IMG/VR virus record: IMGVR_UViG_3300028376_000003
Span: 64,001-128,000 of that record
Source: a virus
Length of the DNA stretch: 64,000 nucleotides
Reading direction: 5' to 3' (one strand)
The position numbers were made by a program, and so were the translations under genes. The notes beneath the pieces were generated by a model. It searched no databases. It saw only the letters and a list, made by a program, of their open reading frames with translations, and had not been told where the DNA came from. Shown piece by piece: positions 1 through 64,000 of the stretch; the stretch's first letter is position 1, and each line of letters opens with the position of its first letter.

Positions 1-3000
1 CAAGAAGATGACCCAGCAGATATGTTCCAAGATATGTTACTAGTTATGTTTAATATATAATTACCTGCCTCATTTTGTACAGTTTCCTCATCACTTCCAA
101 TTTCTAGTTCTGGATCACCATCAATTGGTATAATCTCAACAATTGAGGGCAGTGGTAAGAAGTCATTCTCTCCAATATCAGCAGTATCAACAGGCTCTTT
201 TGCATCTGCTATACCACCTTCACTTGCCATTATTTCTGGTTCTGCAAAGACATTCCATATATGACATTCGTTAGAAACAGTTATATCAATACCTCGTTTT
301 ATCAACTCAGCATCAAAATTATCAGTTACGCTTCCATTATACTCTATGAATGAACCATACCAGTTACCATTTCTCCAAGTTCCATCTTCCCAAAATATAT
401 TATAAGCATTCATATACAAGCACGTCCCATTTCTCCATACCATACCATATGCATTGCCTTTATCAAATATACCATTTTCCCATATTGATATATGAAAATC
501 ACTACCTTTTAATTCACCATTTCTCCATATACAACTATCGTTTGTATTAAATGTTTTGTTTGGATCATCCTCAACATTTCTAAACTCTCTATCTACAAAT
601 GGATTAAATGAACTATTTATAAATCTACCATTGCCAAACTCACCGTCTAACCAAACAGAATTTACCATATCAGCATTCCTATTATCAAATATTCCACCTT
701 GCCATAATACACCATCTAATATAACTTTATTAACATTTGGTCTCTGATTACTTTTGGTTGCTTTTGTGAAGAATTTCTTATTATTAGTAACTGCACCATT
801 TCTCCATAAACCATAAAAATCTCTATTGCTTCTTAAAAAAGAGTCAACAAATACACTTGCGTTTTCACTTTTATCCCCTTCATATATATCACTAGAAATT
901 GTATCTAATGATTGCCCAGAACCTTTAAACATACCATTAGTAAAAATTCCATTATTCCAGACTTTTCCTTGAAATTCACCACCATTAAACTCCCCATCCC
1001 ACCATGACGGATTATTAACACTACTTGCGTTACCAAAAACACCACCATTAAATACACCACCTTGCCAAGCATAATCTAACCTATTATTAGAAGAATCTTC
1101 ACCAGCTGTTGATAAGAATACACCACCATTAAATTCACCACCTTTCCACTGCGTATTTCCATTTACTTCACCACCATTAAATCTACCATTATTCCATATT
1201 GTAATATTTTCAGACCCAAGAATACCACCATTAAATTCACCATTGTTCCAAGTTATTATAAATGTGTTATTTCTTGCACTAAAAAGATTTGGACTTTGTG
1301 ATATAAGAGCTGCATTATCAACAGTTGTATTTTTAATTGTACCAGAGTATATGCGAGTATCGCTAGTTCTTAGGGTTTTCTTCCCAAGGACACCACCATT
1401 TATAAAACCAGTATAGAACTTAGAATTATAGAAATTACCTCCTTGAAACTCACCTGACTGCCAATCACTTTTTCTAAATTCACCACTTCTAAAAATACCA
1501 TTTACCCATGCGTATATATTATTTTTTAACAAAGTAGTGCTTGTTCTAACGCCATCTGATGTAGTTATAAATGTCAAACCATTCCTGTAATAAGAAAGAA
1601 TTGAATTAGAATTATATTCAGGTGATTCAGGTGTTGCTATCCCATTGAAGCTTCTACTATCATAAAAGATACCATCATTGAAAATTCCATTTAACCAGGT
1701 AGATTGTTTAAAAACACCATTGTTAAAATCTCCACTTCCCCACACACTATTATATATTATCCCATTTTCAAAAACATCACTTCCTTCTGAAAAATTTGAA
1801 TTCATATATGTTGCTTTTGATAGTATATTATTTAAATTTTTAAATATACTATCCGATATAACTAGACTTTTTATAAGTGATAAGTTGCTGAAATCAATGT
1901 CTCTTACATCATAATCATTATTTTCTATTAATGAATCTTTTATATAAGACCTTCTAAAAATACCACCTTGTATTTTAGATTTAGATATTTTAAGCTTGTG
2001 TACATGTGTGTAATTATTATTTAAGTTCCCTTGTGTAAAAGCACCACCAGTATTAGTACTTATAGATGATAGTATGCTATTATTAGTAAAGACTTCCTTT
2101 AATAATAACTCACCAGTTGTATCAAAATCATTATTAACCACAGTATAAGTATCTGGTATTTCCAGTATGAGTGGTAATTTATTATATACAATCTGATTAA
2201 GATAAACCACATCACCCTCTTTGTAACTATCCTCAATAGATTCCAAGTTATTAGGTTCAGCAGTAGTTTTAATCAATAAAGTACTTTCTGATGGATTTAC
2301 AGTTATATCATAAAGATTAGACCCACTAACAGACAAATTAGATATGTTATTGTCGTTGTTAAGTTCTATATGATCACCACTAACCCAATCACTATTTTCT
2401 ATAAGACCACTATCGAAATCAGAATTGACAATAAATGCATTTTCTATATCTACATAATCTCTTATTTTATTAGTAAGGAATAAATTATCTATATTGTTAT
2501 TAAAAAATTGAGGTGTATTAGTATCGTTGTTAAAATCTAGACCATACCTAGGAACTTCACTAAATGGTATCTCTTGTGTAGATTCTATATCCCTTCTTGA
2601 CACATCTGATATAGATACTAATATATCTAATGAATATAGGTTTTTGTCATTCTGTGTAACTACTCCATTTTTATATATGTTTGCATCTCTATAAGCAGTG
2701 TGTAGGAACTCATTGTCCCCATTTGTTGATAAGAATGATGCCATTTCTATACCTCTTTTATAAAAATCCTTATCTCTCTCGTCAAAACTTTTGTTATAAA
2801 AATCTACATATTCTGTCCACGAAGATATTTTAAATCTCTTGTTAAAAAAGTTTAATGGATATTTTAGACTATCCTTTATCCTAAGTCCTTTTATATAAAA
2901 CTTATCTTTTGACTGTAATGTATTATACCCATCCTCATCTATGTAAAATTTATATAACTTATGACTTACTCTAGTATCTACTGAGTCAGTTAATACAAGT

Positions 3001-4763
3001 TCGTCATAGTCTAATATCTTTATTGAGTTATCACTCAAATAAACAGAATTTAACATCAGAGACCTATTAAATATTGAATTAATAGATGTTATATTATCAA
3101 ATTTAGTTTTATTAGAACGGCAATTATCAACCGATGAATTCAAGACCTTTCCTCCGTTAAATTGACAATTGTTATAATATCCACCATTCAATTCAAATAA
3201 AAATTCTCTATCATTTGATTTTAAATAGTCTTCTATAACAGAGTGATTTACATCACCACCAAATGAAGTGTCATATATGTTACCATTTTCTATAATTACA
3301 TCATTTAAATCAGATTTAAATAAGAAATTAAAACCAGATCCGTTATTATTTTCACCATTTATCTTTTCATATGGCTTATTTCCTTCACCAAACTGTGATA
3401 TAAAACTATCGGGTAGTGTAAATGTTGACTTAATAATACCTTTTAGCCACTTTACATTAAGCAAAGTACCCATATTCCACTCTCCATCCCCAGTCCATGG
3501 AATTTTTTTGTTCTTTGTACCATATAGACCACCATTAAACCTACCATTGAATAAACCCTTTCTAAAATTAGATTTGGTTATTATAGCATCATCAAAATCT
3601 TTATCAATAACCCATTCCCCATCTTCTACGCTCCACTGATATATACCATCCTCTGTAAACTCATATGCTTTATCTTCATACGATATTAATATATTTCCAT
3701 TATTAATCCTAACTCTATCATTAAAAGAAGATATAGAATTTGAAACTATATTTTCGTAGCTACTAGATATAAGTGTCTCTGTAACATCAACCCACTCACC
3801 CTCTATATTTCTTATATAAAATCCCTCTTTCTCTATACCACTATTAGAACCAAGTCCTTCAAACCCATCATAAGATTTATCAACATATAGTATATTATTC
3901 TTACCAGCAGAAAACTTATATTGAAACACGCCACTCCTTGTTGATATTTGTTTACTATATAGTCTAAAGTCTGATACATCTTTTGCCACATATATGTTAA
4001 GAAAATTATCCCTTTTATCTCTTTTGAAAGGAAGTTCTCCAGTGTAATTTATATCTAGAACAACTCTACACTTGTCTATGAATAGAATTTTATAACCATC
4101 TCTACCTTTCTTATATCTATTATTTATCTTAGTCAAATCTATATCATAAGGACCACCTATTATAAAAACCCTATCTCCTATCTTGTAATTTGTATTTACC
4201 TCTGTGTAAAACAATGTTTTAGGTATGTTATTTATATCATATGGTTCTACATAGCTCAAAAGTCTAGGTGATGAAACTCTTTCATTTTCTTGTTCCAAAT
4301 CTCCTATTCTTTGATTGCTTGTCTTACTTTCTGTCGAAATACTACTCCCAACTAGGTCTAAATTATTTTTATATTTAAATAAATCAACTGCACTTAGTAA
4401 AATAGGCTTTTTTGATATAACATCCTTTAATGTTGGTGTCTCTATAGGGACAAACTTTACATTTCCTATATTAACAGACATTTTTTTAATACTCGAAGTA
4501 TTGGTATTAACCACAGTCTTTAGATTTTTTAAGTCTAACCTTTGTTTATCATTCCTAGCTCTTTCTTCATTATAATTTTTAATATCATCAACTGTGATAT
4601 TAAAAACAGATGCTAACTTCCTCAAAAGTTCATCTGTTGGTCTTTTTATATTACTTTCTATATTCCTATAAGCCTTTTCGAAAACTTTTAACCTTTTGGA
4701 TATATCTTTAATACTAATGCTCTGGTTTTCTCGTATGTTTTTGATATTAGAACCTAATGACAT
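1..4763 (-). CDS. Large (>1587 aa, runs off window start) probable virion/adhesin protein: N-terminal XRE-type HTH, G/F/W-rich beta-helix-like repeats, BACON-like domain at the window edge
   Basis: ATG at 4763 (MSLGSNIKNIRENQSISIKDISKRLKV...KLASVFNITVDDI, HTH_3-like); spot-checked in frame at both ends and absent from the track, consistent with no stop before base 1; repeats such as WWDGEFNGGEFQGKVWNNGIFTNGMF; YILNITSNISWNISAGSSS at the edge. Confidence 0.75.
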   Translation of the reverse strand, partial: MSLGSNIKNIRENQSISIKDISKRLKVFEKAYRNIESNIKRPTDELLRKLASVFNITVDDIKNYNEERARNDKQRLDLKNLKTVVNTNTSSIKKMSVNIGNVKFVPIETPTLKDVISKKPILLSAVDLFKYKNNLDLVGSSISTESKTSNQRIGDLEQENERVSSPRLLSYVEPYDINNIPKTLFYTEVNTNYKIGDRVFIIGGPYDIDLTKINNRYKKGRDGYKILFIDKCRVVLDINYTGELPFKRDKRDNFLNIYVAKDVSDFRLYSKQISTRSGVFQYKFSAGKNNILYVDKSYDGFEGLGSNSGIEKEGFYIRNIEGEWVDVTETLISSSYENIVSNSISSFNDRVRINNGNILISYEDKAYEFTEDGIYQWSVEDGEWVIDKDFDDAIITKSNFRKGLFNGRFNGGLYGTKNKKIPWTGDGEWNMGTLLNVKWLKGIIKSTFTLPDSFISQFGEGNKPYEKINGENNNGSGFNFLFKSDLNDVIIENGNIYDTSFGGDVNHSVIEDYLKSNDREFLFELNGGYYNNCQFNGGKVLNSSVDNCRSNKTKFDNITSINSIFNRSLMLNSVYLSDNSIKILDYDELVLTDSVDTRVSHKLYKFYIDEDGYNTLQSKDKFYIKGLRIKDSLKYPLNFFNKRFKISSWTEYVDFYNKSFDERDKDFYKRGIEMASFLSTNGDNEFLHTAYRDANIYKNGVVTQNDKNLYSLDILVSISDVSRRDIESTQEIPFSEVPRYGLDFNNDTNTPQFFNNNIDNLFLTNKIRDYVDIENAFIVNSDFDSGLIENSDWVSGDHIELNNDNNISNLSVSGSNLYDITVNPSESTLLIKTTAEPNNLESIEDSYKEGDVVYLNQIVYNKLPLILEIPDTYTVVNNDFDTTGELLLKEVFTNNSILSSISTNTGGAFTQGNLNNNYTHVHKLKISKSKIQGGIFRRSYIKDSLIENNDYDVRDIDFSNLSLIKSLVISDSIFKNLNNILSKATYMNSNFSEGSDVFENGIIYNSVWGSGDFNNGVFKQSTWLNGIFNDGIFYDSRSFNGIATPESPEYNSNSILSYYRNGLTFITTSDGVRTSTTLLKNNIYAWVNGIFRSGEFRKSDWQSGEFQGGNFYNSKFYTGFINGGVLGKKTLRTSDTRIYSGTIKNTTVDNAALISQSPNLFSARNNTFIITWNNGEFNGGILGSENITIWNNGRFNGGEVNGNTQWKGGEFNGGVFLSTAGEDSSNNRLDYAWQGGVFNGGVFGNASSVNNPSWWDGEFNGGEFQGKVWNNGIFTNGMFKGSGQSLDTISSDIYEGDKSENASVFVDSFLRSNRDFYGLWRNGAVTNNKKFFTKATKSNQRPNVNKVILDGVLWQGGIFDNRNADMVNSVWLDGEFGNGRFINSSFNPFVDREFRNVEDDPNKTFNTNDSCIWRNGELKGSDFHISIWENGIFDKGNAYGMVWRNGTCLYMNAYNIFWEDGTWRNGNWYGSFIEYNGSVTDNFDAELIKRGIDITVSNECHIWNVFAEPEIMASEGGIADAKEPVDTADIGENDFLPLPSIVEIIPIDGDPELEIGSDEETVQNEAGNYILNITSNISWNISAGSSS

Positions 4764-4827
4764 TATGTGGGTAGTTATTTTTATTATATATTATTTGATA
4801 CATGGTTTCTATCTAGTTTTAAATTAG

Positions 4828-4835
4828 TATATTTG
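4828..4835 (+). promoter_or_regulatory. Bacteroidota-type -7 promoter element (TAnnTTTG)
   Basis: TATATTTG upstream of ORF 4854; same motif at 6408, 18080, 22331, 23605, 25414, 25933, 27928, 31010, 37818, 42527, 43397, 46559, 47974 (+) and 35842, 59771 (-). Confidence 0.7.
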
Positions 4836-4853
4836 TAATTATATTCAAAACAA

Positions 4854-5036
4854 ATGAAAAACATAGACATATATAAACAAATCGTGAACAGTCATTATGG
4901 TTCTTTTGGTGGTAATCTTACTAGTAATGAATACAAAATAATTAAAAAGGTAATTACAGATACTATAGAGAAAGAAAATAGGGAAAAGGTTCAAAAGGAA
5001 AGAACAGAAAAATTAAAAAAAAATACTAGGATATAA
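4854..5036 (+). CDS. Hypothetical protein with C-terminal RxxKL motif
   Basis: 60 aa ORF after promoter; ends ERTEKLKKNTRI. Confidence 0.6.
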   Translation: MKNIDIYKQIVNSHYGSFGGNLTSNEYKIIKKVITDTIEKENREKVQKERTEKLKKNTRI

Positions 5037-5057
5037 AAATAATTTAAATAACGAAAA

Positions 5058-5261
5058 ATGAGAGACGAAGGATATTACAAAAGCAATATATATAATAATC
5101 ATATTGAAAATTCAAAGTATTATAACAAATACGAAGAATACAAAGATTATGAACAATTAACTAAACTTTATGACCTTTATAATAAAATTAGCAAAACCAA
5201 AACACTAGAAGAAATGTTAAGAGAAGAACGTGCAGAAAAATTAAAAAAACTATTGAAATAA
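5058..5261 (+). CDS. Hypothetical protein with C-terminal RxxKLxxLL motif
   Basis: 67 aa ORF; ends ERAEKLKKLLK. Confidence 0.6.
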   Translation: MRDEGYYKSNIYNNHIENSKYYNKYEEYKDYEQLTKLYDLYNKISKTKTLEEMLREERAEKLKKLLK

Positions 5262-6368
5262 TTATTCAAATTCTTTTCTATCATTTGATATGTAAAAATC
5301 ATCAAAGTTAAAGTATTCATTATAAACATCCTTAACCTTATCAATGGTTATATCATCTAATACATCATATATAGAATAACCCTCTGGTGATATCCATCTA
5401 CCTACATTACTATATCTTAATATTTCATCCTTTTTAGCTCTCACTACAAAATATTCTTTAATCAAATCAAATCTTTCTTGTGTTAAGAATTCTTCTGGCT
5501 TTCTCATTACATCCTCAATACTATCAACTAATGTGTTAAAATTCTTATTAGAAGTTTGTGTTGCAATATTAACAATAGCTTTATCATTTACTCTAGATAG
5601 ATAGCAATGTATATAATACACCAAACCTTTTTTCTCACGTATTTCTTGATACAGTGGAGATTTTAGCCCAAGGGATAACATAGCATTTATGAAGTGTACA
5701 TATCCAAAATCTTTATCTATAACAGGTGATAGGATAACCAAGGAAGTCTTGTCTTTATAATTGTTATTCAATTCATAAGTTACATCATGCTTACTATATG
5801 ATAGTTCGTGGTCTATTTTTCTTTCTTTAAAATTTATTAAATTACTTTTAAAGTCACTTTTTTTAGATACGTTTATTATCTTAGATGGGTTGGCATACTG
5901 TAATTCGAAATAATTCAAACAATCCATAAACTTTAAATTCTCTAAATCTTCCTTAACACCTATCGGTCCATAGTTATTAAATAGCTTTCTATACAAATTC
6001 ATTTGATGTGATGCTGTTTGGTCATTAAATGAGTCCATGTATTCCTCTAATACAATATTTCTTTCATTTTCAAACTCACTCTTTTCAACATCAAAACCAC
6101 CTAATAAGTCCACAAATTTATACTTCCACTTATTTACCTTCTCATCTAACCCAGTTATGAAAAATACTACTTCATTAGAAGATGTGTATGCATTCCAGTC
6201 AATGCCATCTTTGTCAAAGCTTTCTTGTAAGTGATCGAAGTTTTTGGTCATTAAGTGTTCCATTAAATGTGTTATTCCATATATTCCTTTTTTCTCCAAA
6301 TTAGTAGAACCTTCATATACTACATAAAATCCAGATAAATCGGTTTGTGACTTTAAGTTTATTATCAT
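5262..6368 (-). CDS. M16-family (insulinase-like) zinc peptidase
   Basis: Inverted zincin HLMEH, NAYTS, ERNIVLEE, SPLYQEIREKKGLVY. Confidence 0.9.
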   Translation of the reverse strand: MIINLKSQTDLSGFYVVYEGSTNLEKKGIYGITHLMEHLMTKNFDHLQESFDKDGIDWNAYTSSNEVVFFITGLDEKVNKWKYKFVDLLGGFDVEKSEFENERNIVLEEYMDSFNDQTASHQMNLYRKLFNNYGPIGVKEDLENLKFMDCLNYFELQYANPSKIINVSKKSDFKSNLINFKERKIDHELSYSKHDVTYELNNNYKDKTSLVILSPVIDKDFGYVHFINAMLSLGLKSPLYQEIREKKGLVYYIHCYLSRVNDKAIVNIATQTSNKNFNTLVDSIEDVMRKPEEFLTQERFDLIKEYFVVRAKKDEILRYSNVGRWISPEGYSIYDVLDDITIDKVKDVYNEYFNFDDFYISNDRKEFE

Positions 6369-6443
6369 AATTTATTTATTTTTTATATCTTATATATTAA
6401 TTTGTTGTATATTTGTTTTTATAGAAAATATAAATTTAAAAAA

Positions 6444-6608
6444 ATGGAAGTAAAATTAATACTGAATGGTCATTTGTTAAATAAACTTATGTGTGTTAAG
6501 ATTATTAGGAACCATACTAAAAAGGGACTCATTGAATCTAAGAAATTAATGGAGGTATTAGTCTCTAGTGGTAAAGTTTTTTCCACCTTCACAAAGATAG
6601 TAATGTAA
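6444..6608 (+). CDS. Ribosomal protein L7/L12 C-terminal-domain-like protein, possibly the 5' half of a frameshifted gene
   Basis: KLMCVKIIRNHTKKGLIESKKLME resembles the L12 CTD signature KIxVIKxVRxxTGLGLKEAKxLVE. Confidence 0.55.
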   Translation: MEVKLILNGHLLNKLMCVKIIRNHTKKGLIESKKLMEVLVSSGKVFSTFTKIVM

Positions 6609-6625
6609 TTAATTTTACGTCCGAT

Positions 6626-6850
6626 GTGAGAGAAAATTTAGAGGATGTTGTTGTTGATATAAAAAGTTTCAATAGAAAAAAGAAGTTAATACAGTTAGGT
6701 ATTGGAAATGAAGACACATATAAAGACTTTATTCTAGGAACAATGGATTTCGGAGATTGTGAGACGGAAAGGATATTCGGTATAGCACTGGGACTTATGA
6801 CAATAGAACAACTTAAAAAAATGGTAGAAGCATATGAAAGTAATATCTAA
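6626..6850 (+). CDS. Hypothetical protein, possibly the 3' half of the 6444 gene
   Basis: Frame is open back to 6575 and overlaps the upstream ORF at a T6 run (6577-6582). Confidence 0.5.
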   Translation: MRENLEDVVVDIKSFNRKKKLIQLGIGNEDTYKDFILGTMDFGDCETERIFGIALGLMTIEQLKKMVEAYESNI

Positions 6851-7490
6851 AATAGACACAAGAATTTTGGTCAAAGGAGGGGAATATGAGGTTAGCACGA
6901 TGTTCAATAGTGGTAACCAATGGTCTGAAAAAATATATCTAAAAGGTGTTAGTAATTACTATAAACCTAGTGATTTTACTTGCTTAAACAAAAAATCCTT
7001 ACCAAAAATATATTACCAAGCAGAAAAAGAAAAAATTAATGAAATTAGAAAAGGGTCTTTACTTGAGTGTATTGGTGTTTTTAAATCTCTATTTAAAAAT
7101 AGAATTTATGTAGTAGAGTCTGTTTTTTATTCGACTACTATCAATACAGATGTGTCTATTAAATTTAAGGGAATTGATAGAGTGTTCAAGTTTTCTAAAA
7201 ACAATTTCAGAGTATTATCAAAATCAGAATCAAGGACAACTAATATTAATATAATCAATGATAACGATAATAGAGTGATAACTAGTAATGGTGTTAATTA
7301 TTCTAAAATTGCCGACACAAGCGAAGTATTAACGAGTATATTTCAATCAGTATGTGACAAGAATAGAAATAATCTATCGATTGAAAAATGGGCAGTTTCT
7401 AAAATAAATAACAGATTAAATATCGAAGATTTGGAAAAATATAAAAATATGACATTGGACGAAATATTAAAAATATTAAATGAAAAATAG
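6834..7490 (+). CDS. Hypothetical protein
   Basis: 218 aa ORF overlapping neighbours, operon-like. Confidence 0.7.
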   Translation: MKVISKIDTRILVKGGEYEVSTMFNSGNQWSEKIYLKGVSNYYKPSDFTCLNKKSLPKIYYQAEKEKINEIRKGSLLECIGVFKSLFKNRIYVVESVFYSTTINTDVSIKFKGIDRVFKFSKNNFRVLSKSESRTTNINIINDNDNRVITSNGVNYSKIADTSEVLTSIFQSVCDKNRNNLSIEKWAVSKINNRLNIEDLEKYKNMTLDEILKILNEK

Positions 7491-7788
7491 AAACATTATA
7501 TACGATAAGCTTCAACCACTTTTTGAAAGATTTGTATTTATAGAAAGTGTGAGTTGGGAGCAATATACACCATATGATTTAGAGTCTAATTTTTATTTAA
7601 ATAAAGAAAGTATAAAAATAAATAACAACAACATAACTCCACTATTTAATTTAACTCTTAGAAAAATGATAGAGAGTACGTTTGATAAAAATACGGAGTT
7701 TAAATCTAAAAAAGTATTTGGAGACCATGTAAGTGTAATAATTAAGAGAGATAAAAGTATAACAGTAAAAGATTTACATCATGTGTGA
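7480..7788 (+). CDS. Hypothetical protein
   Basis: 102 aa ORF; VSWEQYTPY...FGDHVSV. Confidence 0.65.
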   Translation: MKNRNIIYDKLQPLFERFVFIESVSWEQYTPYDLESNFYLNKESIKINNNNITPLFNLTLRKMIESTFDKNTEFKSKKVFGDHVSVIIKRDKSITVKDLHHV

Positions 7789-8530
7789 TATATATAATGA
7801 AATTTATAACCTTTGTAAAGTAAGGAATAAAGGAAATGTTTATAGAAACACCAAAGAATTGACACCTAGATTAAAATTCATAACAGAGTTACTATCGAGA
7901 GAAGGAATCAAATATGAGGTAGATAGTAATAAATCTTCTGATACTTATGTACATAACTTAATTCTAAGAGGTAGTTCTGATAAAATGGTAGTGGCACACC
8001 ACGATGTACAAAATTATTCAACAGACAATGCTAATGACAACTCTGCATCTGTTATTAATGCAATAGCACTCAAAAAGATAATACCAAGTGTTAATGTTGT
8101 TTTATTAGATGGTGAGGAAGTTGGTGGATTAGGATCTAAGCAGTTAGCACAACAGATTAATAACAATTACTTTGGGGATATAAAATGGGTTCTTAATTTA
8201 GAACTTACTGGACTAGGTGGTAAAAACTTTTTCATAGGAAATTACAAAGGAGAATTATACAATCATATTAAAGGATTGTTCGATTGTCCCGTATACAATA
8301 CAATATTCAATGACTCTGTCATATTTAGACAATATGGGATAGATTCAACTGTCATAAATCCGCTTCCTAGCCTACCAAGTGGATTAATTTCCAACATAAT
8401 ACATAATGGTGTATATCTAGATGATAGTATTCTTTTTGACTGTCATACTAAAAGAGATACTATTGATAAAATTAGCACATCCGATATGAAAGTATTCGTT
8501 GAAGATATATTGGTACAAATATTAAAATAA
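7781..8530 (+). CDS. M28-family Zn peptidase
   Basis: AHHD, ANDNSAS, DGEEVGG, NLE and C-terminal CH metal-ligand motifs. Confidence 0.8.
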   Translation: MCDIYNEIYNLCKVRNKGNVYRNTKELTPRLKFITELLSREGIKYEVDSNKSSDTYVHNLILRGSSDKMVVAHHDVQNYSTDNANDNSASVINAIALKKIIPSVNVVLLDGEEVGGLGSKQLAQQINNNYFGDIKWVLNLELTGLGGKNFFIGNYKGELYNHIKGLFDCPVYNTIFNDSVIFRQYGIDSTVINPLPSLPSGLISNIIHNGVYLDDSILFDCHTKRDTIDKISTSDMKVFVEDILVQILK

Positions 8531-8566
8531 TCAAAAGGCTTCTAAATTTTAGAAGCCTTTTGATTA
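8528..8566. terminator. Bidirectional intrinsic terminator
   Basis: taatcaaaaggcttctaa / ttagaagccttttgatta inverted repeat between convergent genes. Confidence 0.8.
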
Positions 8567-8583
8567 TTCATAATTACTAATTC

Positions 8584-9675
8584 TTAATTTGGTGATATTA
8601 AGAATATTTTTCTAGATGACCTATCAACATGCAACACTTTAACATCTAAATCTTTTCCTTCTTTAAATTCTTGCGTAAATTTAGCCATTTCGCTAGAGTG
8701 TACTAGTCCTACTGTTTCTGAATCTAAGCTTATTAATGCACCAAACTCTTTAATAGCTTTAACACTACCTGTTAAGACTTGGCCAGGTTCTATGGTACTC
8801 CAGATATCTTCTGTAACCATTTGTGTCAAGATTATTTTAAATCTTTTCCCCTTTTCTTTGATTACCTCTTTTATATAGAAATCAACTTCAAACCCAGGTT
8901 TTATATCACTTATTCTATTCTGCCAGTCCTCATTTAAATTATCCTTGTGAATCATACCAGTAAGACATTTATTAAATTCAACAAAAACTCCAAAAGGTGC
9001 AGTTCCTGTCACATGTCCAGTATAAACCTCATCATAGTCTAATGTTTCAACTACCTCTGGGATTAACGTCTGTAAGTACTTTTTTCTACTTACTATATAA
9101 GTTCCTTCATGTTCTGAATATGATTCTACTGTTACTTCAAATTCATCACCTATGATAGACTTTGGATTTACTAATTTATTTATACCTGCTAGTGTATTGG
9201 GCATAAACGCATCCAAAACAACACCACCTTCTAAAATCTGAACACTATATCCTGCTGGGTTGATGTCCTTTATATAAGCGGTTACTGACTGATTTTTTTC
9301 TAAATTCTTGATATTAAGGTGTGCTCTACCCTCAAACAATTGTGCTATACTTCCCTTTATAAAAAAGTTCATAGTATCAACATCGATAATTATAAAATCT
9401 ATATTATCCTCTATTTCCAAATTATCAATGTGTTTATTCTCACCACTCTTATTTTCTATCCTAACATCATCTTTATAACCCCCAACGCTAAATACGTGTT
9501 GATCCGAGGATATACCTTTATAAGTACCATTTACAACATCTCCTTTTTTCGGTGATATCATTTCATAGGAATTATAAAGCTCTTCGAGTTCTTTGTATTC
9601 TTTAGGACTCATTTTTAAATCTGCTGGATCTTCAAATAGCAAATCTAATTTTTCTTGTGTTACTGTTTCTATCAT
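8584..9675 (-). CDS. rpsA: Ribosomal protein S1-like protein (about four S1 domains)
   Basis: Repeated S1 signatures GHVTGTAPFGVFVEF, GSVKAIKEFGALISL, GLVHSSEM, VKVLHVDRSSRKIFLIS. Confidence 0.85.
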   Translation of the reverse strand: MIETVTQEKLDLLFEDPADLKMSPKEYKELEELYNSYEMISPKKGDVVNGTYKGISSDQHVFSVGGYKDDVRIENKSGENKHIDNLEIEDNIDFIIIDVDTMNFFIKGSIAQLFEGRAHLNIKNLEKNQSVTAYIKDINPAGYSVQILEGGVVLDAFMPNTLAGINKLVNPKSIIGDEFEVTVESYSEHEGTYIVSRKKYLQTLIPEVVETLDYDEVYTGHVTGTAPFGVFVEFNKCLTGMIHKDNLNEDWQNRISDIKPGFEVDFYIKEVIKEKGKRFKIILTQMVTEDIWSTIEPGQVLTGSVKAIKEFGALISLDSETVGLVHSSEMAKFTQEFKEGKDLDVKVLHVDRSSRKIFLISPN

Positions 9676-9721
9676 ATTATTTTTGTTTTATAGGTATTAT
9701 ACTAATTAATACCACAAAAGT

Positions 9722-10099
9722 TTAAAATATATCAAATTTTTTAATATTATTATTCTTCATATAATCTCTTATCTTAGCAGCTTCTTCATATTTTTCATTA
9801 AGAATAGCAATATTTAGTTTATTATTTAACTCATTTGACAACTGACTCTTGCTTTTACCACTAGTCTCTATTAACGAATTGTAATAATCTTGTATTTCAG
9901 AAATAGTACCAAACTTAATATCTTCCACTTTTTCTTGACTTTCAAATACTTCATCTATTTTCTTATTCTGTAATACTTTTTCAATAAATTTATCATCAAA
10001 TGCAGAATTTTCTAGCAAATACCTAGTCAATAGATGTGGTCTATTGTTGAACATTTTTATTAGTAACAGTATTTTATCGTATCTACCTGAGTTATCCAT
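9722..10099 (-). CDS. UVR (UvrB/UvrC-motif) domain protein
   Basis: C-terminal LNNKLNIAILNEKYEEAAKIRD. Confidence 0.75.
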   Translation of the reverse strand: MDNSGRYDKILLLIKMFNNRPHLLTRYLLENSAFDDKFIEKVLQNKKIDEVFESQEKVEDIKFGTISEIQDYYNSLIETSGKSKSQLSNELNNKLNIAILNEKYEEAAKIRDYMKNNNIKKFDIF

Positions 10100-10101
10100 A
10101 T

Positions 10102-10767
10102 CTATATTTTTTTAAATCTAATATTAAAATAATATTCAAAACTATATTTATCACTGTCCAATTGATTGAATGTTATCTTTAGTTCATTGCCAATCCCATT
10201 AAGGTTACTCTCAAATTTATTATACACATCTTTTACATTTGGGTTCCATGTGTTGTTTAATTTTAAACTAATACTATTATCTATCCTTCTGTGTCTTAAA
10301 AACAAATCTATTCTATCAAACTTATATCTATCTAGTACATTTGAGATAATATATGCATTAATACTATCATCAACACTGTCAAAGATAGTTCTGTTATTCT
10401 TAATACCTTCAAATGTTCTATACTTTTTTAAATTAGCGTATAAAAAATTCATAAGTATTTTCTCAATTTTTATATCTATAAACCATTTTGAATCACTTCT
10501 AGATTTGGATTTGTCCATATAAATACTATGGTTAAGTAATTTATCATCAGATGGTGAAAAAAACAAGGCTTGTGTTGATGACTCTATCGATAAGTTTAAT
10601 TGCTCTCCAATACTATTTTCGTACCAGATTATGTCATCTTCCCCAACCAATATATTGTCTTCTATCTCTAGCATTTTAGAACCGAAAAATGTACTATCTT
10701 CGTCCATATTATAAGATCCATTTATATGATTATTGTGAAATTCTGGTGTTATGTAACTTCTTCTCAT
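10102..10767 (-). CDS. Hypothetical, probable virion structural protein
   Basis: 221 aa; overlaps the 1339 aa gene in a putative late operon. Confidence 0.6.
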   Translation of the reverse strand: MRRSYITPEFHNNHINGSYNMDEDSTFFGSKMLEIEDNILVGEDDIIWYENSIGEQLNLSIESSTQALFFSPSDDKLLNHSIYMDKSKSRSDSKWFIDIKIEKILMNFLYANLKKYRTFEGIKNNRTIFDSVDDSINAYIISNVLDRYKFDRIDLFLRHRRIDNSISLKLNNTWNPNVKDVYNKFESNLNGIGNELKITFNQLDSDKYSFEYYFNIRFKKI

Positions 10768-13700
10768 TATAATCTATATTTTTTTTCATTTTCTATCTTA
10801 ACACCCAAAGGTTGTCCTATATTTTGAACAGATATATCTTTTCTTCTATCTATCTTAAGCCTATCCACGTTACTAACACTTTCTATATGAAACTCTTTGT
10901 CCCATGTTGATTTAAAAATATTAAAATCTTTAAATGCATAACCATATTCATCAATCATAGGATAAATAGACTCATTATCCTTAGAGTCTCTTAATTTCAA
11001 AACAGATCCACCTCTGTTTACTTTTCTAAACTTTCTTTCTCTCATATATCCAAAATTTGTTAATGTAGTATCAAATTTGTAATTACCACCATTAAATCTT
11101 ATATTAGACTTATCGAATAAGTCTATGTCGTAAAATATAGGCATATAATAACCACTGTACCTATATATAGTATTATTCTGTATATTACTCAATCCGTTGT
11201 AATTTTTATAAACTTTTGATTCTGTTTCATTATTGGTTATGCTATATGCAAGAGGTGTCCCATTGTACCAATTTATCATGTCTACACTTCTTATACTACC
11301 ACCTTCAAGTGCTAGTCTTACTTTTATATTTGGATAGCTAAGTGGTTTATTTATTAATGAATCCGTTTTTATTTGTAACTCATCTGGTAGTTCACAAGTT
11401 AATAAATATGGTAGTCTAGTAATATTGTTATCAAAATCATAATCTCTAACAGTTCCTTGTTCATCTATAACAGTATACCTTAAATAATTAATAAATCCAT
11501 TTTTATCTGATATATTATTTATAGAATTTGATAAATTATTAGCAGTCAATACATTATATAAGTCTTTATAAATATCGTCTCTGTTAACATTGTTTATGTC
11601 TGTCAAAGTTGCATCATTTATATAAATATTTACTAATATATTTTTCCATTTTTTGTTTATGTAAACATTTATACCATTTGATAATAAGTCACTTGAATTC
11701 ACACCATTATCAGACTTAATTTTATAATAGTTATCATTTAATAAGAAAATATCATAGTTATCATCCATGTTGTTAGAAGAATCAAACGTATATAACTCTA
11801 ACCATAATATAGAAACACCAGGCTCATCACCTATGTCTGTTGTTTCGTCTTCTGATGAAATATACAACTTGTTATTATGTACAACTATGCTATTTATATC
11901 ATAAGGAAGGCTTGTGTTCCATAGTTCTGCTTGCTTCCATTTTACTGCACTATCAGAAGATAAATTAATCACCTCCCAATACTTTTTATTATCTGGTCTA
12001 TATTTATTTTCTTTTATTTTGGATCTATAGTATTTGCCTTTGAAAATAACTATGGTAGACAAATCATAACCATTCCCAGTACCTTGTGCACCAAATACAA
12101 CTCCTGGTTTCCCTAGGGGATTCCAAAAATCAACCAATGTTGAGTTAACATTAAATGTATAATAGAACCTATCTGAATTATAAACAATGTTAAGATTATT
12201 TCTTGTAACAAGTAATGGTTCAGAAATAATACTACCAAGAAATGGGGATCCATTTATAGCACCAATAGAAGACGAAGAACCACCAGGAGTATCAAATATT
12301 GGAGTATTAAGTGGTGTAAACCCACCAAATCCATATACTGGATTCCAAAATATCGTATTATCTTCAAGTGCTTCCCAGTCTGATAAATTATTATAAGGTG
12401 CAGACCTTGTACCATTCTCTAGTAAAGGATTTATTATTATGTTGTCTCTTAGTGCCTTATAAACGATATCATCGAATAAGACTATATTTCCTTCTTTATA
12501 CTCTTTATCCATTTCCCAATTTGTTATGATATCCCATACTTGACTACTATTGCCATTTGATAATAGTATAGAAAACTTATAATCTTCAAAAGAGTTTGAG
12601 TTTGTGGTATTTATAGTTTTTATTTGCTCTTGTCCATTTCTAATAACACTATCAACATCATACATTCTAAATTCCAAACCTCTGAATACTGTGGAGTTAG
12701 GTATAACATCATCACCTGCATTCATGTGGGAGTATTTTCTGACATTCCTAACTATATTTTTATTATCAAAAAACTGTTTTCTTTCAAATATATCACTGAA
12801 GTAATCTATGTCTGGATTTAAATATGTTGAACTTATAAATCGAAATTCTTTCTCAATATTATTGTTAGAGTTGAATCCTTCCACATGCAAGCTATGGTGT
12901 GTGTACATATTACTGTTAGAGTTTATTGTGTAAAAATAATCTAAGTTTCTATTTTCTCTACTTTGATTCTTCATAAATGGATTAGCCGTCCTATTATGGT
13001 CTTCAAATAGTAGAGAGTTATTTAATAAATAAGGTCTATCGTTTGCACCTATTGAATTTTGATATCCCCATCTACAATACACAGGATTAATTCTCCATAT
13101 ATCAGAAAGTTCATTATTAGTAACTTTGAAAGTTTCATAATTGGCTGTGTATTCAGAAGAAACTGGTATACTTTCTACATTATTCTTATATATAAACTCT
13201 TCATTATTTTTGGGATTATTAAGACTCAATGGATCTTCGAAATACATCTTACTTTCTTCTGTTCTAGTTATCTCATCTCTAAGTTCATATTCGTACTTGG
13301 AATAGTCAGTATCTACAATATTAGTATCGAAGTCTTTAATATCAGTAAAGTTAAGTTTGAATATACCAAAACTAAGTGGTGGTTTGTCAAATGTAACATC
13401 GGTATTCAGTCTCTTTGTCTCACCACGTACTTTATAATCAAAGAAATTATCATTTATCTCAAATGAATAGTCTGTATTTATCTTGAGAACAGAACTTGTT
13501 TTTATAATGTTATGATATACTTCCCCAATCTTTATAACCCAAACATCTGAACTATCAAAGTTATCAATAACAAATTCTTCATTATTATATGATAATATTT
13601 TATTATCTTTATCTATTATCCCATAGTTTTTATTTATACTATCTTCTTTACCACTTAAGTCAATGTCAGATACTATTTTATAATTATAAATTATTTTATC

Positions 13701-14786
13701 TTGATAAAGTTCATCCACGAATCCAACAGCTTGCACTTGTCTTATTTCATCATCTTGTTGTATTGTATACTTAGATATCAAATAATAATCACCACCATAC
13801 TCAACATAGAAAGGTGTTTCTTCAGACCAATTTTCTATAAATGGATTTTCTGGATTAGAAGCAGAAAATAATATATTCCCCTCTTTTATTATAACATCCT
13901 CCCTAATAATAGGCGTTGAGTAAGGTGATAAGCTAGAGGCTCTATCCATAGAGTCTAAATAAAATCCATAATAAGTGTTTAATGACCATTTTCTTTTAAT
14001 CGTAGAAGTTGATGGTGTGTCATCAAACAAAAAAGACATGTTTAATATATTTGGAAAAACCACACCATTGTCTTTGTAGCTATCATAAATATATTTTTCT
14101 AACTCATATATCTCCTTTTCTTCCTCAAAATAATCCCCCATAAATTTAGATTTAGAAACATATCCACCTCTTTTATAATCTATACCATTCCATTTGCTAA
14201 ACTCAGTATTTCTAAAGTCTATTTCTAATGGTGATTTTGGAAAATATTCGTTCTCAACAAAATTTTTATTCATCCATTTGCCCAATGGTGTTTCTGAGGA
14301 GAAATCATACACCTTAACTGCTTTTAATTTGTTTATGATTTCTCCTTTAAAGTTATCTTTTGCTAATATTTTCACACCAGGATTATCACATCTGAATATT
14401 ATAAAGTTAGATGGTAAACTTCTTGGATTTATATAAAGTGGTGCAAAGTATTCATACTCTTCTGAATAATTTTTATTATTTATTATATTTCTAGCACCAT
14501 AATTATAAATACTATCATATTGTGTATTTAACTCACTTGACATAGCATCAGAGTCATCTCTGTACTTAACATCAAAGGCTATTTCACTTGGTGTGTCCTT
14601 GAAGTATAATGGTAAAACTTCATCATATAAAGAATCTTCTTTTAGTTTAAAATATTTGTACCTCCCTGATGATAAAGTATCATTACTATCAATACTATCA
14701 ATACTGATACCATATTCGTTATTCACCATTATTTTAGAATTGGTAGTTAATCCAACATTTGTTCTTAGTATTGAAAAGCTTTTCAT
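10767..14786 (-). CDS. Large probable virion/baseplate protein with CBM5/12-like carbohydrate-binding repeats
   Basis: 1339 aa; WEMDKEYKEGNIVLFDDIVYKA and WNTSLPYDINSIVVHNNKLY repeats. Confidence 0.6.
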   Translation of the reverse strand: MKSFSILRTNVGLTTNSKIMVNNEYGISIDSIDSNDTLSSGRYKYFKLKEDSLYDEVLPLYFKDTPSEIAFDVKYRDDSDAMSSELNTQYDSIYNYGARNIINNKNYSEEYEYFAPLYINPRSLPSNFIIFRCDNPGVKILAKDNFKGEIINKLKAVKVYDFSSETPLGKWMNKNFVENEYFPKSPLEIDFRNTEFSKWNGIDYKRGGYVSKSKFMGDYFEEEKEIYELEKYIYDSYKDNGVVFPNILNMSFLFDDTPSTSTIKRKWSLNTYYGFYLDSMDRASSLSPYSTPIIREDVIIKEGNILFSASNPENPFIENWSEETPFYVEYGGDYYLISKYTIQQDDEIRQVQAVGFVDELYQDKIIYNYKIVSDIDLSGKEDSINKNYGIIDKDNKILSYNNEEFVIDNFDSSDVWVIKIGEVYHNIIKTSSVLKINTDYSFEINDNFFDYKVRGETKRLNTDVTFDKPPLSFGIFKLNFTDIKDFDTNIVDTDYSKYEYELRDEITRTEESKMYFEDPLSLNNPKNNEEFIYKNNVESIPVSSEYTANYETFKVTNNELSDIWRINPVYCRWGYQNSIGANDRPYLLNNSLLFEDHNRTANPFMKNQSRENRNLDYFYTINSNSNMYTHHSLHVEGFNSNNNIEKEFRFISSTYLNPDIDYFSDIFERKQFFDNKNIVRNVRKYSHMNAGDDVIPNSTVFRGLEFRMYDVDSVIRNGQEQIKTINTTNSNSFEDYKFSILLSNGNSSQVWDIITNWEMDKEYKEGNIVLFDDIVYKALRDNIIINPLLENGTRSAPYNNLSDWEALEDNTIFWNPVYGFGGFTPLNTPIFDTPGGSSSSIGAINGSPFLGSIISEPLLVTRNNLNIVYNSDRFYYTFNVNSTLVDFWNPLGKPGVVFGAQGTGNGYDLSTIVIFKGKYYRSKIKENKYRPDNKKYWEVINLSSDSAVKWKQAELWNTSLPYDINSIVVHNNKLYISSEDETTDIGDEPGVSILWLELYTFDSSNNMDDNYDIFLLNDNYYKIKSDNGVNSSDLLSNGINVYINKKWKNILVNIYINDATLTDINNVNRDDIYKDLYNVLTANNLSNSINNISDKNGFINYLRYTVIDEQGTVRDYDFDNNITRLPYLLTCELPDELQIKTDSLINKPLSYPNIKVRLALEGGSIRSVDMINWYNGTPLAYSITNNETESKVYKNYNGLSNIQNNTIYRYSGYYMPIFYDIDLFDKSNIRFNGGNYKFDTTLTNFGYMRERKFRKVNRGGSVLKLRDSKDNESIYPMIDEYGYAFKDFNIFKSTWDKEFHIESVSNVDRLKIDRRKDISVQNIGQPLGVKIENEKKYRL

Positions 14787-14791
14787 TTAAA

Positions 14792-17700
14792 TTATGTTAT
14801 ATTTGAATTTATTGGTCTTGATGATTTCTTAAATATAAGTTTGTTTCTGTTCATATTAAATTTAAGAGTAAATGCAAAAGGTCTATTTTCTGATTCGTTT
14901 TCAAATAAAAATTTTACCTTTTTAATATGGCTTACTGTATTCTTTGATTTAGTTAAATCAATATATTCAAAGTTCACACCTGATTGGTTGCTATCTAAAG
15001 CATTCATCTTGAAATAAATGTTTAATGGTATAATAATATCATTTTCACCACCTGGTTTTATATTTTTAATCTTCTCAGAATTGTTTTCTTGTATAGATTC
15101 TAAATCTTTTATAACAGGATGTATAGATGTTAATAGCTTATTAGTCGAGTCTACTGATGTTGTTGTATCAATCCACTTATTTTGCTCCATCAAGGAGTTG
15201 TTATTACCATTGAATGATAATATGCTATTACCAGAATAACCTAAATTATATTCAGGTGATGATAATACATTAGTCAAAGAATTTGAATTTGATATCCTAA
15301 AATCATTACCAACATTTTCTGATAATTTAGAATTTGTATTATCTGTTATAGAATCATAATTAACACACCATATAAACTGATTATTTAATTGGCTTCTGCT
15401 CACACCAGTATTATCATTTTTTAACAATTCATCTTGCTCATTTACGAAAAATACTTGAGGTGAGTTATTCCTATAAACATTGGAATTGCTAATATAACTT
15501 TTATCTGACAATAAGCCTAGTGGGGAATCAACAGCCTTGTTTCTTATTCTGACTACGAAATCTTTTATAACATATATGTTATTTTCGTAAACTCTACCAC
15601 TAGATATATTTGTACCACTAAAAGGTTCTAGATAATCTTCACAGTCTATATTGAATGATGTTTCGCTACCATTTGAAACTACAAATTCTTGATTATTTCT
15701 TAGTATAACAGCTTCCAACACACCCCTTGACCTAGATATTCTCTCTTCTAAGCCTTTAATCTTATCTTCTAACGCTTTCAAATATTGAAATAAATCTAAC
15801 GCAACTCCATTATCATCTTTAAATCCCGACAATATCTTATTTGAATCATGGTGATATGTGTTAGAATTAAGAGATACTTGTGTTGATAAGTGATCATCTA
15901 AGCCTCTTGACTCTAGAGTGCTGTCCATTTCTTGTAAAACATCTTCCTTTAAAGCATCTTTAGATATGTTTTCTCTCTCATTTAACTCATTATTTACTTC
16001 ACTAGGAAATTCAAATGAAATAATCTCAGACCATTCAGATTCTATTGGAGATTCTGGGTATCCAACTTCTGATATTGATTTTATTCTAAACTCAACTCTT
16101 TCATTGTTTTGTATAGGTATATCTAGACTATTTATATTTGGTACATCAGGATTAGACAAATCTTCATCTTTCCATAAATATTGACCAGTTTGTGTATCAA
16201 AAATTCTTTCCCTTATATCCGTTTTTGTAGTTTTCCAATTTGAAAAACTAGCTTTTGTACCTTCTATTTTATACTGTTCTATTGGGGTCTCCTCTCCATC
16301 AACACTAACATACCTATACTGTATTCTAAACTGTATAACTTCCTGTGGGAGTGTTCCACGCTTAGATATAGCAGTTGGGAATTCCCAGAATCCTCTTAGT
16401 CTATATTTGGGTTCTGATTTGGTATCCACACTTCTAGAAATATCAATTATCTCTTTTGTGACTGTGTTTAATAACCTACTTCTAGTTTCTTTCTTAGATG
16501 TGAGGTCTTTTAATTCTAAACTAGCTTGTTTCTTTTCTGATTCAGATTTGAATCTAGTTATTTTTATCTTTTTGTTTCTATCAGAAATAGCTTTCTCTAT
16601 TTGTCTGACTTCTGATTTAAGGCTAGATTGATAGTTACTCTTTTGTTTCAATTCAGAGTTATTAGACGTATTTGTCAAGTGCTTATTCACCTGAGCAACT
16701 TTAAAATTGTTTATATCTAATATAGGAGCAACTGGTGTAGCACCTAATTTATTTGGTATTTTCTTAGAAACTAAATCCTGTAAAACCACACCATAGTCAT
16801 TAACATATTCTGTATAAAATTGCTCCATTGTCAAACCATCAGTATCATCATCTGATGACATTCTTAAATCATTAGTAAAAAACCCAGTCCCTTTGCTCCA
16901 TTTTTTAGCAACTAGATTATTATCAGTATTTATTGGTTTTAGAAAAATAACATTCCTTTCATTATATCCTATGCTTACTCTTACAGATTTGTTATATACA
17001 ACTGGTGAATATATTTTAAGTGTTCCTTTGCCAATTGCAATAGGTTCTATACCCTCAACTCTTTCGAATCTAACACGTGGATTAGAATCACTCTTTGATA
17101 TTTCTAAAACTCGATATCTAGTGGATGATTTAGTAGTATTTATAATGACATCATCATCTATAGATAGTTCAAGAACTTCATCATTATTACTCATATCTAT
17201 GTAGTTTAGTGTGTTAAGTACATACCAAAGCTTTCTATTAAGCCTATCTTCATCAGTTTTAAGTACAGTAAACTCACCATCAAAGCGTATAGTATTAGGC
17301 TCTAGTTCAAATTTTTCTTCATCAAATCTAACATTTCTTGGATTAGATACACCTGGTGTGGTTTCTGTCCATTTATTAAACTCAATAATGGTTATATCAG
17401 TCTGTCCCCTAAATGTTTGATTAAAGCTATTTAAAGCAGACTGTCCTTTTGGTGTTAGGACATCGTCATTAGTTCTTTCAAACTCTATAATATACCTTCT
17501 GACTAAGCATTTACTAACATTGTTATCTATTTTAGAAGATAGATCAAATTCCACTTGTAACATAGGATCTATCATTGAATCAAAGAACCAATTAGCCTTT
17601 GTCTTGAAATCAATAACCACACCCAAATCAGATACTGGTATTGGATCTCTGTTTAAATCAACTGTTATTATTTTTTTAAATTTGTTGCTACCACTTTGTT

Positions 17701-17956
17701 GAATCATAGATCCATTAGCATCTATGCTGTATAGTGAATTTATGTTATTATTCAACCTGTCTATCTCACCCTTTAGGGATACAAAAGAAGGCAATGTATA
17801 ATTTCTCAGGACACCCTCTTCGTCAAATATCTGGATATCAACAGATGATGATGTTGTTGTTGTCAACGTGTTTATCTTTGATAAAGTATCTACCAAATTT
17901 TTGTTGAAACTTATAACTTGATCTGCTACTTTTGGAAAGCTACTATTTATAGACAT
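14792..17956 (-). CDS. Large probable virion structural protein with coiled-coil and FN3-like segments
   Basis: 1054 aa; VEFRIKSISEVGYPESPIESEWSE; TTAATATATA motif upstream at 17976-17985. Confidence 0.6.
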   Translation of the reverse strand: MSINSSFPKVADQVISFNKNLVDTLSKINTLTTTTSSSVDIQIFDEEGVLRNYTLPSFVSLKGEIDRLNNNINSLYSIDANGSMIQQSGSNKFKKIITVDLNRDPIPVSDLGVVIDFKTKANWFFDSMIDPMLQVEFDLSSKIDNNVSKCLVRRYIIEFERTNDDVLTPKGQSALNSFNQTFRGQTDITIIEFNKWTETTPGVSNPRNVRFDEEKFELEPNTIRFDGEFTVLKTDEDRLNRKLWYVLNTLNYIDMSNNDEVLELSIDDDVIINTTKSSTRYRVLEISKSDSNPRVRFERVEGIEPIAIGKGTLKIYSPVVYNKSVRVSIGYNERNVIFLKPINTDNNLVAKKWSKGTGFFTNDLRMSSDDDTDGLTMEQFYTEYVNDYGVVLQDLVSKKIPNKLGATPVAPILDINNFKVAQVNKHLTNTSNNSELKQKSNYQSSLKSEVRQIEKAISDRNKKIKITRFKSESEKKQASLELKDLTSKKETRSRLLNTVTKEIIDISRSVDTKSEPKYRLRGFWEFPTAISKRGTLPQEVIQFRIQYRYVSVDGEETPIEQYKIEGTKASFSNWKTTKTDIRERIFDTQTGQYLWKDEDLSNPDVPNINSLDIPIQNNERVEFRIKSISEVGYPESPIESEWSEIISFEFPSEVNNELNERENISKDALKEDVLQEMDSTLESRGLDDHLSTQVSLNSNTYHHDSNKILSGFKDDNGVALDLFQYLKALEDKIKGLEERISRSRGVLEAVILRNNQEFVVSNGSETSFNIDCEDYLEPFSGTNISSGRVYENNIYVIKDFVVRIRNKAVDSPLGLLSDKSYISNSNVYRNNSPQVFFVNEQDELLKNDNTGVSRSQLNNQFIWCVNYDSITDNTNSKLSENVGNDFRISNSNSLTNVLSSPEYNLGYSGNSILSFNGNNNSLMEQNKWIDTTTSVDSTNKLLTSIHPVIKDLESIQENNSEKIKNIKPGGENDIIIPLNIYFKMNALDSNQSGVNFEYIDLTKSKNTVSHIKKVKFLFENESENRPFAFTLKFNMNRNKLIFKKSSRPINSNIT

Positions 17957-18104
17957 ATTATAATTATATTTTATTTATATATTAAAACTATTCCATTTCA
18001 TATAATTAATGCAATGACAAAAACCTTATTAATATTTAAATATTTATATAATTCTTGTTATTGTATTAATTATTTTGCTTATATTTGTTCAAAATAAAAA
18101 AAAT

Positions 18105-19943
18105 ATGATTAGTAATCTTAAAAAAAGAATTGTAGAAGCCAATGATGCTTATCGATTAGGTGTTCCTATTATGTCGGATAAAGTATATGATGGTTTAGTT
18201 GATGAATTAAGTAAACTATCACCAAGTGATGAATTACTTACAAAGATAGGACACGCAACAGAAGATGAAAGTCGAAAGCAAAAACTTCCTATTGTAATGG
18301 CATCTATGAATAAGATAAAAACAATAGAAGATATTGACGATTGGTCTAGACTTAGGGATGTCCCCAAATCTACATTGGTTATACTAACCCCTAAATATGA
18401 TGGTCTAGCACTTTGTGTTGACGAGAGTAATGGGGATGCATACACAAGAGGGGATGGTATTGTTGGTCAAAAGTCAAACGAACACTATGACCTCATAGGA
18501 AATAAGCTTATATCTAATGAAAGTTTATTTCAATATACTTATGGTGAGGTGATGATAGCCAAAAGAGTATTCACTGATAAGTACTCGACACAGTTTGCAA
18601 ATCCACGAAATCTAGTTGCTGGATTATTAAATTCTAAAACACCTACTGATAAATTAAAAGATTGTAAATATATAAAGTATGGGATATCTAATGAATTTAG
18701 ACCACACTTTCAAAGTAAAAAGCAAGTTATAGAATTCTTAAATAAAAACCAAGAATCAAAAGTTAAATATAAAATATGTAGGATATCCGACATAACAGAG
18801 GATTTAATGATTGAGTTATTCAAAGAATGGTCTGAAGAATTTGAAATTGATGGTATTATAATAGAGGTAAATGATTTGAACCACCAAAGAGTTTTGGGTA
18901 GAGAGACTTCTTCTAAAAATCCAGTCTTTGCTAGAGCATTTAAGCATAATAGTTTTGAACAGACTGCCACAACACAAGTATTAGACATGACTTGGAATGT
19001 TTCAAAACATGGCTTAGTAAAACCTATTGTAAATATAAACCCTGTTCAACTTGATGGTGTTAAAGTATCTAATGTAACTGGTAATAATGCAAGATTTGTA
19101 AAGGAAATGGGTATAGGCATAGGTGCAGTTATAACCATTAAAAGAAGTGGTATGGTTATACCTCTTATAGTTGATGTATTAGAAAGAGTTGATTTTGAAA
19201 TACCTCTAATAGAAGGCAGCGAACTTGAATGGGATGAAAACGGGATAGAACTTATTACGAAGACTGAAACTGATGAGCAAAAAATTAAAAAAATTATAGC
19301 ATTTTTTGAAATACTAGGTACTGATAATGTATCTGATGGTACTATTAGACAACTATGGGATGCTAATTATAGAAGTATTAAAGATGTTCTAAGCCTATCA
19401 ATAGATGATTTATTACAAATTGATAGATTTGGCAAGAAAAAAGCTGAAAAAGTATATAATTCTTTTAAAAAATCAGTTACTGATGTTAGGCTTAGCAAAT
19501 TGCAACATGCCACTGGTATATTCAAAGGCTTAGGGTCTAAGAAGCTAGCACTTCTAGAACATTTTAAACATAGACCAAGTGTTGAAGAAGTTAAAGCATT
19601 AGAAGGCTTTGCAGACACTAGTGCTAATGTATATGTAGATTCGTTTGATGTGTTTTTTGAATTTATTAAAGACCTACCAGTAACTATAAGTTATGAAGAT
19701 AAGAATATTGAATCTGAAAATCTTAAAGGAAAGTCATTTGTTTTTACTGGTGTAAGAAGAAAAGATTTAAATGAAATAATCGAATCTAATGGTGGTAAGG
19801 TAAGCACATCTGTCTCTAAGAACACTACATACTTAGTAGTGAAGGAATTAGGAAGCGGTTCTTCAAAGGAGGTGAAGGCTACTAGTTTAGGAATAGAGAT
19901 TTTGAGTGTAGAGGGATTGGAAAAAATCTTAAACGAAATATAA
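18105..19943 (+). CDS. ligA: NAD-dependent DNA ligase
   Basis: KYDG adenylation motif, YTRGDG, NPRN, EIDGII, OB fold, HhH, C-terminal BRCT (GKSFVFTG...SVSKNT); ATG at 18105 after promoter. Confidence 0.95.
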   Translation: MISNLKKRIVEANDAYRLGVPIMSDKVYDGLVDELSKLSPSDELLTKIGHATEDESRKQKLPIVMASMNKIKTIEDIDDWSRLRDVPKSTLVILTPKYDGLALCVDESNGDAYTRGDGIVGQKSNEHYDLIGNKLISNESLFQYTYGEVMIAKRVFTDKYSTQFANPRNLVAGLLNSKTPTDKLKDCKYIKYGISNEFRPHFQSKKQVIEFLNKNQESKVKYKICRISDITEDLMIELFKEWSEEFEIDGIIIEVNDLNHQRVLGRETSSKNPVFARAFKHNSFEQTATTQVLDMTWNVSKHGLVKPIVNINPVQLDGVKVSNVTGNNARFVKEMGIGIGAVITIKRSGMVIPLIVDVLERVDFEIPLIEGSELEWDENGIELITKTETDEQKIKKIIAFFEILGTDNVSDGTIRQLWDANYRSIKDVLSLSIDDLLQIDRFGKKKAEKVYNSFKKSVTDVRLSKLQHATGIFKGLGSKKLALLEHFKHRPSVEEVKALEGFADTSANVYVDSFDVFFEFIKDLPVTISYEDKNIESENLKGKSFVFTGVRRKDLNEIIESNGGKVSTSVSKNTTYLVVKELGSGSSKEVKATSLGIEILSVEGLEKILNEI

Positions 19944-19944
19944 T

Positions 19945-20358
19945 ATGGACATGATATCATTATTAATTGGGATAGGGATAGGGATGGGGATAATTTTTTT
20001 ATATAATTATGTTATGTCTTTTTTAAAAAAAAAGAAACTAGATCCTTATATTAACTCAAGACGTGGCATATATCAAAAAGAATTTACAATGGTTTATAGT
20101 CCTAATGATGAATATCATTTTGGTGTTGTTTTTGAAATAACAGAACTTAAGGTTGTTAAAAATAATTCAGGTACTATGATTTCTAAAATAAGAGTTGATG
20201 ATATTAATATTAACAATAGTAGAGCATCATCAAAGGAAAATATTTCTAAAATAATGGAAATGATAGATGGTTCTTGGGTAGAATCGGATGCTATAATATT
20301 TTTGGATGATGATATAAGGTTTCAACGAAGTGAAAAGCTAAAAACTGTATTAAAATAA
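19945..20358 (+). CDS. Hypothetical protein with N-terminal membrane anchor
   Basis: Hydrophobic N-terminus; ends QRSEKLKTVLK. Confidence 0.7.
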   Translation: MDMISLLIGIGIGMGIIFLYNYVMSFLKKKKLDPYINSRRGIYQKEFTMVYSPNDEYHFGVVFEITELKVVKNNSGTMISKIRVDDININNSRASSKENISKIMEMIDGSWVESDAIIFLDDDIRFQRSEKLKTVLK

Positions 20359-20436
20359 TACTTAATATATACACAACTTATTACAAATATAATATATAAC
20401 TATTAGTGTTTAATAACTAAAAATAAAAGGCAATAA

Positions 20437-21042
20437 ATGGAAATAAAACAAGAAAGCTATTTCTCGGAAAAAGAGAAATTATTTAAAGAAAGAACTGGTA
20501 AAGATTTTACATTTCTATATAAAAAGTATTATCCTAAACTAATATACTTCACATCTAAGATATGTAATGATAGAAAAAAGGCAGAGGATATATCTACTGA
20601 CTCTTTCATAGTAGCATTTAATAAAATAGAACTTTATGATAAATCAAAGGCACAATTTTCTACATGGTTATTTACAATAGCTAAAAATTTATCTTATCAA
20701 GATGTGAAAAAAAGCAAAAAGTCTATATCACTCGATGTTGAATATGACAATGATGGTACAACAATGAAAAGCTTCATATCAAATGATGAAGATGAAGATG
20801 AGTCTAAGTATATTGTTATTAATAAAAAGGCTAAGTTAATGAAAGATTCGATATATAAGTTAAAAGAGCCTTATAGAACAGTTATTGAAATGAGAGAGAT
20901 TAGAAAGATGTCTTATAAAGACATCTCTAGTGATCTTGGTAAAAACTTGTCCACTATAAAATCACAGATTAGAAATGGTCGTATGCTTTTAATTGACATA
21001 TGTGAAAACAATTTCGATAAAATAGATAAAATGTATTCTTAA
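20437..21042 (+). CDS. ECF-type RNA polymerase sigma factor
   Basis: Region 2 AEDISTDSFIVAFNKIELYD...FSTWLFTIAKN; region 4 MSYKDIS...TIKSQIRNGR. Confidence 0.9.
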   Translation: MEIKQESYFSEKEKLFKERTGKDFTFLYKKYYPKLIYFTSKICNDRKKAEDISTDSFIVAFNKIELYDKSKAQFSTWLFTIAKNLSYQDVKKSKKSISLDVEYDNDGTTMKSFISNDEDEDESKYIVINKKAKLMKDSIYKLKEPYRTVIEMREIRKMSYKDISSDLGKNLSTIKSQIRNGRMLLIDICENNFDKIDKMYS

Positions 21043-21055
21043 AAATAAATGAATT

Positions 21056-21376
21056 ATGGTAGCTTATATTACAGATTTAAAAGATAATACTTTTGATAAT
21101 TTTGTCAAGAAAGGGATAGTATTAATAGATTTATATGCTGATTGGTGTGCACCTTGCAAATCTTTATCACCAATAATAGATGAAATTTCTAGCGAATACC
21201 TCAACAAAATTAGAGTTGGTAAGCTAAATGTTGATAATAATAGCAAGATACCAGCACTATTAGGTATAAGGAGTATTCCTACTATACTAGTATACAAAGA
21301 TGGTGAAATAGTATCAAGAACATCAGCCGTGTTGTCTAAGAAAGATATAATCACCGAACTAGATAAGCACATATAA
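21056..21376 (+). CDS. trxA: Thioredoxin
   Basis: WCAPC active site, GIRSIPT. Confidence 0.92.
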   Translation: MVAYITDLKDNTFDNFVKKGIVLIDLYADWCAPCKSLSPIIDEISSEYLNKIRVGKLNVDNNSKIPALLGIRSIPTILVYKDGEIVSRTSAVLSKKDIITELDKHI

Positions 21377-21384
21377 ATTAAGAT

Positions 21385-21873
21385 ATGAGAGATTCAATAT
21401 CAATAGAGGAAACTACTCGTTTTATGCGTATGTCGAAAATATCCTTTATAGAGTATGATACTCATAGCATAGATGTGTTCAAATATTTAACCACAAAAGA
21501 AACACACATCAAATACATTAATGAGTTCACTAAATATGGTATTAAATCATCAATCCGCAATCTTAGAATAAAAGAGTTATTAGGTAGTGAGAACATAAAT
21601 AATAGTAAAATACCCAGAGAGAAAGATGTAGACACCTTTGTAATTCATATAAATGAAATTCATGGATATTCATATTCTTCATTTGTTAAGAGAGGCAAGG
21701 ATTTGTTAGATATATTAAGGTATGTTAGAACAAGCAAATACAACTTAATATTCACAGTTCCTTTAAATAATAATAATATCACAAGTATAGATAGAAAAAT
21801 CTTATATAGTTCTAGTTTTGGATGTAATATAGAAAATAATATAATAACTAGTGTAAAAAATAGATACGTCTAA
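21385..21873 (+). CDS. Hypothetical protein
   Basis: 162 aa ORF in operon. Confidence 0.65.
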   Translation: MRDSISIEETTRFMRMSKISFIEYDTHSIDVFKYLTTKETHIKYINEFTKYGIKSSIRNLRIKELLGSENINNSKIPREKDVDTFVIHINEIHGYSYSSFVKRGKDLLDILRYVRTSKYNLIFTVPLNNNNITSIDRKILYSSSFGCNIENNIITSVKNRYV

Positions 21874-21874
21874 A

Positions 21875-22309
21875 ATGAAAACTATAAAAAATAAAAGAGC
21901 ATATTTTGATTTTAATATATTAGAGGAATTTGACTGTGGTATAATGTTAGAAGGTGGTGAGGTTAAAAGCATTAGGGATGGTAATGTGTCTATGAATGAT
22001 TCTTTTATATTCATATCTAACTCTGAGGTCTATATTAAAAGCTTTAGAGTAAGCAAATATAGCCATGCACACCCATCTGTTGTACATATAGAAGATAGGG
22101 ATAAAAAGCTACTTTTGACAAAAAAACAAATAGAGAAGATACAGAAATTTCTAAAAGATAAAGGAAATACGTGTGTGCCTTTAAAAGTGTTTATTAAATC
22201 TAATAAGATAAAAGTAAAGATAGGACTTGGCAAGGGTAAAAAACTGTATGATAAAAGAAAAGATTTAAAAGAAAAAGATTTAAAAAGAGAAATATCTAGA
22301 AATACATAA
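21875..22309 (+). CDS. smpB: SsrA-binding protein SmpB
   Basis: NKRAYFDF, GIMLEGGEVKSIR, RDKKLLL, GKGKKLYDKR. Confidence 0.93.
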   Translation: MKTIKNKRAYFDFNILEEFDCGIMLEGGEVKSIRDGNVSMNDSFIFISNSEVYIKSFRVSKYSHAHPSVVHIEDRDKKLLLTKKQIEKIQKFLKDKGNTCVPLKVFIKSNKIKVKIGLGKGKKLYDKRKDLKEKDLKREISRNT

Positions 22310-22354
22310 CTTTGTATTGTATTAAATAAGTATATTTGCCAAAATATTTTAAAT

Positions 22355-22633
22355 ATGATTATGAACGAATTTTTACAAACAAAAAAAGCTAATTCAGTAT
22401 ATGATGTATTAGTAGAATTAGCAGGTGCGAATGAGTCTGACAGACAAGACTTTGTTTATAACCATTGTAGTGGTGAAAACGGTTGTTCTGAATGGAGATT
22501 TTGTGGACACTTTGGTTTTGGTGGAAAATATAGATCCCAAAGAAATATAATAAGCTATTATATTGAAGATACAACGGATTCTAGAGAAGCATTAAAAAAA
22601 GATATAAACAATAGATTGAGTGAAATATATTAA
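22355..22633 (+). CDS. Hypothetical protein
   Basis: 92 aa; EWRFCGHFGFGGKY; promoter at 22331. Confidence 0.7.
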   Translation: MIMNEFLQTKKANSVYDVLVELAGANESDRQDFVYNHCSGENGCSEWRFCGHFGFGGKYRSQRNIISYYIEDTTDSREALKKDINNRLSEIY

Positions 22634-22653
22634 AAATAATCAAAAAAAAACAC

Positions 22654-23334
22654 ATGATACATTTAGAACCTTGTGAAGAAACAATGCCTAGGTTTGAAGA
22701 TGGTAGTTTTGACACTATTATAACATCACCACCTTACAATATTGGTAAAATGCATAGTAATAATTTACAGTTTGGCACTTATGCGAATAATGATATGAGC
22801 GAAGGTGCTTATCAAGAATGGCAAATAGAAATACTGAATGAATGTTATAGAATACTTGAGGATGGTGGGAGCATGTTCTACAATCATAAGGTTAGAATAA
22901 AAAATGGAGTTGCAACACATCCCCTATCTTGGATATTAAAAAGCAATTTTTTATTAAAACAAGAAATTGTCTGGGATATGGGTAAAAGTGCCAATTGTGA
23001 TAAGATTAGATTTTTTCCATTTTCAGAAAGAATCTATTGGTTGGTTAAAAATCCCAAAACAAAATTATACAATGAAAATAAATTGAGTGATGTTTGGCGA
23101 TGTGTCCCTACTCATAAAAGAAAAAAAGAAGGCCATATTGCTGTTATGCCAGATGAAATAGTTTCAAACATTTTAGAGAGCTTACCTAATGTAAGAAAGG
23201 TCTATGATCCATTTGGGGGAAGTGGTACTACTCTAAAAGTATGTAACGAAAAAAACATATATTGTGAAATATCAGAAATAGACATTAGTTTAGAAGAGAC
23301 AATTAACAAAAAAGTAATAAATAAAGTACGATGA
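22654..23334 (+). CDS. DNA N4-cytosine/N6-adenine methyltransferase (beta class)
   Basis: TSPPYN motif IV precedes DPFGGSGTT motif I. Confidence 0.9.
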   Translation: MIHLEPCEETMPRFEDGSFDTIITSPPYNIGKMHSNNLQFGTYANNDMSEGAYQEWQIEILNECYRILEDGGSMFYNHKVRIKNGVATHPLSWILKSNFLLKQEIVWDMGKSANCDKIRFFPFSERIYWLVKNPKTKLYNENKLSDVWRCVPTHKRKKEGHIAVMPDEIVSNILESLPNVRKVYDPFGGSGTTLKVCNEKNIYCEISEIDISLEETINKKVINKVR

Positions 23335-23546
23335 GGCTAATTAAAAAAGAAATTAATAAAAAAAATAACATAGTATTAACTTGTCAGGACTCTGTTCTTC
23401 TTGGATTGTTTAAACAACAGGTAAAATTCATAGCAACAGAGGAATACTCTTGTGGTTATTGGAATTGGAGAAAACTACCAGACAAGACATTAATTGATGA
23501 TGAACTTAGTTCTAAATTGGATATCTTGTGCAGAAATTCTAAATAA
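23331..23546 (+). CDS. Hypothetical protein
   Basis: 71 aa, ATGA overlap with the methyltransferase stop. Confidence 0.6.
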   Translation: MRLIKKEINKKNNIVLTCQDSVLLGLFKQQVKFIATEEYSCGYWNWRKLPDKTLIDDELSSKLDILCRNSK

Positions 23547-23873
23547 TATCAAATTGTTTATTTTAAATGTGATAAATTATGAGTAGATGTTTAATAAAAT
23601 GTTGTATATTTGTTTTCTGAATACTAAACTAATAAAATTATACACATAGATAATAACTTAAATCAAAGAGAAAAAGCTTTGAAAGAAATAGAAGATACTT
23701 TTAAACAAAGAGAAAAAGTTTTGGATTTAATGGATGAAAATCTTGAAACTAGAGAAATTTATAACCAATAAACACAACTATATCTATTTAAGCATAATAA
23801 GATATATTCCACAAGGAAACGGTGTGTTCGTAAGTCTTTAGATTTTTATGTTATAGCCACTTCTTTTTATTTT

Positions 23874-24308
23874 TTAAAAATTTTGATCGATTTCGTATCT
23901 AACCCAATTGTCTGTTGATATACATTCGTAAATAAATAAGTCGTCTGAAGCTCTTTGTCCTTGAACACCCGAAGATGTACTGTTTGTTGGTATAGAAACA
24001 TATTCTAGTGGAGTAGCATCATCAACTGTTAAATATCTTGACCAAGTACTACTACTAGTGCCATTACTAGCGTTACTGTATAGTACACCTTCTTCATCAA
24101 ATGCTAATGCAAAGTACTCTGGTGTTGATGAAAATACTGATGATGATGTACCACTAAATCCTAAATAGTTATTTTCTGAATCATATATTAGATTAGAATA
24201 ACTTAGACCACTAGATTCCATTTTTATATCATCACTTCCTTGTGTTGATAATATACTACCACCATTCATATTTATTTTACCACCTCCTAAAATAATTATC
24301 TCGGTCAT
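23874..24308 (-). CDS. Hypothetical protein with tail-fibre-like C-terminal motif
   Basis: PTNSTSSGVQGQRASDDLFIYECISTDNWVR. Confidence 0.55.
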   Translation of the reverse strand: MTEIIILGGGKINMNGGSILSTQGSDDIKMESSGLSYSNLIYDSENNYLGFSGTSSSVFSSTPEYFALAFDEEGVLYSNASNGTSSSTWSRYLTVDDATPLEYVSIPTNSTSSGVQGQRASDDLFIYECISTDNWVRYEIDQNF

Positions 24309-24485
24309 ATGCTATTACATAACCACCTAGCTCAGGAGCAATTGCTTAGTCTATTGTTATTTTTTTTTGAAAGTATACTAATACCATACGTTATAATATT
24401 TTTTATTATACTATATATATTTAATTTCACAATTGCTTTTAAACTTAATGTAGTAATTTTAATATATAAGTAAATATGCTTTCAT

Positions 24486-25007
24486 ATGACACGGAATTTT
24501 AAATCAGTTAAAGAAGTACGAGATTTCAAGAAAAAAACTCTTGATATTTATGAGAAAATAGATAATGGAAGAAAATTCACAAACCACTATAAAGAATATG
24601 ATATCTTCAATATGTCTAAGCACTTGGAGATTGGACAACATTTTTTATACGAGAAATATTTATACAAAAGAAGTAAAGGAAATAGTAGTCTTATATGTTA
24701 TCCAGAAATGGGTGTGTTTTTAAATACAATACCAATAGATCAGACCTTTGAGTTGGAATGGTATGATTATAGAAGAACATGGGAATATAATATAAGTGTA
24801 ACAAATGATGATAGTGAGATGTTAATGTATGATTTTCCTAGTGAGATTAGTACTCTTATATTATGGCAAGATAGTTTATTTGTTTATGACGTTTGGGACA
24901 AAAAACCTGACTGGAAACAAATGAGAAAAGCATATGATAAAACTTGGTGGTTCCATAAAACTAAAGAAAAGATAAGACATTTAAAGATAAATTCCATATT
25001 AAGATAA
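24486..25007 (+). CDS. Hypothetical protein
   Basis: 173 aa; ends IRHLKINSILR. Confidence 0.7.
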   Translation: MTRNFKSVKEVRDFKKKTLDIYEKIDNGRKFTNHYKEYDIFNMSKHLEIGQHFLYEKYLYKRSKGNSSLICYPEMGVFLNTIPIDQTFELEWYDYRRTWEYNISVTNDDSEMLMYDFPSEISTLILWQDSLFVYDVWDKKPDWKQMRKAYDKTWWFHKTKEKIRHLKINSILR

Positions 25008-25010
25008 TTG

Positions 25011-25343
25011 TTATTTAGGTAATTTCATATCACTTGTTACTTCAATCTTAAATCCAAGTCCTGTGCTTTCATCAGAACCATACTTAGTCTCAGAGTGATA
25101 TCCATTATCAGAATGAAATGTTATTGGTTTAGCACCATGCATCTTTTGCTTATCCTTTTCCTCTTTTTCTTTAAGCATTTCCTCAAATGTTAGATTATCT
25201 GATTTATTTACACTATTATCTCTTATAGTATCTTGTCTATCAGAGTAACCGTACTTTCTTAGTAGTTCCTCTGCCTCTTGTCCAGTTACTTCCCTTTCAC
25301 TTTCAACTCTTTGTCCTTCTATTTGTCTTGTAGTAGCTCTCAT
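25011..25343 (-). CDS. Hypothetical protein
   Basis: 110 aa; TTAATATATA immediately upstream. Confidence 0.7.
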   Translation of the reverse strand: MRATTRQIEGQRVESEREVTGQEAEELLRKYGYSDRQDTIRDNSVNKSDNLTFEEMLKEKEEKDKQKMHGAKPITFHSDNGYHSETKYGSDESTGLGFKIEVTSDMKLPK

Positions 25344-25478
25344 ATCATATATATTAAAATAATATCTTTGTTAATTATATCTTAAAAATAGTGTGTTAAA
25401 TTAATACATTTCATATATTTGTATAATAAATATCAAAAGAGACAAAACTTTTTTAATATATAGTATATAAACATAAAT

Positions 25479-25551
25479 CGCGGGGTAGAGCAGTAGGTAG
25501 CTCGCTAGGCTCATAACCTAGAGGTCGTTGGTTCGAGTCCAACTCCCGCTA
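25479..25551 (+). tRNA. tRNA-fMet (CAT), initiator type
   Basis: Cloverleaf; C1:U72 mismatch; ctagg-CTCATAA-cctag. Confidence 0.9.
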
Positions 25552-25571
25552 CAAATAAATAAATAAATAAA

Positions 25572-25655
25572 ATGAATACTTTTACTAACATAGAATATTA
25601 TTATGAAGAATCTGAACGAAAACGCTCGGCTAGTCTTTTGATGTCTATAATGTAA
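25572..25655 (+). CDS. Attenuator leader peptide 1 (MNTFTNIEYYYEESERKRSASLLMSIM)
   Basis: 27-codon ORF with GAA TAT TAT TAT GAA GAA TCT GAA, directly before a terminator and tRNA-Tyr/tRNA-Glu. Confidence 0.8.
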   Translation: MNTFTNIEYYYEESERKRSASLLMSIM

Positions 25656-25672
25656 ATTAAATTATAGTATAA

Positions 25673-25709
25673 AAAAAACCCAGTCTAGTAATATAGACTG
25701 GGTTTTTTG
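25673..25709 (+). terminator. Attenuator terminator 1
   Basis: aaaaaacccagtcta-gtaata-tagactgggtttttt. Confidence 0.9.
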
Positions 25710-25721
25710 TTTTAAAAATAT

Positions 25722-25804
25722 GGGGGTAATATGGCACAGGTAGTCATGTCGGTCTGTAAAACCGATTCCGAAAGGTATTGTGGGTTCGAGTCCCACTACG
25801 CCCA
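25722..25804 (+). tRNA. tRNA-Tyr (GTA)
   Basis: tcggt-CTGTAAA-accga, long variable arm, gtggg-TTCGAGT-cccac; one acceptor mismatch. Confidence 0.85.
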
Positions 25805-25814
25805 CTTAGTACAT

Positions 25815-25887
25815 GCTCCGTTCGTCTAGTGGACTAGGACCCCAGGCTTTCAACTTGGTAACGGGAGTTCAATTCTCCCACGGAGTA
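25815..25887 (+). tRNA. tRNA-Glu (TTC)
   Basis: ccagg-CTTTCAA-cttgg; canonical cloverleaf. Confidence 0.9.
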
Positions 25888-25969
25888 CTAGTTTTAATAT
25901 TGTTTAAAATAGGATTATAATAATATAATGCTTATATTTGCCTATTATTTAATTTTAAAAAGCTTTTAA

Positions 25970-26134
25970 ATGGAAAAAAACACAATACAAGATTTTAAGT
26001 GTGTATATGTTTATAGAACTGGTAAAAAAATACATGAATGTGTATTTAAAGCCTACAATGTTGAGCAAGCTAAGACACATTTTTCGTTTTTTTATCCGAA
26101 AAGGATATTGAAAGAAATTGAATTACAAAAATAA
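25970..26134 (+). CDS. Small hypothetical protein (MEKNTIQDFKCVYVY...)
   Basis: 54 aa ORF read from the sequence, after promoter at 25933. Confidence 0.5.
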   Translation: MEKNTIQDFKCVYVYRTGKKIHECVFKAYNVEQAKTHFSFFYPKRILKEIELQK

Positions 26135-26140
26135 ATTATT

Positions 26141-26359
26141 ATGGTTTTAAAAATAGAGATAGAAGGAATTGGCGAATTCGACATAAAACATGATTTGTTA
26201 CATCGAGGTAATCGACCAAGACTGAAAACTTACCATAAAGGGATATTTAGAGAAGTATCTTTTAATAGTTTTGAAGACTATCTAAATCCTACCTATCAGA
26301 GAGGATTTGATTATGAAGGAACAGAAATACAGATTAAAATTTTAGAAAATACAGATTAA
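26141..26359 (+). CDS. Hypothetical protein
   Basis: 72 aa ORF. Confidence 0.6.
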   Translation: MVLKIEIEGIGEFDIKHDLLHRGNRPRLKTYHKGIFREVSFNSFEDYLNPTYQRGFDYEGTEIQIKILENTD

Positions 26360-26406
26360 TTTAAGAGGGAGAGTAAACTTTTAATATATAGTGTAATATA
26401 ACAATT

Positions 26407-26481
26407 ATGAGAACAATTAATAACATAGCAATAATAGCGATAGGCAAAGGGAAAACTCATTGGCTGGGAATTGTTATGTAA
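26407..26481 (+). CDS. Attenuator leader peptide 2 (MRTINNIAIIAIGKGKTHWLGIVM)
   Basis: 24 codons with ATA GCA ATA ATA GCG ATA GGC AAA GGG, before a terminator and tRNA-Ile(UAU)/Gly/Gly/Ala. Confidence 0.82.
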   Translation: MRTINNIAIIAIGKGKTHWLGIVM

Positions 26482-26504
26482 TTAATTTAATTATAAATTA
26501 TCAT

Positions 26505-26533
26505 AAACCCAGTCAGAAATGACTGGGTTTTTT
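26505..26533 (+). terminator. Attenuator terminator 2
   Basis: aaacccagtca-gaaa-tgactgggtttttt; 5' arm also pairs with tggctggg (26461-26468). Confidence 0.9.
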
Positions 26534-26547
26534 ATTTTATTATAAAT

Positions 26548-26621
26548 TGGTATGTAGCTTAGATGGTAAAAGCACATGGCTTATATCCATGAGATAGTGG
26601 GTTCGATACCCATCATACCAA
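26548..26621 (+). tRNA. tRNA-Ile (TAT)
   Basis: catgg-CTTATAT-ccatg; acceptor tggtatg/catacca. Confidence 0.88.
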
Positions 26622-26629
26622 CAAAATAA

Positions 26630-26703
26630 GCAGGTAACGCATAAGTGATGGTGCACTAGCCTTCCAAGCTAGAATAGAATCGGTTTGATCCCGATTACCT
26701 GCT
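26630..26703 (+). tRNA. tRNA-Gly (TCC)
   Basis: ctagc-CTTCCAA-gctag; U73. Confidence 0.82.
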
Positions 26704-26714
26704 CGATATAAAAT

Positions 26715-26788
26715 GCAAATGTAGCTCAATTGGCTAGAGTGTCTGATTTCCATTCAGAAAGTTGTAGGTTCGAATCCTATCATTTGCT
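26715..26788 (+). tRNA. tRNA-Gly (TCC)
   Basis: tctga-TTTCCAT-tcaga; U73. Confidence 0.88.
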
Positions 26789-26795
26789 CATTAAT

Positions 26796-26873
26796 GGGGG
26801 ATTAGCTCAGTCTGGTCGTAAGCGATAGCTTTGCAAGCTGTGTCATACATCGGTTCAAATCCGATATCCTCCA
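26796..26873 (+). tRNA. tRNA-Ala (TGC)
   Basis: atagc-TTTGCAA-gctgt; G3:U70 identity pair. Confidence 0.88.
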
Positions 26874-27165
26874 CAGCTTAATTAAAAAAAACAATAATTA
26901 TAGAAGATTTGAGTGCGAGATAGATAGAGAGAGGAGTAATTACTAAATTTGCATCAGATGAATTGGAGAAGTTGTCTAAAAATCATCAGGCTAGAAAATA
27001 TCAAAGCTTCACTATAGATAGGTGAGTTGTTGATATTGTGGACATGTCACCGATTTCTAAGCTAACAAATTCAGTAGATGTGATAGTTTATGGTGGTGAT
27101 TCATTAATGGAGATTTCTTAGAAACATATTAATAATATATATATAGAGAAAATGTACATATTATT

Positions 27166-27921
27166 ATGATTATAAGATTTAGAAGTAGAGGAGAAAAAGT
27201 TAAGGATTTACAAAACTTGTTAGGACTAAAACCTGATGGTATATTTGGTCCTAACACTTTGAAAGCTTTGAAGAATTTTCAAAGAGATAATGGATTAAGC
27301 GTAGATGGTATAGTTGGTCCTAATACTTGGTCTGTTTTAGTAAAAAACGATAAGAATAGAATAAGACCAATTTACGATGTTGATCTAAACGAAGAAGATT
27401 CTGTATCTGATCCAGAGTGTATGTTCTGTGTAGAAGATATTGAGGAAACACAACCTTTGTCCCCTAGTACAAGGGAACTTATAAACCTAATAGAATCTAG
27501 TGATATTACTAGGAATATAAAAAGGCTTGTTTTCCATTGTACTGCAACATCTCAAAAAGCTACTGTATCTGCCATTGTGAATTATTGGAAGAATACACTT
27601 GGGTGGCGTTCACCAGGTTATCATATAATTGTTAGGCCAGATGGAACTTGGAATCAACTACTAGACTTTAACAGAGTCTCTAATGGTGTTCGTGGTATCA
27701 ATTCTACTACTATAAATATATCATATATTGGTGGTGTTGACCGAAATGGTAGAGCATTGGATAATAGAACTAAAAAGCAAAAGGATGTCTATGAAACCAT
27801 TTATAGAGCTTTTAAGCATAAATTACCTAGAATAACATTTCATGGACATAATGAATTTTCATCAAAAGCATGTCCATCTTTTAATGTTAAAAATTGGATA
27901 AAGTCTTTAAGAGTAATTTAA
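27166..27921 (+). CDS. Endolysin: peptidoglycan-binding domain plus N-acetylmuramoyl-L-alanine amidase (T7 lysozyme type)
   Basis: DGIFGPNT/DGIVGPNTW repeats; HCTAT, GYH, YIGG, GHNEF, KACPSF. Confidence 0.92.
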   Translation: MIIRFRSRGEKVKDLQNLLGLKPDGIFGPNTLKALKNFQRDNGLSVDGIVGPNTWSVLVKNDKNRIRPIYDVDLNEEDSVSDPECMFCVEDIEETQPLSPSTRELINLIESSDITRNIKRLVFHCTATSQKATVSAIVNYWKNTLGWRSPGYHIIVRPDGTWNQLLDFNRVSNGVRGINSTTINISYIGGVDRNGRALDNRTKKQKDVYETIYRAFKHKLPRITFHGHNEFSSKACPSFNVKNWIKSLRVI

Positions 27922-28049
27922 TTAGTATATATTTGCATAGTAAGAATTCTAAAAGAAAGAAAAATTATAATATTATTTTACTATATATCATGATGTTGCA
28001 TGTTTTTAGATGAATTAACAACACTAATCACTTAATAATACAAATCTAT

Positions 28050-28478
28050 ATGACCACAATTCAAACAAATAATATAATTAACTTTTATTTCAATATTAGC
28101 ACTGAATGTGGTATTGATATATTACATCTATCACCAAGCTATCTTAGAGAAAAGTGGATACTCCATATAGGAACTGATATTGAAAATAATAATATAACCA
28201 AAAGTGTTAAGTTGGATACTTGGACTAAAATATGGGGTGTTACTGATAAAAATACAACATCAATATATTATATAATTCTAGAATTAAATTCAGTTCCACT
28301 AAGGGAAGCTAATATAACGTCTGTAGTTAATAAAATTATTCCTTATATTGATGAAAATAAGATAAACAAAGAAGAATATAATGGTTTACACCCATCAATA
28401 AATAGTTGTAAGGATCAATGGATGATGAAGAAAGAAAACAAAAGATACTTAAATATTCAAATGTTATTGAATGACTGA
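28050..28478 (+). CDS. Hypothetical protein
   Basis: 142 aa ORF. Confidence 0.65.
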   Translation: MTTIQTNNIINFYFNISTECGIDILHLSPSYLREKWILHIGTDIENNNITKSVKLDTWTKIWGVTDKNTTSIYYIILELNSVPLREANITSVVNKIIPYIDENKINKEEYNGLHPSINSCKDQWMMKKENKRYLNIQMLLND

Positions 28479-28501
28479 TATTTATATATAAGAGAAAAAC
28501 A

Positions 28502-28957
28502 ATGAAATTAAGAAAGACTATAGCAACCACAATGAGAGGATATCTTAATGAGAATAATAGTAATGAAAGTCATTTTTTATCTGAAAGTGAAAAATATGGC
28601 TCTTATGAAGGTATTATTCATTCTGATATAGAAAAAGTCAAGAATTAGTTCTCAAAACGAGGTATTGACTACAATTCATATCTTAATCAAATTGAACTAC
28701 CTGTAGCATTTTTAAACAATATAAATGTAGAATTAAAATATAGAGGAAAGGGATATGGTGATGAACTATATTTTGATTTTGAACAGAATTGTTATTATTA
28801 TAACACTAAATGCATAATATTAGAAAGTGATAGTGGCGAATCACAGAAGAAAGGTTTTAATTTGGACAATTGGTATGAAATCTTAGACTATGAGATAATT
28901 GGGGAAGAAAGTGGTAATTCAATTATGAAAAAAAAATTAATTAGTTCACAACGATGA
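28502..28957 (+). pseudogene. GNAT acetyltransferase interrupted by an in-frame TAG at 28646
   Basis: MKLRKTIATTMRGYLNE...KVKN*FSKRG...NINVELKYRGKGYGDELY; frame continuous across the stop. Confidence 0.7.
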
Positions 28958-29018
28958 TGGTGATAATAGTGCTTTACTTAATTCTGATTATGAAATGATA
29001 ATTATTTAAAAATAAATT

Positions 29019-29240
29019 ATGGGACTATACGATACAGTAAAAGTACCTTGCCCTTCATGTGGTGAGAAGAAAGATTTTCAAAGTAAGAGTGGTGATGGTT
29101 TTTTAGAAGTAGTTGATTTAGAAAACTGCCCATATGATATACTAGTAGGCGTAAACAGACATTCACCCCATACTTGTAAGTGTGGAGAAATATTTAAAGT
29201 GGATTTAAATACTAGAAAAAGTGTAAAAACAGAAAAATAG
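29019..29240 (+). CDS. Small Zn-ribbon-like protein
   Basis: MGLYD..CPSCG...FQSK...CKCG. Confidence 0.7.
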   Translation: MGLYDTVKVPCPSCGEKKDFQSKSGDGFLEVVDLENCPYDILVGVNRHSPHTCKCGEIFKVDLNTRKSVKTEK

Positions 29241-29497
29241 ACTATGATAATGTCCCAAATATCTATTAAATAAGGGACTTTAAAAATTAGGTAATTTTAT
29301 ACATTGTTGTGCAGAGTAGGTTATTAATTTAATTATGAGATGAGTAGTATTAATTATATAAAAAATACAACTTATTATCTGTTTGTAAGTATAAGTGTGT
29401 AAGTGCTACTTATGATAAACTTCTAATATCACAAACAATCAATTTTAATAAAAGCATATACTAGAAAATAGAAAATAAAAAATAATAAATTAAATAT

Positions 29498-30733
29498 ATG
29501 AATAACACATCAATTATAGATTCATTTACTGAGCTTAAGTCAGACAAAATGATTAATAAAATAGAGATAATGGAAATCCTAGACTCTGTTTTTAGATTTG
29601 AGTTTAGAAAAAAATATGATACAGATGAAAACTTTGATATAATTCTAAACCCAGATAACGGAGATTTAGAAATATGGCAAAACAAAATCGTTGTACAAGA
29701 TGGCGAGGTTGAAAACCACAATACTGAAATAGAAATTTCAGAAGTTCTTAAGGTGGAGTCAGATTTTGAAATAGGGGAAGAATATCCACAAGAATTCAAA
29801 ATATCAGAATTAGGAAGAAGATCTATATTAAGTTTAAGACAGAATCTAAAGGCTAGAATAAAAGACTACGAAAATAAATCAACAATAGAGAAGTTTGAAG
29901 ATATGATTGGATATATTTTCAATGCCGAAGTCCATCACATAAAAAGAAATATGGTTATATTACTAGATGATGAGGGTATTGAAATTTGTTTACCAAAAGA
30001 TAATCAGATACCTGGTGAGTTTTACAGAAAAGGTGATACAATATCATTTGTGGTAGAAGAAGCTGAAATTAGAAACAATAAGCCATACATTATTGCATCA
30101 AGAACATCAAGTAAGTTTCTAGAAAGAATAATGGAACAAGAAATACCTGAAATATTCGATGGTCTAATAAATATAAAGAACATAGTTAGAGTACCTGGTA
30201 TTAAAGCTAAGGTAGCAGTGGAAACATATGATGATAGAATTGATCCTGTTGGAACTTGTGTTGGTAGTAGAGGAAGTCGAATAATGGCAGTTACTAGAGA
30301 GCTAAATGGTGAGAGTATAGATATCATAAGCTACACAAATAATATGGATTTATATATAACTAGGTCGTTAAAACCAGCCGTTGTTAAATTTATAAAGGTA
30401 GAAGATGGTAAAGCTGACGTTCATTTAAATGGTGAAGATATTGGTAAGGCTATTGGTAAGAAAGGTTCTAATATAAGATTAACTAGCTTACTTACTGGTC
30501 TAGAAATAAATCTTATAAATGATGAGCAAGCTACAGAGGAAGATATAGATCTTATGGAATTTTCTGATGAAGTTGATTTATGGGTAATAAATGAATTTAA
30601 AAAAGCTGGTATAGATACTGCTAAATCATTACTATCTTATGGTTTTAGTGAACTTGTAAATATGACAGATTTAGAGGATGTGACTATTGAGAAGATAATA
30701 AAAATAATCAAACAAGAATTTGTTGATAGTTAA
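29498..30733 (+). CDS. nusA: Transcription termination/antitermination factor NusA
   Basis: NTD, S1 and KH domains; EIPEIFDG, IDPVGTCVGSRGSRI, AIGKKGSNIRL. Confidence 0.95.
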   Translation: MNNTSIIDSFTELKSDKMINKIEIMEILDSVFRFEFRKKYDTDENFDIILNPDNGDLEIWQNKIVVQDGEVENHNTEIEISEVLKVESDFEIGEEYPQEFKISELGRRSILSLRQNLKARIKDYENKSTIEKFEDMIGYIFNAEVHHIKRNMVILLDDEGIEICLPKDNQIPGEFYRKGDTISFVVEEAEIRNNKPYIIASRTSSKFLERIMEQEIPEIFDGLINIKNIVRVPGIKAKVAVETYDDRIDPVGTCVGSRGSRIMAVTRELNGESIDIISYTNNMDLYITRSLKPAVVKFIKVEDGKADVHLNGEDIGKAIGKKGSNIRLTSLLTGLEINLINDEQATEEDIDLMEFSDEVDLWVINEFKKAGIDTAKSLLSYGFSELVNMTDLEDVTIEKIIKIIKQEFVDS

Positions 30734-30742
30734 AACAAAATA

Positions 30743-30970
30743 ATGTCAAATAGAAACTATAAAATAGATAAGGAAATCGAGGTAACACTTAAAGTTAAAG
30801 TAAAGATTAATTCTTGCAATGACTATAATAGGTTGAACGAATTACAAATAGAAAATAATGTATCTGATTTTAAAAATGATATTAAAGAACATCTGCTAGA
30901 TAAGCTAAGAAATAGCTATCAAGAAGAAGTTACAATAGGTATTGATTTTTGGGATTATGAAGTAGATTAA
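30743..30970 (+). CDS. Hypothetical protein
   Basis: 75 aa ORF. Confidence 0.6.
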   Translation: MSNRNYKIDKEIEVTLKVKVKINSCNDYNRLNELQIENNVSDFKNDIKEHLLDKLRNSYQEEVTIGIDFWDYEVD

Positions 30971-31029
30971 TTAAATACCATAAAATACTTGTATAATATT
31001 TTTTATTTGTATATTTGTAAAAAAATAAT

Positions 31030-31299
31030 ATGAAAACTTTTAAGAAATCATTTATTATAATAGGACTTGGCGTACTTAACATACTACATGCTAGCCTTCA
31101 TATATTTCAATTTGTTCAATCTTTTATGCTTGTAAAGGCATCTATAGAACTACAAGACACATCAACAAATCACAGTGGTTTATTTTCAGATTTACTACAC
31201 AGTCCATATTTTACAATAGTTTGGGCATTAGTAGGCATCTTGACCTTATACATCGGTATCAAGGATTTTATTCATCATAAAAAATGTAAAAATGGGTAG
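31030..31299 (+). CDS. Small membrane protein (two TM helices)
   Basis: Two hydrophobic segments; promoter at 31010. Confidence 0.65.
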   Translation: MKTFKKSFIIIGLGVLNILHASLHIFQFVQSFMLVKASIELQDTSTNHSGLFSDLLHSPYFTIVWALVGILTLYIGIKDFIHHKKCKNG

Positions 31300-32197
31300 T
31301 TTTAATATAATATGTTCAATATCTAATACAGTCATAAGTGACGGCGATAGAGCAAGTATTCAGATATTAGTCCCTGGTGGAAGTGAAAATTTCAATTCAC
31401 ATAAGAACATAATTGTATCAGAAAGTGGTACACAAGAGTTCTTCTCACCATTTGGGTTTCCAATAAATGGTCGATATGATAGCTATGGAAGATTAAGACA
31501 TATAGAAAATGACATAAATGTAGAAATGTTAGAAAAATTCTTTAACATAAATATATATGAATTACTTAATCTAATACATTCTAGTAGTAGAACTTATGAT
31601 GAAGAGGTTAAAAACACAGACATAATTGACAATTTGTTCATATCTTTTTTTAGAACAGAAGTCATTGACTACATAGACAATGGAAGCCTAGATATAAATA
31701 TTGACAACCCCGAAGAATATACTAGAGGTGCTTACATAAAAAGTATTTTAGATGGTATTGATGATTATAACATAACAAACATATCAGAAAGAATATCATA
31801 TATTGAAAGTATGGCAGAAGCTGATATTACAGAAGAAATTTCGAAAGAGTTTTTTGATTTAATAAGAAAACAAACTACAAGAAAAAAGACATATATTCAA
31901 TCATTATGGCAATATAATATGTTTGAATTGCTACCAATTGATTTAATATTTAAAGACTATATAATTAAACAATATAATCTTATTTCAACGATGACAAATG
32001 AATTGAAAGTATTATTGAGACCAAGCTTATATGGATCACAAGAAGGTGATGATTTATATAGATACAAATTTAATAAAGAAATAAATAATCTAATCATTAA
32101 TGATTTAGAATCAGAATCAGAATGGTTAGATGGTGAAGAAAAATCCATTATAAAGACACATAATCGATCTGTCAAACTAGACAAATTGTATTCATAG
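31292..32197 (+). CDS. Hypothetical protein
   Basis: 301 aa; MGSFNIICSISN...PINGRYDSYGR; ends NRSVKLDKLYS. Confidence 0.75.
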   Translation: MGSFNIICSISNTVISDGDRASIQILVPGGSENFNSHKNIIVSESGTQEFFSPFGFPINGRYDSYGRLRHIENDINVEMLEKFFNINIYELLNLIHSSSRTYDEEVKNTDIIDNLFISFFRTEVIDYIDNGSLDINIDNPEEYTRGAYIKSILDGIDDYNITNISERISYIESMAEADITEEISKEFFDLIRKQTTRKKTYIQSLWQYNMFELLPIDLIFKDYIIKQYNLISTMTNELKVLLRPSLYGSQEGDDLYRYKFNKEINNLIINDLESESEWLDGEEKSIIKTHNRSVKLDKLYS

Positions 32198-32461
32198 ATG
32201 AAATTTAATAAAGAAGATAGCCTTATTGGTATGCATTTTGTATACATGTCTGGATATGATAAGAATCCTAAATTTGATAAGATAATAAAACTCGTTGAAC
32301 CAGTAGGTTTAACTATACAAGAATTTATAAATAAAGCTTATTATCCTATAGATTCATATGTAATTTCACAAAATGGCATAAGGTACGAAATGAGAGAGAT
32401 AAAGCTAACTCCAATTAGTGAAATTAGAAAAAACAGATTAAAAAAATTAGGAATTAAATAG
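32198..32461 (+). CDS. Hypothetical protein
   Basis: 87 aa; ends IRKNRLKKLGIK. Confidence 0.65.
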   Translation: MKFNKEDSLIGMHFVYMSGYDKNPKFDKIIKLVEPVGLTIQEFINKAYYPIDSYVISQNGIRYEMREIKLTPISEIRKNRLKKLGIK

Positions 32462-32477
32462 ATATATGTAATTAGTT

Positions 32478-32915
32478 ATGGCAGAACTTAAAAAGAAAAG
32501 AAAACGTTATAGATTAAATACATTTTTCTACATTGAAGTATATGATATAGCAGCACTTAGGAGTAAAAAACTAAATAAAGTAATGGGATTAGATAATAAC
32601 ATAAGACCCACCTATTTTAGTACACTAAGTAGAAATACTTCTATAAAGAATATATATCTTTCTAGCTTTTGGAAGAAGAAACAAAGTGCTATCAACCAAA
32701 AGGCTGCTATGAAAGAAATGTGTGATAAAAAGAATCTAACTATGGAAATAATCGAAATTAATAGATTAGAGTTTATAAAATTAATACCGCTAAAAGTACC
32801 AGAGTGTTCAAAATGGGATATGGGATTATACATAATTAATATAGGCATTGTGCGTGATGAGAAAGCATATATGGAAACATTAAAGTGTAGGGAAATAGAC
32901 AACATTAATGAATAA
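32478..32915 (+). CDS. Hypothetical protein (possible paralogue of 32908)
   Basis: FYIEVY..LRSKKL..NIYLSSFW versus YYIEMY..RRLRI..NIYFALFF in the neighbour. Confidence 0.65.
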   Translation: MAELKKKRKRYRLNTFFYIEVYDIAALRSKKLNKVMGLDNNIRPTYFSTLSRNTSIKNIYLSSFWKKKQSAINQKAAMKEMCDKKNLTMEIIEINRLEFIKLIPLKVPECSKWDMGLYIINIGIVRDEKAYMETLKCREIDNINE

Positions 32916-33324
32916 TCAAAATAAGACACGAATTAGATATCTATATTATATAGAAATGTACACACTTGTACAATATAGAAGATTAAGGATTGCTCAAGTG
33001 TTGTCTCATCAAACAGAAACATTAGAGACCCTTTACTATAATGGACCTAGGGGATATATCGAACCCCAAAATAATATATACTTTGCCTTATTTTTTAGAA
33101 GTTCAGAAAGTGCAAGGAAGTGTATAAACCTAGTTAGTGAGAATAACTACAAAAATTTTCAATTTATTATTAACAAAATTAGTTCGACTGACTTTGTTAA
33201 TATAATACCAACTACAAAACCATTTAGGATAAACACAAGTCTTACATCAAGATACTACTATAGAAATAACCTAGGGCTAAGAAATGTTGAACTAACTCAC
33301 TTAAAAGAATTAAATTTAAAATAA
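32908..33324 (+). CDS. Hypothetical protein (possible paralogue of 32478)
   Basis: 138 aa ORF. Confidence 0.65.
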   Translation: MNNQNKTRIRYLYYIEMYTLVQYRRLRIAQVLSHQTETLETLYYNGPRGYIEPQNNIYFALFFRSSESARKCINLVSENNYKNFQFIINKISSTDFVNIIPTTKPFRINTSLTSRYYYRNNLGLRNVELTHLKELNLK

Positions 33325-33334
33325 TTAATACACT

Positions 33335-33709
33335 ATGGAAAGCATGGATACAAATATTAAAGACATTATAAGAGGTATTAAAATTGATATAGTTAATAAT
33401 AGATATAAATGTATATCAGCATACAAAATACCAAAAGACGTTGAGCATTGGTTGAATTGTCCAATTTGTGATTTAAAGCCACTTATATGGGAATTTAATA
33501 ATGGATCTTCTACTGGTTGTGGCTGTGGTGAAAACCAATACAGAAACTTTAGTATTGTGACAGAATCTATAATGTCACATATAAGTAGAAATAATGGATC
33601 TGCACTTAATTATGACCATCGTAAATTGAAAAATAACTGGAATCATTGGGTATGTACTAGAGAAGAACTAGAAACACACAAAGGATTATTAGAAGAGGGT
33701 AAGTGGTAG
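33335..33709 (+). CDS. Hypothetical Cys-containing protein
   Basis: CPIC...CGCG. Confidence 0.65.
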   Translation: MESMDTNIKDIIRGIKIDIVNNRYKCISAYKIPKDVEHWLNCPICDLKPLIWEFNNGSSTGCGCGENQYRNFSIVTESIMSHISRNNGSALNYDHRKLKNNWNHWVCTREELETHKGLLEEGKW

Positions 33710-33710
33710 T

Positions 33711-34052
33711 TTATTCCACAATATCTTCTGCTGTTTCTGATAGTGCTATACAAGCCTTTGCAGTTTCTTCGTGTTTAAACTCTAAACACCTATCAGCACA
33801 ATAAACAGAACTTTCAAATACCAAATCCGATATATTAGAGAGATGGTGTGATTTATTCTCAAGTGCATACACAAAAGCTTCACATATCTTAATAAACTCT
33901 CCTAGGTCTACTGAAAAGGCTTTAACTTTAGTCTTTTCCATTGACTTATTTAGTAACTCTATACAGCTATTAACATCATCTATTAGCTGAGAGTTATCAT
34001 TTACCTCCTCTGTTTCTTCATTCTGTTCTAAAAACTTTTTAAGATGTATCAT
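33711..34052 (-). CDS. Probable capsid-internal protein
   Basis: N-terminus MIHLKKFLE; TTAATATATA upstream. Confidence 0.6.
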   Translation of the reverse strand: MIHLKKFLEQNEETEEVNDNSQLIDDVNSCIELLNKSMEKTKVKAFSVDLGEFIKICEAFVYALENKSHHLSNISDLVFESSVYCADRCLEFKHEETAKACIALSETAEDIVE

Positions 34053-34168
34053 TATAATTTATTTATTTACTTATATATTAAATATTTACATAGTAAACAG
34101 ATACAAATGTTAAAGTATCCTTTTTATATAAACTTTTCCATAGGTATGTATATATTAATAAAGAAACT

Positions 34169-34840
34169 ATGGTAGAGTTATTACATTTTGATATAGAAAC
34201 CACAAGTGAGTATGAAAACTTCGAATCATTTAAGGAAAACGATGAGAGGGGATCAGCTTTATTTGAAGCCAAATGCAAAAAAATGAATTGGATAGAAAAG
34301 TGTGGGAGTATAGAGCAAGCATACATTGAAAATGGTGGGATAATATCAACATATGGTAAGATAATATGTATATCATTTGGATTTACCGTTAACGGAGAAA
34401 AAAGAATAAAATCGTTATACTCTGATAATGAAAAGGATTTAGTCAATAAGTTCAATGAATCTCTAAAATACATAGAAAAAAAAGCTTTTCATTTATGTGG
34501 ATTCAGGATAAAACATTTTGATATTCCTTGGATATTACACAAATTACATAAATATGGTATAGAGCCAGTTGATATGATATATGTATATGATAAGAAACCA
34601 TGGGAGATGAGAGTAGCTGATATGTCTGATGATTGGAAAACTGGTTACTTATTATCACATACCTTTGATGAAATGTGTTATGAATTAGGTGTGGAATCCC
34701 CTAAGAATGAACTAGATGGTTCTAAAGTCCATAAAGCATACTGGTCTGGTAATTTAGATTCAGTTGTAAAATACTGCGAATCAGATGTTTCATCATCAAT
34801 TGATGCTGGGATTAAACTATATAAACATTATAAACATTAG
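34169..34840 (+). CDS. 3'-5' exonuclease (PolB-exonuclease-like, DEDDy)
   Basis: FDIET, GKIICISFG, FDIPW, YCESDV. Confidence 0.85.
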   Translation: MVELLHFDIETTSEYENFESFKENDERGSALFEAKCKKMNWIEKCGSIEQAYIENGGIISTYGKIICISFGFTVNGEKRIKSLYSDNEKDLVNKFNESLKYIEKKAFHLCGFRIKHFDIPWILHKLHKYGIEPVDMIYVYDKKPWEMRVADMSDDWKTGYLLSHTFDEMCYELGVESPKNELDGSKVHKAYWSGNLDSVVKYCESDVSSSIDAGIKLYKHYKH

Positions 34841-34842
34841 AT

Positions 34843-35283
34843 ATGGGAGAAAAAATCACAAAAGGAGATTTATTTTTATTTACATCACATTATGATAATG
34901 GTCGTTCAGTCCATTACTATGGTTCACTTGTAGAAATAATTGGTATTGCAAGTAATAGCATAATGATGGTAACTGGTGAAGGAGATTTAAACACTAAAGA
35001 GAAATTGCTTATAAGAATAATAAAGGATAGTAACTTTAAAGACATTGATTCTAGTAAATTTTCTAAAACGCTTGTAAAAGATTTAAAAATTAAATTTAAA
35101 TTTAATCTAGAAAATGATACCATTGAAGCAGATTCACATGATGTGCACAAGATAAATATAGACTATGGATTAGTTGAAATTGATAAAAAAATAGATAGGC
35201 TTTTAAAAGAGAAAACTCTTTACAATGACTTTCATATCAGGACAAGAAAGCTAAGGAAATTATTAGATGATTCTAATGACTAG
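34843..35283 (+). CDS. Hypothetical protein
   Basis: 146 aa; ends IRTRKLRKLLDD. Confidence 0.65.
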   Translation: MGEKITKGDLFLFTSHYDNGRSVHYYGSLVEIIGIASNSIMMVTGEGDLNTKEKLLIRIIKDSNFKDIDSSKFSKTLVKDLKIKFKFNLENDTIEADSHDVHKINIDYGLVEIDKKIDRLLKEKTLYNDFHIRTRKLRKLLDDSND

Positions 35284-35822
35284 TTATTCTCAAATGGACT
35301 TATCTTAGAATCTATCAAAGACATCAATTCATTGTGTGTTTGTGATAGATTCCTTGATACTAAACCATCTAAAATAAATCTAGTTTCTGTCACATACTTG
35401 CTGACAAATTTATCACTACCTTGTTCTAAATCTGAGCAATTGTGTAATCTATCAGCTAACTTTATAACAAGAGCATAACTAGTCATATTTAGCATTTTAT
35501 CTAATAAATACTCTGATTTACCTACCTTCTCTATTTTGTTATTATCAGATGTAAGTTCTTCTACTATACTACTGACCATTTTTCCAAACTCTTCTTCTAT
35601 ATTACTAATAGTAACATCACAATCTTCAACAGTGTCGTGAAGTAATGCCGCAATACAAATTAGCTCCTTATTTTTACTCACCTTGACCTCCCTAACTATT
35701 TTGCTTACTGCAATTGGGTGCCATGCATATTCTTTGCCAGAAAATTTTCTAAACTGTCCATCGTGTGCCTCTATCATAAATAATAGAGCCTTTCTTAGCT
35801 TTGTTTCTTTTTTAGTTTTCAT
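35280..35822 (-). CDS. Stand-alone RelA/SpoT-type HD hydrolase (small alarmone hydrolase/Mesh1-like)
   Basis: AHDGQFRK.SG.EY..HP, AALLHDTVED, FG..V..IVEELT, IKLADRLHN. Confidence 0.88.
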   Translation of the reverse strand: MKTKKETKLRKALLFMIEAHDGQFRKFSGKEYAWHPIAVSKIVREVKVSKNKELICIAALLHDTVEDCDVTISNIEEEFGKMVSSIVEELTSDNNKIEKVGKSEYLLDKMLNMTSYALVIKLADRLHNCSDLEQGSDKFVSKYVTETRFILDGLVSRNLSQTHNELMSLIDSKISPFENN

Positions 35823-35918
35823 AGTTGTCATATATATTAAACAAATATAACCTTTTTATTTGATATATACAACAGGGGAGATATATACTTTTATATATAT
35901 AATAAAATATAAAAAATC

Positions 35919-36077
35919 ATGGGTACAAAGAATAAAATGTTTTCATTTAGAATACCACCAAAATTATTAGAAGAATATCACGAAATGTGTGATGAGAACT
36001 CAATAAACATATCAAAAAGGATTAGAAAGTTCATTGAGCGTGATTTAGAAGGATGGAGAAATAAGAAAAAGGAATAA
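35919..36077 (+). CDS. Ribbon-helix-helix DNA-binding protein
   Basis: MGTKNKMFSFRIPPKLLEEYHEMCDENSINISKRIRKFIE, 52 aa, below the track cutoff. Confidence 0.7.
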   Translation: MGTKNKMFSFRIPPKLLEEYHEMCDENSINISKRIRKFIERDLEGWRNKKKE

Positions 36078-36187
36078 ATTTAATAAAATATTTCATAAAT
36101 ACTTTAATAATTCGAAATATATTCAGTATGTTTGTATCATATAATTTACTACAGATAATAGTATTATGAACAAACAAAGAAGTTATT

Positions 36188-36424
36188 ATGAAAAATCTTA
36201 AAAAATGGTTTAGAAATTTATCAATTACTAACCTTGCTCACTACTACTGGCTAAAAATAAGAGAAGAATCAAAAGATAGACATGGTGAAAAATTATGTTA
36301 TTGTGGACACACTAATAAATGTAGTTGTGATGACCCAGATAAACAAACTTTTAAAGATTCTGTAAAAAGAGGAACTATAATTATATTTGATAAAAAGAAC
36401 GGTTGGAAAACTTCCAAAAAATAA
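36188..36424 (+). CDS. Hypothetical protein
   Basis: 78 aa; CYCGHTNKCSC. Confidence 0.6.
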   Translation: MKNLKKWFRNLSITNLAHYYWLKIREESKDRHGEKLCYCGHTNKCSCDDPDKQTFKDSVKRGTIIIFDKKNGWKTSKK

Positions 36425-36443
36425 ATGTAATAAATATAAAACT

Positions 36444-36653
36444 ATGGAATCTAATAAAAAAGAAACTAATGGGATATTGTCAGTAGTTCTAAATGTTTTC
36501 CTAGTAGCTACAGAAAATAGGCTAATAAGCTTCGCTATCAAAAATAAAGAATTAAGCCCTGAGCAGACTAGTTATATAGAGTCTGAATACGGCAAAATAG
36601 AATCTATCGAAGATGGTAGTAGTGGGTTCACTAAAACTGTTATATACATTTAA
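36444..36653 (+). CDS. Hypothetical protein
   Basis: ORF 36387..36653; probable ATG start at MESNKK. Confidence 0.5.
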   Translation: MESNKKETNGILSVVLNVFLVATENRLISFAIKNKELSPEQTSYIESEYGKIESIEDGSSGFTKTVIYI

Positions 36654-36664
36654 TAAAATGAACT

Positions 36665-36859
36665 ATGTTAATTAGAAAAATGTATACCTTGTACATAAAT
36701 ACAACACTTAGAACTGCATACTTTGGTAATCTAAAGTTTGGATGTAGAATAGGTGGTGCAAAGTTTGGTAAAGTAATTGATTGTAATTTATCTGATTTGA
36801 AACACAACCTAAGAATACTAGCAGAAGAAAATTATTTAATTAATAAACGCACGTATTAA
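36665..36859 (+). CDS. Hypothetical protein
   Basis: 64 aa ORF in a tandem run. Confidence 0.5.
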   Translation: MLIRKMYTLYINTTLRTAYFGNLKFGCRIGGAKFGKVIDCNLSDLKHNLRILAEENYLINKRTY

Positions 36860-36860
36860 A

Positions 36861-37208
36861 ATGAAAATAACAAAAGGAACATTCAAATATACTGGTATTA
36901 ACGATATAGATATTGACTTAGTCACAGACAAGTGGAATCATTTATGGATGCTTGCTGAGTGGAAAGTAGACAATTCTTGGAAAATAGTCAAATATATTAG
37001 AAAAGACTCTCAAAATACCGAGATAAAGCTAACGATATCATGTGAACAAGCAACTGAACTTATTAAAAACCTTGGCTTAATTAATATTAATACTGGGTTT
37101 CAAAGTGGTTACTCTTGGAGGACTAAAAAGGATATGGTGTATTTAGAGAACTGGAGATTGGCAAGACATAAGAAATTACAGACCAAATTAATAACAAACA
37201 ACTTTTAA
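36861..37208 (+). CDS. Hypothetical protein
   Basis: 115 aa ORF. Confidence 0.6.
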   Translation: MKITKGTFKYTGINDIDIDLVTDKWNHLWMLAEWKVDNSWKIVKYIRKDSQNTEIKLTISCEQATELIKNLGLININTGFQSGYSWRTKKDMVYLENWRLARHKKLQTKLITNNF

Positions 37209-37211
37209 ATT

Positions 37212-37478
37212 ATGAAAGATACATTTAGATACTTCATCAGAAAGAACTTCTCTGAGATTGGCGAAATAAGCAATGAGGATATTGATGAAATCGGAATTGA
37301 ATTTCACAAGTACTTGGATAGCAAATTAAATGATGACCAAAAGGCTAAAATACTACCAAAAAGTGCGATTGATGTAATAATGAATAGCGACCACCCACTT
37401 AAAACAAACGGATTTGAGCCAGCATATATGCTACATTTTACACAATGGACAAAGGAACAAAGTGAATCGCAAGACTAG
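37212..37478 (+). CDS. Hypothetical protein
   Basis: 88 aa ORF. Confidence 0.6.
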   Translation: MKDTFRYFIRKNFSEIGEISNEDIDEIGIEFHKYLDSKLNDDQKAKILPKSAIDVIMNSDHPLKTNGFEPAYMLHFTQWTKEQSESQD

Positions 37479-37543
37479 TTAAATGTTTTTATAAATTTTT
37501 TGGCTATTAGCTTCTATATTTACACAATAATAATAATAAAACA

Positions 37544-37765
37544 ATGAATAAAGACAATAATTCTATTATAGATACTAATGTACCTCTTTTTAAGTATATC
37601 GAGATTAAGGATTATGACAATGATAGTGTTGTTAAGCGACTAGATGTAAGCGATAAATCCGATAGGCGTATAGATACTATCGAAAGTGGGATTGATATAA
37701 ACTTAAACCATGACCAATACTATACGTTTAGTCATGATAGTGAAGTTGAATTAGAACTCATATGA
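37544..37765 (+). CDS. Hypothetical protein
   Basis: 73 aa ORF. Confidence 0.6.
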   Translation: MNKDNNSIIDTNVPLFKYIEIKDYDNDSVVKRLDVSDKSDRRIDTIESGIDINLNHDQYYTFSHDSEVELELI

Positions 37766-37794
37766 AAATAAATTTAAATCTTTTTAAAAAACAC

Positions 37795-37905
37795 TTGTGA
37801 GAAACAAATATTAGTTATATATTTGCACAGAACCTAAAATAATTTAAACTTTTAGTAAAAAAAAGAATATAAATAACCAAAGGAAGAAATAAAATTTAAT
37901 ATATA
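37795..37905 (+). promoter_or_regulatory. Stacked promoter cassette (TTG-N20-TATATTTG; AAACTTTT-N14-TATAAA; TTAATATATA)
   Basis: Motifs at 37795-37825, 37846-37873, 37896-37905; near-duplicate at 42504-42613. Confidence 0.65.
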
Positions 37906-37911
37906 ATAGTG

Positions 37912-38031
37912 ATGAAAAATTTAAACCTAAATACAAATAGAAACTTAACGCTCAATGTGGTGAATATTATGTTATGTAATAGACCATCTAGGGGTTCTAG
38001 TGTATTTAATAAATTTCATCTTATGACATAG
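37912..38031 (+). CDS. Attenuator leader peptide 3 (MKNLNLNTNRNLTLNVVNIMLCNRPSRGSSVFNKFHLMT)
   Basis: Codons 3-24 encode only N/L/T/R/V/I/M/C, the amino acids of the 11 downstream tRNAs. Confidence 0.82.
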   Translation: MKNLNLNTNRNLTLNVVNIMLCNRPSRGSSVFNKFHLMT

Positions 38032-38054
38032 TGAAATAAAAAATACAAATAACT

Positions 38055-38090
38055 AAAACCCCTAGAAATGAAAATTCTAGGGGTTTTTTT
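38055..38090 (+). terminator. Attenuator terminator 3
   Basis: aaaacccctagaa-atgaaaa-ttctaggggttttttt; 5' arm also pairs perfectly with tctaggggtt (37987-37996). Confidence 0.9.
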
Positions 38091-38097
38091 GTTTTAT

Positions 38098-38182
38098 GCT
38101 AGTGTGGTGGAATGGTAGACACGAGGGATTCAAAATCCTTTAATCAGAAATGATTATATGAGTTCAAATCTCATCATTAGTA
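38098..38182 (+). tRNA. tRNA-Leu (CAA)
   Basis: aggga-TTCAAAA-tcctt, long variable arm. Confidence 0.88.
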
Positions 38183-38194
38183 CATATATTACAA

Positions 38195-38268
38195 TCCTCG
38201 TTAGCTCAGTGGTCAGAAGCTCTCGTCTGTTAAACGAAAGGTCGGTGGTTCGAATCCACCACGAGGAG
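38195..38268 (+). tRNA. tRNA-Asn (GTT)
   Basis: ctcgt-CTGTTAA-acgaa; G73. Confidence 0.9.
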
Positions 38269-38276
38269 CAAATAAT

Positions 38277-38358
38277 CGGCATATACCAGCCCAAGCTGAT
38301 ACCTTGGAGAACTGTAGTTGGTAAGTTGAAAACGTAGGTTCGAGTCCTACTGTGCCGA
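38277..38358 (+). tRNA. Atypical tRNA-Ile (GAT): no D-arm, 26-nt variable region
   Basis: cggcata/tgtgccg acceptor, 7-nt linker, ccaag-CTGATAC-cttgg, gtagg-TTCGAGT-cctac. Confidence 0.7.
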
Positions 38359-38372
38359 CTTTTATGACACTT

Positions 38373-38457
38373 GTCGGAGTGGTGGAATGGCAGACACGCT
38401 GGGTTTAAGCTCCAGTGGGCAGTGATGTCCGTGAGGGTTCGAGTCCCTTCTCCGATA
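38373..38457 (+). tRNA. tRNA-Leu (TAA)
   Basis: ctggg-TTTAAGC-tccag, long variable arm. Confidence 0.88.
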
Positions 38458-38466
38458 CGAATAAAT

Positions 38467-38556
38467 GCCAGTGTGGTGAAATTGGATGAAACACGCTAGT
38501 CTTAGGAACTAGTACCCAAGAGGTAAACATTGTCGGTTCGAGTCCGACCACTGGTA
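38467..38556 (+). tRNA. tRNA-Leu (TAG)
   Basis: ctagt-CTTAGGA-actag. Confidence 0.88.
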
Positions 38557-38566
38557 CAAAATAAAT

Positions 38567-38647
38567 GCCTTAGTAGTCCCGATTGTCTTCTAAACAATTA
38601 AGGGTAATTGGAAGCTGAAAATATAGGTTCGAGTCCTATCTAGGGTA
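38567..38647 (+). tRNA. Atypical tRNA-Arg (TCT): no D-arm, 24-nt variable region
   Basis: gccttag/ctagggt acceptor, 8-nt linker, attgt-CTTCTAA-acaat, atagg-TTCGAGT-cctat. Confidence 0.7.
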
Positions 38648-38656
38648 CAAATAAAA

Positions 38657-38730
38657 AGTTCTGTAATTCAGGGGTTCAGAATGCTTCCCTTACAAGGAAG
38701 AAGTCGTTGGTTCGAATCCAACCAGAACTA
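38657..38730 (+). tRNA. tRNA-Val (TAC)
   Basis: cttcc-CTTACAA-ggaag. Confidence 0.9.
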
Positions 38731-38736
38731 CAAAAT

Positions 38737-38808
38737 GTACCTATGACCGAGTGATTTAGGTAGGTGGCTGCAACCCATCGTACGGGGGTTTGAATCCCTC
38801 TAGGTACT
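38737..38808 (+). tRNA. tRNA-Cys (GCA)
   Basis: ggtgg-CTGCAAC-ccatc; U73. Confidence 0.88.
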
Positions 38809-38815
38809 CTAATAT

Positions 38816-38888
38816 GCTGACATAGCTCAATTGGTAGAGCATTTGATTTGTAATCAAAAGGTTGTGGGTTCGAAGCCCTCTGTCAGCT
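38816..38888 (+). tRNA. tRNA-Thr (TGT)
   Basis: tttga-TTTGTAA-tcaaa. Confidence 0.9.
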
Positions 38889-38898
38889 CTGAAAAAAT

Positions 38899-38988
38899 GC
38901 ACTAGTGGCGAAGTGGATGAAACGCATCAGACTTAAAATCTGATACCCTTTGAGGTGAACAACGTGGGTTCAAATCCCACCTGGTGTA
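38899..38988 (+). tRNA. tRNA-Leu (TAA), second copy
   Basis: tcaga-CTTAAAA-tctga, long variable arm. Confidence 0.88.
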
Positions 38989-38992
38989 CTAA

Positions 38993-39078
38993 ATCGCTAT
39001 GAACAGATGTGGTAATTGTGCTTGGCTCATATCCAAGTTAGAGAAATCTTATTGTTGGTTCAAGTCCAACTAGCGGTA
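38993..39078 (+). tRNA. tRNA-Met (CAT), elongator or Ile2, with long variable arm
   Basis: cttgg-CTCATAT-ccaag; acceptor atcgcta/tagcggt. Confidence 0.75.
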
Positions 39079-39080
39079 CA

Positions 39081-39120
39081 AAAAAAGAGGGGATATAATT
39101 AATTATATCCCCTCTTTTTT
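39081..39120. terminator. Bidirectional terminator
   Basis: aaaaaagaggggatataattaattatatcccctctttttt, a perfect palindrome. Confidence 0.88.
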
Positions 39121-39132
39121 ATATTATTTGTT

Positions 39133-39564
39133 TTATTTATTTTTAAGACTTTCTATATCATCCCTTATCTCATCTATATCATCTAAAGATATATCATCCA
39201 AATCTTTACCAGCATCACCAGTATTATCTGTTACTACAGGAATAACATCTTCTATCCCTTTATCTATTTCCTTAGCAATGTAATCATCCCCTGCAATACT
39301 CTCTCTTTCTATTTGTAAACAGAACTGTGCTAATACTGCTAAATCATCATTTTTCTGTGCTAAATCGAATACTTTGCTATTAAGTTCATATTTTGACATA
39401 CCTCTAAATTTCTTTCTAGTATAGTAGTCATAGAAATCTTGCTCTTCTCTAGACATAACATTAGATGGTTTTCTATCAATACCAAATATCTCTGTCTTTT
39501 TAGCTTTTGCAGTTACTGCTTCGCTCACTTTTTTATTGTTAAAGTCTTTATATTTTTTTATCAT
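39133..39564 (-). CDS. Probable capsid-internal protein
   Basis: MIKKYKDFNNKKVSE N-terminus; TTAATATATA upstream. Confidence 0.6.
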   Translation of the reverse strand: MIKKYKDFNNKKVSEAVTAKAKKTEIFGIDRKPSNVMSREEQDFYDYYTRKKFRGMSKYELNSKVFDLAQKNDDLAVLAQFCLQIERESIAGDDYIAKEIDKGIEDVIPVVTDNTGDAGKDLDDISLDDIDEIRDDIESLKNK

Positions 39565-39582
39565 ACTCTTATATATTAATTT

Positions 39583-40218
39583 TTATTTACCATTTATTTC
39601 TTCAAACTCTTTTTCTAAATAAAGATAAATGTATTTTTTATACCTTTTCTTAATATCATCACTCACCGCCCTTGATATTCCCATCCATAGACCAATACTT
39701 TTTAATTTAGAAAATGCATCTTTTATATCATTTGGATTTCTTTCCATTATTAGGTCTGTTATAGATTGTGAAAAAGCCATTACCTCATCTTTATTCGAAA
39801 AATAAGCCTTTTGATCTGAAATGTTTCCTAAAAATTCAAAATTTAAATCAGCTGGTCGTCTCAAACCTTGTTTTAAATGTATATTTTCATGCTTTAATAC
39901 GTGGATAGCAAAACTGATATCATTACTCTCAAGATATCTTACATTATTAGCAAGAACCAATCTAGGCTTTTTAGTAACTGGGTTTAATAAACCAAATACT
40001 TTCATACCATTTGGTGGTGCATCTTCCCTCATTTTATCAGTTGGTAATTCATCATAGAATGTTCTGTAATAAACAACCTCTATATCATTTTTTGCACCAA
40101 TTCTTTGTAATTCATCAACACTAATACTCCACTCAGCCTCGACCTCTTTTATAAACTTTTCTAAATTATCAGACTTCCAATCTATTATTGCCTCATTAAA
40201 CTTTTTTAAATGTTTCAT
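39583..40218 (-). CDS. Probable capsid-internal zincin-motif (HExxH) protein
   Basis: MKHLKKFNE N-terminus; HENIHLKQ...YFSNKDEVMAF. Confidence 0.65.
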   Translation of the reverse strand: MKHLKKFNEAIIDWKSDNLEKFIKEVEAEWSISVDELQRIGAKNDIEVVYYRTFYDELPTDKMREDAPPNGMKVFGLLNPVTKKPRLVLANNVRYLESNDISFAIHVLKHENIHLKQGLRRPADLNFEFLGNISDQKAYFSNKDEVMAFSQSITDLIMERNPNDIKDAFSKLKSIGLWMGISRAVSDDIKKRYKKYIYLYLEKEFEEINGK

Positions 40219-40234
40219 TATTATTCTTTTTTTT

Positions 40235-42460
40235 TTAGAAATTTTCGTTTAATGGAAAATTCTTTAGATAAATTTTATCATTGGCATTATCACCAAATAT
40301 TAAATATTTAGAGTCATCACCCAATATATATTGATTCAATACTTTATTATGAGCTTCCTCTGGGATAACATCACTAAAAAGTCTTATGTTAGTAACCTTC
40401 ATATCAGATGCTAATATCTTAGGATTTTTATCAATATTATACTGAATAGGTTCTATGTCTTGTTTATTATAATACTCTTTTCTCAAAATTGTACTATTAA
40501 GCATTTTTGCATCATCTTCTATATCTACATTTCTCTTATATATATAATTTTCAATATACCTTTGACGTTGGTTTAAATTTAGCACATAACAATACCAAGT
40601 ATCTTCCTCTAATGCATCACTTTCCCCATCATTTAACTCAAATATATATTCTTCTTCATTCATAGTAACTGTAATGCTATCATTCTTTAGACTAGACTTC
40701 CATCCTTTATTAATCCCATTGTCATAAACGTCCATAAATTTATAAACTTCATCTTTTATGTAGTTATTTATACTAAACCAAACTTGTAATGATATGTTGT
40801 CAGATACATCAAGTATAGAATTAAAGTTCTTGTATTGAACTGCCAAACCATTATATTCTACTGTTGATAAATCATAACAATATTTAGATATTATGGTTGT
40901 TGAGTTTTCAATAAGTTCTTTATCAACTTCAGAAAAATACTCAAGTCTAATAGGATCTCTAGATAAAGGTTGTTGTTCCTTCTTATTAGCAATTGACTTC
41001 TTATCTTGTTCTATCTCCTTTCCAAATAGTTCATCAATAGTAGTATTCTTTGTTAACTCACTAATGCTATTAGAAATTTCTGGAATATCTGTCTGAACAT
41101 TTGATTTTTGAGAATATTTTTTGAGAATAAGTTTATAATAAACAGCCGCATTATTAAAATTTCTAAACTGTTGAGCATGGTCAACTTGATACATTCTATT
41201 AACTTGACAAAAATGTATAAAATCTTCTTTAGAAGGTCTTCTCTGGACACCAAACATTTCCTTAAATTGTTTCTTTGTTATATGTGCTTCCATTGAATCA
41301 AATAATCCTAAATCGAATATGTTCATCTTAATCTGTGAGTCTGGAAAATTATTACCATCAATAGATATTTTTAAATCTCCCTCACACACAACATTATATA
41401 ATTGATATTCATTAAGTGTGTGGTCTTGACCATTGGCATCTGGATCAGTTGCATAATAAGTTACTTTATGTCCTAGTACTTGTTCAGAGTCTGTACTTAA
41501 TTTTTCATATAGTTGAGTAGCTTGTGTTTGTTCATAAGGATTATATAACTGAGCCTTGTCTGTATCTGTCATTGGTTTAAATGCATCATTCTCACCTTCA
41601 CAGTTGTTACCTGTTGTGTTTAAATTATCATTCATTATATACTTACCTTCACTGTTTATATAGCCTATCTGGTTGGATTTACAACATTCTCTTATCCCAA
41701 ATAGATTACTCTTTTTATAATCTTCCTTAACATTTTGAAAATCTCCTACTAAATTTATGTCTTGAAACCTAGACACTGATCCCGATTTGTTATCAATAAG
41801 ATATTCTATTTCAAAGAAACGTATAGGGTTTATCCTTTTGGTTGTTATATTTTCTTTAGTCAATGGTTCCCATTCAGTCCAAGTTCTAGAGTTATCTTGT
41901 GAGAATCTATACTTTATACTTATGTCATCTAAACTAGTTATATTAATGATTTGTATATCTTCTAATTTAAAAACTTTATATATGAAAGGTGCTTTTACTA
42001 TCTTAGAATCACCTGGCTCTATATAAAATGCTTGTTCACCATTGAATTGTATTTCTTGTCTATCTATAATACCTTCTAATTTATATTCTAGTATTCTTAT
42101 ACTACCTATTTCAGAAGTTCCCTTTCTCACCCATTTAATTTCAAGGTACATACTATCTAGTGTATCAACAACTGGGAAGTTGGTTATATTAATATTTAAG
42201 TCTAACCACTCAGACCATGTGTTACCATCTCTGGAAACTCTATAATATTGTAAGAGAAATCTATCTTGTTTAAGACCTAAACTATCGTATGTAAATCTTT
42301 TGAACTTTTCCACATTATCTAACTTATCAAAAGATAATATGTATTCATCATTGATAGAATTTAGATAAGGAGTTTCATCTTCAACACCAGTTGCCATCAC
42401 GTCATATTCATCTGATATAGTTATTATTCCTTTCTCAAAATCTGAGTTTATATTTACCAT
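40235..42460 (-). CDS. Neck/head-completion protein with T4 gp14-like core and extra domains
   Basis: LYNPY...GHKVTYY...DHTLNEY...FKEMFG..RPSKEDFIHF..NRMYQV; LamG-like C-terminus. Confidence 0.55.
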   Translation of the reverse strand: MVNINSDFEKGIITISDEYDVMATGVEDETPYLNSINDEYILSFDKLDNVEKFKRFTYDSLGLKQDRFLLQYYRVSRDGNTWSEWLDLNINITNFPVVDTLDSMYLEIKWVRKGTSEIGSIRILEYKLEGIIDRQEIQFNGEQAFYIEPGDSKIVKAPFIYKVFKLEDIQIINITSLDDISIKYRFSQDNSRTWTEWEPLTKENITTKRINPIRFFEIEYLIDNKSGSVSRFQDINLVGDFQNVKEDYKKSNLFGIRECCKSNQIGYINSEGKYIMNDNLNTTGNNCEGENDAFKPMTDTDKAQLYNPYEQTQATQLYEKLSTDSEQVLGHKVTYYATDPDANGQDHTLNEYQLYNVVCEGDLKISIDGNNFPDSQIKMNIFDLGLFDSMEAHITKKQFKEMFGVQRRPSKEDFIHFCQVNRMYQVDHAQQFRNFNNAAVYYKLILKKYSQKSNVQTDIPEISNSISELTKNTTIDELFGKEIEQDKKSIANKKEQQPLSRDPIRLEYFSEVDKELIENSTTIISKYCYDLSTVEYNGLAVQYKNFNSILDVSDNISLQVWFSINNYIKDEVYKFMDVYDNGINKGWKSSLKNDSITVTMNEEEYIFELNDGESDALEEDTWYCYVLNLNQRQRYIENYIYKRNVDIEDDAKMLNSTILRKEYYNKQDIEPIQYNIDKNPKILASDMKVTNIRLFSDVIPEEAHNKVLNQYILGDDSKYLIFGDNANDKIYLKNFPLNENF

Positions 42461-42503
42461 AACTCTATATATTAAAAAAGATTATTTTAATTTAAAAAAA
42501 ACC

Positions 42504-42613
42504 TTGTATAAACCATTTATTTATATTATATTTGCATAGAAATAATATAATTCTAAACTTTTATAAAAAAAAGTCTATAAATAACCATAGAGAGAAATAA
42601 AAGTTAATATATA
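42504..42613 (+). promoter_or_regulatory. Stacked promoter cassette (TTG-N20-TATATTTG; AAACTTTT-N13-TATAAA; TTAATATATA)
   Basis: Motifs at 42504-42534, 42555-42581, 42604-42613. Confidence 0.65.
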
Positions 42614-42620
42614 AAACATA

Positions 42621-42725
42621 ATGAAAAATTTAAACTTAAACATAGTAGTTAACCCTCAACCCCAAGTTGATATCGATCAGGATTCTGATACGAAAGGTGC
42701 TAACTATGTTTTAAATTTAAGTTGA
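42621..42725 (+). CDS. Attenuator leader peptide 4 (MKNLNLNIVVNPQPQVDIDQDSDTKGANYVLNLS)
   Basis: PQPQVDIDQDSD block before a terminator and (Asp-Gln-Pro)x2 tRNAs. Confidence 0.82.
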   Translation: MKNLNLNIVVNPQPQVDIDQDSDTKGANYVLNLS

Positions 42726-42743
42726 TATTTAAATAATAAAAAC

Positions 42744-42783
42744 AAAAACTCGGTTAGTCTTTTAGATTAACCGAGTTTTTTTT
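42744..42783 (+). terminator. Attenuator terminator 4
   Basis: aaaaactcggttagtct-ttt-agattaaccgagtttttttt. Confidence 0.9.
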
Positions 42784-42791
42784 GTTTATAT

Positions 42792-42864
42792 AGCTCTGAG
42801 GTCAAATGGTTAAGATGTACGTCTGTCTCACGTAACGGAGTGGGTTCGATTCCCATCAGAGCTG
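42792..42864 (+). tRNA. tRNA-Asp (GTC)
   Basis: tacgt-CTGTCTC-acgta; G73. Confidence 0.85.
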
Positions 42865-42876
42865 CTAATATTAAAT

Positions 42877-42950
42877 TGCCCCATAGTGTAATTGGCTAAC
42901 ACATCTGGTTTTGGTCCAGAAGATTGCAGGTTCGAACCCTGCTGGGGTAA
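42877..42950 (+). tRNA. tRNA-Gln (TTG)
   Basis: tctgg-TTTTGGT-ccaga. Confidence 0.9.
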
Positions 42951-42959
42951 CAAGTTAAT

Positions 42960-43033
42960 CGAGAAGTGACTAAGGTTATAAGCACGGGTGCATTGGAGGC
43001 ATCAGTTAGCAGGTTCGATTCCTGTCTTCTCGA
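42960..43033 (+). tRNA. tRNA-Pro (TGG)
   Basis: ggtgc-ATTGGAG-gcatc; C1:G72, A73; weak D-arm. Confidence 0.78.
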
Positions 43034-43045
43034 CAAATTTTTAAT

Positions 43046-43117
43046 AGTCCATTAGTGTAAAGGTTATCATTTCCGACTGTCTCTCGGAAGATAGGGGTTC
43101 GAATCCCCTATGGACTG
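43046..43117 (+). tRNA. tRNA-Asp (GTC), second copy
   Basis: tccga-CTGTCTC-tcgga; G73. Confidence 0.85.
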
Positions 43118-43123
43118 CAAAAA

Positions 43124-43197
43124 TGCTCTATAGTGTAATTGGTTAACACGTCTGGCTTTGGTCCAGGAGATTGTAGGTTCGAACCCTACTGGGGCAA
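43124..43197 (+). tRNA. tRNA-Gln (TTG), second copy
   Basis: tctgg-CTTTGGT-ccagg. Confidence 0.9.
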
Positions 43198-43206
43198 CAA
43201 GTATAG

Positions 43207-43279
43207 CGAGGGTGTAGTGTAATCTGGTAACACACGATGTTTGGGACATCGAATTGCTGTTCGAATCGGACATCTTCGA
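43207..43279 (+). tRNA. tRNA-Pro (TGG), second copy; 8-bp acceptor and short T-stem
   Basis: cgatg-TTTGGGA-catcg; cgagggtg/catcttcg. Confidence 0.72.
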
Positions 43280-43302
43280 CAAAAATTATAGTTAAAACTA
43301 AA

Positions 43303-43351
43303 TGTTGTTAATAAGCAACATTTTAGCACTTTTTGTTGTTAATAAGCAACA
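43303..43351. repeat. Two copies of the 18-nt imperfect palindrome TGTTGTTAATAAGCAACA
   Basis: Identical copies at 43303-43320 and 43334-43351. Confidence 0.8.
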
Positions 43352-43416
43352 AAAAAAATTAACACAAAAAACAACATATAATTCAAACTAAACTGTTATA
43401 TTTGAATATATAGTAT

Positions 43417-43869
43417 ATGGATCGTATATATAAAATTAAGTTTGATGTTACTGATGAAGAGTTAGATGACCTATTTATGTATTTCTCTGATGAAGACCTA
43501 GATGATGTTGAAGAGTTAGAGGCTGAGGCATATTTCTATTTTCACGAAGAAGGTAACTATGTATGTTATTTAATAACTACTGAGGTAGAGATGAGAACTT
43601 ACGTGGGTGTTATGGATAAAAACAAAATAAATATATATGTTAAAGATTTTTCCGATAGAATATTAAATTCAACTGTTAATCTAGAAGATAACTTAAGACA
43701 TAACATCGATAAGGAAAATTGTGAAGACTTTGAAGACTTCATTATTTGCCTAAATGAATGGGTTCTTGGAAAATTAGATATAGACTTTGTATTAGATAGG
43801 ATATCTAGCGTAGGAATTGATAATCTAACAGAAAATGAAAAATACTTTTTAAACTCATATAAAATATGA
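43417..43869 (+). CDS. Hypothetical acidic protein
   Basis: 150 aa; C-terminal LDIDFVLDRISSVGIDNLTENEKYFL. Confidence 0.7.
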   Translation: MDRIYKIKFDVTDEELDDLFMYFSDEDLDDVEELEAEAYFYFHEEGNYVCYLITTEVEMRTYVGVMDKNKINIYVKDFSDRILNSTVNLEDNLRHNIDKENCEDFEDFIICLNEWVLGKLDIDFVLDRISSVGIDNLTENEKYFLNSYKI

Positions 43870-44246
43870 ATATATTCTTAGATGATATAAGAGAACCAAA
43901 TATGTCACATAATAAAACTAAAGGATTAGGTAATGAATATTCTGATTCTAATAAATGGATTATAATAAGAGATTATTTTTCTTTCATTAAATTCTTAGAT
44001 GATAATATAGAAAATATAACACTTATATCATTTGATCACGACATAGCTTCATATAAAGATAGTAAAGAATACACTGGTAAAGATGCTGCCAATTATTTAA
44101 TAGAGATATGTTTAGATAATAGTTTAAAAATGCCTAAATGGTATGTACATTCTGACAACACAGTTGGTGCTCATAATATAAATAGCATACTACATAACTA
44201 TGTTAGGGTTGTTGAGCAGTTTAAAGGTCCAAATCACCACCTCTAG
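43866..44246 (+). CDS. Cyclic-phosphate-processing receiver-domain protein
   Basis: IFLDDIREP, ISFDHD, TGKDAANYL, VHSDNTVG..NI. Confidence 0.75.
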   Translation: MNIFLDDIREPNMSHNKTKGLGNEYSDSNKWIIIRDYFSFIKFLDDNIENITLISFDHDIASYKDSKEYTGKDAANYLIEICLDNSLKMPKWYVHSDNTVGAHNINSILHNYVRVVEQFKGPNHHL

Positions 44247-45258
44247 TGTTATATCCACCACATGTGCTATCAAGTAGATAGTATCCCTCATATTCTACAT
44301 TATTGTTATATAAAATTTTTCTTTCCTTATCGTAATTTCTGAAAGTATCCATAAATGGATAAGCATTATAATCACCTTCTAACTTTATGTTCATATTAAC
44401 TCTATATGTCTTATCACCATAGTTCATTAAATCCATGTTTTTAATACTATTGTGAGTTCTGTAACCCCAACCATTATCCTTAGCATATTTAACTAACTTA
44501 TCACCATCTGAATCAGTGAAATAATATCTTCTATCCATATAATATTCTACATCCCCAAGTTCATCACTTATAGTATTAATACCATTTAGTTTAAATACTA
44601 AAGCTCTAGCTAATAACTTACCATCTTTAACTAATATTGCTAGGCTACAAACATCTTTATTATTTACAAACATTTTAAACAAATTAGAATCAACGCCTAC
44701 CATACAAGACTTCCCTAGTGTACCAGTTCGTTTTTTTATAAAGTGTTTGTCCGCGTCATACCACTCTGGTATTTCATCACCAGATACTATTTCAATGTGT
44801 GCTTCTGAATAATTTGAGTTTGATTTATATTTATTTACAAAATTTTCAACTTCTTCTTTACTAAATCGGCTCGGGAATGCTCTATTAATAAATTTGCCTA
44901 TTTTAAACTCACTTCTATTCCCTTTGTATATGCCACCAACATCATTATTGTGTATCTCATCTGCCAATTCTTCACTAAACTCATCAAATTTAGTTATGGG
45001 TACTCTGACATTATTATTAACTTTTCTAATAGCACTATTCATTGTTGTAAAACTAACATATCCTTCTTTTTTACCGTTATCAATAAAAGTTATATCTGGG
45101 TTTATATCCTCGCCTTCTAATGAAAGTAATGCATCTGATATATCACCACCAATTATTGATATAGTATTTCTAAAATTTGGTGAGTAATACACAACAGATT
45201 CTGTTATTAACTTTTCCATAATAGAATGGTTTTTAAAACTTAAATAATTTTTAATCAT
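44221..45258 (-). CDS. Probable capsid-internal protein, conserved phage hypothetical
   Basis: MIKNYLSF...ME N-terminus; GTLGKSCM, ARALV, YMDRRY, YPFMDTF. Confidence 0.65.
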   Translation of the reverse strand: MIKNYLSFKNHSIMEKLITESVVYYSPNFRNTISIIGGDISDALLSLEGEDINPDITFIDNGKKEGYVSFTTMNSAIRKVNNNVRVPITKFDEFSEELADEIHNNDVGGIYKGNRSEFKIGKFINRAFPSRFSKEEVENFVNKYKSNSNYSEAHIEIVSGDEIPEWYDADKHFIKKRTGTLGKSCMVGVDSNLFKMFVNNKDVCSLAILVKDGKLLARALVFKLNGINTISDELGDVEYYMDRRYYFTDSDGDKLVKYAKDNGWGYRTHNSIKNMDLMNYGDKTYRVNMNIKLEGDYNAYPFMDTFRNYDKERKILYNNNVEYEGYYLLDSTCGGYNTRGGDLDL

Positions 45259-45296
45259 ATAAGGTATATATTAAATATAATTACTACATTTGCAAA

Positions 45297-45815
45297 ATGA
45301 AGCCAGCCTTAAACATATCCGAATTAAAGACACCATTTATCATAATGTTGATTGGATTACCACTATCTGGCAAAACCACTTGGATTAAAGAGAATATACT
45401 AAATATGAAAGGTTATGAAAATATTGATATTATATCTAGAGATGATATAATTATGGAGTTATCAAGTAGTGATGATTATAATAAGTCTTATTCAGAAGTT
45501 GATGAGAAAGAAGTAAATACACTATTAAGAGAAAGGCTCATAGAATCTAACAAAAATAGAAGATGTGCTATTGTTGATATGACTAATATGTCTAAAAAAA
45601 GAAAAAACACTCTTAACTATTTTAAAAAAGATTATACTAGAGTAGCTATTTTATTCCCTTTGTTAGATGATGAAAAGTATACTATTAGAAATGATAAAAG
45701 AAAACGAGAAGAAAAAAAGCATATCTCCTTAACAGTATTAAAGGATATGTTAGAAAAATACGCAATTATTAATGAGGAAGATAAATTTGATATAGTAGTT
45801 ACCGTTGAAAAATAA
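45297..45815 (+). CDS. P-loop kinase, polynucleotide-kinase/AAA_33-like
   Basis: IGLPLSGKTTW, ISRDDI, IVDMTN, RNDKR. Confidence 0.8.
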   Translation: MKPALNISELKTPFIIMLIGLPLSGKTTWIKENILNMKGYENIDIISRDDIIMELSSSDDYNKSYSEVDEKEVNTLLRERLIESNKNRRCAIVDMTNMSKKRKNTLNYFKKDYTRVAILFPLLDDEKYTIRNDKRKREEKKHISLTVLKDMLEKYAIINEEDKFDIVVTVEK

Positions 45816-45827
45816 ATAAAAATATAA

Positions 45828-46529
45828 ATGAAGTATTTAGGGAGTAAGAATAGAATATCTAAGTACATATTGCCAATTATACTAGAAGGTAGAACTAATG
45901 GACAATATTATGTCGAGCCTTTTGTGGGTGGTGGGAACACAATTGATAAAGTTGGTGGCAATAGAATTGGTTCTGATAGTAATAAATATATGATAGCACT
46001 ACACAAAGCTTTACAAAAAGGCTGGATACCACCAAAGAATGTGTCTAAGGAAGAATATCTACATTTGAAGGATAACAGAGATGATTATCCACTTGAAATG
46101 GTTGGTTACTTTGCTACACAACTAGTATTCGGTAGTGTGTGGTTCGGCTCTTATAGAAGAGATAACAAAGGAAATAGAGACTATGATATTGAAGCATATA
46201 ATAATGTTATGAAACAACAACCAAATCTAACAGATGTTGAATTTGTTTGTTGTAGCTATGAGTGTCTAGATATACCACCAAACAGTCTTATTTATTGCGA
46301 TCCACCTTATAGAGGTGCTAGACCTTATATTGGTGATAATAAAATTAATCATAATATGTTTTGGGACTGGTGTAGAAAGGCATCAAATGAAGGTCATCAA
46401 GTATTTATAAGTGAATATAATGCTCCTGATGATTTTGAATGTGTGTGGGAAAAAGAAATATCATCAAGTGGGAATGGGATAACAGATAAAAAGTTAAGAG
46501 CCACAGAAAAACTATTCACAATAAAATAA
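45828..46529 (+). CDS. DNA adenine methyltransferase (Dam/D12-like)
   Basis: MKYLGSK, YVEPFVGGG, YCDPPY, ISEY. Confidence 0.9.
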   Translation: MKYLGSKNRISKYILPIILEGRTNGQYYVEPFVGGGNTIDKVGGNRIGSDSNKYMIALHKALQKGWIPPKNVSKEEYLHLKDNRDDYPLEMVGYFATQLVFGSVWFGSYRRDNKGNRDYDIEAYNNVMKQQPNLTDVEFVCCSYECLDIPPNSLIYCDPPYRGARPYIGDNKINHNMFWDWCRKASNEGHQVFISEYNAPDDFECVWEKEISSSGNGITDKKLRATEKLFTIK

Positions 46530-46598
46530 AAAATATATACAAATCAATTATTTATTCGTATATTTGTTTAAACAAAACCATAAACTAAAACTATAACC

Positions 46599-46838
46599 AT
46601 GGTAGACACATTTAAAAATCATAGATTTGAAAGAAATTTATTAGAGAAAAAAATGGTAGATGAGTTCTCAGAGGAAGTAAACTTAGCAGAAATAGAATCA
46701 AGAGTTTTTGGTGATTTTAATTCTAAGTATGAAATACTAACAAAAAGAGAATTAAAAATTGTAAATTCTACTGTACAATGGTTAGGTACAGAAGTTGGAC
46801 AAGACTATCTTAAAAGATGTGGATTTGAAAAAGTATAG
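46599..46838 (+). CDS. Hypothetical protein
   Basis: 79 aa; STVQWLGTEVG; promoter at 46559. Confidence 0.65.
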   Translation: MVDTFKNHRFERNLLEKKMVDEFSEEVNLAEIESRVFGDFNSKYEILTKRELKIVNSTVQWLGTEVGQDYLKRCGFEKV

Positions 46839-46843
46839 AATAT

Positions 46844-46931
46844 GAGAGAGTTCCAGAGTGGTCAAATGGGCTTATATAAAGTAATATGAGTGTCTTAACA
46901 GACTTCGGGGTTCGAATCCTATCCTCTCTCA
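46844..46931 (+). pseudogene. Degenerate tRNA (Tyr/Leu-like body, non-canonical anticodon loop)
   Basis: gagagag/ctctctc acceptor, D-arm CCAGAGTGGTCAAATGG, GGTTCGAATCC T-loop; anticodon loop is not 7 nt. Confidence 0.6.
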
Positions 46932-47014
46932 CTAATTGGGTGCTAGTATAATAGGCAAAGCTTAATTGTGATAAGCCCTTCCCATCTCGAAGGATAAAAT
47001 CATAGCCCTTTGTA

Positions 47015-47046
47015 AAAAAGTTTATCTTTTAAAGATAAACTTTTTA
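47015..47046 (+). terminator. AT-rich hairpin with U-tract
   Basis: aaaaagtttatcttt / aaagataaactttttt. Confidence 0.55.
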
Positions 47047-47063
47047 AATTTAATTAAAAAATT

Positions 47064-47561
47064 ATGAAAAAAGAAGAAAATCTAGAATTAAGAATGTATG
47101 GACTAGTCCCTTATAATATATCGGACATACAAAAGGGAATACAGTTTGGACACTCCGTAGTTAGATATGGAAGAAATGTTACTAAACTCAATTCCTTTAA
47201 TAAATATCATAAACAGTATATAGATTGGGCAGATAATCACGAAACTTTTGTTATATTAAATGGTGGTACTACTAACATCAGAAAAGGTATTGATGGTAAT
47301 TGTCTAGGTAGTCTCAATAATTATCACAAGATGTTAACTGATAGAGGTATCCTAACAAGTGATTTTTACGAACCAGATCTCGGAGATCAATTAACTGCCT
47401 TTTGTCTAATAATAGACGAGAGAGTTTTTAATAGGAAAAAATATCCTGAATATGACACTGACATTCTTGGTGGTCAATCTTATGAAGAATGGGTTGATAC
47501 AATAGGTGGTGAGGAAAATGTATTTATAAGAAATTTACTATATCCACTTAGACTAGCATGA
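47064..47561 (+). CDS. Peptidyl-tRNA hydrolase PTH2-like protein
   Basis: MYGLVPYNIS.IQKGIQFGH, W...HETFVIL, FYEPDLGDQLTAF. Confidence 0.65.
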   Translation: MKKEENLELRMYGLVPYNISDIQKGIQFGHSVVRYGRNVTKLNSFNKYHKQYIDWADNHETFVILNGGTTNIRKGIDGNCLGSLNNYHKMLTDRGILTSDFYEPDLGDQLTAFCLIIDERVFNRKKYPEYDTDILGGQSYEEWVDTIGGEENVFIRNLLYPLRLA

Positions 47562-47896
47562 TAACTGAAATTAATATAGAGGGGATAGGAATAATAGAAG
47601 TTACTGATTTTAACACTCTATCAAATTCATATACAACATACACTGATGTAATACCTTCTATAGATTGGTCAATTATTACAAATTTGGATTTGGATCTATT
47701 GAATAAACTAAAAAATATGTACAAATTTAATGTTAATAGCAATGTGTTTAATTTTTATAACACATTTGTTAAAAATGTTACGTATGGATATAATCCCAAT
47801 TCTAAATCAATGCATATTACTTTTTGCAGTGATCACTTTGTAAGATTAAGCAAACAAGAAATAAGAAGCTACAAATTAAAAAAAATACTTCATTAA
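47558..47896 (+). CDS. Hypothetical protein
   Basis: 112 aa; ends IRSYKLKKILH. Confidence 0.65.
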   Translation: MITEINIEGIGIIEVTDFNTLSNSYTTYTDVIPSIDWSIITNLDLDLLNKLKNMYKFNVNSNVFNFYNTFVKNVTYGYNPNSKSMHITFCSDHFVRLSKQEIRSYKLKKILH

Positions 47897-48025
47897 AACA
47901 CAATGAATCAGTTGGTTATAAAAACTAAAAAAATTATTGAGCAAATTATAACAATTTAATTAAAACTATTTTGTATATTTGTCCATATTTAAGAAACAAA
48001 ATACTTATCAATCACTATAAACATT

Positions 48026-50167
48026 ATGAATAAAAATCAAATTATGCAAAAAGACAAAGAAGGGAAAGATTACTTAAGAAAAACTATCGATGTGAAAAAC
48101 TCTATTGCAGATGATGGACCACCAGATGAAGATTTTAAAGTCCCTGACAAGAAGAATGGTAAATCTAAGACTCCTGTCCTTGATACATATAGTAGAGATC
48201 TTACTAATATGGCAGAAGATGGTAAGCTAGATCTTATTGTTGGTAGAGATAAAGAAATAGAACGTGTTTCTCAAATTTTATCTAGGAGAAAAAAGAACAA
48301 TCCTATTCTCATTGGTGAAGCTGGTGTTGGTAAATCTTCTATTGCAGAAGGTCTAGCACTTAGAATTGTACAGAGAAAGGTAAGTAGAGTTCTTTTTGAT
48401 AAAAGAATTGTTATGTTAGACTTAGCATCTATGGTAGCTGGTACTAAATATAGGGGTCAATTTGAAGAAAGAGTTAAGGCTCTTATGAGTGAAATAGAAG
48501 ATGAACCAAATGTTATTCTTTTTATCGATGAAATTCATACTATGGTTGGTGCTGGTGGAGCATCTGGTAGCCTAGATGCCTCCAATATGTTCAAACCAGC
48601 ATTAGCACGTGGTGAAATTCAGATAATTGGTGCAACAACATTAGACGAATACAGAAAGCATGTTGAGAAAGATGCTGCTTTGGAAAGAAGATTTCAAAAA
48701 GTAATCGTAGAACCTGCCACACCAGAGGAAACTTTACAAATCATAGGAAACATCAAAGATAAATATGAGAAGCATCATAATGTGGTTTACTCACAAGAGG
48801 CAATTGAATCTTGTGTTGATCTTACAGTCAGATATATGAGTGATAGATTCTTACCAGACAAAGCAATTGATGCATTAGATGAGGCAGGATCAAGAGTTCA
48901 TATCTCAAATATAGTTGTTCCTAAAAGGATAACTGAAATCGAGAAAAAGATTGAGGATATTAAAGAAGAAAAGAAAAAAGTAATTAGGTCTCAAAAATAT
49001 GAACAAGCTGCTAGACTTAGAGATGTTGAGAAAGAACTTGATGCCGAATTAGAATTGGCTAGAGATAAGTGGGAAGAAGATACTAAAAATAACCCACAAG
49101 TTGTGTCACAAGAAGATGTTGCACAAGTAGTATCTATGATAACTGGAGTTCCTGTTAGTAAGGTTGGGCAAAAAGAAAATTCTAAATTAGCCAAAATGTT
49201 TGATGTTATTTCAAATAACGTTGTTGGTCAAGACAAAGCAGTTAAAAAAGTAGTACAAGCTATACAGAGAGGTAGAGTTGGTATGAAAGATCCTAACAAG
49301 CCAATTTTCTCAGGAATACTAATTGGTAATAGTGGAGTTGGTAAAACTGAATTGGCTAAACAAATTGCTAAGTATATGTTTGACTCAGAGGATTCTATTA
49401 TTCGTTTAGATATGTCTGAATACATGGAGAAAGTCTCCCTTACTAGAATCCAAGGTTCTGCACCTGGGTATGTTGGATATGAAGATAGTAATGTATTGGA
49501 TAAGGTAAGGAGAAAGCCTTACTCTGTTATTCTTTTTGATGAAATTGAGAAAGCCCACCCTGATGTTGTCAATCTATTTTTACAAATGTTAGATGATGGA
49601 GTTGTAACAGATTCACATGGAAGAAAAGTATCTTTTAAGAATTGTGTTATTCTGATGACATCAAACGTTGGTACTAGAAAGGTTAAGAGTTTTGGAACTG
49701 GACTAGGCTTCTCAACAAAAACATCAGTTGAGAAAGAACACAATAAAGTTAAAGCTATTTTACAAAAGGAATTAAGTGTGGCTTTTCCACCAGAGTTTAT
49801 CAATAGATTAGATGATATTATCTACTTCAAAGATTTGGACAGAGATGACATTATGAAGATTGTTGAACTTGAAATTACTAAGACACTTAAAAGAGGTTCT
49901 GATATTGGATATAATCTAATTGTAACAGATGAATTGAAGGAACACCTTCTAGATGTTGGTTATAACTTAGATAGTGGTGCTAGACCTCTTAAAAGAGCTT
50001 TACAGACTTGGATTGATGATTATGTAACAGAGTTTATCATCCAAGAAAGTCCTAAAGAGGGTTCTACACTAACAATTAGCTATGATAAAGATTTGGATGA
50101 GTCAGTAGTTAGTCTTGGTAAGAAAAGAAAGAAGAGAGTTTCTAAGCCCAGGGACGAAGAAATTTAG
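48026..50167 (+). CDS. clpC: ClpC-like AAA+ ATPase lacking the N-terminal Clp repeats
   Basis: Two Walker A motifs (GEAGVGKS, GNSGVGKT), FIDEIH, central UVR domain, LGF ClpP-docking loop, GARPLKR. Confidence 0.92.
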   Translation: MNKNQIMQKDKEGKDYLRKTIDVKNSIADDGPPDEDFKVPDKKNGKSKTPVLDTYSRDLTNMAEDGKLDLIVGRDKEIERVSQILSRRKKNNPILIGEAGVGKSSIAEGLALRIVQRKVSRVLFDKRIVMLDLASMVAGTKYRGQFEERVKALMSEIEDEPNVILFIDEIHTMVGAGGASGSLDASNMFKPALARGEIQIIGATTLDEYRKHVEKDAALERRFQKVIVEPATPEETLQIIGNIKDKYEKHHNVVYSQEAIESCVDLTVRYMSDRFLPDKAIDALDEAGSRVHISNIVVPKRITEIEKKIEDIKEEKKKVIRSQKYEQAARLRDVEKELDAELELARDKWEEDTKNNPQVVSQEDVAQVVSMITGVPVSKVGQKENSKLAKMFDVISNNVVGQDKAVKKVVQAIQRGRVGMKDPNKPIFSGILIGNSGVGKTELAKQIAKYMFDSEDSIIRLDMSEYMEKVSLTRIQGSAPGYVGYEDSNVLDKVRRKPYSVILFDEIEKAHPDVVNLFLQMLDDGVVTDSHGRKVSFKNCVILMTSNVGTRKVKSFGTGLGFSTKTSVEKEHNKVKAILQKELSVAFPPEFINRLDDIIYFKDLDRDDIMKIVELEITKTLKRGSDIGYNLIVTDELKEHLLDVGYNLDSGARPLKRALQTWIDDYVTEFIIQESPKEGSTLTISYDKDLDESVVSLGKKRKKRVSKPRDEEI

Positions 50168-50442
50168 GCTTCGAAAGAATGCCCCCCTATATTCTGTAGA
50201 ATAGGCACATATTCAAGCGAGTTAGATTTCTGACTCGCTTTTCTTATGTTATCATTGCTTATAGAATGTACCATTTCATTTGGATACTTAGTAAAGTACT
50301 CAATCATAGAATCTACATTTTCATCCTCAGACAAACTCTTGTTCCATAAATCTGGTAGGTTGTACTTATTCATACTCACATACTCCTTTACTTTTAAATC
50401 TAATACAGGATTGAACTCTTTCCATTCTTTTAAATATTCCAT
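50164..50442 (-). CDS. Hypothetical protein
   Basis: 92 aa; MEYLKEWKEF N-terminus. Confidence 0.6.
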   Translation of the reverse strand: MEYLKEWKEFNPVLDLKVKEYVSMNKYNLPDLWNKSLSEDENVDSMIEYFTKYPNEMVHSISNDNIRKASQKSNSLEYVPILQNIGGHSFEA

Positions 50443-50446
50443 ATAA

Positions 50447-51046
50447 TTATATTTTTTGTATTATAGTAGTAATATTCTTTGTCTCTAATACCTTACTCTT
50501 ATCTAATAAAAATTCTATGTCATAGAAGTTGAAACTAAACGTTAGTGTAAATTCTTTACCAGTAACTCTTTGTTGGGAGTAATTGAAATTGACATCTGAT
50601 AAACTCCTAAGAATTATCTCACCAAATTTAATTATGTATATAGCATCTCTATGTATGTCCAATGATGTTATAGTAAATGGATCCAGAAAAGAATTCTCAA
50701 CATCTATATAATGCTTGTTTATAATATCAAATAATAGCCAATAATTAAGATAAGCATCAACTGATCTAAAAGTTATTTGAAGTTCTCTAGTAGATACTAT
50801 ATCTTGTGGATTCTTAGAAGGTTTGAAATTTCTTTTCTTACCCCTCATTCTTATCTGCTCTGGCATATCAAAAGATATACCTGGAAAATTCACTGACAAG
50901 ATTGTAGAATTTATATAGTCTATGACGTTTTCATACTGAACCCAGTTTTTTTCCAATATAGGTTGATAACTCTCTATCAATTCATTTGGAAGAAATGATT
51001 GTGGTAGGTTAAAGATGAACTGTGATGATTGCGAACTAAGTCTCAT
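50447..51046 (-). CDS. Tail tube/tube-terminator (T4 gp3-like) protein
   Basis: ILSVNFPGISF, LQITFRSVDAYLNYW, FTLTFSFNFY. Confidence 0.55.
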   Translation of the reverse strand: MRLSSQSSQFIFNLPQSFLPNELIESYQPILEKNWVQYENVIDYINSTILSVNFPGISFDMPEQIRMRGKKRNFKPSKNPQDIVSTRELQITFRSVDAYLNYWLLFDIINKHYIDVENSFLDPFTITSLDIHRDAIYIIKFGEIILRSLSDVNFNYSQQRVTGKEFTLTFSFNFYDIEFLLDKSKVLETKNITTIIQKI

Positions 51047-51090
51047 TCAATTATATGTATTTATAGTATATATTAACTTATGAAAATCTC

Positions 51091-53040
51091 TTATTCATTG
51101 AATATATCATCACCAGAATCCCTAAATCTAACATCATTTGGTCTGCTATTAGTATTGGGTGTATTAGCAGAACTAGACTTTTTAATTGGTCTGTTGTCAT
51201 CACTAATAACTCTTCTAGTTACTATTGCAGTTTCCTTCTCTGGTTCAGTTACAACATCTTGTTCTACCCCACCATTTTCTATGTCATCATTTAATTCTCC
51301 AACATTGTTCATATCATCATATATTTTAAATAACCCAGTATAGACAACTGAAGTAGTTGATGAATTAGTACCAGTTATATAAAAAACGTTTATACCACTA
51401 GTAAATATTTGTTTTATTTGACTGAATTTACCTTGTGTTATTTTAAATACAACTATACCATTTGCTAGGTCTACTTCACCAGATTCTATAAAAGGAGAGA
51501 ATGATATTGATGTTTTGTCGTTCTTTATGGTAAATAGAATTTCAGAATAACCTGTTAAATCTAGGTATTTTGGTTTTTCATTAGTACCAGAAGCTATTGT
51601 GAATGATATTACATTATCAAACGGATATAAAAGTATTTGTATTTTACCAAATCCATAGAACCTACTTTCGTCCAATACTGAACTTTCTGATTTAGCCATT
51701 ATATTAAACCTATCTACCAAAACAGGGAATGGTACTTTAACTTGTTCTACAATAACGCCACCATTGCCACCATTATTACTATTGTTATTATTTGAATTTA
51801 ATTCATCTAGTGTTATTCTAGGTCTAATAGGTGATTTAGGAGTGTTGTTTATTGGTATAACACCAAAAGAGTTAGCAACTCCAACTAAATCTGGATTTAT
51901 TGAAGATTTTATATTATACACCTTTGGCTTGGATGCATTAGCTATATTTATTTTAGTCATTCTAAGAGAATACTTAGATACCTCATCTTGTAACATACCA
52001 TATGATGCCCTTCTTATTATATAAGACTGGTCAACAGAGTCTATAAGTCTAAGTTCTACATCTATAATAGCAGTTGTAGTTGAGTACTTTATAATAGGTC
52101 TATATTCAACAGTCTCATTGAAGTTATTAGTAAGTGTTATAGTAGTTGTTTTACCCCTTATATTTTGCTCATATATCGTTATATTGTATTGTACATAGTA
52201 TCTGTTACCCAATGGTATTGCATCATCTATAAACCTTTTAAATTCAGCTATATTACCATTGTATGTTCCATAAATCTCAAAAAAGTCACCATTAGGCGAG
52301 TTTTCTATTTTAAGACCTAGTTTTTCAAATTCTGGTGTCTGTGGAATTGTTGTAGTAATTGCACTTTCTAATAAATATGTCTTTATTTGATTTATTCTCT
52401 GAGTTTTATTTATAAAATGAAAATCTATAAATACTGGGGAATTTATATTTAGACCAAGACCATTAGTAAGAACAGAGTTAAGACTATTTTCAGTTGGTTC
52501 TTGATTTGTTAATTGTGTAGAAACCTCACTTAAAGCTGGTATATCTAATACAATATTCTTACCCCAAAGTTTCTCTTGGAATAGAAGTGGTGGTGATGAA
52601 AAATTAAGTAAATACTGTTGTTCAACATCTGTCATATCAAAATAGAAATTTGATAAATCATGTTGTGTTTGATTTAACCTATCAAATGCATATATTCTAA
52701 CATAAAATCCTAAGTATTGTCCAAATGTCCAATTTATAGGTAAATGTATTTTAACTGTATCATGTCTTAGTGGTGAGGATGCAGTATAGTTTTTTTCTTG
52801 TAAAAATGTATAATTACTTTCATCTACCTTACCCCATTTAGATTCTATTGGATCTAGTCTAAATAATTGATTTGTTTTTGTATTGCTAGTGGATGATGTA
52901 CTTGTTGAAAAATATCCAGTTGTCCTATCTTTTGAGTTAACCAATATGTTATATGGTTCACTCAGTAGGTTAGCATCATTATAAATATATTCTAATAATA
53001 TATCTTTATTTAATTTTACAAATTTAGAGATTTTAGCCAT
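51091..53040 (-). CDS. Probable virion structural protein
   Basis: 649 aa, beta-rich; TTAATATATA upstream at 53059-53068. Confidence 0.6.
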   Translation of the reverse strand: MAKISKFVKLNKDILLEYIYNDANLLSEPYNILVNSKDRTTGYFSTSTSSTSNTKTNQLFRLDPIESKWGKVDESNYTFLQEKNYTASSPLRHDTVKIHLPINWTFGQYLGFYVRIYAFDRLNQTQHDLSNFYFDMTDVEQQYLLNFSSPPLLFQEKLWGKNIVLDIPALSEVSTQLTNQEPTENSLNSVLTNGLGLNINSPVFIDFHFINKTQRINQIKTYLLESAITTTIPQTPEFEKLGLKIENSPNGDFFEIYGTYNGNIAEFKRFIDDAIPLGNRYYVQYNITIYEQNIRGKTTTITLTNNFNETVEYRPIIKYSTTTAIIDVELRLIDSVDQSYIIRRASYGMLQDEVSKYSLRMTKINIANASKPKVYNIKSSINPDLVGVANSFGVIPINNTPKSPIRPRITLDELNSNNNNSNNGGNGGVIVEQVKVPFPVLVDRFNIMAKSESSVLDESRFYGFGKIQILLYPFDNVISFTIASGTNEKPKYLDLTGYSEILFTIKNDKTSISFSPFIESGEVDLANGIVVFKITQGKFSQIKQIFTSGINVFYITGTNSSTTSVVYTGLFKIYDDMNNVGELNDDIENGGVEQDVVTEPEKETAIVTRRVISDDNRPIKKSSSANTPNTNSRPNDVRFRDSGDDIFNE

Positions 53041-53097
53041 TAATGTAATTGTTTTACATATATATTAAATGGTAGTTGCTCTAATTAAGTTGTTTTA

Positions 53098-53156
53098 AAG
53101 TGTTCATTATTTTAAAGTGTTCAGTGTCACTGAACAGGATAAAATAATGAACACTT
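53098..53156. repeat. Nested inverted repeat (long hairpin) just downstream of cas3
   Basis: aagtgttcattatttta/taaaataatgaacactt enclosing tgttcagtg/cactgaaca. Confidence 0.8.
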
Positions 53157-53157
53157 A

Positions 53158-55407
53158 TTAAATAATCTTTTTAATTATCCCTAGCCTATAGTCGTAAGAG
53201 AAATTAATAGCTATATAGGGTGATTTATCTAACCTAGCTTTTCTTCTAAGATCGTCTATTTTAATATTTTTATAATGTTTATTACTATTTATACCATAAT
53301 TATATTTATACCCAGAAGTAGGTGATGATATATTTTTTATTATTTTTATCATCTTACCTACCGAAATGGCGGTACCACCTTCATTAAAATCTTTATCAAA
53401 ACTATCGTACATGCTCTTGGTGAATGGACCAACCCATTTGCCTTTAACGTCCTGTACTATAAAAAATACTTCTGAACCGTTGCTTCTAAGTGGGTTAGAA
53501 TTTGCCGACATATAACTTGGTGGTGTTGTGTTATAATGCTTGACTGGGTATATATTGTTACTCGAACTTTCATTACTTTGATGAAGACTGTCATCTATGT
53601 AATCTACTATTTCAGTATTATTTGTAATATTAAAATCATTATAATGTACATATATCTCGTCAAGTGTTAAGGAACTACCACTCAATAATTTTAAATGATC
53701 AACCCAAAGTTTTCTTAAACTCTCATTATATTTTATATCAACGACATAGCCATTTGATGTGGTGGGACAAGTGTCTATAATATTTATAGTAGCAGTTTTA
53801 TTCCGACCCCATCTGTTACATCTTCCTATCCGTTGTAATGTGGATTCTGGGGATAATGGTATCTCATATAGATTATTAAAAGATATATCAAGAGCCGCTT
53901 GTAAAATAAGTGTTGATATGTAAGGCTTTCTGTTAGTTGTTTTAGAATCCTTACCATAATCCTTTAATAATTTATCAAACATCTTTAATTTATCACCTTC
54001 TATGAAATTAGAGTGTATTAATATAGCATCTGTTAACTCCTTTGCAATTTCTTGGGATTCTTTTATTGAGTTAACAAATAATATCTCATCGTTTGATATT
54101 GTACTAGGTATCTTATTTATAATATTAACTTTATATTCTTTCTTATGTATAGAAGGTAAGTGGTTTTTTCCATTAGGTATAATCTTAGTTTTGTTTGAAT
54201 TAGTAGTCCACAAATGGCTTATATCGATGGGTGTAGCACTTAATAACAAAGTTCTAGAATCTGTCTTTATGTTTCTAACTCTCATAAGGTTTATAAAGAG
54301 GCTAAATATAGGTAAATCAGTTACATTTTCATGATACTCATCAAATATAACATCACTATGTATTATAAAATACATAAGAGACATGTCTTTACCAGCATTA
54401 CTATATGGTCTTAGATAATAATCAATGTTTGTAATAATGATATCTGCTTCTTTTCCTTCTCCATTAAAGCTTGACTTTTGAACCTTCCCAGCATACCTTA
54501 GTTCTATATTTACTTTCTTTTCAGAGTCTTCTAATTCTTTTACAATAGAATAGTATGTTGATATTGCTATATTATTTCTAGGACATACCCACAATAACTT
54601 TTTATCTGACTTCTCACTCCACATAAGACCTAACATAGTTTTACCAAATCCTGTAGGTGCTTTAATTATTGTAGTTTTATCCTCATCCTTAATATCATTT
54701 ATAATCTTTTTTTGCTCTTTGAATCTTTTGTCGTCAGGGAAGTGACAAACTTCAAATAAGAACTTGTTTGCTTTTTTAAGATTTATATCATCAGCACCAG
54801 ATATAGTTCTATCAGAATAAACTAATATCATTCTAATTAATGTTATATCTCGGTTGAGGTTGTCTGTTTTTTCTTTCCTATCTTTGTTAAATAAAAAGTA
54901 ATCAGGTCTAGTATTGTTATTTTTTTTAGGATTATTAATGATATACTTACTGTCAATTAGTTTACCAAGCTCTTTCTTCATGGTATCTATATCACTAGAT
55001 GGTATACTACCTAAAACATCTTTGGCACAAATCCCCTCATTGTCCAAGATACCATGATGCCAATATATTAGATTGGGTATTATGTTTTTACCAACACAAT
55101 TCTTTATTTCGTTGTCTTTGAAATAATTTACATAATCGAAATAAGTATCTACAAAAGCCCATGAAACTTGTTGATGTAAGTACTTGTTTTTATGTTTCTT
55201 ATCTACTTTCTCTCCATTTATATGTTTTTGGAAAGAGTCTGTTGACTTCCCAATATCGTGTAATAGAGAAGCTACCTTTATGTTTACCATTAAGTGTTCT
55301 TTCACATTTGGTAATTTTTTTAATTCTTTCACAGCCTTATCACTGACTTCCTTTGAATGTTCCTCTAATGATATATTATTACCATTATTCGACTTTGCTA
55401 CTATCAT
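53158..55407 (-). CDS. cas3: CRISPR-associated HD nuclease-helicase Cas3 (no Cas2 fusion)
   Basis: LEEH, LLHDIGK, HHG, APTGFGKT, DEYH, SAT, QRIGRCNR; next to the array. Confidence 0.93.
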   Translation of the reverse strand: MIVAKSNNGNNISLEEHSKEVSDKAVKELKKLPNVKEHLMVNIKVASLLHDIGKSTDSFQKHINGEKVDKKHKNKYLHQQVSWAFVDTYFDYVNYFKDNEIKNCVGKNIIPNLIYWHHGILDNEGICAKDVLGSIPSSDIDTMKKELGKLIDSKYIINNPKKNNNTRPDYFLFNKDRKEKTDNLNRDITLIRMILVYSDRTISGADDINLKKANKFLFEVCHFPDDKRFKEQKKIINDIKDEDKTTIIKAPTGFGKTMLGLMWSEKSDKKLLWVCPRNNIAISTYYSIVKELEDSEKKVNIELRYAGKVQKSSFNGEGKEADIIITNIDYYLRPYSNAGKDMSLMYFIIHSDVIFDEYHENVTDLPIFSLFINLMRVRNIKTDSRTLLLSATPIDISHLWTTNSNKTKIIPNGKNHLPSIHKKEYKVNIINKIPSTISNDEILFVNSIKESQEIAKELTDAILIHSNFIEGDKLKMFDKLLKDYGKDSKTTNRKPYISTLILQAALDISFNNLYEIPLSPESTLQRIGRCNRWGRNKTATINIIDTCPTTSNGYVVDIKYNESLRKLWVDHLKLLSGSSLTLDEIYVHYNDFNITNNTEIVDYIDDSLHQSNESSSNNIYPVKHYNTTPPSYMSANSNPLRSNGSEVFFIVQDVKGKWVGPFTKSMYDSFDKDFNEGGTAISVGKMIKIIKNISSPTSGYKYNYGINSNKHYKNIKIDDLRRKARLDKSPYIAINFSYDYRLGIIKKII

Positions 55408-55460
55408 ATTAATATTTTAGACTGCGAATATACTAATAAAAAAAACAATTGCTATATATA

Positions 55461-57000
55461 TTTATGATTACCTTATGTATTAATATGATTACTACTAATA
55501 ATTAGCTTCGATTGTTGCGAAGGTCGGTTTTGATTACCTTATGTATTAATATGGTTACTATCTCCAAAAAGGGGTGTTAAGTCTACTTCGTAGTTGTGAT
55601 TACCTTACGTATTAATATGATTACTATCTACATAACTTTTACTCCTGGGAGAAGAGTAGTTGTGATTACCTTGCGTATTAATATGATTACTATCATCACG
55701 TTTACAATGATTAAAGGGGTGATGGTTGTGATTACCTTGCGTATTAATACGATTAGTACAAACCGCTAGCATTCATGTTGTGATTACCTTGTGTATTAAT
55801 ATGATTATTATCTCCTTTAACTGAAAATTAGACCATTTCATGTTGTGATTACCTTGCGTATTAATATGATTAATATTTCATATTCAGACAGTTTAAACGT
55901 GTATTTAGTTGTGATTACCTTATGTATTAATATGATTACTATCTAAAGTAGGAGGCAGAACATCATCTATATTGTTGTGATTACCTTACGTGTTAATATG
56001 ATTACTATCATGCTACCATGCTTTATAAAATAATTACCAGTTGAGATTACCTTACGTATTAATATGATTACTATCTTAAAATCAAAACAGCCAATATAGA
56101 CGAGTGTTGTGATTACCCTATGTATTAATATGATTACTATTTTTTGTATAATCCTAGCCATAATGGCGTTGTTGTGATTACCTTATGTATTAATATGATT
56201 ATTATCACTTTTCAAAAAGAGTCCTATTAAGTATTTGTTGTGATTACCTTGCGTATTAATATGATTACTATCAAAAATAACACTAAGATATTCAGGTTCT
56301 ATGTTATGATTACCTTACGTATTAATATGATCACTATCTAAGCCTTTTGGTAGATATTTGTGTTAAGGTTGTGATTACCCTATGTATTAATATGATTTCT
56401 ATATAGTGCTATTAAAGCATATGTCAATAAAGTGTTGTAATTACTACATTTAATTATTTAGTGGTTTGTTTTAAAATGTCAAAGAACTATTTTTATCTAT
56501 GTAGATAATTACCTTACGTATTAATATGATTACTATCAAAGAATGATGAAGCTACTTATTAAGCTACCGTTGTGATTACCTTACGTATTAATATGATTAC
56601 TATCTAGGAGGTCTTTTGCTACAAATTTTTATGGGTTGTGATTACCTTGCGTATTAATATGATTACTATCATAATCGAGTTGTTGGAACTTTGATTTGTG
56701 GTTGTGATTACCTTGTGTATTAATATGATTACTATCTTGCAAGATTTTCTAGCTTGCGTTGTAAGTGTTGTGATTACCTTGCGTATTAATATGATTACTA
56801 TCATGCTGTAATTAAGATGATGGTAGGTCCATGTTGTGATTACCTTGCGTATTAATATGATTACTATCTATCACGTACCAATTCATTTTTACCCTTATGT
56901 TGTGATTACCTTGCGTATTAATATGATTACTATCAGAAAATTTATCCAAAGGAATACTTATCCCGTTGTGATTACCTTGCGTATTAATATGATTACTATC
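55461..57000. CRISPR. CRISPR array: 36-nt repeat GTTGTGATTACCTTGCGTATTAATATGATTACTATC, ~24 repeats, mostly 29-31-nt spacers, in two blocks
   Basis: Repeats at 55461, 55527, 55593 ... 56368, partial at 56434, then 56502 ... 56965; best conserved at the right (cas6) end, degenerate at the left. Confidence 0.97.
56476..56488 (-). promoter_or_regulatory. boxA-like antitermination element inside the array
   Basis: Minus strand reads AGTTCTTTGACAT in the non-spacer interruption. Confidence 0.5.
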
Positions 57001-57003
57001 CTA

Positions 57004-57038
57004 ACTTATATATCTAGCTGAAAGCTAGATATATAAGT
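57004..57038. repeat. 16-bp perfect hairpin between the array and cas6
   Basis: acttatatatctagct-gaa-agctagatatataagt. Confidence 0.8.
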
Positions 57039-57060
57039 GTCATTTAGGATATAAAAACTA

Positions 57061-57765
57061 CTAAAATAGCTCTTCTTTTGGATGGTATTTGCTAATATTA
57101 TCAGTTCTAATTAGAGTCCCAAACCCCGAACCAGTGCTATTACCCAATCCATAATTATATATATGTTCAATAAGACTTCTATCACCATATATAGTGAGTG
57201 GACAATAGCTAGATTTGTTTCTGATGTTATTTACATAAACATTTATAGTTCTGTTTGATTTGTTATTATGACCAATTTCAATTTTGAAGTCTTTGAAACT
57301 TAATCCTTTATTTATCTTAGAAAACTTGGATCTAGTTTGTTCTTCTAAAGCTTTTTCAAATCCACTATCTTTTAATGTTAAAAATCCTAATTTTGTCTTT
57401 AGAAGAATACCATTCCTAAGTGTTTTAAAATGATTATATCCACTATAAAAATTTCCAGATATGTAATCAATACCATTTACTTTCATACCCTTTCCTAGAT
57501 TACCATCTAAATGTAATCCATTTATGACTTTACCGATAAAATCTTCTTTCAACGAACTCACAACAATAAAGCCACCATTTGGAAAATTTACATCTCGTCC
57601 ACCATTTATAAACACACCACCTTCTAGGTTTGATATTGTATAATCTGATACAGAGTTATGATATTTGTTGTTCTTGCCTAGACATTTATGTATAAATCCA
57701 TTTACTATTTTCTGATTATTAATTAATGGTTCAGTGTTTGGAGTAAAACTAATTTTAATTCTCAT
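57061..57765 (-). CDS. cas6: CRISPR endoribonuclease Cas6
   Basis: C-terminal G-rich loop YGLGNSTGSGFG; YH...SDYTIS.L. Confidence 0.9.
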   Translation of the reverse strand: MRIKISFTPNTEPLINNQKIVNGFIHKCLGKNNKYHNSVSDYTISNLEGGVFINGGRDVNFPNGGFIVVSSLKEDFIGKVINGLHLDGNLGKGMKVNGIDYISGNFYSGYNHFKTLRNGILLKTKLGFLTLKDSGFEKALEEQTRSKFSKINKGLSFKDFKIEIGHNNKSNRTINVYVNNIRNKSSYCPLTIYGDRSLIEHIYNYGLGNSTGSGFGTLIRTDNISKYHPKEELF

Positions 57766-57775
57766 GTTTTATGTT

Positions 57776-58645
57776 TTAATGGTTAATAATTTGATTTGAT
57801 ATATCAGATACTTTTTTGTATTTATCAAACTCTCTGCTACTTATATCTTCTTCATCAATGATGCCATCAATAAATACAATACCACCATCTAATATAGTTG
57901 AAAATGGCTTCATCACACTCTCCCTTTCTCGTAAAAAGTCATTTACTGGTATTAATATTTCACCATTGTATATTTCAAACTTCTCAATACCACTATTTAC
58001 CAATATAGGACTTCCATCTTGTATTGATGAAGTTACAGTATTTTTACCAGTCTGGATAGTTCTAACCAATGCTGTTTTACCAAGTCTAGAAATAGCTACA
58101 AAAACAGCTTTGACTTTTGTGTCATCTTTTATATTTCTTATCTCTGACTCTATGTCTTTGTAGTTATATTCTAGAATGTTCTTTTTAAGTATTTTTGAAA
58201 ACTCCTTTACAAAATACCCCCAGGCTAGACCTTTATTATAAGTCATATATTTTCTAACTAGTTCCCAATTCAATTTAATTGATGGATTAAATGAATTGTA
58301 GAAAGCTTTCTTAGTTGATATAGTCTCTAGATACTTATTGACCTTATTGTTTTTAAAAACAGGTTTAAACACAGTTTCTACACGAATAAGTGAATTTGAC
58401 ACCAAGTCATCAATTTCACTTATTCTCTTATAAAAGACTTTTCTATGAAGAGGAACAGGTCTCTCACCTAGAAGTACATGAATTGAATTAGACAATTGAT
58501 GATGTGTTATTGGCTCTACATAAGAAAATAAGTTATTTCTATTAACTCTATGAACTTTAGGCCCAGAATATATAGACTTGTCTTTAGTGCCTTTATTATA
58601 CCTAAATAATTTGGCATCTTTGAATATTAGTTTAAGATATTCCAT
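57776..58645 (-). CDS. cas5: Probable Cas5 (Cas5fv-like)
   Basis: Lies between cas7 and cas6; ITHHQLSNSIHVLLGER helix motif and C-terminal TILDGG; size fits a Cas5 with an inserted helical domain. Confidence 0.6.
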   Translation of the reverse strand: MEYLKLIFKDAKLFRYNKGTKDKSIYSGPKVHRVNRNNLFSYVEPITHHQLSNSIHVLLGERPVPLHRKVFYKRISEIDDLVSNSLIRVETVFKPVFKNNKVNKYLETISTKKAFYNSFNPSIKLNWELVRKYMTYNKGLAWGYFVKEFSKILKKNILEYNYKDIESEIRNIKDDTKVKAVFVAISRLGKTALVRTIQTGKNTVTSSIQDGSPILVNSGIEKFEIYNGEILIPVNDFLRERESVMKPFSTILDGGIVFIDGIIDEEDISSREFDKYKKVSDISNQIINH

Positions 58646-58654
58646 AAATTATTT

Positions 58655-59740
58655 TTATTTCTTTTTAGACTTTAATGCTTTCTCTTCAGCCGCCTCTTTG
58701 ATTATAGCCTTTTCTTTTTCGATACCTTTATTAATTCTTTCTTCTGTTTTTTCAACTATATGACCACTAACTTCCTCATAAAAATCAAAGGGTTTAAACG
58801 AGATATTTTTAATATCTTTCATATTTTTTATATCATCCCAACCTTCTGGATTTCTCATAGTATCTACATAAGGATCTCTTACTAGCTTTATTCTAACGCT
58901 AATTACATCAGCACTAGCATTACTTCTTTTTATTTGTGTTTTTAACAAACGGTATATATATTCTTTTACCAAATATACAACATTATCATCATTCAGCTTA
59001 ATACCATATTCTGCAAGATCTAGACATGATGTTGATAATTTGTAATATGCCAACTTTGTATCAGTGCTATTAAGATTCATATTCAAAGACTTTATCAATA
59101 TCTCAGCATTATCTGGATTAAATCCATATCTATCGAAAGCTGCATCACAAGATAAAAATTGTAATTGTCCAATGTCTATAAAGGAAGTACCACTATATTT
59201 TATATCTCCTAAAGACTCATATTGAAACAAGCTTGTACTACCCTTTCCAGAGATTGGAGACTTTTTACTACCTGCTTTAACTGCTTGTGGTAAAGTAGGT
59301 AGTGCAGTACATGTCTGTTGGATATTGCCTGTGGTTATTGGACCTTTTCTTTTTAAACTTTCACCCTTTGTTGCTTTCAAATAACCCTTTAGGATTGCAT
59401 GTGTAGATCCTAGGTAGTTATAAAGAGTATTCTTATCATATAAAGCTCTTGGGTTATCTTCTACGTAATCTTCTTTAAACAGTGCCTTGTTAAAACATTC
59501 TGCTGATATCTTAACCTTAAAATCTAACTGACCTTTCTCGTTATAGAAGAAATTCTTTTTAGAATAGTTACAATTATCGTTAATCTGTGCCAATGCTTTT
59601 ACTTTTGGCATTCTATCATCATCTTTTTTATTAGCATCTTTGAAGAACATGAACTTCTGATCTGTTGAATCAAAGTTTACAATACCACTTCCTTCTAATT
59701 TAAAGTCTACTAGAATACCACTTACTGGTGAATTACTCAT
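58655..59740 (-). CDS. cas7: Cas7, type I-F2 (Cas7fv)-like
   Basis: Blocks GSGIVNFD, ISAECFNKALF, ILKGY...KRKGP, STSLF..ESLGD.KY, IGQLQFLSCDAAFDR, EYGIKLNDD resemble the Shewanella Cas7fv sequence as recalled. Confidence 0.8.
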   Translation of the reverse strand: MSNSPVSGILVDFKLEGSGIVNFDSTDQKFMFFKDANKKDDDRMPKVKALAQINDNCNYSKKNFFYNEKGQLDFKVKISAECFNKALFKEDYVEDNPRALYDKNTLYNYLGSTHAILKGYLKATKGESLKRKGPITTGNIQQTCTALPTLPQAVKAGSKKSPISGKGSTSLFQYESLGDIKYSGTSFIDIGQLQFLSCDAAFDRYGFNPDNAEILIKSLNMNLNSTDTKLAYYKLSTSCLDLAEYGIKLNDDNVVYLVKEYIYRLLKTQIKRSNASADVISVRIKLVRDPYVDTMRNPEGWDDIKNMKDIKNISFKPFDFYEEVSGHIVEKTEERINKGIEKEKAIIKEAAEEKALKSKKK

Positions 59741-59859
59741 AATTTATGTTTTAAGTTTATATTATTTTGACAAATATACAAAACATATTCTATTAAAATG
59801 TAGTTTTTTACTTTTATTATGAGATAATACAGTAATCGATTATTTTACATAGTCAGAAT

Positions 59860-60255
59860 TTATAAATTTTCTTGTCTAAGCCTATCCCCAACCTCTTTAA
59901 TTATCTGATCATCAGATAATTCTGGGTTTTTTTCTTTTAATGTTCTAAATAACTCATTTTCTTCCTTTTGTAGTTTCTCAATCTCTTTATTCATGGGTGC
60001 CATAAGTGTTTCTAGCTTATTTCCCTCTACCTCTACCTCTTTAATAACCTCCATTAGCTTAGATATTGACTTCTCTGGATCAGTTACCTTCTTACTCTTG
60101 ATGTCTTTTTGTAGCTTATCTAGACTCTCTATATTCTTATCTAGAATAGATACTATTTCTTTTGATCTTTTGTGATATAGTTCTATATTAGATGAAACCT
60201 TTAAATACTCTTGTCTTATAGTTACTGCTGATTGTAATAAATTTTCTTGAATCAT
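59860..60255 (-). CDS. Coiled-coil hypothetical protein
   Basis: 131 aa helical ORF. Confidence 0.7.
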   Translation of the reverse strand: MIQENLLQSAVTIRQEYLKVSSNIELYHKRSKEIVSILDKNIESLDKLQKDIKSKKVTDPEKSISKLMEVIKEVEVEGNKLETLMAPMNKEIEKLQKEENELFRTLKEKNPELSDDQIIKEVGDRLRQENL

Positions 60256-60262
60256 ATTATAT

Positions 60263-61237
60263 CTATTTTTTTAGTTCACTAATTCTTTTCTTACCCGCTT
60301 TTTTTACAGTCTTAGCAGTCTCGCCTTTTAAAGCTACATCAATTTCTTCTACTGTTTCTAACTTAGATATCGATTTAACCCTATCACTTGCACTAGGCTT
60401 TTTACTAGATTTAGCTTTAGGTTTAGATTCTTTCTTATCAGATTCAGATTCACCATAGACTTTTATCTCAATTTCTCTCTTAATTCTATCTTTTACTAAG
60501 GATGGATTATGTAATAACTCTCTAGTGAATTCCTCAGCTAAAAAATCAATAATAGATACATTATATGAATCCTCCATCATCTCTATAAAATCTAGACGAG
60601 GTATTTTCCTATCTATCTCTAAATCAAAAGTAAACGGTACATTCTTCTTGACATTTTTAAACATTGCTATAATCGGATCTTCATCTATCCTCTGTGTTTG
60701 TTGTATAGGTTCTGCATTAGATTGTCTTGTTGTAGTTTCCCTAGTTTCGCTAGTTTGTTTAGTATCATAAGATATATCTTGTGATTTTCTAGCATTACTA
60801 GGATTTTCACTAGGGGTATCATCACCGTTTATGATTCTATTCATAGCTTCATTCTGCTTATTCACACTATCAGAAACATCAACCTCAGCACCATACTTTT
60901 TAGCTAATGCTGCTCTTTCTTCCTCTTCGCTAGATTGTATGATTGCACTCTCATTACTAGAAGGTTTAAAAGAGTCATCTCTATCAAAACTAACATTTTC
61001 ATCAATCATATCATCTGTTTTTAGATTTTTGATGTCATTAAGCACACTAGAAAAGGCACTAGATGTATCTAAAAAAGAACTAGGATCTATTTGTTCCGAG
61101 TATTTAGATGTATCTAATAATACACTCTTATCAATCTTAGTCTTGTTTTCTAAAACTACAGTATCCCCAAAATTATCTAAAACTCTTATAGTTTCTCCTG
61201 TCTTATTGTTTCTAAAAGTTTTGTTAGCTAAAGTCAT
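60263..61237 (-). CDS. Hypothetical protein
   Basis: Track ORF extends to 61360; probable ATG at 61237 (MTLANKTF). Confidence 0.7.
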   Translation of the reverse strand: MTLANKTFRNNKTGETIRVLDNFGDTVVLENKTKIDKSVLLDTSKYSEQIDPSSFLDTSSAFSSVLNDIKNLKTDDMIDENVSFDRDDSFKPSSNESAIIQSSEEEERAALAKKYGAEVDVSDSVNKQNEAMNRIINGDDTPSENPSNARKSQDISYDTKQTSETRETTTRQSNAEPIQQTQRIDEDPIIAMFKNVKKNVPFTFDLEIDRKIPRLDFIEMMEDSYNVSIIDFLAEEFTRELLHNPSLVKDRIKREIEIKVYGESESDKKESKPKAKSSKKPSASDRVKSISKLETVEEIDVALKGETAKTVKKAGKKRISELKK

Positions 61238-61353
61238 GTTATTTATTTTATTTTTTATTGTTTTAATAATTTTGTTTAAATATTCTATCAAAACACTTTT
61301 ATTATTTATTATTATATACTTAAATATTAATTTGTTTAATAATACAACAAAAA

Positions 61354-61381
61354 AAAGCACACATTGTATAATGTGTGCTTT
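61354..61381 (-). terminator. Intrinsic terminator after the SSB gene
   Basis: aaagcacacatt-gtat-aatgtgtgcttt with an A-tract on the left. Confidence 0.8.
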
Positions 61382-61399
61382 CTTAATATTAACTATCTA

Positions 61400-62374
61400 C
61401 TAGAGGTCGTCAAAAAAGTCATCTTCGTCAGTACTAACTGCTTCTTCTTTACCTTCCGTGAAGTTATTCTCGAAATCGAAGTCGCTTGATTCGGGCTTTT
61501 GTTCAGAAGCACTAGTTGAATTAGCACTATTAAAGCTATTAGACGACTTACCAAGTAATATATTCGTAATTTCTGAAATTTTCGAATGTTGTTCGTCAGT
61601 AAGTGGCTTAGGACCGAAGTCTTCTACATTATGATCTCTATCTAATAAAAATCCTTTAATCTTTCCTTGTGCCTTTTGACTTACTTTGTTATTTTCATCT
61701 AAAGGTACATTCTTAAACTCTTTAGTTTCTTTAAAGTAGATTGGTAGAGATGTAGTTTGTTGCTTAAACATACTCATTTTGTAATCAGGGTAAGTTGCAT
61801 CTCCTGTAGAGATTTCTTTTACGATTAATACAAAGTCCTTACCATCTGCTAGTTCAAACACATTACAAGGTTCACCAGAGATTTCTCCATTCTTTTCTGC
61901 CGAAATCTTGTCCTTAATTGTCTTACCATACTGCATAACCATAATCTTACCAACTAACTCTGGTTGTTGCTCATCTTCAAGTACTAATACATAAGAGTAG
62001 TACTTTCTAGAGTAGTTAAGAACGTTCGCCTTCTCAACAAGAACTGCATTCTTAGAGTTCTTCATCTGGTAAAAAAGATTTGTAAGTGGACATGGTTCTC
62101 CAAAGTTTTTAGGAGAGTCATAATAACCACCTAATTCTCTTGGTTCTTTAATTTCTACATAGTGTGAAATCTTTTCAAGTGCTACTTGTCCTAATTTACC
62201 TTCCTCTGTTAGGTTAGGTAAAAACCTAACAACTGAACGATATCCTCTTTTAGTGTCCTTAACCTTTGTCAAGTCAACACGATAAATTCCATCGTTGTTT
62301 GAGGTCTTTTTTTCCTCTAAGAAGTCCATTTTCGTGTCTAGACTTCCGTCAAATAATTGATCTAATTCTTCCAT
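61400..62374 (-). CDS. Single-stranded DNA-binding protein (T4 gp32-like)
   Basis: VRFLP, CPL, YSYVLVLED, GKIMVMQYGKTI, G.DFVL, YPDY, acidic tail DEDDFFDDL. Confidence 0.85.
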   Translation of the reverse strand: MEELDQLFDGSLDTKMDFLEEKKTSNNDGIYRVDLTKVKDTKRGYRSVVRFLPNLTEEGKLGQVALEKISHYVEIKEPRELGGYYDSPKNFGEPCPLTNLFYQMKNSKNAVLVEKANVLNYSRKYYSYVLVLEDEQQPELVGKIMVMQYGKTIKDKISAEKNGEISGEPCNVFELADGKDFVLIVKEISTGDATYPDYKMSMFKQQTTSLPIYFKETKEFKNVPLDENNKVSQKAQGKIKGFLLDRDHNVEDFGPKPLTDEQHSKISEITNILLGKSSNSFNSANSTSASEQKPESSDFDFENNFTEGKEEAVSTDEDDFFDDL

Positions 62375-62576
62375 AATATTGCTTTTTATTTATTTTTATA
62401 TTCAACTTAATTGTTGATATATGTTATATTAAAAAGGTCTGAAAAGTTTAGATTTATTTTTATTTATTTTTCTTTATTTCTCGACACTTTATAATACTGA
62501 ATCTTTATATAAGCAATATTACTGTTTGTTTATTTTTTAGTATTTATTTAACATATTCACTCTATCTATCTAAGGT

Positions 62577-62780
62577 TTACTGGGTCCAAATAATAGATAG
62601 TTCAATTAAAGGAACTTCTAATTTTGGTATATCAAAGTCTTTGAAAGATATTGTTGCAGTATCTGTTTCTTTATTATATACTCTAAGATATACCATTTCC
62701 TCATATTTCCAAAACACTAAACAACCTTCAAATAGCTTGGAATCTGGTCTTGTTGTTTTATCTGTTGTATCTAATTTCAT
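62577..62780 (-). CDS. Hypothetical protein
   Basis: 67 aa, overlaps the exonuclease stop. Confidence 0.6.
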   Translation of the reverse strand: MKLDTTDKTTRPDSKLFEGCLVFWKYEEMVYLRVYNKETDTATISFKDFDIPKLEVPLIELSIIWTQ

Positions 62781-63517
62781 TGTTTCTTAGTCTTTATAAC
62801 ATTCACTCTATCTAGCTGATACTTCTCTATGTCTAAAGAATGGTTATCTTTCATAGTTCTAAATATACTTATACACATCTCACCCATTAATACACAATCT
62901 GTAAGTGCATCATGGTATCCTTTCATATCTATATCTAGTGCTGGACCGATTTTGGACAAAGAAGATGATATAAGACCATTGTCTCTATCAGATGTTCCAA
63001 TTTTATTTAGGAGTTCTTTATAATGGTTATCAGTTTCAGATAATTTTTGGAAAATAGGTATTAAATATAACCTAATAAGCATTTTAGTATCAAAAACTTC
63101 TTCAACTATTTTATGATTATACCTACCAGTTAACATATCAACATCAAACGGTGCGTTTTGTGCAACTAATAGACTAGGAGTATTTTGTTTTATAAATTCA
63201 AAAAAACTATCTAGTACAATATTTTCATTTTTATACACATAATCACCATCATCATAATGATTAAACTCTAATATAGGCTTAACTATATCATAACGCCTAA
63301 TTGTTTCAGCGGTTAATAATATTTTTTCATCAAATTCTGCCTTGTATAAGAATTTATTTTCTAAATAATCATATTTAACTAACTTAGCAGACACTTGAGT
63401 TAGTTGCTCTATTTTAGAACCTTTGAGTCCTGTGGTTTCAGTGTCCAGTAAAATCCAATTTATTTCAGATTTATTTTCTAACCAACTAAGCATTTCTGGT
63501 ATTGACTTGTAATTCAT
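62777..63517 (-). CDS. DEDDh 3'-5' exonuclease (DnaQ-like)
   Basis: LDTETTG, AQNAPFD, HDALTD. Confidence 0.88.
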   Translation of the reverse strand: MNYKSIPEMLSWLENKSEINWILLDTETTGLKGSKIEQLTQVSAKLVKYDYLENKFLYKAEFDEKILLTAETIRRYDIVKPILEFNHYDDGDYVYKNENIVLDSFFEFIKQNTPSLLVAQNAPFDVDMLTGRYNHKIVEEVFDTKMLIRLYLIPIFQKLSETDNHYKELLNKIGTSDRDNGLISSSLSKIGPALDIDMKGYHDALTDCVLMGEMCISIFRTMKDNHSLDIEKYQLDRVNVIKTKKQ

Positions 63518-63533
63518 TTTATTTATTTTAAGG

Positions 63534-64000
63534 TTATTCTTCTAGTTTAAACATAGTCTTTTCATCTGCCGAGTACATAACTTTTTTAGATGATAGAGTA
63601 GCATTGTAATTATCAACAACATACTTTTTACCCTTACCTTTCTTCACATAAGCTATTGTGATATGTGGATTATAATCAGGGAAGTCTGTAGTATGTGGCA
63701 ATATAGATAATTTTTCATTAATATCTAACAATTCTTTAGTTTTTTTAACTTTGAATTTAACAACATCAAACTTATCATTCTCAAATAAATCAACTGACTC
63801 TAATTCTATATCAATAGAAGTATAACCTTCAAATGCCTTTTTCACGTCATCTATGCTAACTTCATCTTTATGAAGTCCAAATAGAAGTGTTAAGTGAGGC
63901 TCATCTTCCAAACCATCTTCACCTATATCCTCTTTGTCTATAAAGCTAGTTATTTCTTCCCAGTTCTTAACATTGAAGTATAACATAGCACATCCATATT
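63534..64000 (-). CDS. 2H phosphoesterase, T4 gp57B/Acb1-like (start probably beyond the window)
   Basis: Two HxT motifs, PHLTLLFG and PHITIAY; frame open to the window end (YGCAMLYF). Confidence 0.75.
   Translation of the reverse strand, partial: YGCAMLYFNVKNWEEITSFIDKEDIGEDGLEDEPHLTLLFGLHKDEVSIDDVKKAFEGYTSIDIELESVDLFENDKFDVVKFKVKKTKELLDINEKLSILPHTTDFPDYNPHITIAYVKKGKGKKYVVDNYNATLSSKKVMYSADEKTMFKLEE

Follow-up and report, generated by a model that had tools for sequence, protein, structure and literature searches.

What does a 27-codon open reading frame (ORF), closed by a U-tailed hairpin, do between an initiator-type tRNA gene and the genes for tRNA-Tyr and tRNA-Glu in a phage genome? A first-pass annotation of this locus (here unit 1) had read it as a Tyr/Glu attenuator with the initiator tRNA placed upstream of the switch. 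That reading gains support from three directions, namely conservation of the arrangement in 37 related loci, a match between leader codons and downstream tRNAs that extends over nine classes of unit, and two compensatory changes in the proposed antiterminator. We consider unit 1 to be probably a bivalent (Tyr and Glu) leader-peptide attenuator of the ribosome-mediated transcriptional type, gating the phage tRNA-Tyr and tRNA-Glu genes. Its anatomy, codon match, conservation, covariation and fold feasibility were computed, and from these we infer translation of the ORF, stalling, termination and read-through.

Phage setting and layout of the unit

The window (the whole stretch of 64,000 nt that was analysed) comprises bases 64001-128000 of one 141.5-kb contig of 28.7% G+C, whose genetic code is the standard one, 85% of its length being covered by 114 ORFs of 120 codons or more. 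In the phage collection the contig comes closest to LR745206.1, the record of an uncultured phage of 634 kb, and related contigs from IMG/VR and JGI metagenomes reach 385-628 kb. A Shine-Dalgarno motif (GGAG, GAGG or AGGA at −18 to −5) precedes 0 of the contig's 113 long ORFs, the background being 4.6%, and the regions 5' of these ORFs are 45-67% A; judged from these upstream regions, translation initiation in the contig is Shine-Dalgarno-free, as in Bacteroidota. TAnnTTTG boxes were found at the heads of transcription units, and from the missing Shine-Dalgarno motifs, the A-rich upstream regions and these boxes together, which fit a Bacteroidota-type host, we infer such a host.

Many sequencing runs of DNA from lakes and salt lakes proved, when searched, to contain the stretch; in RNA runs just 4-6% of its sampled words turned up, probably from conserved parts of tRNAs. 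Among four DNA runs checked, X3 yielded fragments and X17 nothing. The whole unit stands on a single contig in each of two salt-lake DNA samples (2019 and 2020), these copies departing from the window by two substitutions and one 1-nt deletion at 25671.

Unit 1 runs from two promoter-like motifs through tRNA-Met, a 19-nt A-rich spacer, the 27-codon ORF and the U-tailed hairpin to tRNA-Tyr(GTA) and tRNA-Glu(TTC), as laid out in Table 1. ARAGORN, reading of the ORF and folding recovered every feature that the first-pass annotation had listed, in the order and at the positions that it gave.

Table 1. Features of unit 1, in window coordinates
Feature	Position	Strand	Basis
Host-type promoter-like −7 box, TATATTTG (fits TAnnTTTG)	25414-25421	+	Regular expression; putative promoter
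Conserved phage promoter-like motif, AAAAGAGAC then AAAACTTTTTTAATATATAG	25436-25466	+	Exact match at 25447-25462; putative promoter
Initiator-type tRNA-Met(CAT), outside and upstream of the switch	25479-25552	+	ARAGORN; Rfam RF00005, 62.7 bits
A-rich spacer without Shine-Dalgarno motif, 5' leader of the ORF	25553-25571	+	Sequence reading; no TAnnTTTG box
Leader ORF, 27 codons, ATG to TAA	25572-25655	+	Frame kept in 32 of 32 distinct related sequences
Regulatory codons, 3 TAT and 4 GAA in 8 (E Y Y Y E E S E)	25593-25616	+	
Segment 1, predicted anti-antiterminator, pairs with 25634-25648 when the ribosome is absent	25590-25609	+	RNAfold, growing transcripts
Segment 2 (GCUAGUCU), pairs with AGUCUAGU of the terminator 5' arm and loop edge (25682-25689)	25629-25636	+	
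Apical hairpin across the stop codon (CUAUAAU with AUUAUAG), tip of the antiterminator	25645-25667	+	
Intrinsic terminator: A-tract, 9-bp stem, 6-nt loop, U-tract	25671-25709	+	
tRNA-Tyr(GTA), sole Tyr tRNA gene of the contig	25722-25805	+	ARAGORN
tRNA-Glu(TTC), sole Glu tRNA gene of the contig	25815-25888	+	ARAGORN; RF00005, 55.6 bits

The terminator, which the annotation had put at 25673-25709, is where RNA folding also places a hairpin. Its 9-bp stem (25679-25687 with 25694-25702) reaches −14.6 kcal/mol by itself and −21.5 kcal/mol once pairs between the A-tract (25671-25678) and the U-tract (25703-25708) extend it, and the fold of the whole 160-nt region has z = −5.5. The annotation had named an independent promoter 3' of the hairpin as one finding that would tell against its reading; the U-tract ends 13 nt short of tRNA-Tyr, and neither a sigma-70-like nor a TAnnTTTG promoter motif occurs in 25553-25721.

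All 20 tRNA genes of the contig called by ARAGORN fall inside the window, and the claim that the initiator gene alone is not behind a terminator held, the other 19 lying behind one of four leader-terminator pairs: that of unit 1 and those of its siblings at 26407-26874, 37912-39079 and 42621-43280. Unit 1 is the sole unit of the window with a tRNA, the initiator, between promoter and leader. The siblings, LR745206.1 and the IMG/VR and JGI units described below share with it a cassette of promoter motif, N-terminally related leader, terminator, and tRNAs within about 5-25 nt. In units 1 and 2, as in most relatives, the terminator is of the CCCAGUC...GACUGGG type; units 3 and 4 have other stems.

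Some tRNA-like sequences of the window are atypical. The tRNA-Tyr of unit 1 has a G4-G69 mismatch in its acceptor stem, and its best Rfam match is the tRNA-Sec model, at a score under that model's gathering score. Three stretches within the tRNA arrays (26630-26703, 38567-38647 and 42960-43033) were missed by ARAGORN and score 30-44 bits with the Rfam tRNA model, and a tRNA-sized stretch between tRNAs at 38277-38360 has no Rfam match.

The second promoter-like motif of unit 1 belongs to a contiguous motif of about 30 nt, consisting of a purine-rich GGGAGA-like box, then AAACTTTTT, then AATATATA, that is kept 20-35 nt 5' of initiator tRNAs and of Ile/Gly/Ala leaders in distant relatives. Besides its unit 1 copy, it occurs in the window at 26370-26395, and elsewhere at L036, L049, L096, L100, L126 and about 30 other loci. 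In about 30 relatives a nearly identical copy lies 25-35 nt 5' of the initiator tRNA. A TAnnTTTG box often precedes the motif, and this host-type box is also found 5' of the initiator tRNA in many relatives. The longer motif may serve as a promoter specific to the phage.

Leader codons and the tRNAs behind them

Codons 8-15 of the leader ORF are GAA, three times TAT, twice GAA, TCT and GAA. When all six frames of the contig were searched for 8-codon spans with at least seven Tyr/Glu codons, one of 283,002 qualified, and this was the unit 1 core, which lies on the same strand as, and just 5' of, the contig's sole Tyr and Glu tRNA genes; the TAT and GAA codons of the core are those read by the downstream GTA and TTC anticodons. 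This density (7 of 8 codons) matches that of the densest relatives. The leader starts in an A-rich, Shine-Dalgarno-free context like all 113 long ORFs of the contig, a context that is the norm for this genome and would permit translation.

Might the ORF be a chance one, followed by an ordinary terminator that ends a tRNA-Met unit, with read-through or an unseen promoter supplying the Tyr and Glu tRNAs? In a genome of 29% G+C, TAT and GAA are frequent codons, and the enrichment of Tyr and Glu over the whole unit 1 ORF is modest (p = 0.027). Yet the codon cluster is unique in the contig, and all four leaders of the window match their tRNAs, each being enriched for the amino acids of its own cluster (p = 0.027, 6.8e–4, 2.4e–5 and 0.016 for units 1 to 4). 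No off-diagonal enrichment was seen among these four units except for leader 4 against cluster 3, which arises because leaders 3 and 4 share a duplicated N-terminus. The region downstream of the leader start, furthermore, has no promoter motif, and the two comparative results that follow, a layout kept in 37 related loci and a permutation test over nine classes of unit, weigh on the same side. A chance ORF is highly improbable and, for practical purposes, excluded.

The layout of ORF, terminator and downstream Tyr/Glu tRNAs is kept in 37 related huge-phage loci. In LR745206.1 seven Tyr/Glu tRNAs come after, in this order, the promoter motif, an initiator tRNA, a leader that encodes Y E S Y Y E E, and a terminator; an Ile/Gly unit comes next. 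A scan of metagenomes for Tyr/Glu units returned 34 further units; its pattern demanded Tyr-Tyr-Glu codons, so that the leader cores of these relatives are not independent evidence and only their tRNA content and upstream tRNA-Met are, neither the downstream nor the upstream tRNAs having been demanded. Wherever such a unit had downstream sequence, a Glu or Tyr tRNA came first.

A scan of IMG/VR that used the terminator stem alone, and was thus blind to leader content, gave 13 matches (12 distinct units) directly 5' of tRNAs in other phage contigs, and in 12 of the 12 units inspected the leader agrees with the downstream tRNAs. Thus a run of five Gln codons precedes three tRNA-Gln genes, a Lys/Tyr leader precedes Lys, Lys and Tyr tRNAs, a Thr/Tyr/Gly/Gln/Pro leader precedes Pro, Gln, Tyr, Thr and Gly tRNAs, and Glu/Ala/Ile/Gly/Tyr leaders precede exactly those tRNAs. 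A pass over all fetched loci added further classes, among them Ser/Arg and Phe/Lys/His/Trp units. When nine classes were each represented by one unit, the true pairing of leaders with tRNA sets was the single best of the 362,880 permutations (P ~ 3e–6). These comparisons indicate that leaders have clearly been recoded on many occasions to fit new tRNA sets.

Other routes to relatives yielded little. All 34 matches to the 18-nt Tyr/Glu core in IMG/VR lie inside ordinary genes, four of them near unrelated tRNA arrays, and were rejected on that ground as chance matches. A search through two neighbouring proteins led to one distant locus without tRNAs and then to nothing. L145, which has an initiator-like tRNA and no phage promoter motif, proved to be unrelated DNA. 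In two minus-strand units (L216 and L269), about 510 nt past the Tyr/Glu terminator, a tRNA with a CTA anticodon stands among the Tyr/Glu tRNAs, called 'Pyl' by ARAGORN; its amber-reading anticodon hints at TAG recoding in those phages.

Predicted competing folds of the leader RNA

We mimicked a stalled ribosome by masking the leader between its start codon and a point 14 nt beyond the first Glu codon, and by ending the transcript before the terminator 3' arm. Under this mimic all lineages form one long hairpin (−17 to −24.5 kcal/mol in the relatives), in which a segment inside the ORF (GUCAGACU or GACUGG in the relatives) pairs with the terminator 5' arm, and whose tip, in all related lineages, is a small hairpin around the stop codon. 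In the window GCUAG-CU of segment 2 pairs with AG-CUAGU, giving seven pairs and one U-U mismatch (alignment columns 15:73), extended by a few A-U pairs and the CUAUAAU/AUUAUAG tip. The first-pass annotation, which had made its reading depend on a feasible alternative fold, had sketched an imperfect helix and doubted how clean it was. On both counts it was borne out: with the 5' part of the leader masked, RNAfold returns exactly that helix, and the window version is weak, at −11.8 kcal/mol with z = −1.47 (16 of 200 shuffles were as good), the weakest among those folded (z = −6.2 for L160). Over the full window transcript the terminator state (−27.4 kcal/mol) is about 13 kcal/mol more stable than the antiterminator state (−14.2 kcal/mol), so the antiterminator of the window could act only kinetically. 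In the E. coli trp leader the 2:3 helix is likewise much weaker than the 3:4 helix, with a similar energy gap in published estimates.

Two double changes in the lineage of the window, U:A to C:G and C:G to U:A, preserve the antiterminator helix. They set both rows of this lineage apart from all other rows, at two pairs and on both sides of the helix, and offer the best evidence for the reality of the window antiterminator. Over an 18-sequence alignment (without lineage E), 94.9% of cells of the helix are paired, counted on a hand-defined helix; the apical hairpin of the window is out of register in this alignment, which makes the counts in its columns too low. The helix was defined by hand because RNAalifold gave no consensus over all six leader lineages together, MAFFT having set the lineages out of register. 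Separately, the last ~13 nt of the leader (CTATGTCGTAATG) are identical in nucleotides and read in different frames by lineage (L036 3206-3292 vs type B, e.g., L160 2280-2360), and are thus conserved as RNA, being the antiterminator tip, not as peptide.

In untranslated window RNA, segment 1 forms a 1:2 helix that is not significant (−14.4 kcal/mol, z = −1.2) and is predicted only in the lineage of the window, being absent from the relatives. If formed, this predicted helix would make termination the default when the leader is not translated. In relatives, which lack it, untranslated RNA would read through, unlike that of enterobacterial attenuators.

The weakness of the helix raises the alternative that unit 1 is a decayed or fixed member of a true attenuator family, whose segment 2 has drifted so that the hairpin now terminates leakily and for the most part constitutively, the codon match being a legacy no longer in use. 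The antiterminator energy of the window against that of the relatives, its z against that of L160, and the U-U mismatch all point this way, as does the near identity of the segment-2 region to the terminator 5' arm of unit 4, which suggests recombination. On the other hand, the helix is kept by the two compensatory changes; the ORF, the position of its stop and the apical hairpin have all been retained, and samples of different years show a stable unit; the Tyr/Glu cluster is as dense as in any relative; and the energy gap resembles that of the trp leader. We consider such decay unlikely.

A different objection accepts that translation of the leader is sensed and takes the hairpin as an element for processing or stability, such as a nuclease site that would free the tRNA precursor, so that ribosome position would alter tRNA maturation. 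Processing is needed in any case at the mature 5' end of tRNA-Tyr, and the hairpin does stand 13 nt ahead of it. Every unit, though, carries the full signature of an intrinsic terminator (a G+C-rich stem, a U-tract of 6-8 nt and a matching A-tract), and it is the 5' arm, just as in classical attenuators, that the conserved alternative helix engages, making this explanation very unlikely in our estimation.

Initiator tRNA, proposed mechanism and known systems

In the tRNA-Met of unit 1, positions 1 and 72 are mismatched (C1xU72), A11:U24 is present, and of the three G:C pairs beside the anticodon loop two are kept (A29:U41 replaces the third); by these features of its sequence this tRNA is of initiator type as defined for bacteria. 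Among the 38 Tyr/Glu units with enough upstream sequence, the window counted, 36 have an initiator-like tRNA-Met (C or U at position 1, opposite U72) just 5' of the leader, and the 1:72 mismatch is present in 36 of these 36 genes, that of the window included. The placement of the initiator upstream of the switch, noticed in the first-pass annotation for the window, is therefore a conserved design detail of these units. That annotation had explained it by the initiator's shortage escaping a sensor based on elongation stalling; as an argument from logic we find this reasonable.

In ten of the 36 units, including that of the window, the spacer between tRNA-Met and leader is 16-23 nt long and without a promoter motif, so that the leader would be transcribed only through the tRNA gene. 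The remaining 26 have a spacer of 69-171 nt with a TAnnTTTG box in it; in these units a promoter of its own probably serves the leader as well, and initiator tRNA and leader are thus not always one obligate transcript. No hairpin was seen between tRNA and leader in the two longer-spacer relatives read (L036 and L126). Three loci (L057, L154 and L183) have a second, divergent initiator-like tRNA-Met with an unusual D-arm between the first and the Tyr/Glu leader.

The proposed attenuator would work as follows. Transcription would begin at the promoter motifs 5' of the initiator tRNA, which would therefore be made in every round. When TAT and GAA are decoded fast, the ribosome would pass segment 2 and reach the stop codon, located where the 5' strand of the apical hairpin has its 3' edge; there it would open the tip and either cover the two antiterminator strands or part them. 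With the antiterminator thus blocked, hairpin and U-tract would form and polymerase would halt 13 nt before tRNA-Tyr. When charged tRNA-Tyr or tRNA-Glu is scarce, the ribosome would stall at the regulatory codons, and segment 2 with the apical hairpin could pair with the terminator 5' arm before the 3' arm is made, so that polymerase would read through and tRNA-Tyr and tRNA-Glu would be synthesized. The outcome would be negative feedback on decoding capacity for exactly the Tyr and Glu codons.

Enterobacterial leader-peptide attenuators include those of trpL, hisL and pheL and the multivalent thr (Thr/Ile) and ilvGMEDA (Ile/Leu/Val) leaders, and in them ribosome position decides which fold forms. 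Like these, unit 1 has a short ORF with a codon cluster for more than one amino acid, followed by an intrinsic terminator, and a segment within the ORF that is predicted to pair with the terminator 5' arm. Unlike them, it gates tRNA genes instead of those for biosynthetic enzymes, is phage-borne, lacks a Shine-Dalgarno motif and has its stop codon inside the antiterminator tip. Because the genes behind the switch are themselves tRNAs, the molecule sensed and the product are of the same kind. A closer counterpart in function is the pheST attenuator of E. coli (pheM leader), which controls phenylalanyl-tRNA synthetase: there too a component of the translation apparatus is under leader attenuation, as proposed for unit 1, in response to the supply of charged tRNA. 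The pheST case concerns the protein gene of a synthetase, one amino acid and a bacterial chromosome, whereas unit 1 concerns the tRNA itself, two amino acids and a phage. As a precedent among tRNA genes we considered the E. coli tRNA-Phe genes with a Phe-rich leader, and rejected it: upstream of pheV in MG1655 there is a promoter and no leader ORF.

T-box riboswitches bind uncharged tRNA directly, with no need of translation, and share with the proposed attenuator a codon-specific, tRNA-dependent antitermination ahead of genes for aminoacyl-tRNA supply. An RNA of this kind at unit 1, using the codon run as specifiers, would likewise yield codon-specific antitermination ahead of translation-related genes. 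A search of 25300-43500 at E values up to 1, however, found neither RF00230 (T-box) nor another cis-regulatory Rfam family, save weak chance matches elsewhere in that range. The codons, moreover, always sit within an ATG-to-stop frame, in a conserved ORF, with the stop in the apical hairpin, and runs of several codons for at least two amino acids fit stalling and not a single specifier. We give a T-box-like RNA almost no credence.

To our knowledge, the established cases of leader-peptide attenuation concern genes of amino-acid biosynthesis and a synthetase gene, with no tRNA genes among them, and a full-text literature search found no account of it for tRNA genes of phages or cells. The mechanism proposed for unit 1 is classical; new are its target, its feedback logic and its occurrence in a phage. 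If it is correct, huge phages regulate tRNA genes by a direct read-out of the speed at which specific codons are decoded, by means of a compact, reprogrammable codon sensor. This would help to explain why phages carry the particular tRNA sets that they do, and would suggest a phage response to mismatched codon usage or to host defences that cut tRNAs.

More tentatively, the units of the window may together form a codon-resolved supply circuit, in which initiator tRNA is made constitutively and each group of elongator tRNAs only upon stalling at its own codons, perhaps with cross-talk between units; we regard this extension as possible, with considerable doubt. Such a circuit would let the phage detect and repair loss of tRNAs during infection, for example after cleavage by a host anticodon nuclease.

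One sequence match links two units of the window. The unit 1 leader at 25625-25639, in the segment-2 region, is the same as the terminator 5' arm of unit 4 (42749-42763) at 14 of 15 positions, suggestive of recombination between units. Through this match the unit 1 leader RNA, in its terminated form, is complementary to the 3' arm of the unit 4 terminator (11 of 12 positions, by eye), and it could conceivably pair there in trans and open the Asp/Gln/Pro unit.

Follow-up and report, generated by a model that had tools for sequence, protein, structure and literature searches.

Phage tRNA genes are usually seen as passively expressed cargo, and clusters of them are commonly explained as serving the codon usage of the phage or as standing in for host tRNAs that have been depleted. 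A fragment of an uncultured giant lake phage raises the question of whether the expression of such genes can be set by the cell that the phage infects. We analyzed a stretch of 64,000 nucleotides (positions 64,001 to 128,000 of IMG/VR record IMGVR_UViG_3300028376_000003), referred to here as the window, in which each of four tRNA blocks follows a short open reading frame (ORF) and a strong hairpin. We consider it quite likely, on the basis of sequence comparison and predicted RNA structure, that each of these four units is a transcription attenuator of the ribosome-mediated (leader-peptide) kind and gates a phage tRNA operon. A first-pass annotation of the same DNA had put forward this reading, which is supported in that those of its sequence-level predictions that could be examined held up, antiterminator pairing clearly so in two of the four units.

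Architecture of the four tRNA units

ARAGORN detected 20 tRNA genes grouped as four blocks, and Rfam added three tRNAs to this set, Gly(UCC), Arg(UCU), and Pro(UGG) (Table 1). The genes of array 3 run in the order Leu(CAA), Asn, an Ile(GAU)-like element, Leu(UAA), Leu(UAG), Arg(UCU), Val, Cys, Thr, Leu(UAA), and Met(CAU). The Ile(GAU)-like element had initially been counted as a tRNA; it can be seen by eye but was called by neither program. An initiator-like tRNA-Met precedes leader 1, an order common to the window and to the related huge-phage genomes LR745206 and LR756502.

The layout described in the first-pass annotation recurs before all four blocks, each of which is preceded by promoter-like motifs, an ORF of 24-39 codons, and a strong T-run hairpin. 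The hairpins are perfect, GC-rich stems of 11-14 bp followed by T-runs, and such strong terminator hairpins are rare: across 141.5 kb of contig, the + strand has only ~10. From the hairpin to the first tRNA there are 12-18 nt in all four units, and the interval between terminator and first tRNA leaves no space for a promoter in any of them. The stems, the T-runs, and the covariation described below predict that the hairpins act as intrinsic terminators.

Upstream of each unit lies a TATATTTG box, which we take to be the Bacteroidota-type -7 element TAnnTTTG (the Bacteroidota sigma-A consensus). Two small ORFs, at 25970-26134 and 26141-26359, separate this box from leader 2 in the second unit. 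A second motif, TWATATATA, is found upstream of tRNA-Met and of leaders 2-4, at 8-25 nt, or 7 nt in the case of leader 3. It is a general motif of this phage, present 8-25 nt ahead of many gene starts, and probably serves as a phage promoter or as an element of the 5' UTR.

Table 1. Positions, within the window, of the tRNA genes, leaders, hairpins, and motifs
Feature	Coordinates	Strand	Basis or description
TATATTTG box, head of unit 1	25414..25421	+	motif search
TWATATATA motif directly upstream of tRNA-Met	25454..25462	+	motif search
tRNA-Met(CAU), initiator-like	25479..25552	+	ARAGORN; upstream of leader 1, no terminator gating
Leader 1 ORF, 27 codons	25572..25655	+	central run EYYYEE.E, codons TAT and GAA
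Terminator 1, 12-bp perfect stem (hairpin 25676-25705) and T-run	25676..25708	+	predicted; fold -18.1 kcal/mol
Block 1: tRNA-Tyr(GUA), tRNA-Glu(UUC)	25722..25888	+	ARAGORN
TATATTTG box, head of unit 2	25933..25940	+	motif search
TWATATATA motif, 17 nt ahead of leader 2	26382..26390	+	motif search
Leader 2 ORF, 24 codons	26407..26481	+	run IAIIAIG.G with four ATA codons
Antiterminator segment, leader 2 (partner: 26505-26515 in the terminator 5' arm)	26459..26468	+	predicted; complementarity, folding
Terminator 2, 11-bp perfect stem (hairpin 26505-26530) and T-run	26505..26536	+	predicted; folding
Block 2: tRNA-Ile(UAU), Gly(UCC), Gly(UCC), Ala(UGC)	26548..26874	+	ARAGORN and Rfam
First Gly(UCC) of block 2	26630-26703	+	Rfam addition
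TATATTTG box, head of unit 3	37818..37825	+	motif search
TWATATATA motif, 7 nt ahead of leader 3	37897..37905	+	motif search
Leader 3 ORF, 39 codons	37912..38031	+	codons 3-24 restricted to N, L, T, R, V, I, M, C
Antiterminator segment, leader 3, copy of terminator 3' arm	37985..37996	+	predicted; 10 bp with 38056-38067
Terminator 3, 12-bp perfect stem (hairpin 38056-38086) and T-run	38056..38092	+	predicted; folding, covariation
tRNA array 3	38098..39079	+	ARAGORN and Rfam
Ile(GAU)-like element, array 3	38277-38360	+	by eye; called by neither ARAGORN nor Rfam
Arg(UCU), atypical, array 3	38567-38647	+	Rfam addition
Two-way terminator at end of array 3	39085..39116	.	predicted; terminator scan of contig
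TATATTTG box, head of unit 4	42527..42534	+	motif search
TWATATATA motif, 8 nt ahead of leader 4	42605..42613	+	motif search
Leader 4 ORF, 34 codons	42621..42725	+	central run PQPQ.D.DQD.D
Candidate weak antiterminator segment, leader 4	42693..42709	+	no better than shuffles
Terminator 4, 14-bp perfect stem (hairpin 42747-42777) and T-run	42747..42785	+	predicted; folding
Block 4: tRNA-Asp, Gln, Pro(UGG), Asp, Gln, Pro(UGG)	42792..43280	+	ARAGORN and Rfam
First Pro(UGG) of block 4	42960-43033	+	Rfam addition

Leader codons and the tRNAs that follow them

The central codons of each leader had been said to match the tRNAs of its own cluster in 4/4 cases, and counts of matched residues bear this out. 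Residues corresponding to the leader's own block number 7/26 in leader 1 (3.0 expected; binomial p = 0.026), 11/23 in leader 2 (4.0 expected; p = 7e-4), 24/38 in leader 3 (11.4 expected; p = 2.5e-5), and 9/33 in leader 4 (4.1 expected; p = 0.017). For the four window leaders combined, enrichment in the amino acids of the leader's own block gives a Fisher p of 2.4e-8. The true pairing of leaders with blocks is the best of 24 permutations, and the match is reciprocal, with each leader scoring highest with its own block and each block with its own leader. Codon choice also tracks the anticodons of the block, as seen in the use of AGR versus CGN for Arg and of ATA versus ATY for Ile.

The arrangement is conserved in six huge-phage genomes. 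Concordance at homologous loci against shuffled pairings, a check suggested in the first-pass annotation, was strongly positive in five genomes other than that of the window. By genome, the matched pairing was the best permutation at 1/24, 1/5040, 1/24, and 1/720, and LR745206 gave 4/20000 with one false-positive ORF left in. A blind prediction was also passed: blocks of LR745206 and LR756502 that are missing from the window have matching leaders. These additional blocks carry His/Phe/Trp/Lys, Arg/Ser, or Gln tRNAs only, and the Gln tRNAs are preceded by a leader with a run of Gln codons. In the more distant huge phages LR756501, LR756504, and LR756500, the tRNAs are regrouped and the leaders are regrouped to match.

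We detected no leader for many solo tRNAs or for most tRNAs of LR756500. A short ORF before a solo tRNA-Met (L006) resembles the end of a gene that has an ordinary terminator, and 0/17 of its residues are matched; this false positive was retained in the statistics. Three IMG/VR contigs (L012-L014), found through a neighboring protein of 741 aa, have no tRNAs near the gene for that protein.

Pairing between leaders and terminators, and competing explanations

The 3' part of leaders 2-4 had been described as complementary to the 5' arm of the terminator. This holds for leader 2 (-14.4 kcal/mol, p = 0.002 versus shuffles; z = -3.4) and leader 3 (-16.7 kcal/mol, p = 0.002; z = -5.4); in leader 4 the complementarity is present but does not exceed that of shuffles, at -7.8 kcal/mol (p = 0.4); the homologue of leader 4 in LR745206 reaches -10.6 kcal/mol (p = 0.054). 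Complementarity is weak for leader 1 (-4.4 kcal/mol, not significant versus shuffles), which that description had left out. Extended antiterminator helices can be drawn for leaders 1 and 4, but they are no better than those of shuffled sequence. We restrict to two of the four leaders, 2 and 3, the prediction that the transcription stop is switchable.

Folding with a ribosome footprint masked gave a divided result. Leader 2 shows the textbook behavior anticipated for an attenuator, with the antiterminator forming only when the ribosome is held at codons 1-14. In truncated equilibrium folds of leader 3, by contrast, the antiterminator also forms in the absence of a ribosome and when one sits at the stop codon, so that termination would rest on kinetics or on region 1:2 pairing. 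In the minimum-energy folds of leaders 2 and 3, the region of the regulatory codons pairs with the antiterminator segment.

The predicted antiterminator segments lie immediately downstream of the regulatory codons, and the share of matched residues is 54% in the part of the leader 5' of the segment versus 22% 3' of it (p = 2e-18). Across the family, complementarity exceeds that of shuffles (p < 0.05) in 19/30 leaders (Fisher p = 4e-21), homologous leaders of close relatives being non-independent observations in these statistics. We compared leader 3 across 10 homologues; seven leader 3 homologues came from IMG/VR by means of a DNA pattern derived from leader 3. In the terminator, 99% of cells are paired and 5 pairs are compensated. 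In the antiterminator, 90% are paired, with 3 compensated pairs, versus 27-59% once the partner columns are shifted. In one homologue (L049) the terminator stem is entirely different, and the leader segment is changed to match.

These observations bear on an explanation in which the hairpins are constitutive, serving as insulators against upstream transcription or as stabilizers of the leader RNA 3' end after RNase P has cut at the first tRNA, while translation of the small ORFs has some other purpose (small peptides, a translational ramp) and exerts no control over read-through. A stem ending just ahead of the RNase P site would indeed shield the upstream RNA, and no significant antiterminator is seen in leaders 1 and 4. 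Constitutive hairpins nevertheless leave unexplained why, in six genomes, the make-up of a leader follows the tRNA set behind it, why the matched codons lie 5' of the terminator-complementary segment, and why segment and stem covary. This explanation is further disfavored by a natural variant of leader 2 with a 1-nt deletion, which alters the peptide tail, leaves the ORF open, and keeps the regulatory codons and the RNA segment. We regard it as unlikely that the hairpins are constitutive.

The leaders may alternatively sense decoding but act after transcription, with a stalled ribosome altering RNA cleavage, processing, precursor stability, or Rho access rather than an intrinsic terminator. 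Codon concordance alone would suit any stalling-based sensor, and leader 3 does not fold as a clean two-state switch at equilibrium; canonical T-run terminators and an arm-specific, covarying complementarity are nevertheless what a terminator/antiterminator switch predicts, and we hold post-transcriptional action to be quite improbable. A very improbable alternative is that the leader RNA is not translated but, like a T-box, makes direct codon-anticodon contacts with tRNAs. The leader does contain codons that complement the anticodons encoded downstream, but positions 25000-44000 contain no Rfam covariance match at E <= 1 to the T-box (RF00230) or to any leader family, such as those of His, Thr, Leu, and Trp. 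Every leader homologue, moreover, has an ATG and a stop with the regulatory codons in one open frame, the start is gene-like in that its TWATATATA-to-ATG context is common to ordinary genes, and the frame is still open after the natural frameshift. We infer that the leaders are translated. Chance resemblance between short ORFs of AT-rich DNA and tRNA sets is compatible with the moderate significance of single window leaders (leader 1, p = 0.026; leader 4, p = 0.017) but is effectively refuted by the combined statistics, the permutation tests, and the passed blind prediction.

Proposed mechanism and its relation to known attenuators

With a codon-matched leader and a stop before each tRNA block, a tRNA set is probably made only when ribosomes slow on the matched codons. 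Under leader-peptide attenuation, transcription would start at host-type (TAnnTTTG) and/or phage-type (TWATATATA) promoter elements, and a ribosome would then translate the short leader. Were it slow on codons read by the downstream tRNAs, the RNA segment just 3' would stay free and could pair with the 5' arm of the terminator, allowing RNA polymerase to read through into the tRNA genes. With fast decoding, the ribosome would cover the antiterminator segment or let it pair upstream; the terminator would then form 12-18 nt ahead of the first tRNA and transcription would stop. Each tRNA set would in this way have a supply loop of its own, with negative feedback. Read-through would respond to stalling, rising when decoding is slow. 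The quantity sensed would be the decoding rate, which could drop when tRNAs are depleted or cleaved, under amino-acid starvation, or when late-gene demand is high. Candidate triggers put forward in the first-pass annotation are starvation, anticodon nucleases, and Cas13-type defenses. Extra tRNA would be no help under true amino-acid starvation, so which signal is the useful one is uncertain.

The closest parallels are the enterobacterial ilvGMEDA leader, with Ile/Leu/Val codons, and the thr leader, with Thr/Ile codons. In both, as here, a short leader contains several kinds of regulatory codon, and they have an intrinsic terminator and the 5' half of an antiterminator just past those codons, as predicted for the phage units, with read-through on slow decoding, as we propose. 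They control biosynthetic enzymes, whereas the phage leaders precede tRNAs and involve up to eight amino acids per leader. The his leader (seven His codons), pheA, and trp have a homopolymeric codon run before the terminator, of which the Gln-run leaders before Gln tRNAs in LR745206 and LR756502 are a direct analogue. Because the output of the phage units would be the decoding tRNA itself, the loop would close on tRNA supply, in contrast to amino-acid supply in his, pheA, and trp. The pheST attenuator (pheM leader) is likewise aimed at the translation apparatus rather than at biosynthesis, but it controls phenylalanyl-tRNA synthetase and not tRNA genes. T-box riboswitches respond to the status of a single tRNA specificity by changing between terminator and antiterminator, a switch like that proposed here, but they are untranslated and bind uncharged tRNA directly, whereas the phage leaders are ORFs. 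Since the regulated genes are tRNAs and not biosynthetic or synthetase genes, the units are not members of a known attenuator regulon.

Clustered tRNA genes as such are familiar from T4-like phages, mycobacteriophages, and huge phages (PMC7162821); codon-sensing control, as we propose it here, is not known to have been described for phage tRNA arrays generally. The account of huge phages by Al-Shayeb et al. 2020 (PMC7162821) contains neither "attenuat" nor "leader". The E. coli tRNA-Phe gene pheV, considered as a precedent, has only a promoter in the 105 nt upstream and no leader ORF or attenuator. The first-pass annotation knew of no description of tRNA-gene attenuation, and our literature search, with subscription journals mostly outside it, likewise found no publication on leader-peptide attenuation of tRNA genes.

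A wider reading, which we offer as tentative, is that Bacteroidota huge phages carry a modular, genome-wide "tRNA demand meter", with one codon-matched attenuator per tRNA operon and, in a complete genome, attenuators that together cover all 20 amino acids, by which the phage would replace exactly those host tRNAs that turn limiting in the course of infection. Host shut-off, anticodon-nuclease or other tRNA-targeting defenses, or AT-rich phage codon demand would make them so. The switch might be tuned by phage factors whose genes lie close to the arrays, namely a NusA homologue (29498-30733), a hydrolase of the RelA/SpoT type, and products of RNA-repair-like genes. A phage NusA is absent from 4/5 related genomes with attenuators, so it is not essential. 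If the attenuation reading is true, phage tRNA expression is regulated set by set through the translational state of the infected cell, and leader-peptide attenuation reaches RNA genes and viruses. The result would also provide a sequence rule for annotating small ORFs that adjoin tRNA arrays, and the leaders could serve as compact, programmable, multi-input sensors of decoding speed for synthetic biology. Each leader would list the codons that the phage monitors, and the question of why phages carry tRNAs, whether for codon-usage compensation or for replacing depleted or cleaved host tRNAs, would become directly testable.

Organization of the tRNA units

ARAGORN identified 20 tRNAs in the window, all on the + strand and arranged as four blocks plus a leading tRNA-Met, to which Rfam adds a second Gly(UCC), an atypical Arg(UCU), and a second Pro(UGG). 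An ATG ORF of 27, 24, 39, or 34 codons (leaders 1–4, respectively) lies ahead of every block. Behind each leader come a perfect GC-rich hairpin of 11–14 bp and a T-run; from the hairpin to the first tRNA is 12–18 nt, a gap that leaves no space for a promoter of its own. About 10 such hairpins occur on the + strand of the entire 141.5 kb contig, the four leader hairpins included. All four units contain a TATATTTG box, which we take to be a Bacteroidota −7 type promoter element, and a TWATATATA motif shortly ahead of the start codon (in unit 1, ahead of the tRNA-Met). Since TWATATATA also lies 8–25 nt upstream of many ordinary genes on the contig, we regard it as a general phage expression signal common to leaders and real genes. 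The layout that the first-pass annotation had described for all tRNA clusters, with promoter-like motifs, ORF, hairpin, and tRNAs, was confirmed in 4/4 blocks. Leader 2 is separated from its TATATTTG box by two small ORFs, and operon 2 may therefore be co-transcribed with protein genes.

Positions of leaders, tRNA elements, and neighboring genes (window positions unless a genome is named; for leaders, residues of the own block, the expected number, and the binomial p are listed)
Feature	Position	Strand	Details
Sigma-70 family factor	20437-21042	+	Regions 2 and 4; candidate reader of TWATATATA
Leader 1 (Tyr/Glu)	25572-25655		7/26; 3.0; p = 0.026
Small ORF	25970-26134	+	54 aa
Small ORF	26141-26359	+	72 aa; no Pfam match
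Leader 2 (Ile/Gly/Ala)	26407-26481		11/23; 4.0; p = 7e-4
NusA homologue	29498-30733	+	NusA_N 5e-23, KH_5 4e-24
HD_4 domain protein	35280-35831	-	RelA/SpoT-type hydrolase, 1.7e-16
Leader 3 (mixed)	37912-38031		24/38; 11.4; p = 2.5e-5
tRNA-Asn, array 3	38209-38276		Swapped for 72 other letters in one strain
Ile(GAU)-like element, array 3	38277-38360		Acceptor stem, T-arm, GAU anticodon loop by eye; called by neither ARAGORN nor Rfam
First tRNA-Leu(UAA), array 3	38365-38459		Missing from one salt-lake contig
Atypical Arg(UCU), array 3	38567-38647		D-arm cut to 3 nt, 21-nt variable arm; Rfam 39 bits
Leader 4 (Asp/Gln/Pro)	42621-42725		9/33; 4.1; p = 0.017
cREC_REC domain	43866-44246	+	"Cyclic-phosphate processing receiver," 1.8e-18
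P-loop kinase	45297-45815	+	AAA_33/KTI12-like
Double AAA+ protein	48026-50167	+	ClpB-like
HD nuclease/helicase	53158-55407	-	Cas3-like
Second NusA copy	LR756504 304692-305927		2.6 kb upstream of His/Phe leader-tRNA locus
CUA-anticodon tRNAs, L025	LR756501 690585-690737
CUA-anticodon tRNAs, L043 (part of LR756500)
ORF with GIY-YIG-like N-terminus	L002 (part of LR756502) 12180-12810		Amid tRNA genes of Ile/Gly/Ala array

Concordance between leaders and tRNAs

With the 88 long ORFs of the contig providing the background amino acid frequencies, we evaluated each leader with a binomial test. The earlier claim that leader codons match the tRNAs of their own cluster in 4/4 cases was borne out, with a combined Fisher p of 2.4e-8. 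In a 4 × 4 z-score matrix, its own block is top for each leader and its own leader is top for each block; the actual pairing ranks first among 24 permutations.

The window (bases 64001–128000 of the viral contig; G+C ~29%) is closest, among public sequences, to two huge-phage genomes from metagenomes, LR745206.1 (635 kb) and LR756502.1 (642 kb); LR756501.1 (735 kb), LR756504.1 (636 kb), and LR756500.1 (462 kb) are further off. Its DNA is also present in lake and salt-lake metagenomes. Genomes in this size range are described by Al-Shayeb et al. 2020 (PMC7162821), who assign their five genomes of >634 kb to the "Mahaphage" clade and predict Bacteroidetes hosts.

All four window block types and homologous leaders are retained in LR745206 and LR756502. 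These genomes also have blocks missing from the window's contig, and in this test of prediction the leaders match: the one preceding a His/Phe/Trp/Lys block is H-, K-, and F-rich with one W, that preceding an Arg(ACG)/Ser(UGA) block is mostly S and R, and the Pro/Asp/Gln region contains a further small leader, with 6–7 Gln codons in a run, ahead of the Gln tRNAs. tRNA grouping differs in the more distant LR756501 and LR756504, and the leaders track the new groupings (for example, Leu only; Arg/Ile/Met; Glu/Ala/Ile/Val/Gly; Tyr/Gln/Lys; Leu/Ser/Cys; and Arg/Thr/Val/Ala/Gly/Pro, scattered across 5 kb). LR756500 has one matching leader, upstream of a His/Glu/Val/Trp block, and seven IMG/VR contigs recovered with the leader-3 pattern behave in the same way. 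The comparison with shuffled pairings in related phages that the first-pass annotation had proposed was positive: the actual pairing is the sole best permutation in LR756502 (1/5040), LR756501 (1/24), and LR756504 (1/720), and in LR745206, with one false-positive ORF included, 4/20000 random pairings equal it. Within the genomes examined, no leader was found at many of the solo tRNAs, at blocks in the interior of long arrays, or at most LR756500 tRNAs.

Codon choice follows the anticodons as well. AGR codons are 6/6 in leaders ahead of Arg(UCU/CCU) blocks and CGN codons 6/9 ahead of Arg(ACG/UCG) blocks, despite CGN rarity in this AT-rich genome; ATA codons are 16/24 ahead of Ile(UAU) and ATY codons 5/6 ahead of Ile(GAU). 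A 1-nt deletion at 26452, in contigs from two salt-lake runs, frameshifts leader 2 past codon 16 and leaves the ORF open with a stop one codon later, sparing the regulatory codons and RNA segment. Such codon choice and natural variants point to decoding, rather than peptide composition, as the selected property.

The replacement of tRNA-Asn and loss of tRNA-Leu(UAA) in array 3 of salt-lake contigs indicate that array tRNA content turns over between close strains. The GIY-YIG-like ORF of LR756502 probably encodes a homing endonuclease that has inserted into the operon. The CUA-anticodon tRNAs (amber-suppressor type; ARAGORN label Pyl) of LR756501 and LR756500, at which no leader was detected, hint at TAG recoding in these genomes.

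Terminator and antiterminator folding

We scored duplexes of the leader 3′ part with the terminator 5′ arm against 500 shuffles. The complementarity previously noted for leaders 2–4 holds for leaders 2 (−14.4 kcal/mol) and 3 (−16.7 kcal/mol; p = 0.002 each) but not for leader 4, which, like leader 1, does no better than the shuffles. The LR745206 homologues of leaders 1 and 4 gave p = 0.02 and 0.054, and 19/30 pipeline hits reached p < 0.05 (Fisher p = 4e-21). In all cases, the pairing segment starts directly 3′ of the matched codons; matched residues make up 54% of the leader upstream of this segment versus 22% downstream (p = 2e-18).

In line with an earlier proposal, nascent leader transcripts were folded while a 30-nt ribosome footprint was masked at successive positions. 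Leader 2 forms no antiterminator without a ribosome, an 8-bp antiterminator with the ribosome at codons 1–14, and almost none from codon 15 to the stop, which is textbook attenuator behavior. In leader 3, a 10-bp antiterminator forms for stalls at codons 1–21 and is lost for codons 22–32; it also folds without a ribosome or with one at the stop, and efficient termination would have to rest on kinetics or on the upstream pairing seen in the full-length fold. Leaders 1 and 4 show no discrimination between ribosome positions.

In an alignment of 10 homologues of leader 3, 99% of cells are paired in the terminator helix, which has five compensated pairs. For the antiterminator helix the values are 90% and three, and sliding the partner columns lowers its pairing to 27–59%. 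There are three distinct stem sequences, and each time the leader carries a matching copy of the 3′ arm.

Proposed attenuation of tRNA genes

Judged from sequence, trp/his/ilv-type attenuation is the simplest mechanism covering all of these observations, and it is quite likely that leader-peptide transcription attenuators gate the phage tRNA operons. Slow decoding of codons served by the downstream tRNAs would keep the antiterminator segment free, allowing polymerase to proceed into the tRNA genes; fast decoding would cause termination ahead of them. An initiator-like tRNA-Met lies ungated upstream of leader 1, which makes sense because every leader needs initiation.

NusA is a factor that favors pausing at hairpins and intrinsic termination; its phage homologue, encoded between tRNA operons 2 and 3, could thus tune the attenuators. 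Of the five relatives examined, LR756504 alone has a further copy, and none was found in the remaining four attenuator-bearing genomes. The HD_4 protein, possibly a small alarmone hydrolase, would in that case be relevant to stringent control of tRNA synthesis. The cREC_REC and P-loop kinase genes, directly downstream of tRNA operon 4, suggest RNA repair. Circumstantially, the NusA, HD hydrolase, sigma factor, cREC, and kinase genes fit a translation/RNA-repair theme.

The ilv and thr multivalent leaders and the pheST leader are closest in mechanism. Known leader-peptide attenuators agree in the kind of gene regulated, whereas the phage units depart from them in preceding tRNA genes. No Rfam leader-family or T-box model matches the leader–tRNA units. 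A possible precedent, a leader ahead of an E. coli tRNA-Phe gene, was rejected when a check of that gene failed to bear it out. In agreement with the first-pass annotation, a full-text literature search found no description of attenuated tRNA genes, and the huge-phage study (Al-Shayeb et al. 2020, PMC7162821) makes no mention of them.

A drop in decoding rate might come from the decay of host tRNAs following shut-off, from tRNA-cleaving defenses, from late-gene demand, or from starvation; an elaboration of the attenuators for sensing defenses is possible, though less likely than not. Since the tRNAs made are themselves the decoders, every unit would control the supply of its own set by negative feedback. 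The sequence comparisons support a known mechanism, leader-peptide attenuation, in a putative new use, the control of tRNA genes.

Follow-up and report, generated by a model that had tools for sequence, protein, structure and literature searches.

A putative leader-peptide attenuator with an AUA-rich leader ahead of a tRNA-Ile(UAU) operon in a very large phage

Why a short open reading frame (ORF) with four AUA codons should stand directly ahead of a terminator and a tRNA-Ile with the anticodon UAU is the question raised by the locus described here, referred to as Att2. The window that was analyzed comprises positions 64,001 to 128,000 (64,000 nt) of IMG/VR virus record IMGVR_UViG_3300028376_000003. 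The record has a length of 141.5 kb and is ~20% complete by CheckV, and therefore represents only part of a very large phage. The G+C content of the contig is 28.7%, and ATA is the majority Ile codon, with a share of 64%, and accounts for 5.8% of codons overall (genome shares of Ile codons: ATA 0.64, ATT 0.31, ATC 0.06). Alternative genetic codes were rejected and table 11 was kept because reading through TAG or TGA hardly alters the coding density. The relatives used for comparison are related phage contigs from pattern scans plus five complete or nearly complete phages, from which the tRNA regions were taken, and together with the window they provide 52 distinct leader/array pairs. Most matches in the terminator-pattern and leader-pattern scans of viral contigs were unrelated, and the loci kept are those with tRNAs 3' of the terminator. 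Patterns combining the promoter with the leader start, and a Val-Val-Asn...Leu-Cys pattern, were too unspecific on viral contigs and were set aside, and a 43-codon ORF picked by the detector in L360 was excluded as not leader-like.

Organization of Att2 and its sister units

The tRNA genes of the window all lie within four arrays, which share a layout consisting of a TTAATATATA motif, a short ORF, a strong terminator, and a first tRNA that begins 8-15 nt past the T-run, and each of the four leaders favors the amino acids carried by the tRNAs that follow it (Table 1). The coordinates and sequence features given for Att2 in an earlier note on this DNA all hold, base for base. The leader carries ATA at codons 7, 9, 10, and 12, GCA at codon 8, GCG at codon 11, GGC at codon 13, and GGG at codon 15, and eight of the nine codons of the sensor block encode Ile, Ala, or Gly, compared with a background of 17% (p = 6e-6). 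The terminator begins 23 nt past the leader ORF, with a GC-rich stem and a hairpin energy of -16.6 kcal/mol, and its arms (CCCAGTCA...TGACTGGG) are nearly identical among relatives. The first tRNA begins 15 nt past the T-run of Att2, leaving no room for a separate promoter. This gene folds into a cloverleaf with a TAT anticodon, as expected for tRNA-Ile(UAU); charging with Ile and the reading of AUA, not AUG, depend on the isoleucyl-tRNA synthetase (IleRS) and the ribosome. The first tRNA-Gly(TCC) gene is missed by ARAGORN at its default setting and scores 44 bits with Rfam, compared with a cut-off of 29 bits. Two uncultured phages, with lengths of 635 and 642 kb, have a leader, terminator, and tRNA-Ile(TAT) homologous to Att2, and the start and stop codons of the leader are kept in nine homologues from other phage contigs, with indels in the ORF being mostly multiples of 3 nt.

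Table 1. Positions of the features of Att2, of its sister units in the window, and of AUA-related genes in relatives
Feature	Position	Strand	Remarks
Promoter-like motif AAACTTTTAATATATA	26375-26390	+	16 nt 5' of leader ATG; promoter role putative
Att2 leader ORF	26407-26481	+	24 codons, then TAA stop
Region 1, 5' strand of long protector hairpin	26415-26432	+	Includes class-independent AAC-ATA; from MFE folds
Sensor block, codons 7-15 (ATA GCA ATA ATA GCG ATA GGC AAA GGG)	26425-26451	+	I-A-I-I-A-I-G-K-G
Antiterminator 5' strand TGGCTGGG	26461-26468	+	10-19 nt ahead of stop codon
Region 2, 3' strand of protector hairpin	26470-26487	+	Across stop codon; from MFE folds
Intrinsic terminator	26505-26533	+	11-bp stem 26505-26530, GAAA loop, six T at 26528-26533
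tRNA-Ile, anticodon TAT (reads AUA)	26548-26622	+	ARAGORN; Rfam 67.3 bits
tRNA-Gly, anticodon TCC (first copy)	26630-26703	+	Rfam 44 bits; ARAGORN at lowered threshold
tRNA-Gly, anticodon TCC (second copy)	26715-26789	+	ARAGORN; Rfam
tRNA-Ala, anticodon TGC	26796-26874	+	ARAGORN; Rfam
Att1, Tyr/Glu-rich leader (25572-25655) and terminator (25676-25708)	25572-25708	+	5' of tRNA-Tyr, tRNA-Glu
Att3, Leu/Asn/Thr/Val/Cys/Arg/Ile/Met leader and terminator	37912-38090	+	Ile codon is ATT; array with tRNA-Ile(GAU) 38270-38365
Att4, Asp/Gln/Pro leader and terminator	42621-42783	+	5' of Asp, Gln, Pro tRNAs
TilS N-domain genes (relatives)	L238:1462-2049; L237:1453-2049 (LR745206, LR756502); G001 near 259.8 kb		TIGR02432
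IleRS genes (relatives)	L378:748-2955; L379:776-3004		TIGR00392

The locus contains the elements expected of an attenuator, namely a short ORF 5' of the genes, a cluster of regulatory codons, and an intrinsic terminator between leader and tRNAs, and a mutually exclusive antiterminator acting on the 5' arm of the terminator is found in silico. Where the classical scope of attenuation covers biosynthetic or synthetase proteins, the downstream genes of Att2 are four tRNAs.

The TTAATATATA motif occurs in 18 copies in the window compared with 3.2 expected, a sixfold excess; it is located 5' of all four window leaders and is kept 5' of eight of the nine homologous leaders. Sites such as those at 24459, 25453, 26381, 37896, and 42604 are positioned 6-16 nt ahead of start codons, with only 6-7 nt to the ATG in leaders 3 and 4, a spacing that suggests TTAATATATA is a phage promoter whose transcripts have a very short 5' leader or none.

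Several further observations concern the units of the window and their relatives. An initiator-like tRNA-Met (25479-25552, with C1 opposite U72) stands 3' of the promoter motif and 5' of leader 1 and its attenuator, and the same order is seen in L001, L015, L038, and L039; a position outside attenuation fits this tRNA, because an initiator tRNA has no sense codon through which it could be sensed. The Asp/Gln/Pro array contains an extra tRNA (42960-43033) that is missed by ARAGORN and scores 30.4 bits with Rfam, just over the cut-off. Most Ile/Gly/Ala leaders (L001, L002, L009, L027, L038, L171, L204; alignment A1, columns 93-106) share a GC-rich core in which GGCGCGGG precedes AGCG or a similar sequence; the window leader is without this core and has AAA codons at those positions. 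Additional leader classes in relatives are Ser/Arg, Phe/His/Trp/Lys, Gln alone, and Pro/Thr/Ala/Val/Gly, and a merged leader (L023:8770-8922; L364) mixes Ile, Gly, Tyr, Ala, and Glu codons before a Glu/Tyr/Gly(ACC) array. Judged from this leader, sensor blocks appear to be reshuffled together with arrays.

Leader codons and downstream anticodons

The sensor codons of the leaders correspond to the arrays that follow them at two levels. With homologous leaders counted as independent, so that p-values are optimistic and the figures represent upper estimates of support, 451 of 918 sensor codons match their array in amino acid, compared with 151 ± 21 when arrays were permuted (maximum 236 in 5000), and 395 of the 439 relevant sensor codons are readable by anticodons of their own array, compared with 362.6 ± 6.0 after resampling (maximum 383 in 3000). 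Standard wobble was assumed in the codon test, and synonymous codons were redrawn from genome usage. The match is specific to the reading frame, amounting to 44% in the ORF frame compared with 11.5% and 9.2% in the other two.

The Ile codons are divided by isoacceptor: ahead of Ile(UAU), ATA fills 18 of 23 sensor-block Ile positions, and ahead of Ile(GAU) 0 of 7 (Fisher p = 4e-4, homologues counted as independent). An array that holds both Ile tRNAs has ATA at 0 of 2 leader Ile codons. The Ile(GAU) arrays with ATT or ATC leaders belong to the Leu/Asn/Thr class, represented by Att3 in the window and by several relatives. Within the central block of the nine Att2-homologous leaders ATA is used 26 times, ATT once, and ATC three times, and the Ile codons at the edges of Att2-class leaders (ten leaders) are ATT in six cases and ATA in one. 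The 23 Ala codons of nine aligned Att2-class leaders all belong to the pair GCA and GCG, which UGC reads, with GCG accounting for 18 of them (78%) compared with a genome share of 3%; the rare codons GCG, GGC, and GGG are strongly enriched in leaders of this class. For Arg, the leaders use CGC or CGT ahead of Arg(ACG/GCG) and AGA ahead of Arg(UCU), and the Ser codon AGT is present in L007, which has Ser(GCU), and absent from L023, which is without it.

The ATA run of the window leader is unremarkable when taken alone. The 141.5-kb contig contains 27 six-codon windows with at least four ATA in its six frames, four ATA among six leader Ile codons corresponds to the background usage of 64%, and the ATA at codon 7 is part of an AAC-ATA motif found in all leader classes, including those of arrays without a tRNA-Ile. 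The weight of the run comes from its position and its conservation in relatives. Other codons of the leader lack a partner: GGC, the commonest Gly codon of the Att2 leader class (13 of 29) even where UCC is the sole Gly reader, has no standard-wobble reader in the Att2 array (anticodon UCC), and there is no tRNA-Lys downstream for the AAA codons 14 and 16. The isoacceptor-level match proposed in the earlier note is supported by the family-wide codon test and by the Ile and Arg splits, and not by the ATA run alone, which is at background usage. Taking the sequence comparisons together, we consider it moderately likely that sensing is truly resolved by isoacceptor.

The same note had stated that the sensor reports tRNA availability and not amino-acid level. 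This is an overstatement, because a stalled ribosome reports charged tRNA and the sequence alone cannot separate the two. A classical amino-acid sensor would respond to starvation for Ile, Gly, or Ala via uncharged tRNA, with codons that follow phage usage and contain no isoacceptor information. Such a sensor would be expected to have four ATA among six Ile codons, is compatible with a GGC codon unmatched by UCC, and accords with the inability of a stalled ribosome to distinguish a missing from an uncharged tRNA. However, the genes regulated are tRNAs, and an extra tRNA gives no relief from amino-acid starvation. The same phage, moreover, would sense Ile twice, with different codons ahead of different isoacceptors, and both the restriction of Ala codons to GCR with its excess of GCG and the tracking of the anticodons present by the Arg and Ser codon boxes speak against codons that simply follow genome usage. 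A classical amino-acid sensor is accordingly an unlikely explanation for the leader.

Antiterminator pairing and a possible mechanism

The MFE fold of Att2 comprises the terminator and a long protector hairpin, in which the stop-codon region pairs with a 5' portion of the ORF that includes AAC-ATA; a long-range protector hairpin of this kind is predicted in nearly all of the 16 elements folded. The fold of the whole region has a z-score of -5.9. Pairing of 26461-26468 with the 5' arm of the terminator (26508-26515), noted earlier from the sequence, is confirmed and involves eight pairs, one of them G-U. The energy of this duplex is -13.6 kcal/mol, compared with -6.9 ± 1.6 kcal/mol in 1000 dinucleotide shuffles (p = 0.001), and the antiterminator duplex of Att3 is likewise significant (p < 0.001). 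Ribosome-masked folds were calculated by masking the covered RNA and folding only the RNA made before the 3' arm of the terminator. With the modeled A site at codons 7-13, the full 8-bp antiterminator is predicted to form at -15.0 to -15.6 kcal/mol, compared with -16.6 kcal/mol for the terminator, and moving the A site to codon 15 would leave six antiterminator pairs. With the ribosome modeled at the stop codon, the antiterminator 5' strand is masked and the terminator alone forms. In 14 of the 16 elements folded this way, the 5' arm of the terminator pairs with a segment 10-30 nt 5' of the stop codon.

The antiterminator core TGGCTG/CAGTCA is kept in eight of the nine homologues, with one compensatory change from U-A to A-U in L171, and 80% of the cells of the Att2 alignment are paired at the core, compared with at most 41% in slid controls. 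The shortness of the Att2 antiterminator and a covariation signal consisting of a single double change count against a switch. In the window fold the G-rich sensor codons pair with the antiterminator strand in an apical hairpin, and the G/C-ending sensor codons may be partly selected for RNA pairing.

The duplex energy is no better than in shuffles for Att1, for Att4, and for several relatives, and truncated-RNA folds suggest multi-helix alternatives for these units. Weak or non-significant duplexes in several units would be expected if there were no switch, and the small ORF, of a kind easily found in any DNA, had another function or none and were followed by a constitutive, leaky terminator that ends upstream transcription or fixes a low tRNA level. 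This explanation is opposed by the significance of the Att2 duplex, by a conserved geometry across units (17-34 nt from stop codon to hairpin and an antiterminator strand 10-30 nt before the stop), and by a frame-specific leader-array match that lies far beyond permutation at both the amino-acid and the codon level, and we regard it as very unlikely.

Comparison with Rfam (curated leader families Thr_leader, His_leader, Trp_leader, and others; T-box; riboswitches) gave no match at the gathering score, and the matches seen were sub-threshold chance ones, for instance Thr_leader with 23.6 bits compared with a cut-off of 55 and on the opposite strand. An RNA-only switch, in which an untranslated leader binds tRNA anticodons through codon-like triplets in T-box fashion or has some other RNA role, would suit the strongly structured region and an ATG without a preceding Shine-Dalgarno sequence, but it is extremely improbable given the missing T-box or other Rfam family match, the conserved start, stop, and frame with indels of mostly 3 nt, the confinement of the match to the ORF frame, and the arrangement of the sensor codons in runs like those of known leader peptides.

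Att2 probably controls the tRNA-Ile(UAU)/tRNA-Gly(UCC) x2/tRNA-Ala(UGC) operon as a ribosome-mediated (leader-peptide) transcription attenuator. From its anatomy, conservation, and codon matching we infer translation of the leader, stalling, and read-through, which most likely follow a three-state logic of the trp/ilv type. Transcription would start at the promoter motif, and the 24-codon leader would be translated while RNA polymerase advances. If AUA, GCR, and GGN are read fast, the ribosome would arrive at the stop codon and cover the antiterminator 5' strand, the terminator would form, and the tRNA genes would be off. If no ribosome is loaded, the hairpin between regions 1 and 2 and a small apical hairpin would hold the same strand, and the terminator would again form. 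If charged readers are scarce, a ribosome stalled at codons 7-13 would allow the strand to pair with the 5' arm of the terminator, and with this antiterminator formed the polymerase would read through and the tRNAs would be made. Since stalling on the sensor codons would give read-through, a shortage of readers would induce the tRNAs that read those codons, and the net effect would be negative feedback on decoding capacity, or tRNA supply.

Known attenuators and the decoding of AUA

Leader-peptide attenuation is textbook knowledge for amino-acid operons, and a full-text literature search returned no account of tRNA operons being controlled by attenuation, whether in phages or elsewhere. The enterobacterial leaders ilvL (ilvGMEDA), thrL, hisL, and trpL are multivalent leader-peptide attenuators of amino-acid operons. 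The features they would share with Att2 are a translated short ORF, a run of regulatory codons, an architecture of protector (1:2), antiterminator (2:3), and terminator (3:4), the position of the ribosome as the determinant of termination, and several amino acids per leader. In contrast to these systems, Att2 is encoded by a phage and would control tRNA genes rather than biosynthetic enzymes, and its sensor codons are the codons of its own anticodons, so that the loop would close on decoding capacity. The pheM-pheST system of E. coli, in which a leader peptide controls an aminoacyl-tRNA synthetase operon, resembles Att2 in attenuating a component of the translation apparatus and not amino-acid synthesis, whereas it controls a synthetase protein for one amino acid without partition at the isoacceptor level. 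In the leader of the leu operon, rare CUA codons tune sensing, and there too the choice of synonymous codons sets what is sensed and with what sensitivity; the output of the leu leader is amino-acid synthesis, whereas the Att2 codons track downstream anticodons. T-box elements have in common with Att2 that the state of a specific tRNA is sensed via a codon-like specifier and a terminator/antiterminator switch, but they bind uncharged tRNA directly, are untranslated, and control synthetase or amino-acid genes, whereas Att2 has a conserved ORF.

For giant phages in general, we lean toward a demand-driven control of tRNA supply that is resolved to the codon, in which every tRNA operon would stand behind a matching leader-peptide attenuator and the ribosome would act as a gauge for each isoacceptor. 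The sequence-based codon pairs would be AUA with UAU, AUU/AUC with GAU, CGY with ACG/GCG, and AGA with UCU, and a tRNA set would be turned on when the tRNAs of the host run short, fit the AT-rich codons of the phage poorly, or are destroyed by tRNA-cleaving defences. If this is true, phages gauge the speed of elongation at individual codons and respond with matching tRNAs, which would explain the expression of large tRNA arrays only when they are needed, tie the system directly to host tRNA depletion and to anticodon-nuclease defences, and offer natural, compact, and codon-specific sensors for reporters and synthetic biology. AUA is the sharpest test of demand control: it has dedicated readers only (lysidine-CAU or UAU), and the clade invests heavily in reading it.

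In most bacteria AUA is read by a lysidine-modified CAU tRNA (PMC3575796; PMC3919564). The IleRS of E. coli charges a UAU-anticodon tRNA poorly, and the UAU tRNA of Mycoplasma mobile needs an adapted IleRS and ribosome (PMC3575796). UAU anticodons, described in the earlier note as rare, are indeed rare in bacteria but not in the Att2 class, where UAU belongs to the first tRNA in 10 of the 10 arrays examined. A protein with the catalytic N-domain of TilS was found in three of the five relatives searched, with 108-111 bits compared with an NCBIfam cut-off of 93.6. These proteins have 195-198 residues, contain nothing but the N-domain (TIGR02432), and are encoded a few kb from the Ile/Gly/Ala attenuator. 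One relative has a CAU tRNA within its Ile/Gly array, and two relatives encode an IleRS of 735-742 residues (TIGR00392, 674-696 bits) that ends at profile position 803 of 861. Neither TilS nor IleRS was found in the window's own contig, which says little, as the record represents only about a fifth of the genome. The suggestion that the phage bypasses lysidine is not supported, given that relatives encode a TilS-like enzyme and an IleRS of their own and have a CAU tRNA within the same array; the presence of these genes indicates several routes to AUA, and the clade therefore appears to add AUA-reading capacity rather than to escape lysidine. Lysidine escape as the purpose of the Att2 unit is doubtful. 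The clade is comparable to Mycoplasma mobile (PMC3575796) and to B. subtilis without tilS (PMC3919564) in having a UAU tRNA-Ile as AUA reader, and it differs from both in that this tRNA lies under an AUA-containing attenuator and is accompanied, in relatives, by a TilS-like gene, a CAU tRNA, and a phage IleRS.

The UAU tRNA of Att2-class arrays is either canonical or of an odd form without a D arm and with a long variable arm. This odd shape with a UAU anticodon is seen in L015 (5808-5890), L171, and L204, and a 'Pyl(cta)' call by ARAGORN in L015 was rejected on reading the sequence, as the anticodon loop holds UAU. Two tRNA genes of the window (38270-38365 and 38567-38647) are similarly odd: the D arm is reduced or missing, and the variable region is long and ends in a sequence resembling GTTGAAAAC. 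They are the Ile(GAU) of the Att3 array, with the anticodon loop CTGATAC, and Arg(UCU) (Rfam 39 bits), and ARAGORN misses or miscalls such genes. In a 508-kb relative (L363; G002, ~407.4-409.1 kb), ARAGORN at a lowered threshold calls a candidate tRNA with a TTA anticodon within a Phe/His/Trp/Lys array, which would read the stop codon UAA.

Follow-up and report, generated by a model that had tools for sequence, protein, structure and literature searches.

The tRNA operon and its leader

The window, a 64,000-nucleotide stretch of the IMG/VR virus record IMGVR_UViG_3300028376_000003 (positions 64,001 to 128,000), carries on its plus strand a short open reading frame (ORF), an intrinsic terminator and a cluster of tRNA genes, in that order. 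Nine tRNAs were detected in the cluster by ARAGORN and two further genes were added by Rfam, giving 11 genes for exactly eight amino acids. The 11-tRNA operon proposed in the initial annotation was thus recovered as nine ARAGORN tRNAs and two Rfam tRNA-like genes, one of which scored just below the cut-off. The genes called by both programs are tRNA-Leu (CAA) at 38098-38183, tRNA-Asn (GTT) at 38195-38269, tRNA-Leu (TAA) at 38373-38458 with a second copy at 38899-38989, tRNA-Leu (TAG) at 38467-38557, tRNA-Val (TAC) at 38657-38731, tRNA-Cys (GCA) at 38737-38809, tRNA-Thr (TGT) at 38816-38889, and a tRNA of anticodon CAT (Met, or Ile if modified) at 38993-39079 that is 87 nt in length with a long extra arm. 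The tRNA-like gene at 38277-38358 has the anticodon GAT (Ile), is without a D arm, has an extra region of 23 nt, and was found by Rfam at 27.3 bits (cut-off 29) and by ARAGORN with relaxed settings. The other, at 38567-38647, has the anticodon TCT (Arg AGA/AGG), a D arm cut to 3 nt and an extra region of 22 nt; it scored 39.1 bits with Rfam and has a homologue in the huge phage LR745206.1. A two-way terminator at 39081-39120 closes both the tRNA operon and a convergent gene at 39133-39564.

The leader ORF spans 37912-38031 on the plus strand and consists of 39 codons, from an ATG at 37912 to a TAG at 38029-38031. Codons 3 to 24 (37918-37983) are 22 in a row that specify only Asn, Leu, Thr, Arg (as AGA), Val, Ile (as ATT), Met and Cys, each at least once, and exactly these eight are served by the 11 tRNA and tRNA-like genes of the cluster (38098-39079). 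Both the run and its exact match to the cluster, as claimed from the letters alone, were borne out by reading of the ORF and by the tRNA calls. The eight amino acids have a background frequency of 0.429, and in a composition test against background codon usage a run of at least 22 within 38 codons was significant (P = 8e-8 for amino acids and 3e-9 for codons). No longer run of this kind exists in any of the six frames of the 141.5-kb record (283,054 codon positions), where the second longest spans 17. At the record's G+C content of 29%, Asn, Leu and Ile are abundant. The first seven codons of the leader are also present in sister unit D, whose tRNAs are Asp/Gln/Pro, and are thus considered part of a common 5' module; codons 8 to 24 taken alone have a probability of 0.429^17, or ~6e-7. 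Since Ile, Met and Cys are represented by one codon apiece, sensitivity to these three amino acids is probably low.

Two types of promoter-like site were found ahead of the leader. A host-type site at 37795-37825 (TTGTGA, 17 nt, TATATT) is kept in sister unit D and is overlapped by a TAnnTTTG motif at 37818-37825, which we take to be a Bacteroidota -7 element. A phage gene-start (promoter-like) motif, TTAATATATA, is located at 37896-37905, 6 nt upstream of the leader ATG, a spacing equal to that seen at real genes such as the 741-aa ORF. This motif occurs in 33 copies in the record compared to ~9 expected, 21 of which lie 4-6 or 18-22 nt (with a few outliers) before the ATG of an ORF of at least 60 aa, and it precedes all four leader units or their tRNA-Met. 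Within 37700-39130, promoter motifs were detected only upstream of the ORF, and none was present at 38032-39130.

Alternative RNA structures of the leader

The intrinsic terminator (38055-38094) is a strong one and consists of a 13-bp stem (38055-67 with 38075-87), a 7-nt loop and a U tract, with a predicted energy of -17.4 kcal/mol; the U tract ends 3 nt upstream of the first tRNA. The sequence TCTAGGGGTT is found both at 38076-85, in the 3' arm of this terminator (arm 4), and at 37987-37996 (arm 2), and its complement is found at 38057-66, in the 5' arm (arm 3). Arm 2 is therefore a copy of the terminator's 3' arm that resides inside the leader ORF, at codons 26-28, and is able to pair with the 5' arm. 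The perfect 10-bp antiterminator that had been proposed between 37987-96 and 38057-66 was in this way verified. The arm 2-arm 3 duplex has an energy of -15.8 kcal/mol (z -5.6), and none of 300 shuffled leaders produced a duplex as good. The antiterminator 2:3, which is mutually exclusive with the terminator 3:4, was estimated at -12.2 kcal/mol for its core and -24.4 kcal/mol in extended form.

A further hairpin (1:2, 37928-38008) was predicted at -16.2 kcal/mol to act as an anti-antiterminator, its 5' strand being formed by the regulatory codons and its 3' strand containing arm 2. The competing pair noticed earlier, 37928-35 with 38001-08, belongs to this minimum-energy fold. When the full RNA was considered, the combination of 1:2 and 3:4 (-40.8) was favoured over the antiterminated form (-34.6). 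In a ribosome footprint model, placing the A site at codons 13-17 raised the free share of arm 2 from 0.36 to ~0.6 in the window and from 0.10 to 0.6 in LR745206.1, a predicted rise of 1.7- to 6-fold. The same modeling suggests that only codons ~9 to 22 would be able to free the antiterminator. As long as arm 4 is absent, equilibrium folding gave the antiterminator a probability of ~0.96 even without a ribosome, and thus the switch would depend on kinetics.

An Rfam search of 37700-38110 with E up to 10 returned no family at threshold, and the sub-threshold matches, which included His_leader (26.4 bits compared to a cut-off of 49) and Phe_leader (19.1 compared to 55), were to the terminator hairpin only.

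Homologous and sister units

Homologous units were identified in LR745206.1 (634,780 bp, from the huge-phage set of PMC7162821) and at 25 IMG/VR and metagenome loci, the latter including lake metagenome contigs. Together with the window these comprise 27 loci with 21 distinct leaders that have the leader family, the arms, the terminator and the content of the tRNA block in common. Megablast of 36500-39600 against GenBank phages gave zero matches, as did an exact pattern of the promoter motif joined to the first ORF codons when searched against IMG/VR. Relatives found via the neighbouring 741-aa protein (L004-L006, 54% identity) were uninformative, as they have a single tRNA and the leader is absent.

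Start, stop and open frame were kept in all 21 distinct leaders, and indels were in frame (multiples of 3) within the ORF and out of frame behind it. A 13-residue core was fixed by the search pattern, which left the N-terminal part free; in this free part the variable codons of the homologues specify only N, T, M, L, R and I, plus Lys at codon 2-3. The N-terminal part is Leu/Asn-rich in the window, as in unit D, compared to Met/Thr-rich in the relatives, and the window is without one Ile codon. The core and a following R-P-S/T-E-G-S stretch are conserved, and the peptide varies freely at either end, in sequence as well as in length and stop position. The invariant core codons are constrained twice, since they are also RNA helix strands. 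The downstream tRNA sets of the relatives range from 8 to 19 genes and never include an amino acid beyond the eight; in some of these clusters tRNA-Cys or tRNA-Met was not detected, though the leader retains those codons.

At the level of RNA, the window carries TCTAGGGGTT / AACCCCTAGA whereas all relatives carry CTGAGGGTT / AACCCTCAGA, a 2-nt swap that is repeated in each of arms 2, 3 and 4. Counted by pairs, 96.7% of the antiterminator was paired, with 2 compensated pairs, and 97.4% of the terminator, with 3 compensated pairs. These sequences indicate concerted change of the terminator and antiterminator arms between lineages, with a single lineage event as the source of the compensation. 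The pairing of hairpin 1:2 was likewise kept in the relatives (96.6% of cells), with zero compensatory change.

The relationship between leader and tRNA block extends to sister units. In units A, B and D of the window and in at least eight units of LR745206.1, the leader codons match the unit's own tRNA block, as exemplified by leaders rich in Gln and in Lys that precede three tRNA-Gln and four tRNA-Lys genes, respectively; own-block matching was found in twelve units. When leaders were cross-assigned to blocks, no other assignment among 24 and among 40,320 permutations did as well as the true one (1/24 and 1/40,320). By a duplex test for an arm 3 partner, none was significant in sister units A, D, r2, r5 and r8.

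A candidate attenuator of phage tRNA genes

Sequence and comparison establish the ORF and its codon set, the terminator, and the alternative pairings with their joint evolution, and show no promoter motif behind the terminator. Together these point to a ribosome-mediated (leader-peptide) transcription attenuator that precedes an 11-gene phage tRNA operon and exerts feedback on tRNA supply. We consider this reading likely. The attenuator suggested in the initial annotation is thus supported, in that every sequence-level feature is present, the sequestering hairpin 1:2 as a predicted fold, and is joined by comparative data. In such a scheme, transcription would start at the promoter-like sites (37795-37905) and would reach the tRNAs only past the terminator at 38055-94, and the leader ORF would be translated during its own transcription. 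A ribosome that moves fast through codons 3 to 24 would allow the RNA behind it to fold as hairpin 1:2; arm 2 would then be locked, arm 3 would pair with arm 4, and the transcript would end at the U tract. By contrast, a ribosome slowed on an Asn, Leu, Thr, Arg, Val, Ile, Met or Cys codon (best at ~9-22) would sit on strand 1 and leave arm 2 free to pair with the emerging arm 3, so that no terminator would form and the tRNA genes would be transcribed. We infer that the leader is translated, that stalling leads to read-through and that the transcribing polymerase obeys the terminator; the signal would be the amount of tRNA or its charging. Because the products read the very codons monitored, the circuit would feed back negatively on decoding capacity, with any one of the eight amino acids sufficient as input (OR logic). 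A giant uncultured phage thus probably makes this tRNA block only when the leader codons are read slowly.

The same anatomy could respond to amino acid starvation, with uncharged tRNA stalling the ribosome and tRNA output raised during a host starvation or stringent response. A stalled ribosome is blind to whether tRNA is missing or uncharged, as is established for trpL and hisL, and a gene for a SpoT-type HD_4 hydrolase is located 2 kb upstream (35280-35831). We nevertheless find this signal unlikely: since more tRNA does not relieve a shortage of amino acid, the output would not answer the signal, and product feedback accords better with leaders that strictly match their own blocks. A ribosome-free mechanism, in which the leader RNA senses tRNAs directly by pairing of its codons with anticodons, like a T-box specifier, and in which the ORF is incidental, would also account for the codon-tRNA match and for a terminator/antiterminator pair as in T-box leaders. 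It is very improbable given the start, stop and open frame retained by all 21 variants, the in-frame indels, the lack of a T-box or other Rfam family at threshold on 37700-38110, and the want of a known structural precedent for 22 specifier-like codons that serve eight tRNAs.

Two other explanations deny the leader a role as a sensor. If an ordinary terminator merely closed a transcript from upstream and the short ORF had no meaning, the codon match would reflect shared ancestry and an AT-rich composition; Asn, Leu and Ile are indeed frequent at 29% G+C, the first seven codons are common to unit D, and the agreement among relatives is not independent, as these are homologous. Against this stand a run unequalled in 283,054 codon positions (P ~1e-7, with codons 8-24 alone at ~6e-7), the tracking by arm 2 of the terminator's 2-nt swap, the confinement of variable N-terminal residues to the set and the match of twelve units to their own blocks. 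In addition, the tRNAs would go unexpressed, as a promoter motif is absent behind the terminator. We regard coincidence of this kind as extremely improbable. That the ORF encodes a functional micro-protein, with the RNA pairings secondary, is suggested by conservation of the 13-residue core and of the R-P-S/T-E-G-S stretch, yet the core was set by the search pattern, what is conserved falls on strand 1 and arm 2 of the RNA switch, and the ends of the peptide are free in sequence, length and stop position, all of which make this explanation scarcely plausible.

The candidate attenuator agrees with the general scheme of leader-peptide attenuation (PMC1183508). In common with the enterobacterial attenuators (ilvGMEDA for Leu/Val/Ile, thr for Thr/Ile, trpL, hisL, leuL and pheL), it has a short ORF of regulatory codons and an intrinsic terminator whose 5' arm can instead be taken up by a mutually exclusive antiterminator; a strand within the codon run is predicted that would sequester this antiterminator. 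Unlike these, it would cover eight amino acids against their two or three, it belongs to a phage with a likely Bacteroidota host, and it matches none of the Rfam families of classical trp/his/leu/thr/ilv/phe leaders. The terminating ribosome covers arm 2 in trpL, whereas the stop codon of the phage leader is well past arm 2 (33 nt beyond it), which would leave arm 2 uncovered. The enterobacterial attenuators regulate biosynthetic enzymes; as the genes behind this leader are tRNAs, the phage loop would act on decoding capacity. Genes for aminoacyl-tRNA synthetases are also known under leader-peptide attenuation (pheST/thrS-type), and these share with the phage unit a translation component behind a leader of cognate codons, but involve one synthetase and one amino acid rather than the tRNAs themselves in blocks. 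T-box riboswitches similarly sense tRNA status via codon-anticodon logic and switch a terminator/antiterminator pair; they are, however, untranslated, with a conserved T-box sequence and a single specifier codon, and control synthetase or amino acid genes, none of which was found here. A T-box search of the leader (Rfam, E up to 10) gave no match, and the leader holds a conserved ORF. Neither terminators nor attenuation are mentioned in PMC7162821, and literature searches gave no account of tRNA genes under attenuation.

Phage tRNA genes are usually seen as constitutively expressed add-ons. If the attenuator operates as proposed, it would be the first leader-peptide sensor with tRNA genes as its regulated output and the broadest one known, with eight amino acids OR-wired to one 11-gene operon, in effect a natural eight-input OR-gate sensor of translation. 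Leader-peptide attenuation would be widened to include tRNA genes as targets, phages as carriers and probable Bacteroidota as hosts. More tentatively, the unit may be one channel of a phage-borne monitor of the tRNA pool in which each block is turned on only when its own codons are slow. In this view, slow reading could arise from a host pool unfit for the phage's AT-rich codon usage, or from destruction or shut-off of host tRNAs as a defence. With a codon-matched attenuator for each block, the phage would gauge decoding speed and top up only those tRNAs that are short, which may be a reason why the tRNA genes of huge phages are sorted into amino acid blocks.

Leader codons and tRNA genes of unit C

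The leader ORF of unit C extends from an ATG at 37912 to a TAG at 38029-38031. The initial annotation proposed that this leader monitors eight amino acids on behalf of an 11-tRNA operon, and the codon match at the base of that proposal was confirmed. Codons 3-24 form 22 consecutive codons solely for Asn, Leu, Thr, Arg (AGA), Val, Ile (ATT), Met and Cys, a set identical to that of the operon, in which nine tRNAs were detected by ARAGORN (Leu CAA, Asn GTT, Leu TAA, Leu TAG, Val TAC, Cys GCA, Thr TGT, Leu TAA and Met CAT) and two atypical tRNA-like genes by Rfam. Under strict wobble, the unit C anticodons could decode 21 of the 22 codons; the remaining one, CTC, additionally requires a U34 able to read all four codons of its box. 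In 88 long ORFs of the record, 42.9% of codons specify one of the eight amino acids; against this background, a run of at least 22 within 38 codons had a probability of 8e-8 by amino acid and 3e-9 by codon. No longer run of this kind exists in any of the six reading frames of the record, the runner-up being 17.

The two tRNA-like genes, with anticodons UCU (38567-38647; Rfam 39.1 bits) and GAU (38277-38358; 27.3 bits compared to a cut-off of 29), aligned without a D arm, which is replaced by 3-4 nt, and have an extra region of 22-23 nt. The UCU gene is kept in the huge phage LR745206.1 (6389-6478 of its stretch L009), and the extra region of the GAU gene contains a D-loop-like AGTTGGTA, as though the D arm had been relocated. 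Long extra arms in bacterial tRNAs are normally confined to Leu, Ser and Tyr; ARAGORN drew such arms (tRNAs of 84-90 nt) for Met, Asn, Lys and Ile, at 38993-39079 of the window and, for Asn, Lys and Ile, in the related stretches L009, L010, L020 and L021.

Terminator and alternative RNA pairings

Two motifs were found at gene starts: TAnnTTTG, which we take to be the Bacteroidota -7 promoter element, and a phage motif, TTAATATATA, present in the whole record in 33 copies compared to about 9 expected (e.g., window 37896, 42604, 26381 and 25453, and 42475 and 39579 on the minus strand). Of these copies, 21 precede the ATG of an ORF of at least 60 aa, mostly at 4-6 or 18-22 nt, and the motif is probably a phage-specific promoter yielding 5' untranslated regions that are very short or absent. 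Across 37700-39130, copies of either motif were detected upstream of the leader ORF and none downstream of its start; thus, the tRNAs appear reachable only by read-through of the terminator (38055-38094), which has a 13-bp stem, a 7-nt loop and a U tract and ends 3 nt 5' of the first tRNA.

The 10-bp antiterminator of the initial annotation was recovered, as the 10-mer at 37987-37996 (arm 2) recurs at 38076-38085 (arm 4) and its complement lies at 38057-38066 (arm 3), so that arm 2 can take the place of arm 4 on arm 3. The competing pair (37928-37935 with 38001-38008) proved to be the outer helix of a predicted anti-antiterminator hairpin, 1:2 (37928-38008; -16.2 kcal/mol). Predicted energies were -17.4 kcal/mol for the terminator (3:4), -12.2 for the antiterminator (2:3) core and -24.4 for 2:3 with three further helices; the full leader gave -40.8 when folded as 1:2 plus 3:4 and -34.6 in the antiterminated fold. 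The arm 2/arm 3 duplex (-15.8) was better than in 300 of 300 shuffled leaders (z = -5.6).

By the proposed mechanism, fast transit of the leader would allow 1:2 to fold behind the ribosome, 3:4 would then form and transcription would end. A ribosome slowed on the regulatory codons would instead mask strand 1 (the codon side of 1:2) and leave arm 2 free, and 2:3 would pre-empt the terminator. At equilibrium 2:3 was calculated to beat 1:2 once arm 3 exists, and the switch decision must therefore be kinetic, as is that of trpL. The leader stop codon lies 33 nt past arm 2. In a simple footprint model that occludes positions -15 to +12 relative to the A site, the free fraction of arm 2 before arm 3 exists was 0.57-0.62 with the ribosome stalled at codons 13-17, compared to a baseline of 0.36, and it exceeded that baseline for stalls at codons ~9-21. 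A ribosome stalled at codons 24-32 masked arm 2 itself. Sensing of eight inputs remains tenable under this model because codons 9-22 include all eight amino acids, with Ile, Met and Cys each represented by a single codon in the regulatory run; codons 3-8 probably contribute little.

Homologous and sister units

Relatives were searched with a degenerate pattern back-translated from the conserved core, which yielded 4 IMG/VR and 21 metagenome loci; 27 loci, including the window, provided 21 distinct leader ORFs. The homologue in LR745206.1 (L009 6034-6213) stands before a block of 19 tRNAs, and in the footprint model its free arm 2 rose from 0.10 to ~0.6. Without exception, the relatives have CTGAGGGTT as arm 2 and AACCCTCAGA ... 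TCTGAGGGTT in the terminator, compared to TCTAGGGGTT and AACCCCTAGA ... TCTAGGGGTT in the window, such that arms 2, 3 and 4 all carry an identical swap at two neighbouring positions. On the sequences compared, this swap is one lineage event, yet it falls at exactly the positions demanded by the switch model. In an alignment of six sequences, pairing was 96.7% for the antiterminator, with two compensated pairs, and 97.4% for the terminator, with three; sliding the partner by one column reduced pairing to about 55-63%. Hairpin 1:2 was 96.6% paired in the relatives but invariant, and covariation thus neither supports nor contradicts it. At the Leu codon whose bases pair with the G run in arm 2, all 21 leaders have CTC; the other core Leu codon was represented by four synonyms.

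Conservation of the 13-codon core is by construction, since the core was set by the search pattern. The eight or nine codons that precede it, unconstrained by that pattern, vary between lineages in order and number and are limited to Asn, Thr, Met, Leu, Arg and Ile, with Lys at codon 2 or 3 (172 residues, 21 sequences). At the free position within the core the leaders have Met or Thr; the next two codons are Ile and Arg. Indels were of 3 nt inside the ORF and of 1, 2, 4, 5 and 8 nt 3' of the stop. These patterns hint that the leader is translated and that its codon set is under selection. Among loci with sufficient downstream sequence and an unbroken run of detected tRNAs, the blocks have 8-19 genes, and every detected tRNA is for one of the eight amino acids. 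Some blocks showed no tRNA-Cys or tRNA-Met, and ARAGORN also overlooks atypical genes.

Each sister unit in the window similarly consists of an ORF, a terminator and tRNAs. Unit A (25572-25655), with a Tyr/Glu-rich centre, precedes tRNA-Tyr and tRNA-Glu; unit B (26407-26481), with ATA, GCN and GGN codons, precedes Ile(TAT), two Gly(TCC) and Ala(TGC); and unit D (42621-42725), with Pro, Gln and Asp codons, precedes Asp, Gln and Pro tRNAs. At least eight units of this type occur in LR745206.1. Among them, three tRNA-Gln genes follow a leader of 16 codons, seven of them Gln; four tRNA-Lys genes follow a leader of nine codons, four of them Lys; and Arg(ACG) and Ser(TGA) follow a leader rich in Ser and Arg. 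When every leader was scored against every tRNA block, the true assignment scored above every other one, both among the 24 permutations in the window and among the 40,320 in LR745206.1. Units C and D are 81% identical over the promoter region and first seven codons and diverge exactly where the matched codons start, and units A and B have the terminator and 5' end in common. An upstream partner for arm 3 was significant by duplex test in B, C and the LR745206.1 units r1 and r6, weaker in r3, r4 and r7, and not detected in A, D, r2, r5 and r8; the switch is thus clearest in unit C, and the mode of action may differ in some sister units.

A tRNA-Met upstream of unit A falls outside the attenuator. 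The Asp-Gln-Pro triplet is in tandem duplicate at 42792-43280, and the third member of its first copy (42960-43033) scored just 30.4 bits with an indistinct anticodon. In LR745206.1, the hairpin between a 9-codon Lys-rich leader (L010 1637-1710) and four tRNA-Lys genes has no clear U tract; this unit may operate without an intrinsic terminator. At L011 2836-3273 a tRNA block is interrupted by an ORF of 145 aa that is Cys-rich and HNH-like, with further tRNA-like sequence behind it.

Genome setting and relation to known attenuators

The source IMG/VR virus record (141,527 bases, 28.7% G+C), of which the window covers bases 64001-128000, has 20 ARAGORN tRNAs, all inside the window in four groups, to which Rfam added further tRNA genes. 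Its nearest named relative is the uncultured phage LR745206.1 (634,780 bp); Bacteroidetes are the predicted hosts of genomes above 634 kb in PMC7162821. A candidate (p)ppGpp hydrolase of 183 aa, recognised by its SpoT/RelA-type HD_4 domain (E 1.7e-16), is encoded on the minus strand at 35280-35831, at a distance of 2 kb from the tRNA operon.

Comparative evidence supports the initial reading of unit C as a leader-peptide attenuator, and judged from sequence we consider it likely that this attenuation is ribosome-mediated. Its anatomy and proposed logic are like those of classical leader-peptide attenuation, and the leader matched none of the Rfam leader families or T-box as a member. It differs from described attenuators in its output, tRNA genes, and in its breadth of eight amino acids, and we know of no described case with either. 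Full-text literature search found no description of tRNA-gene control of this kind, and PMC7162821 mentions neither terminators nor attenuation.
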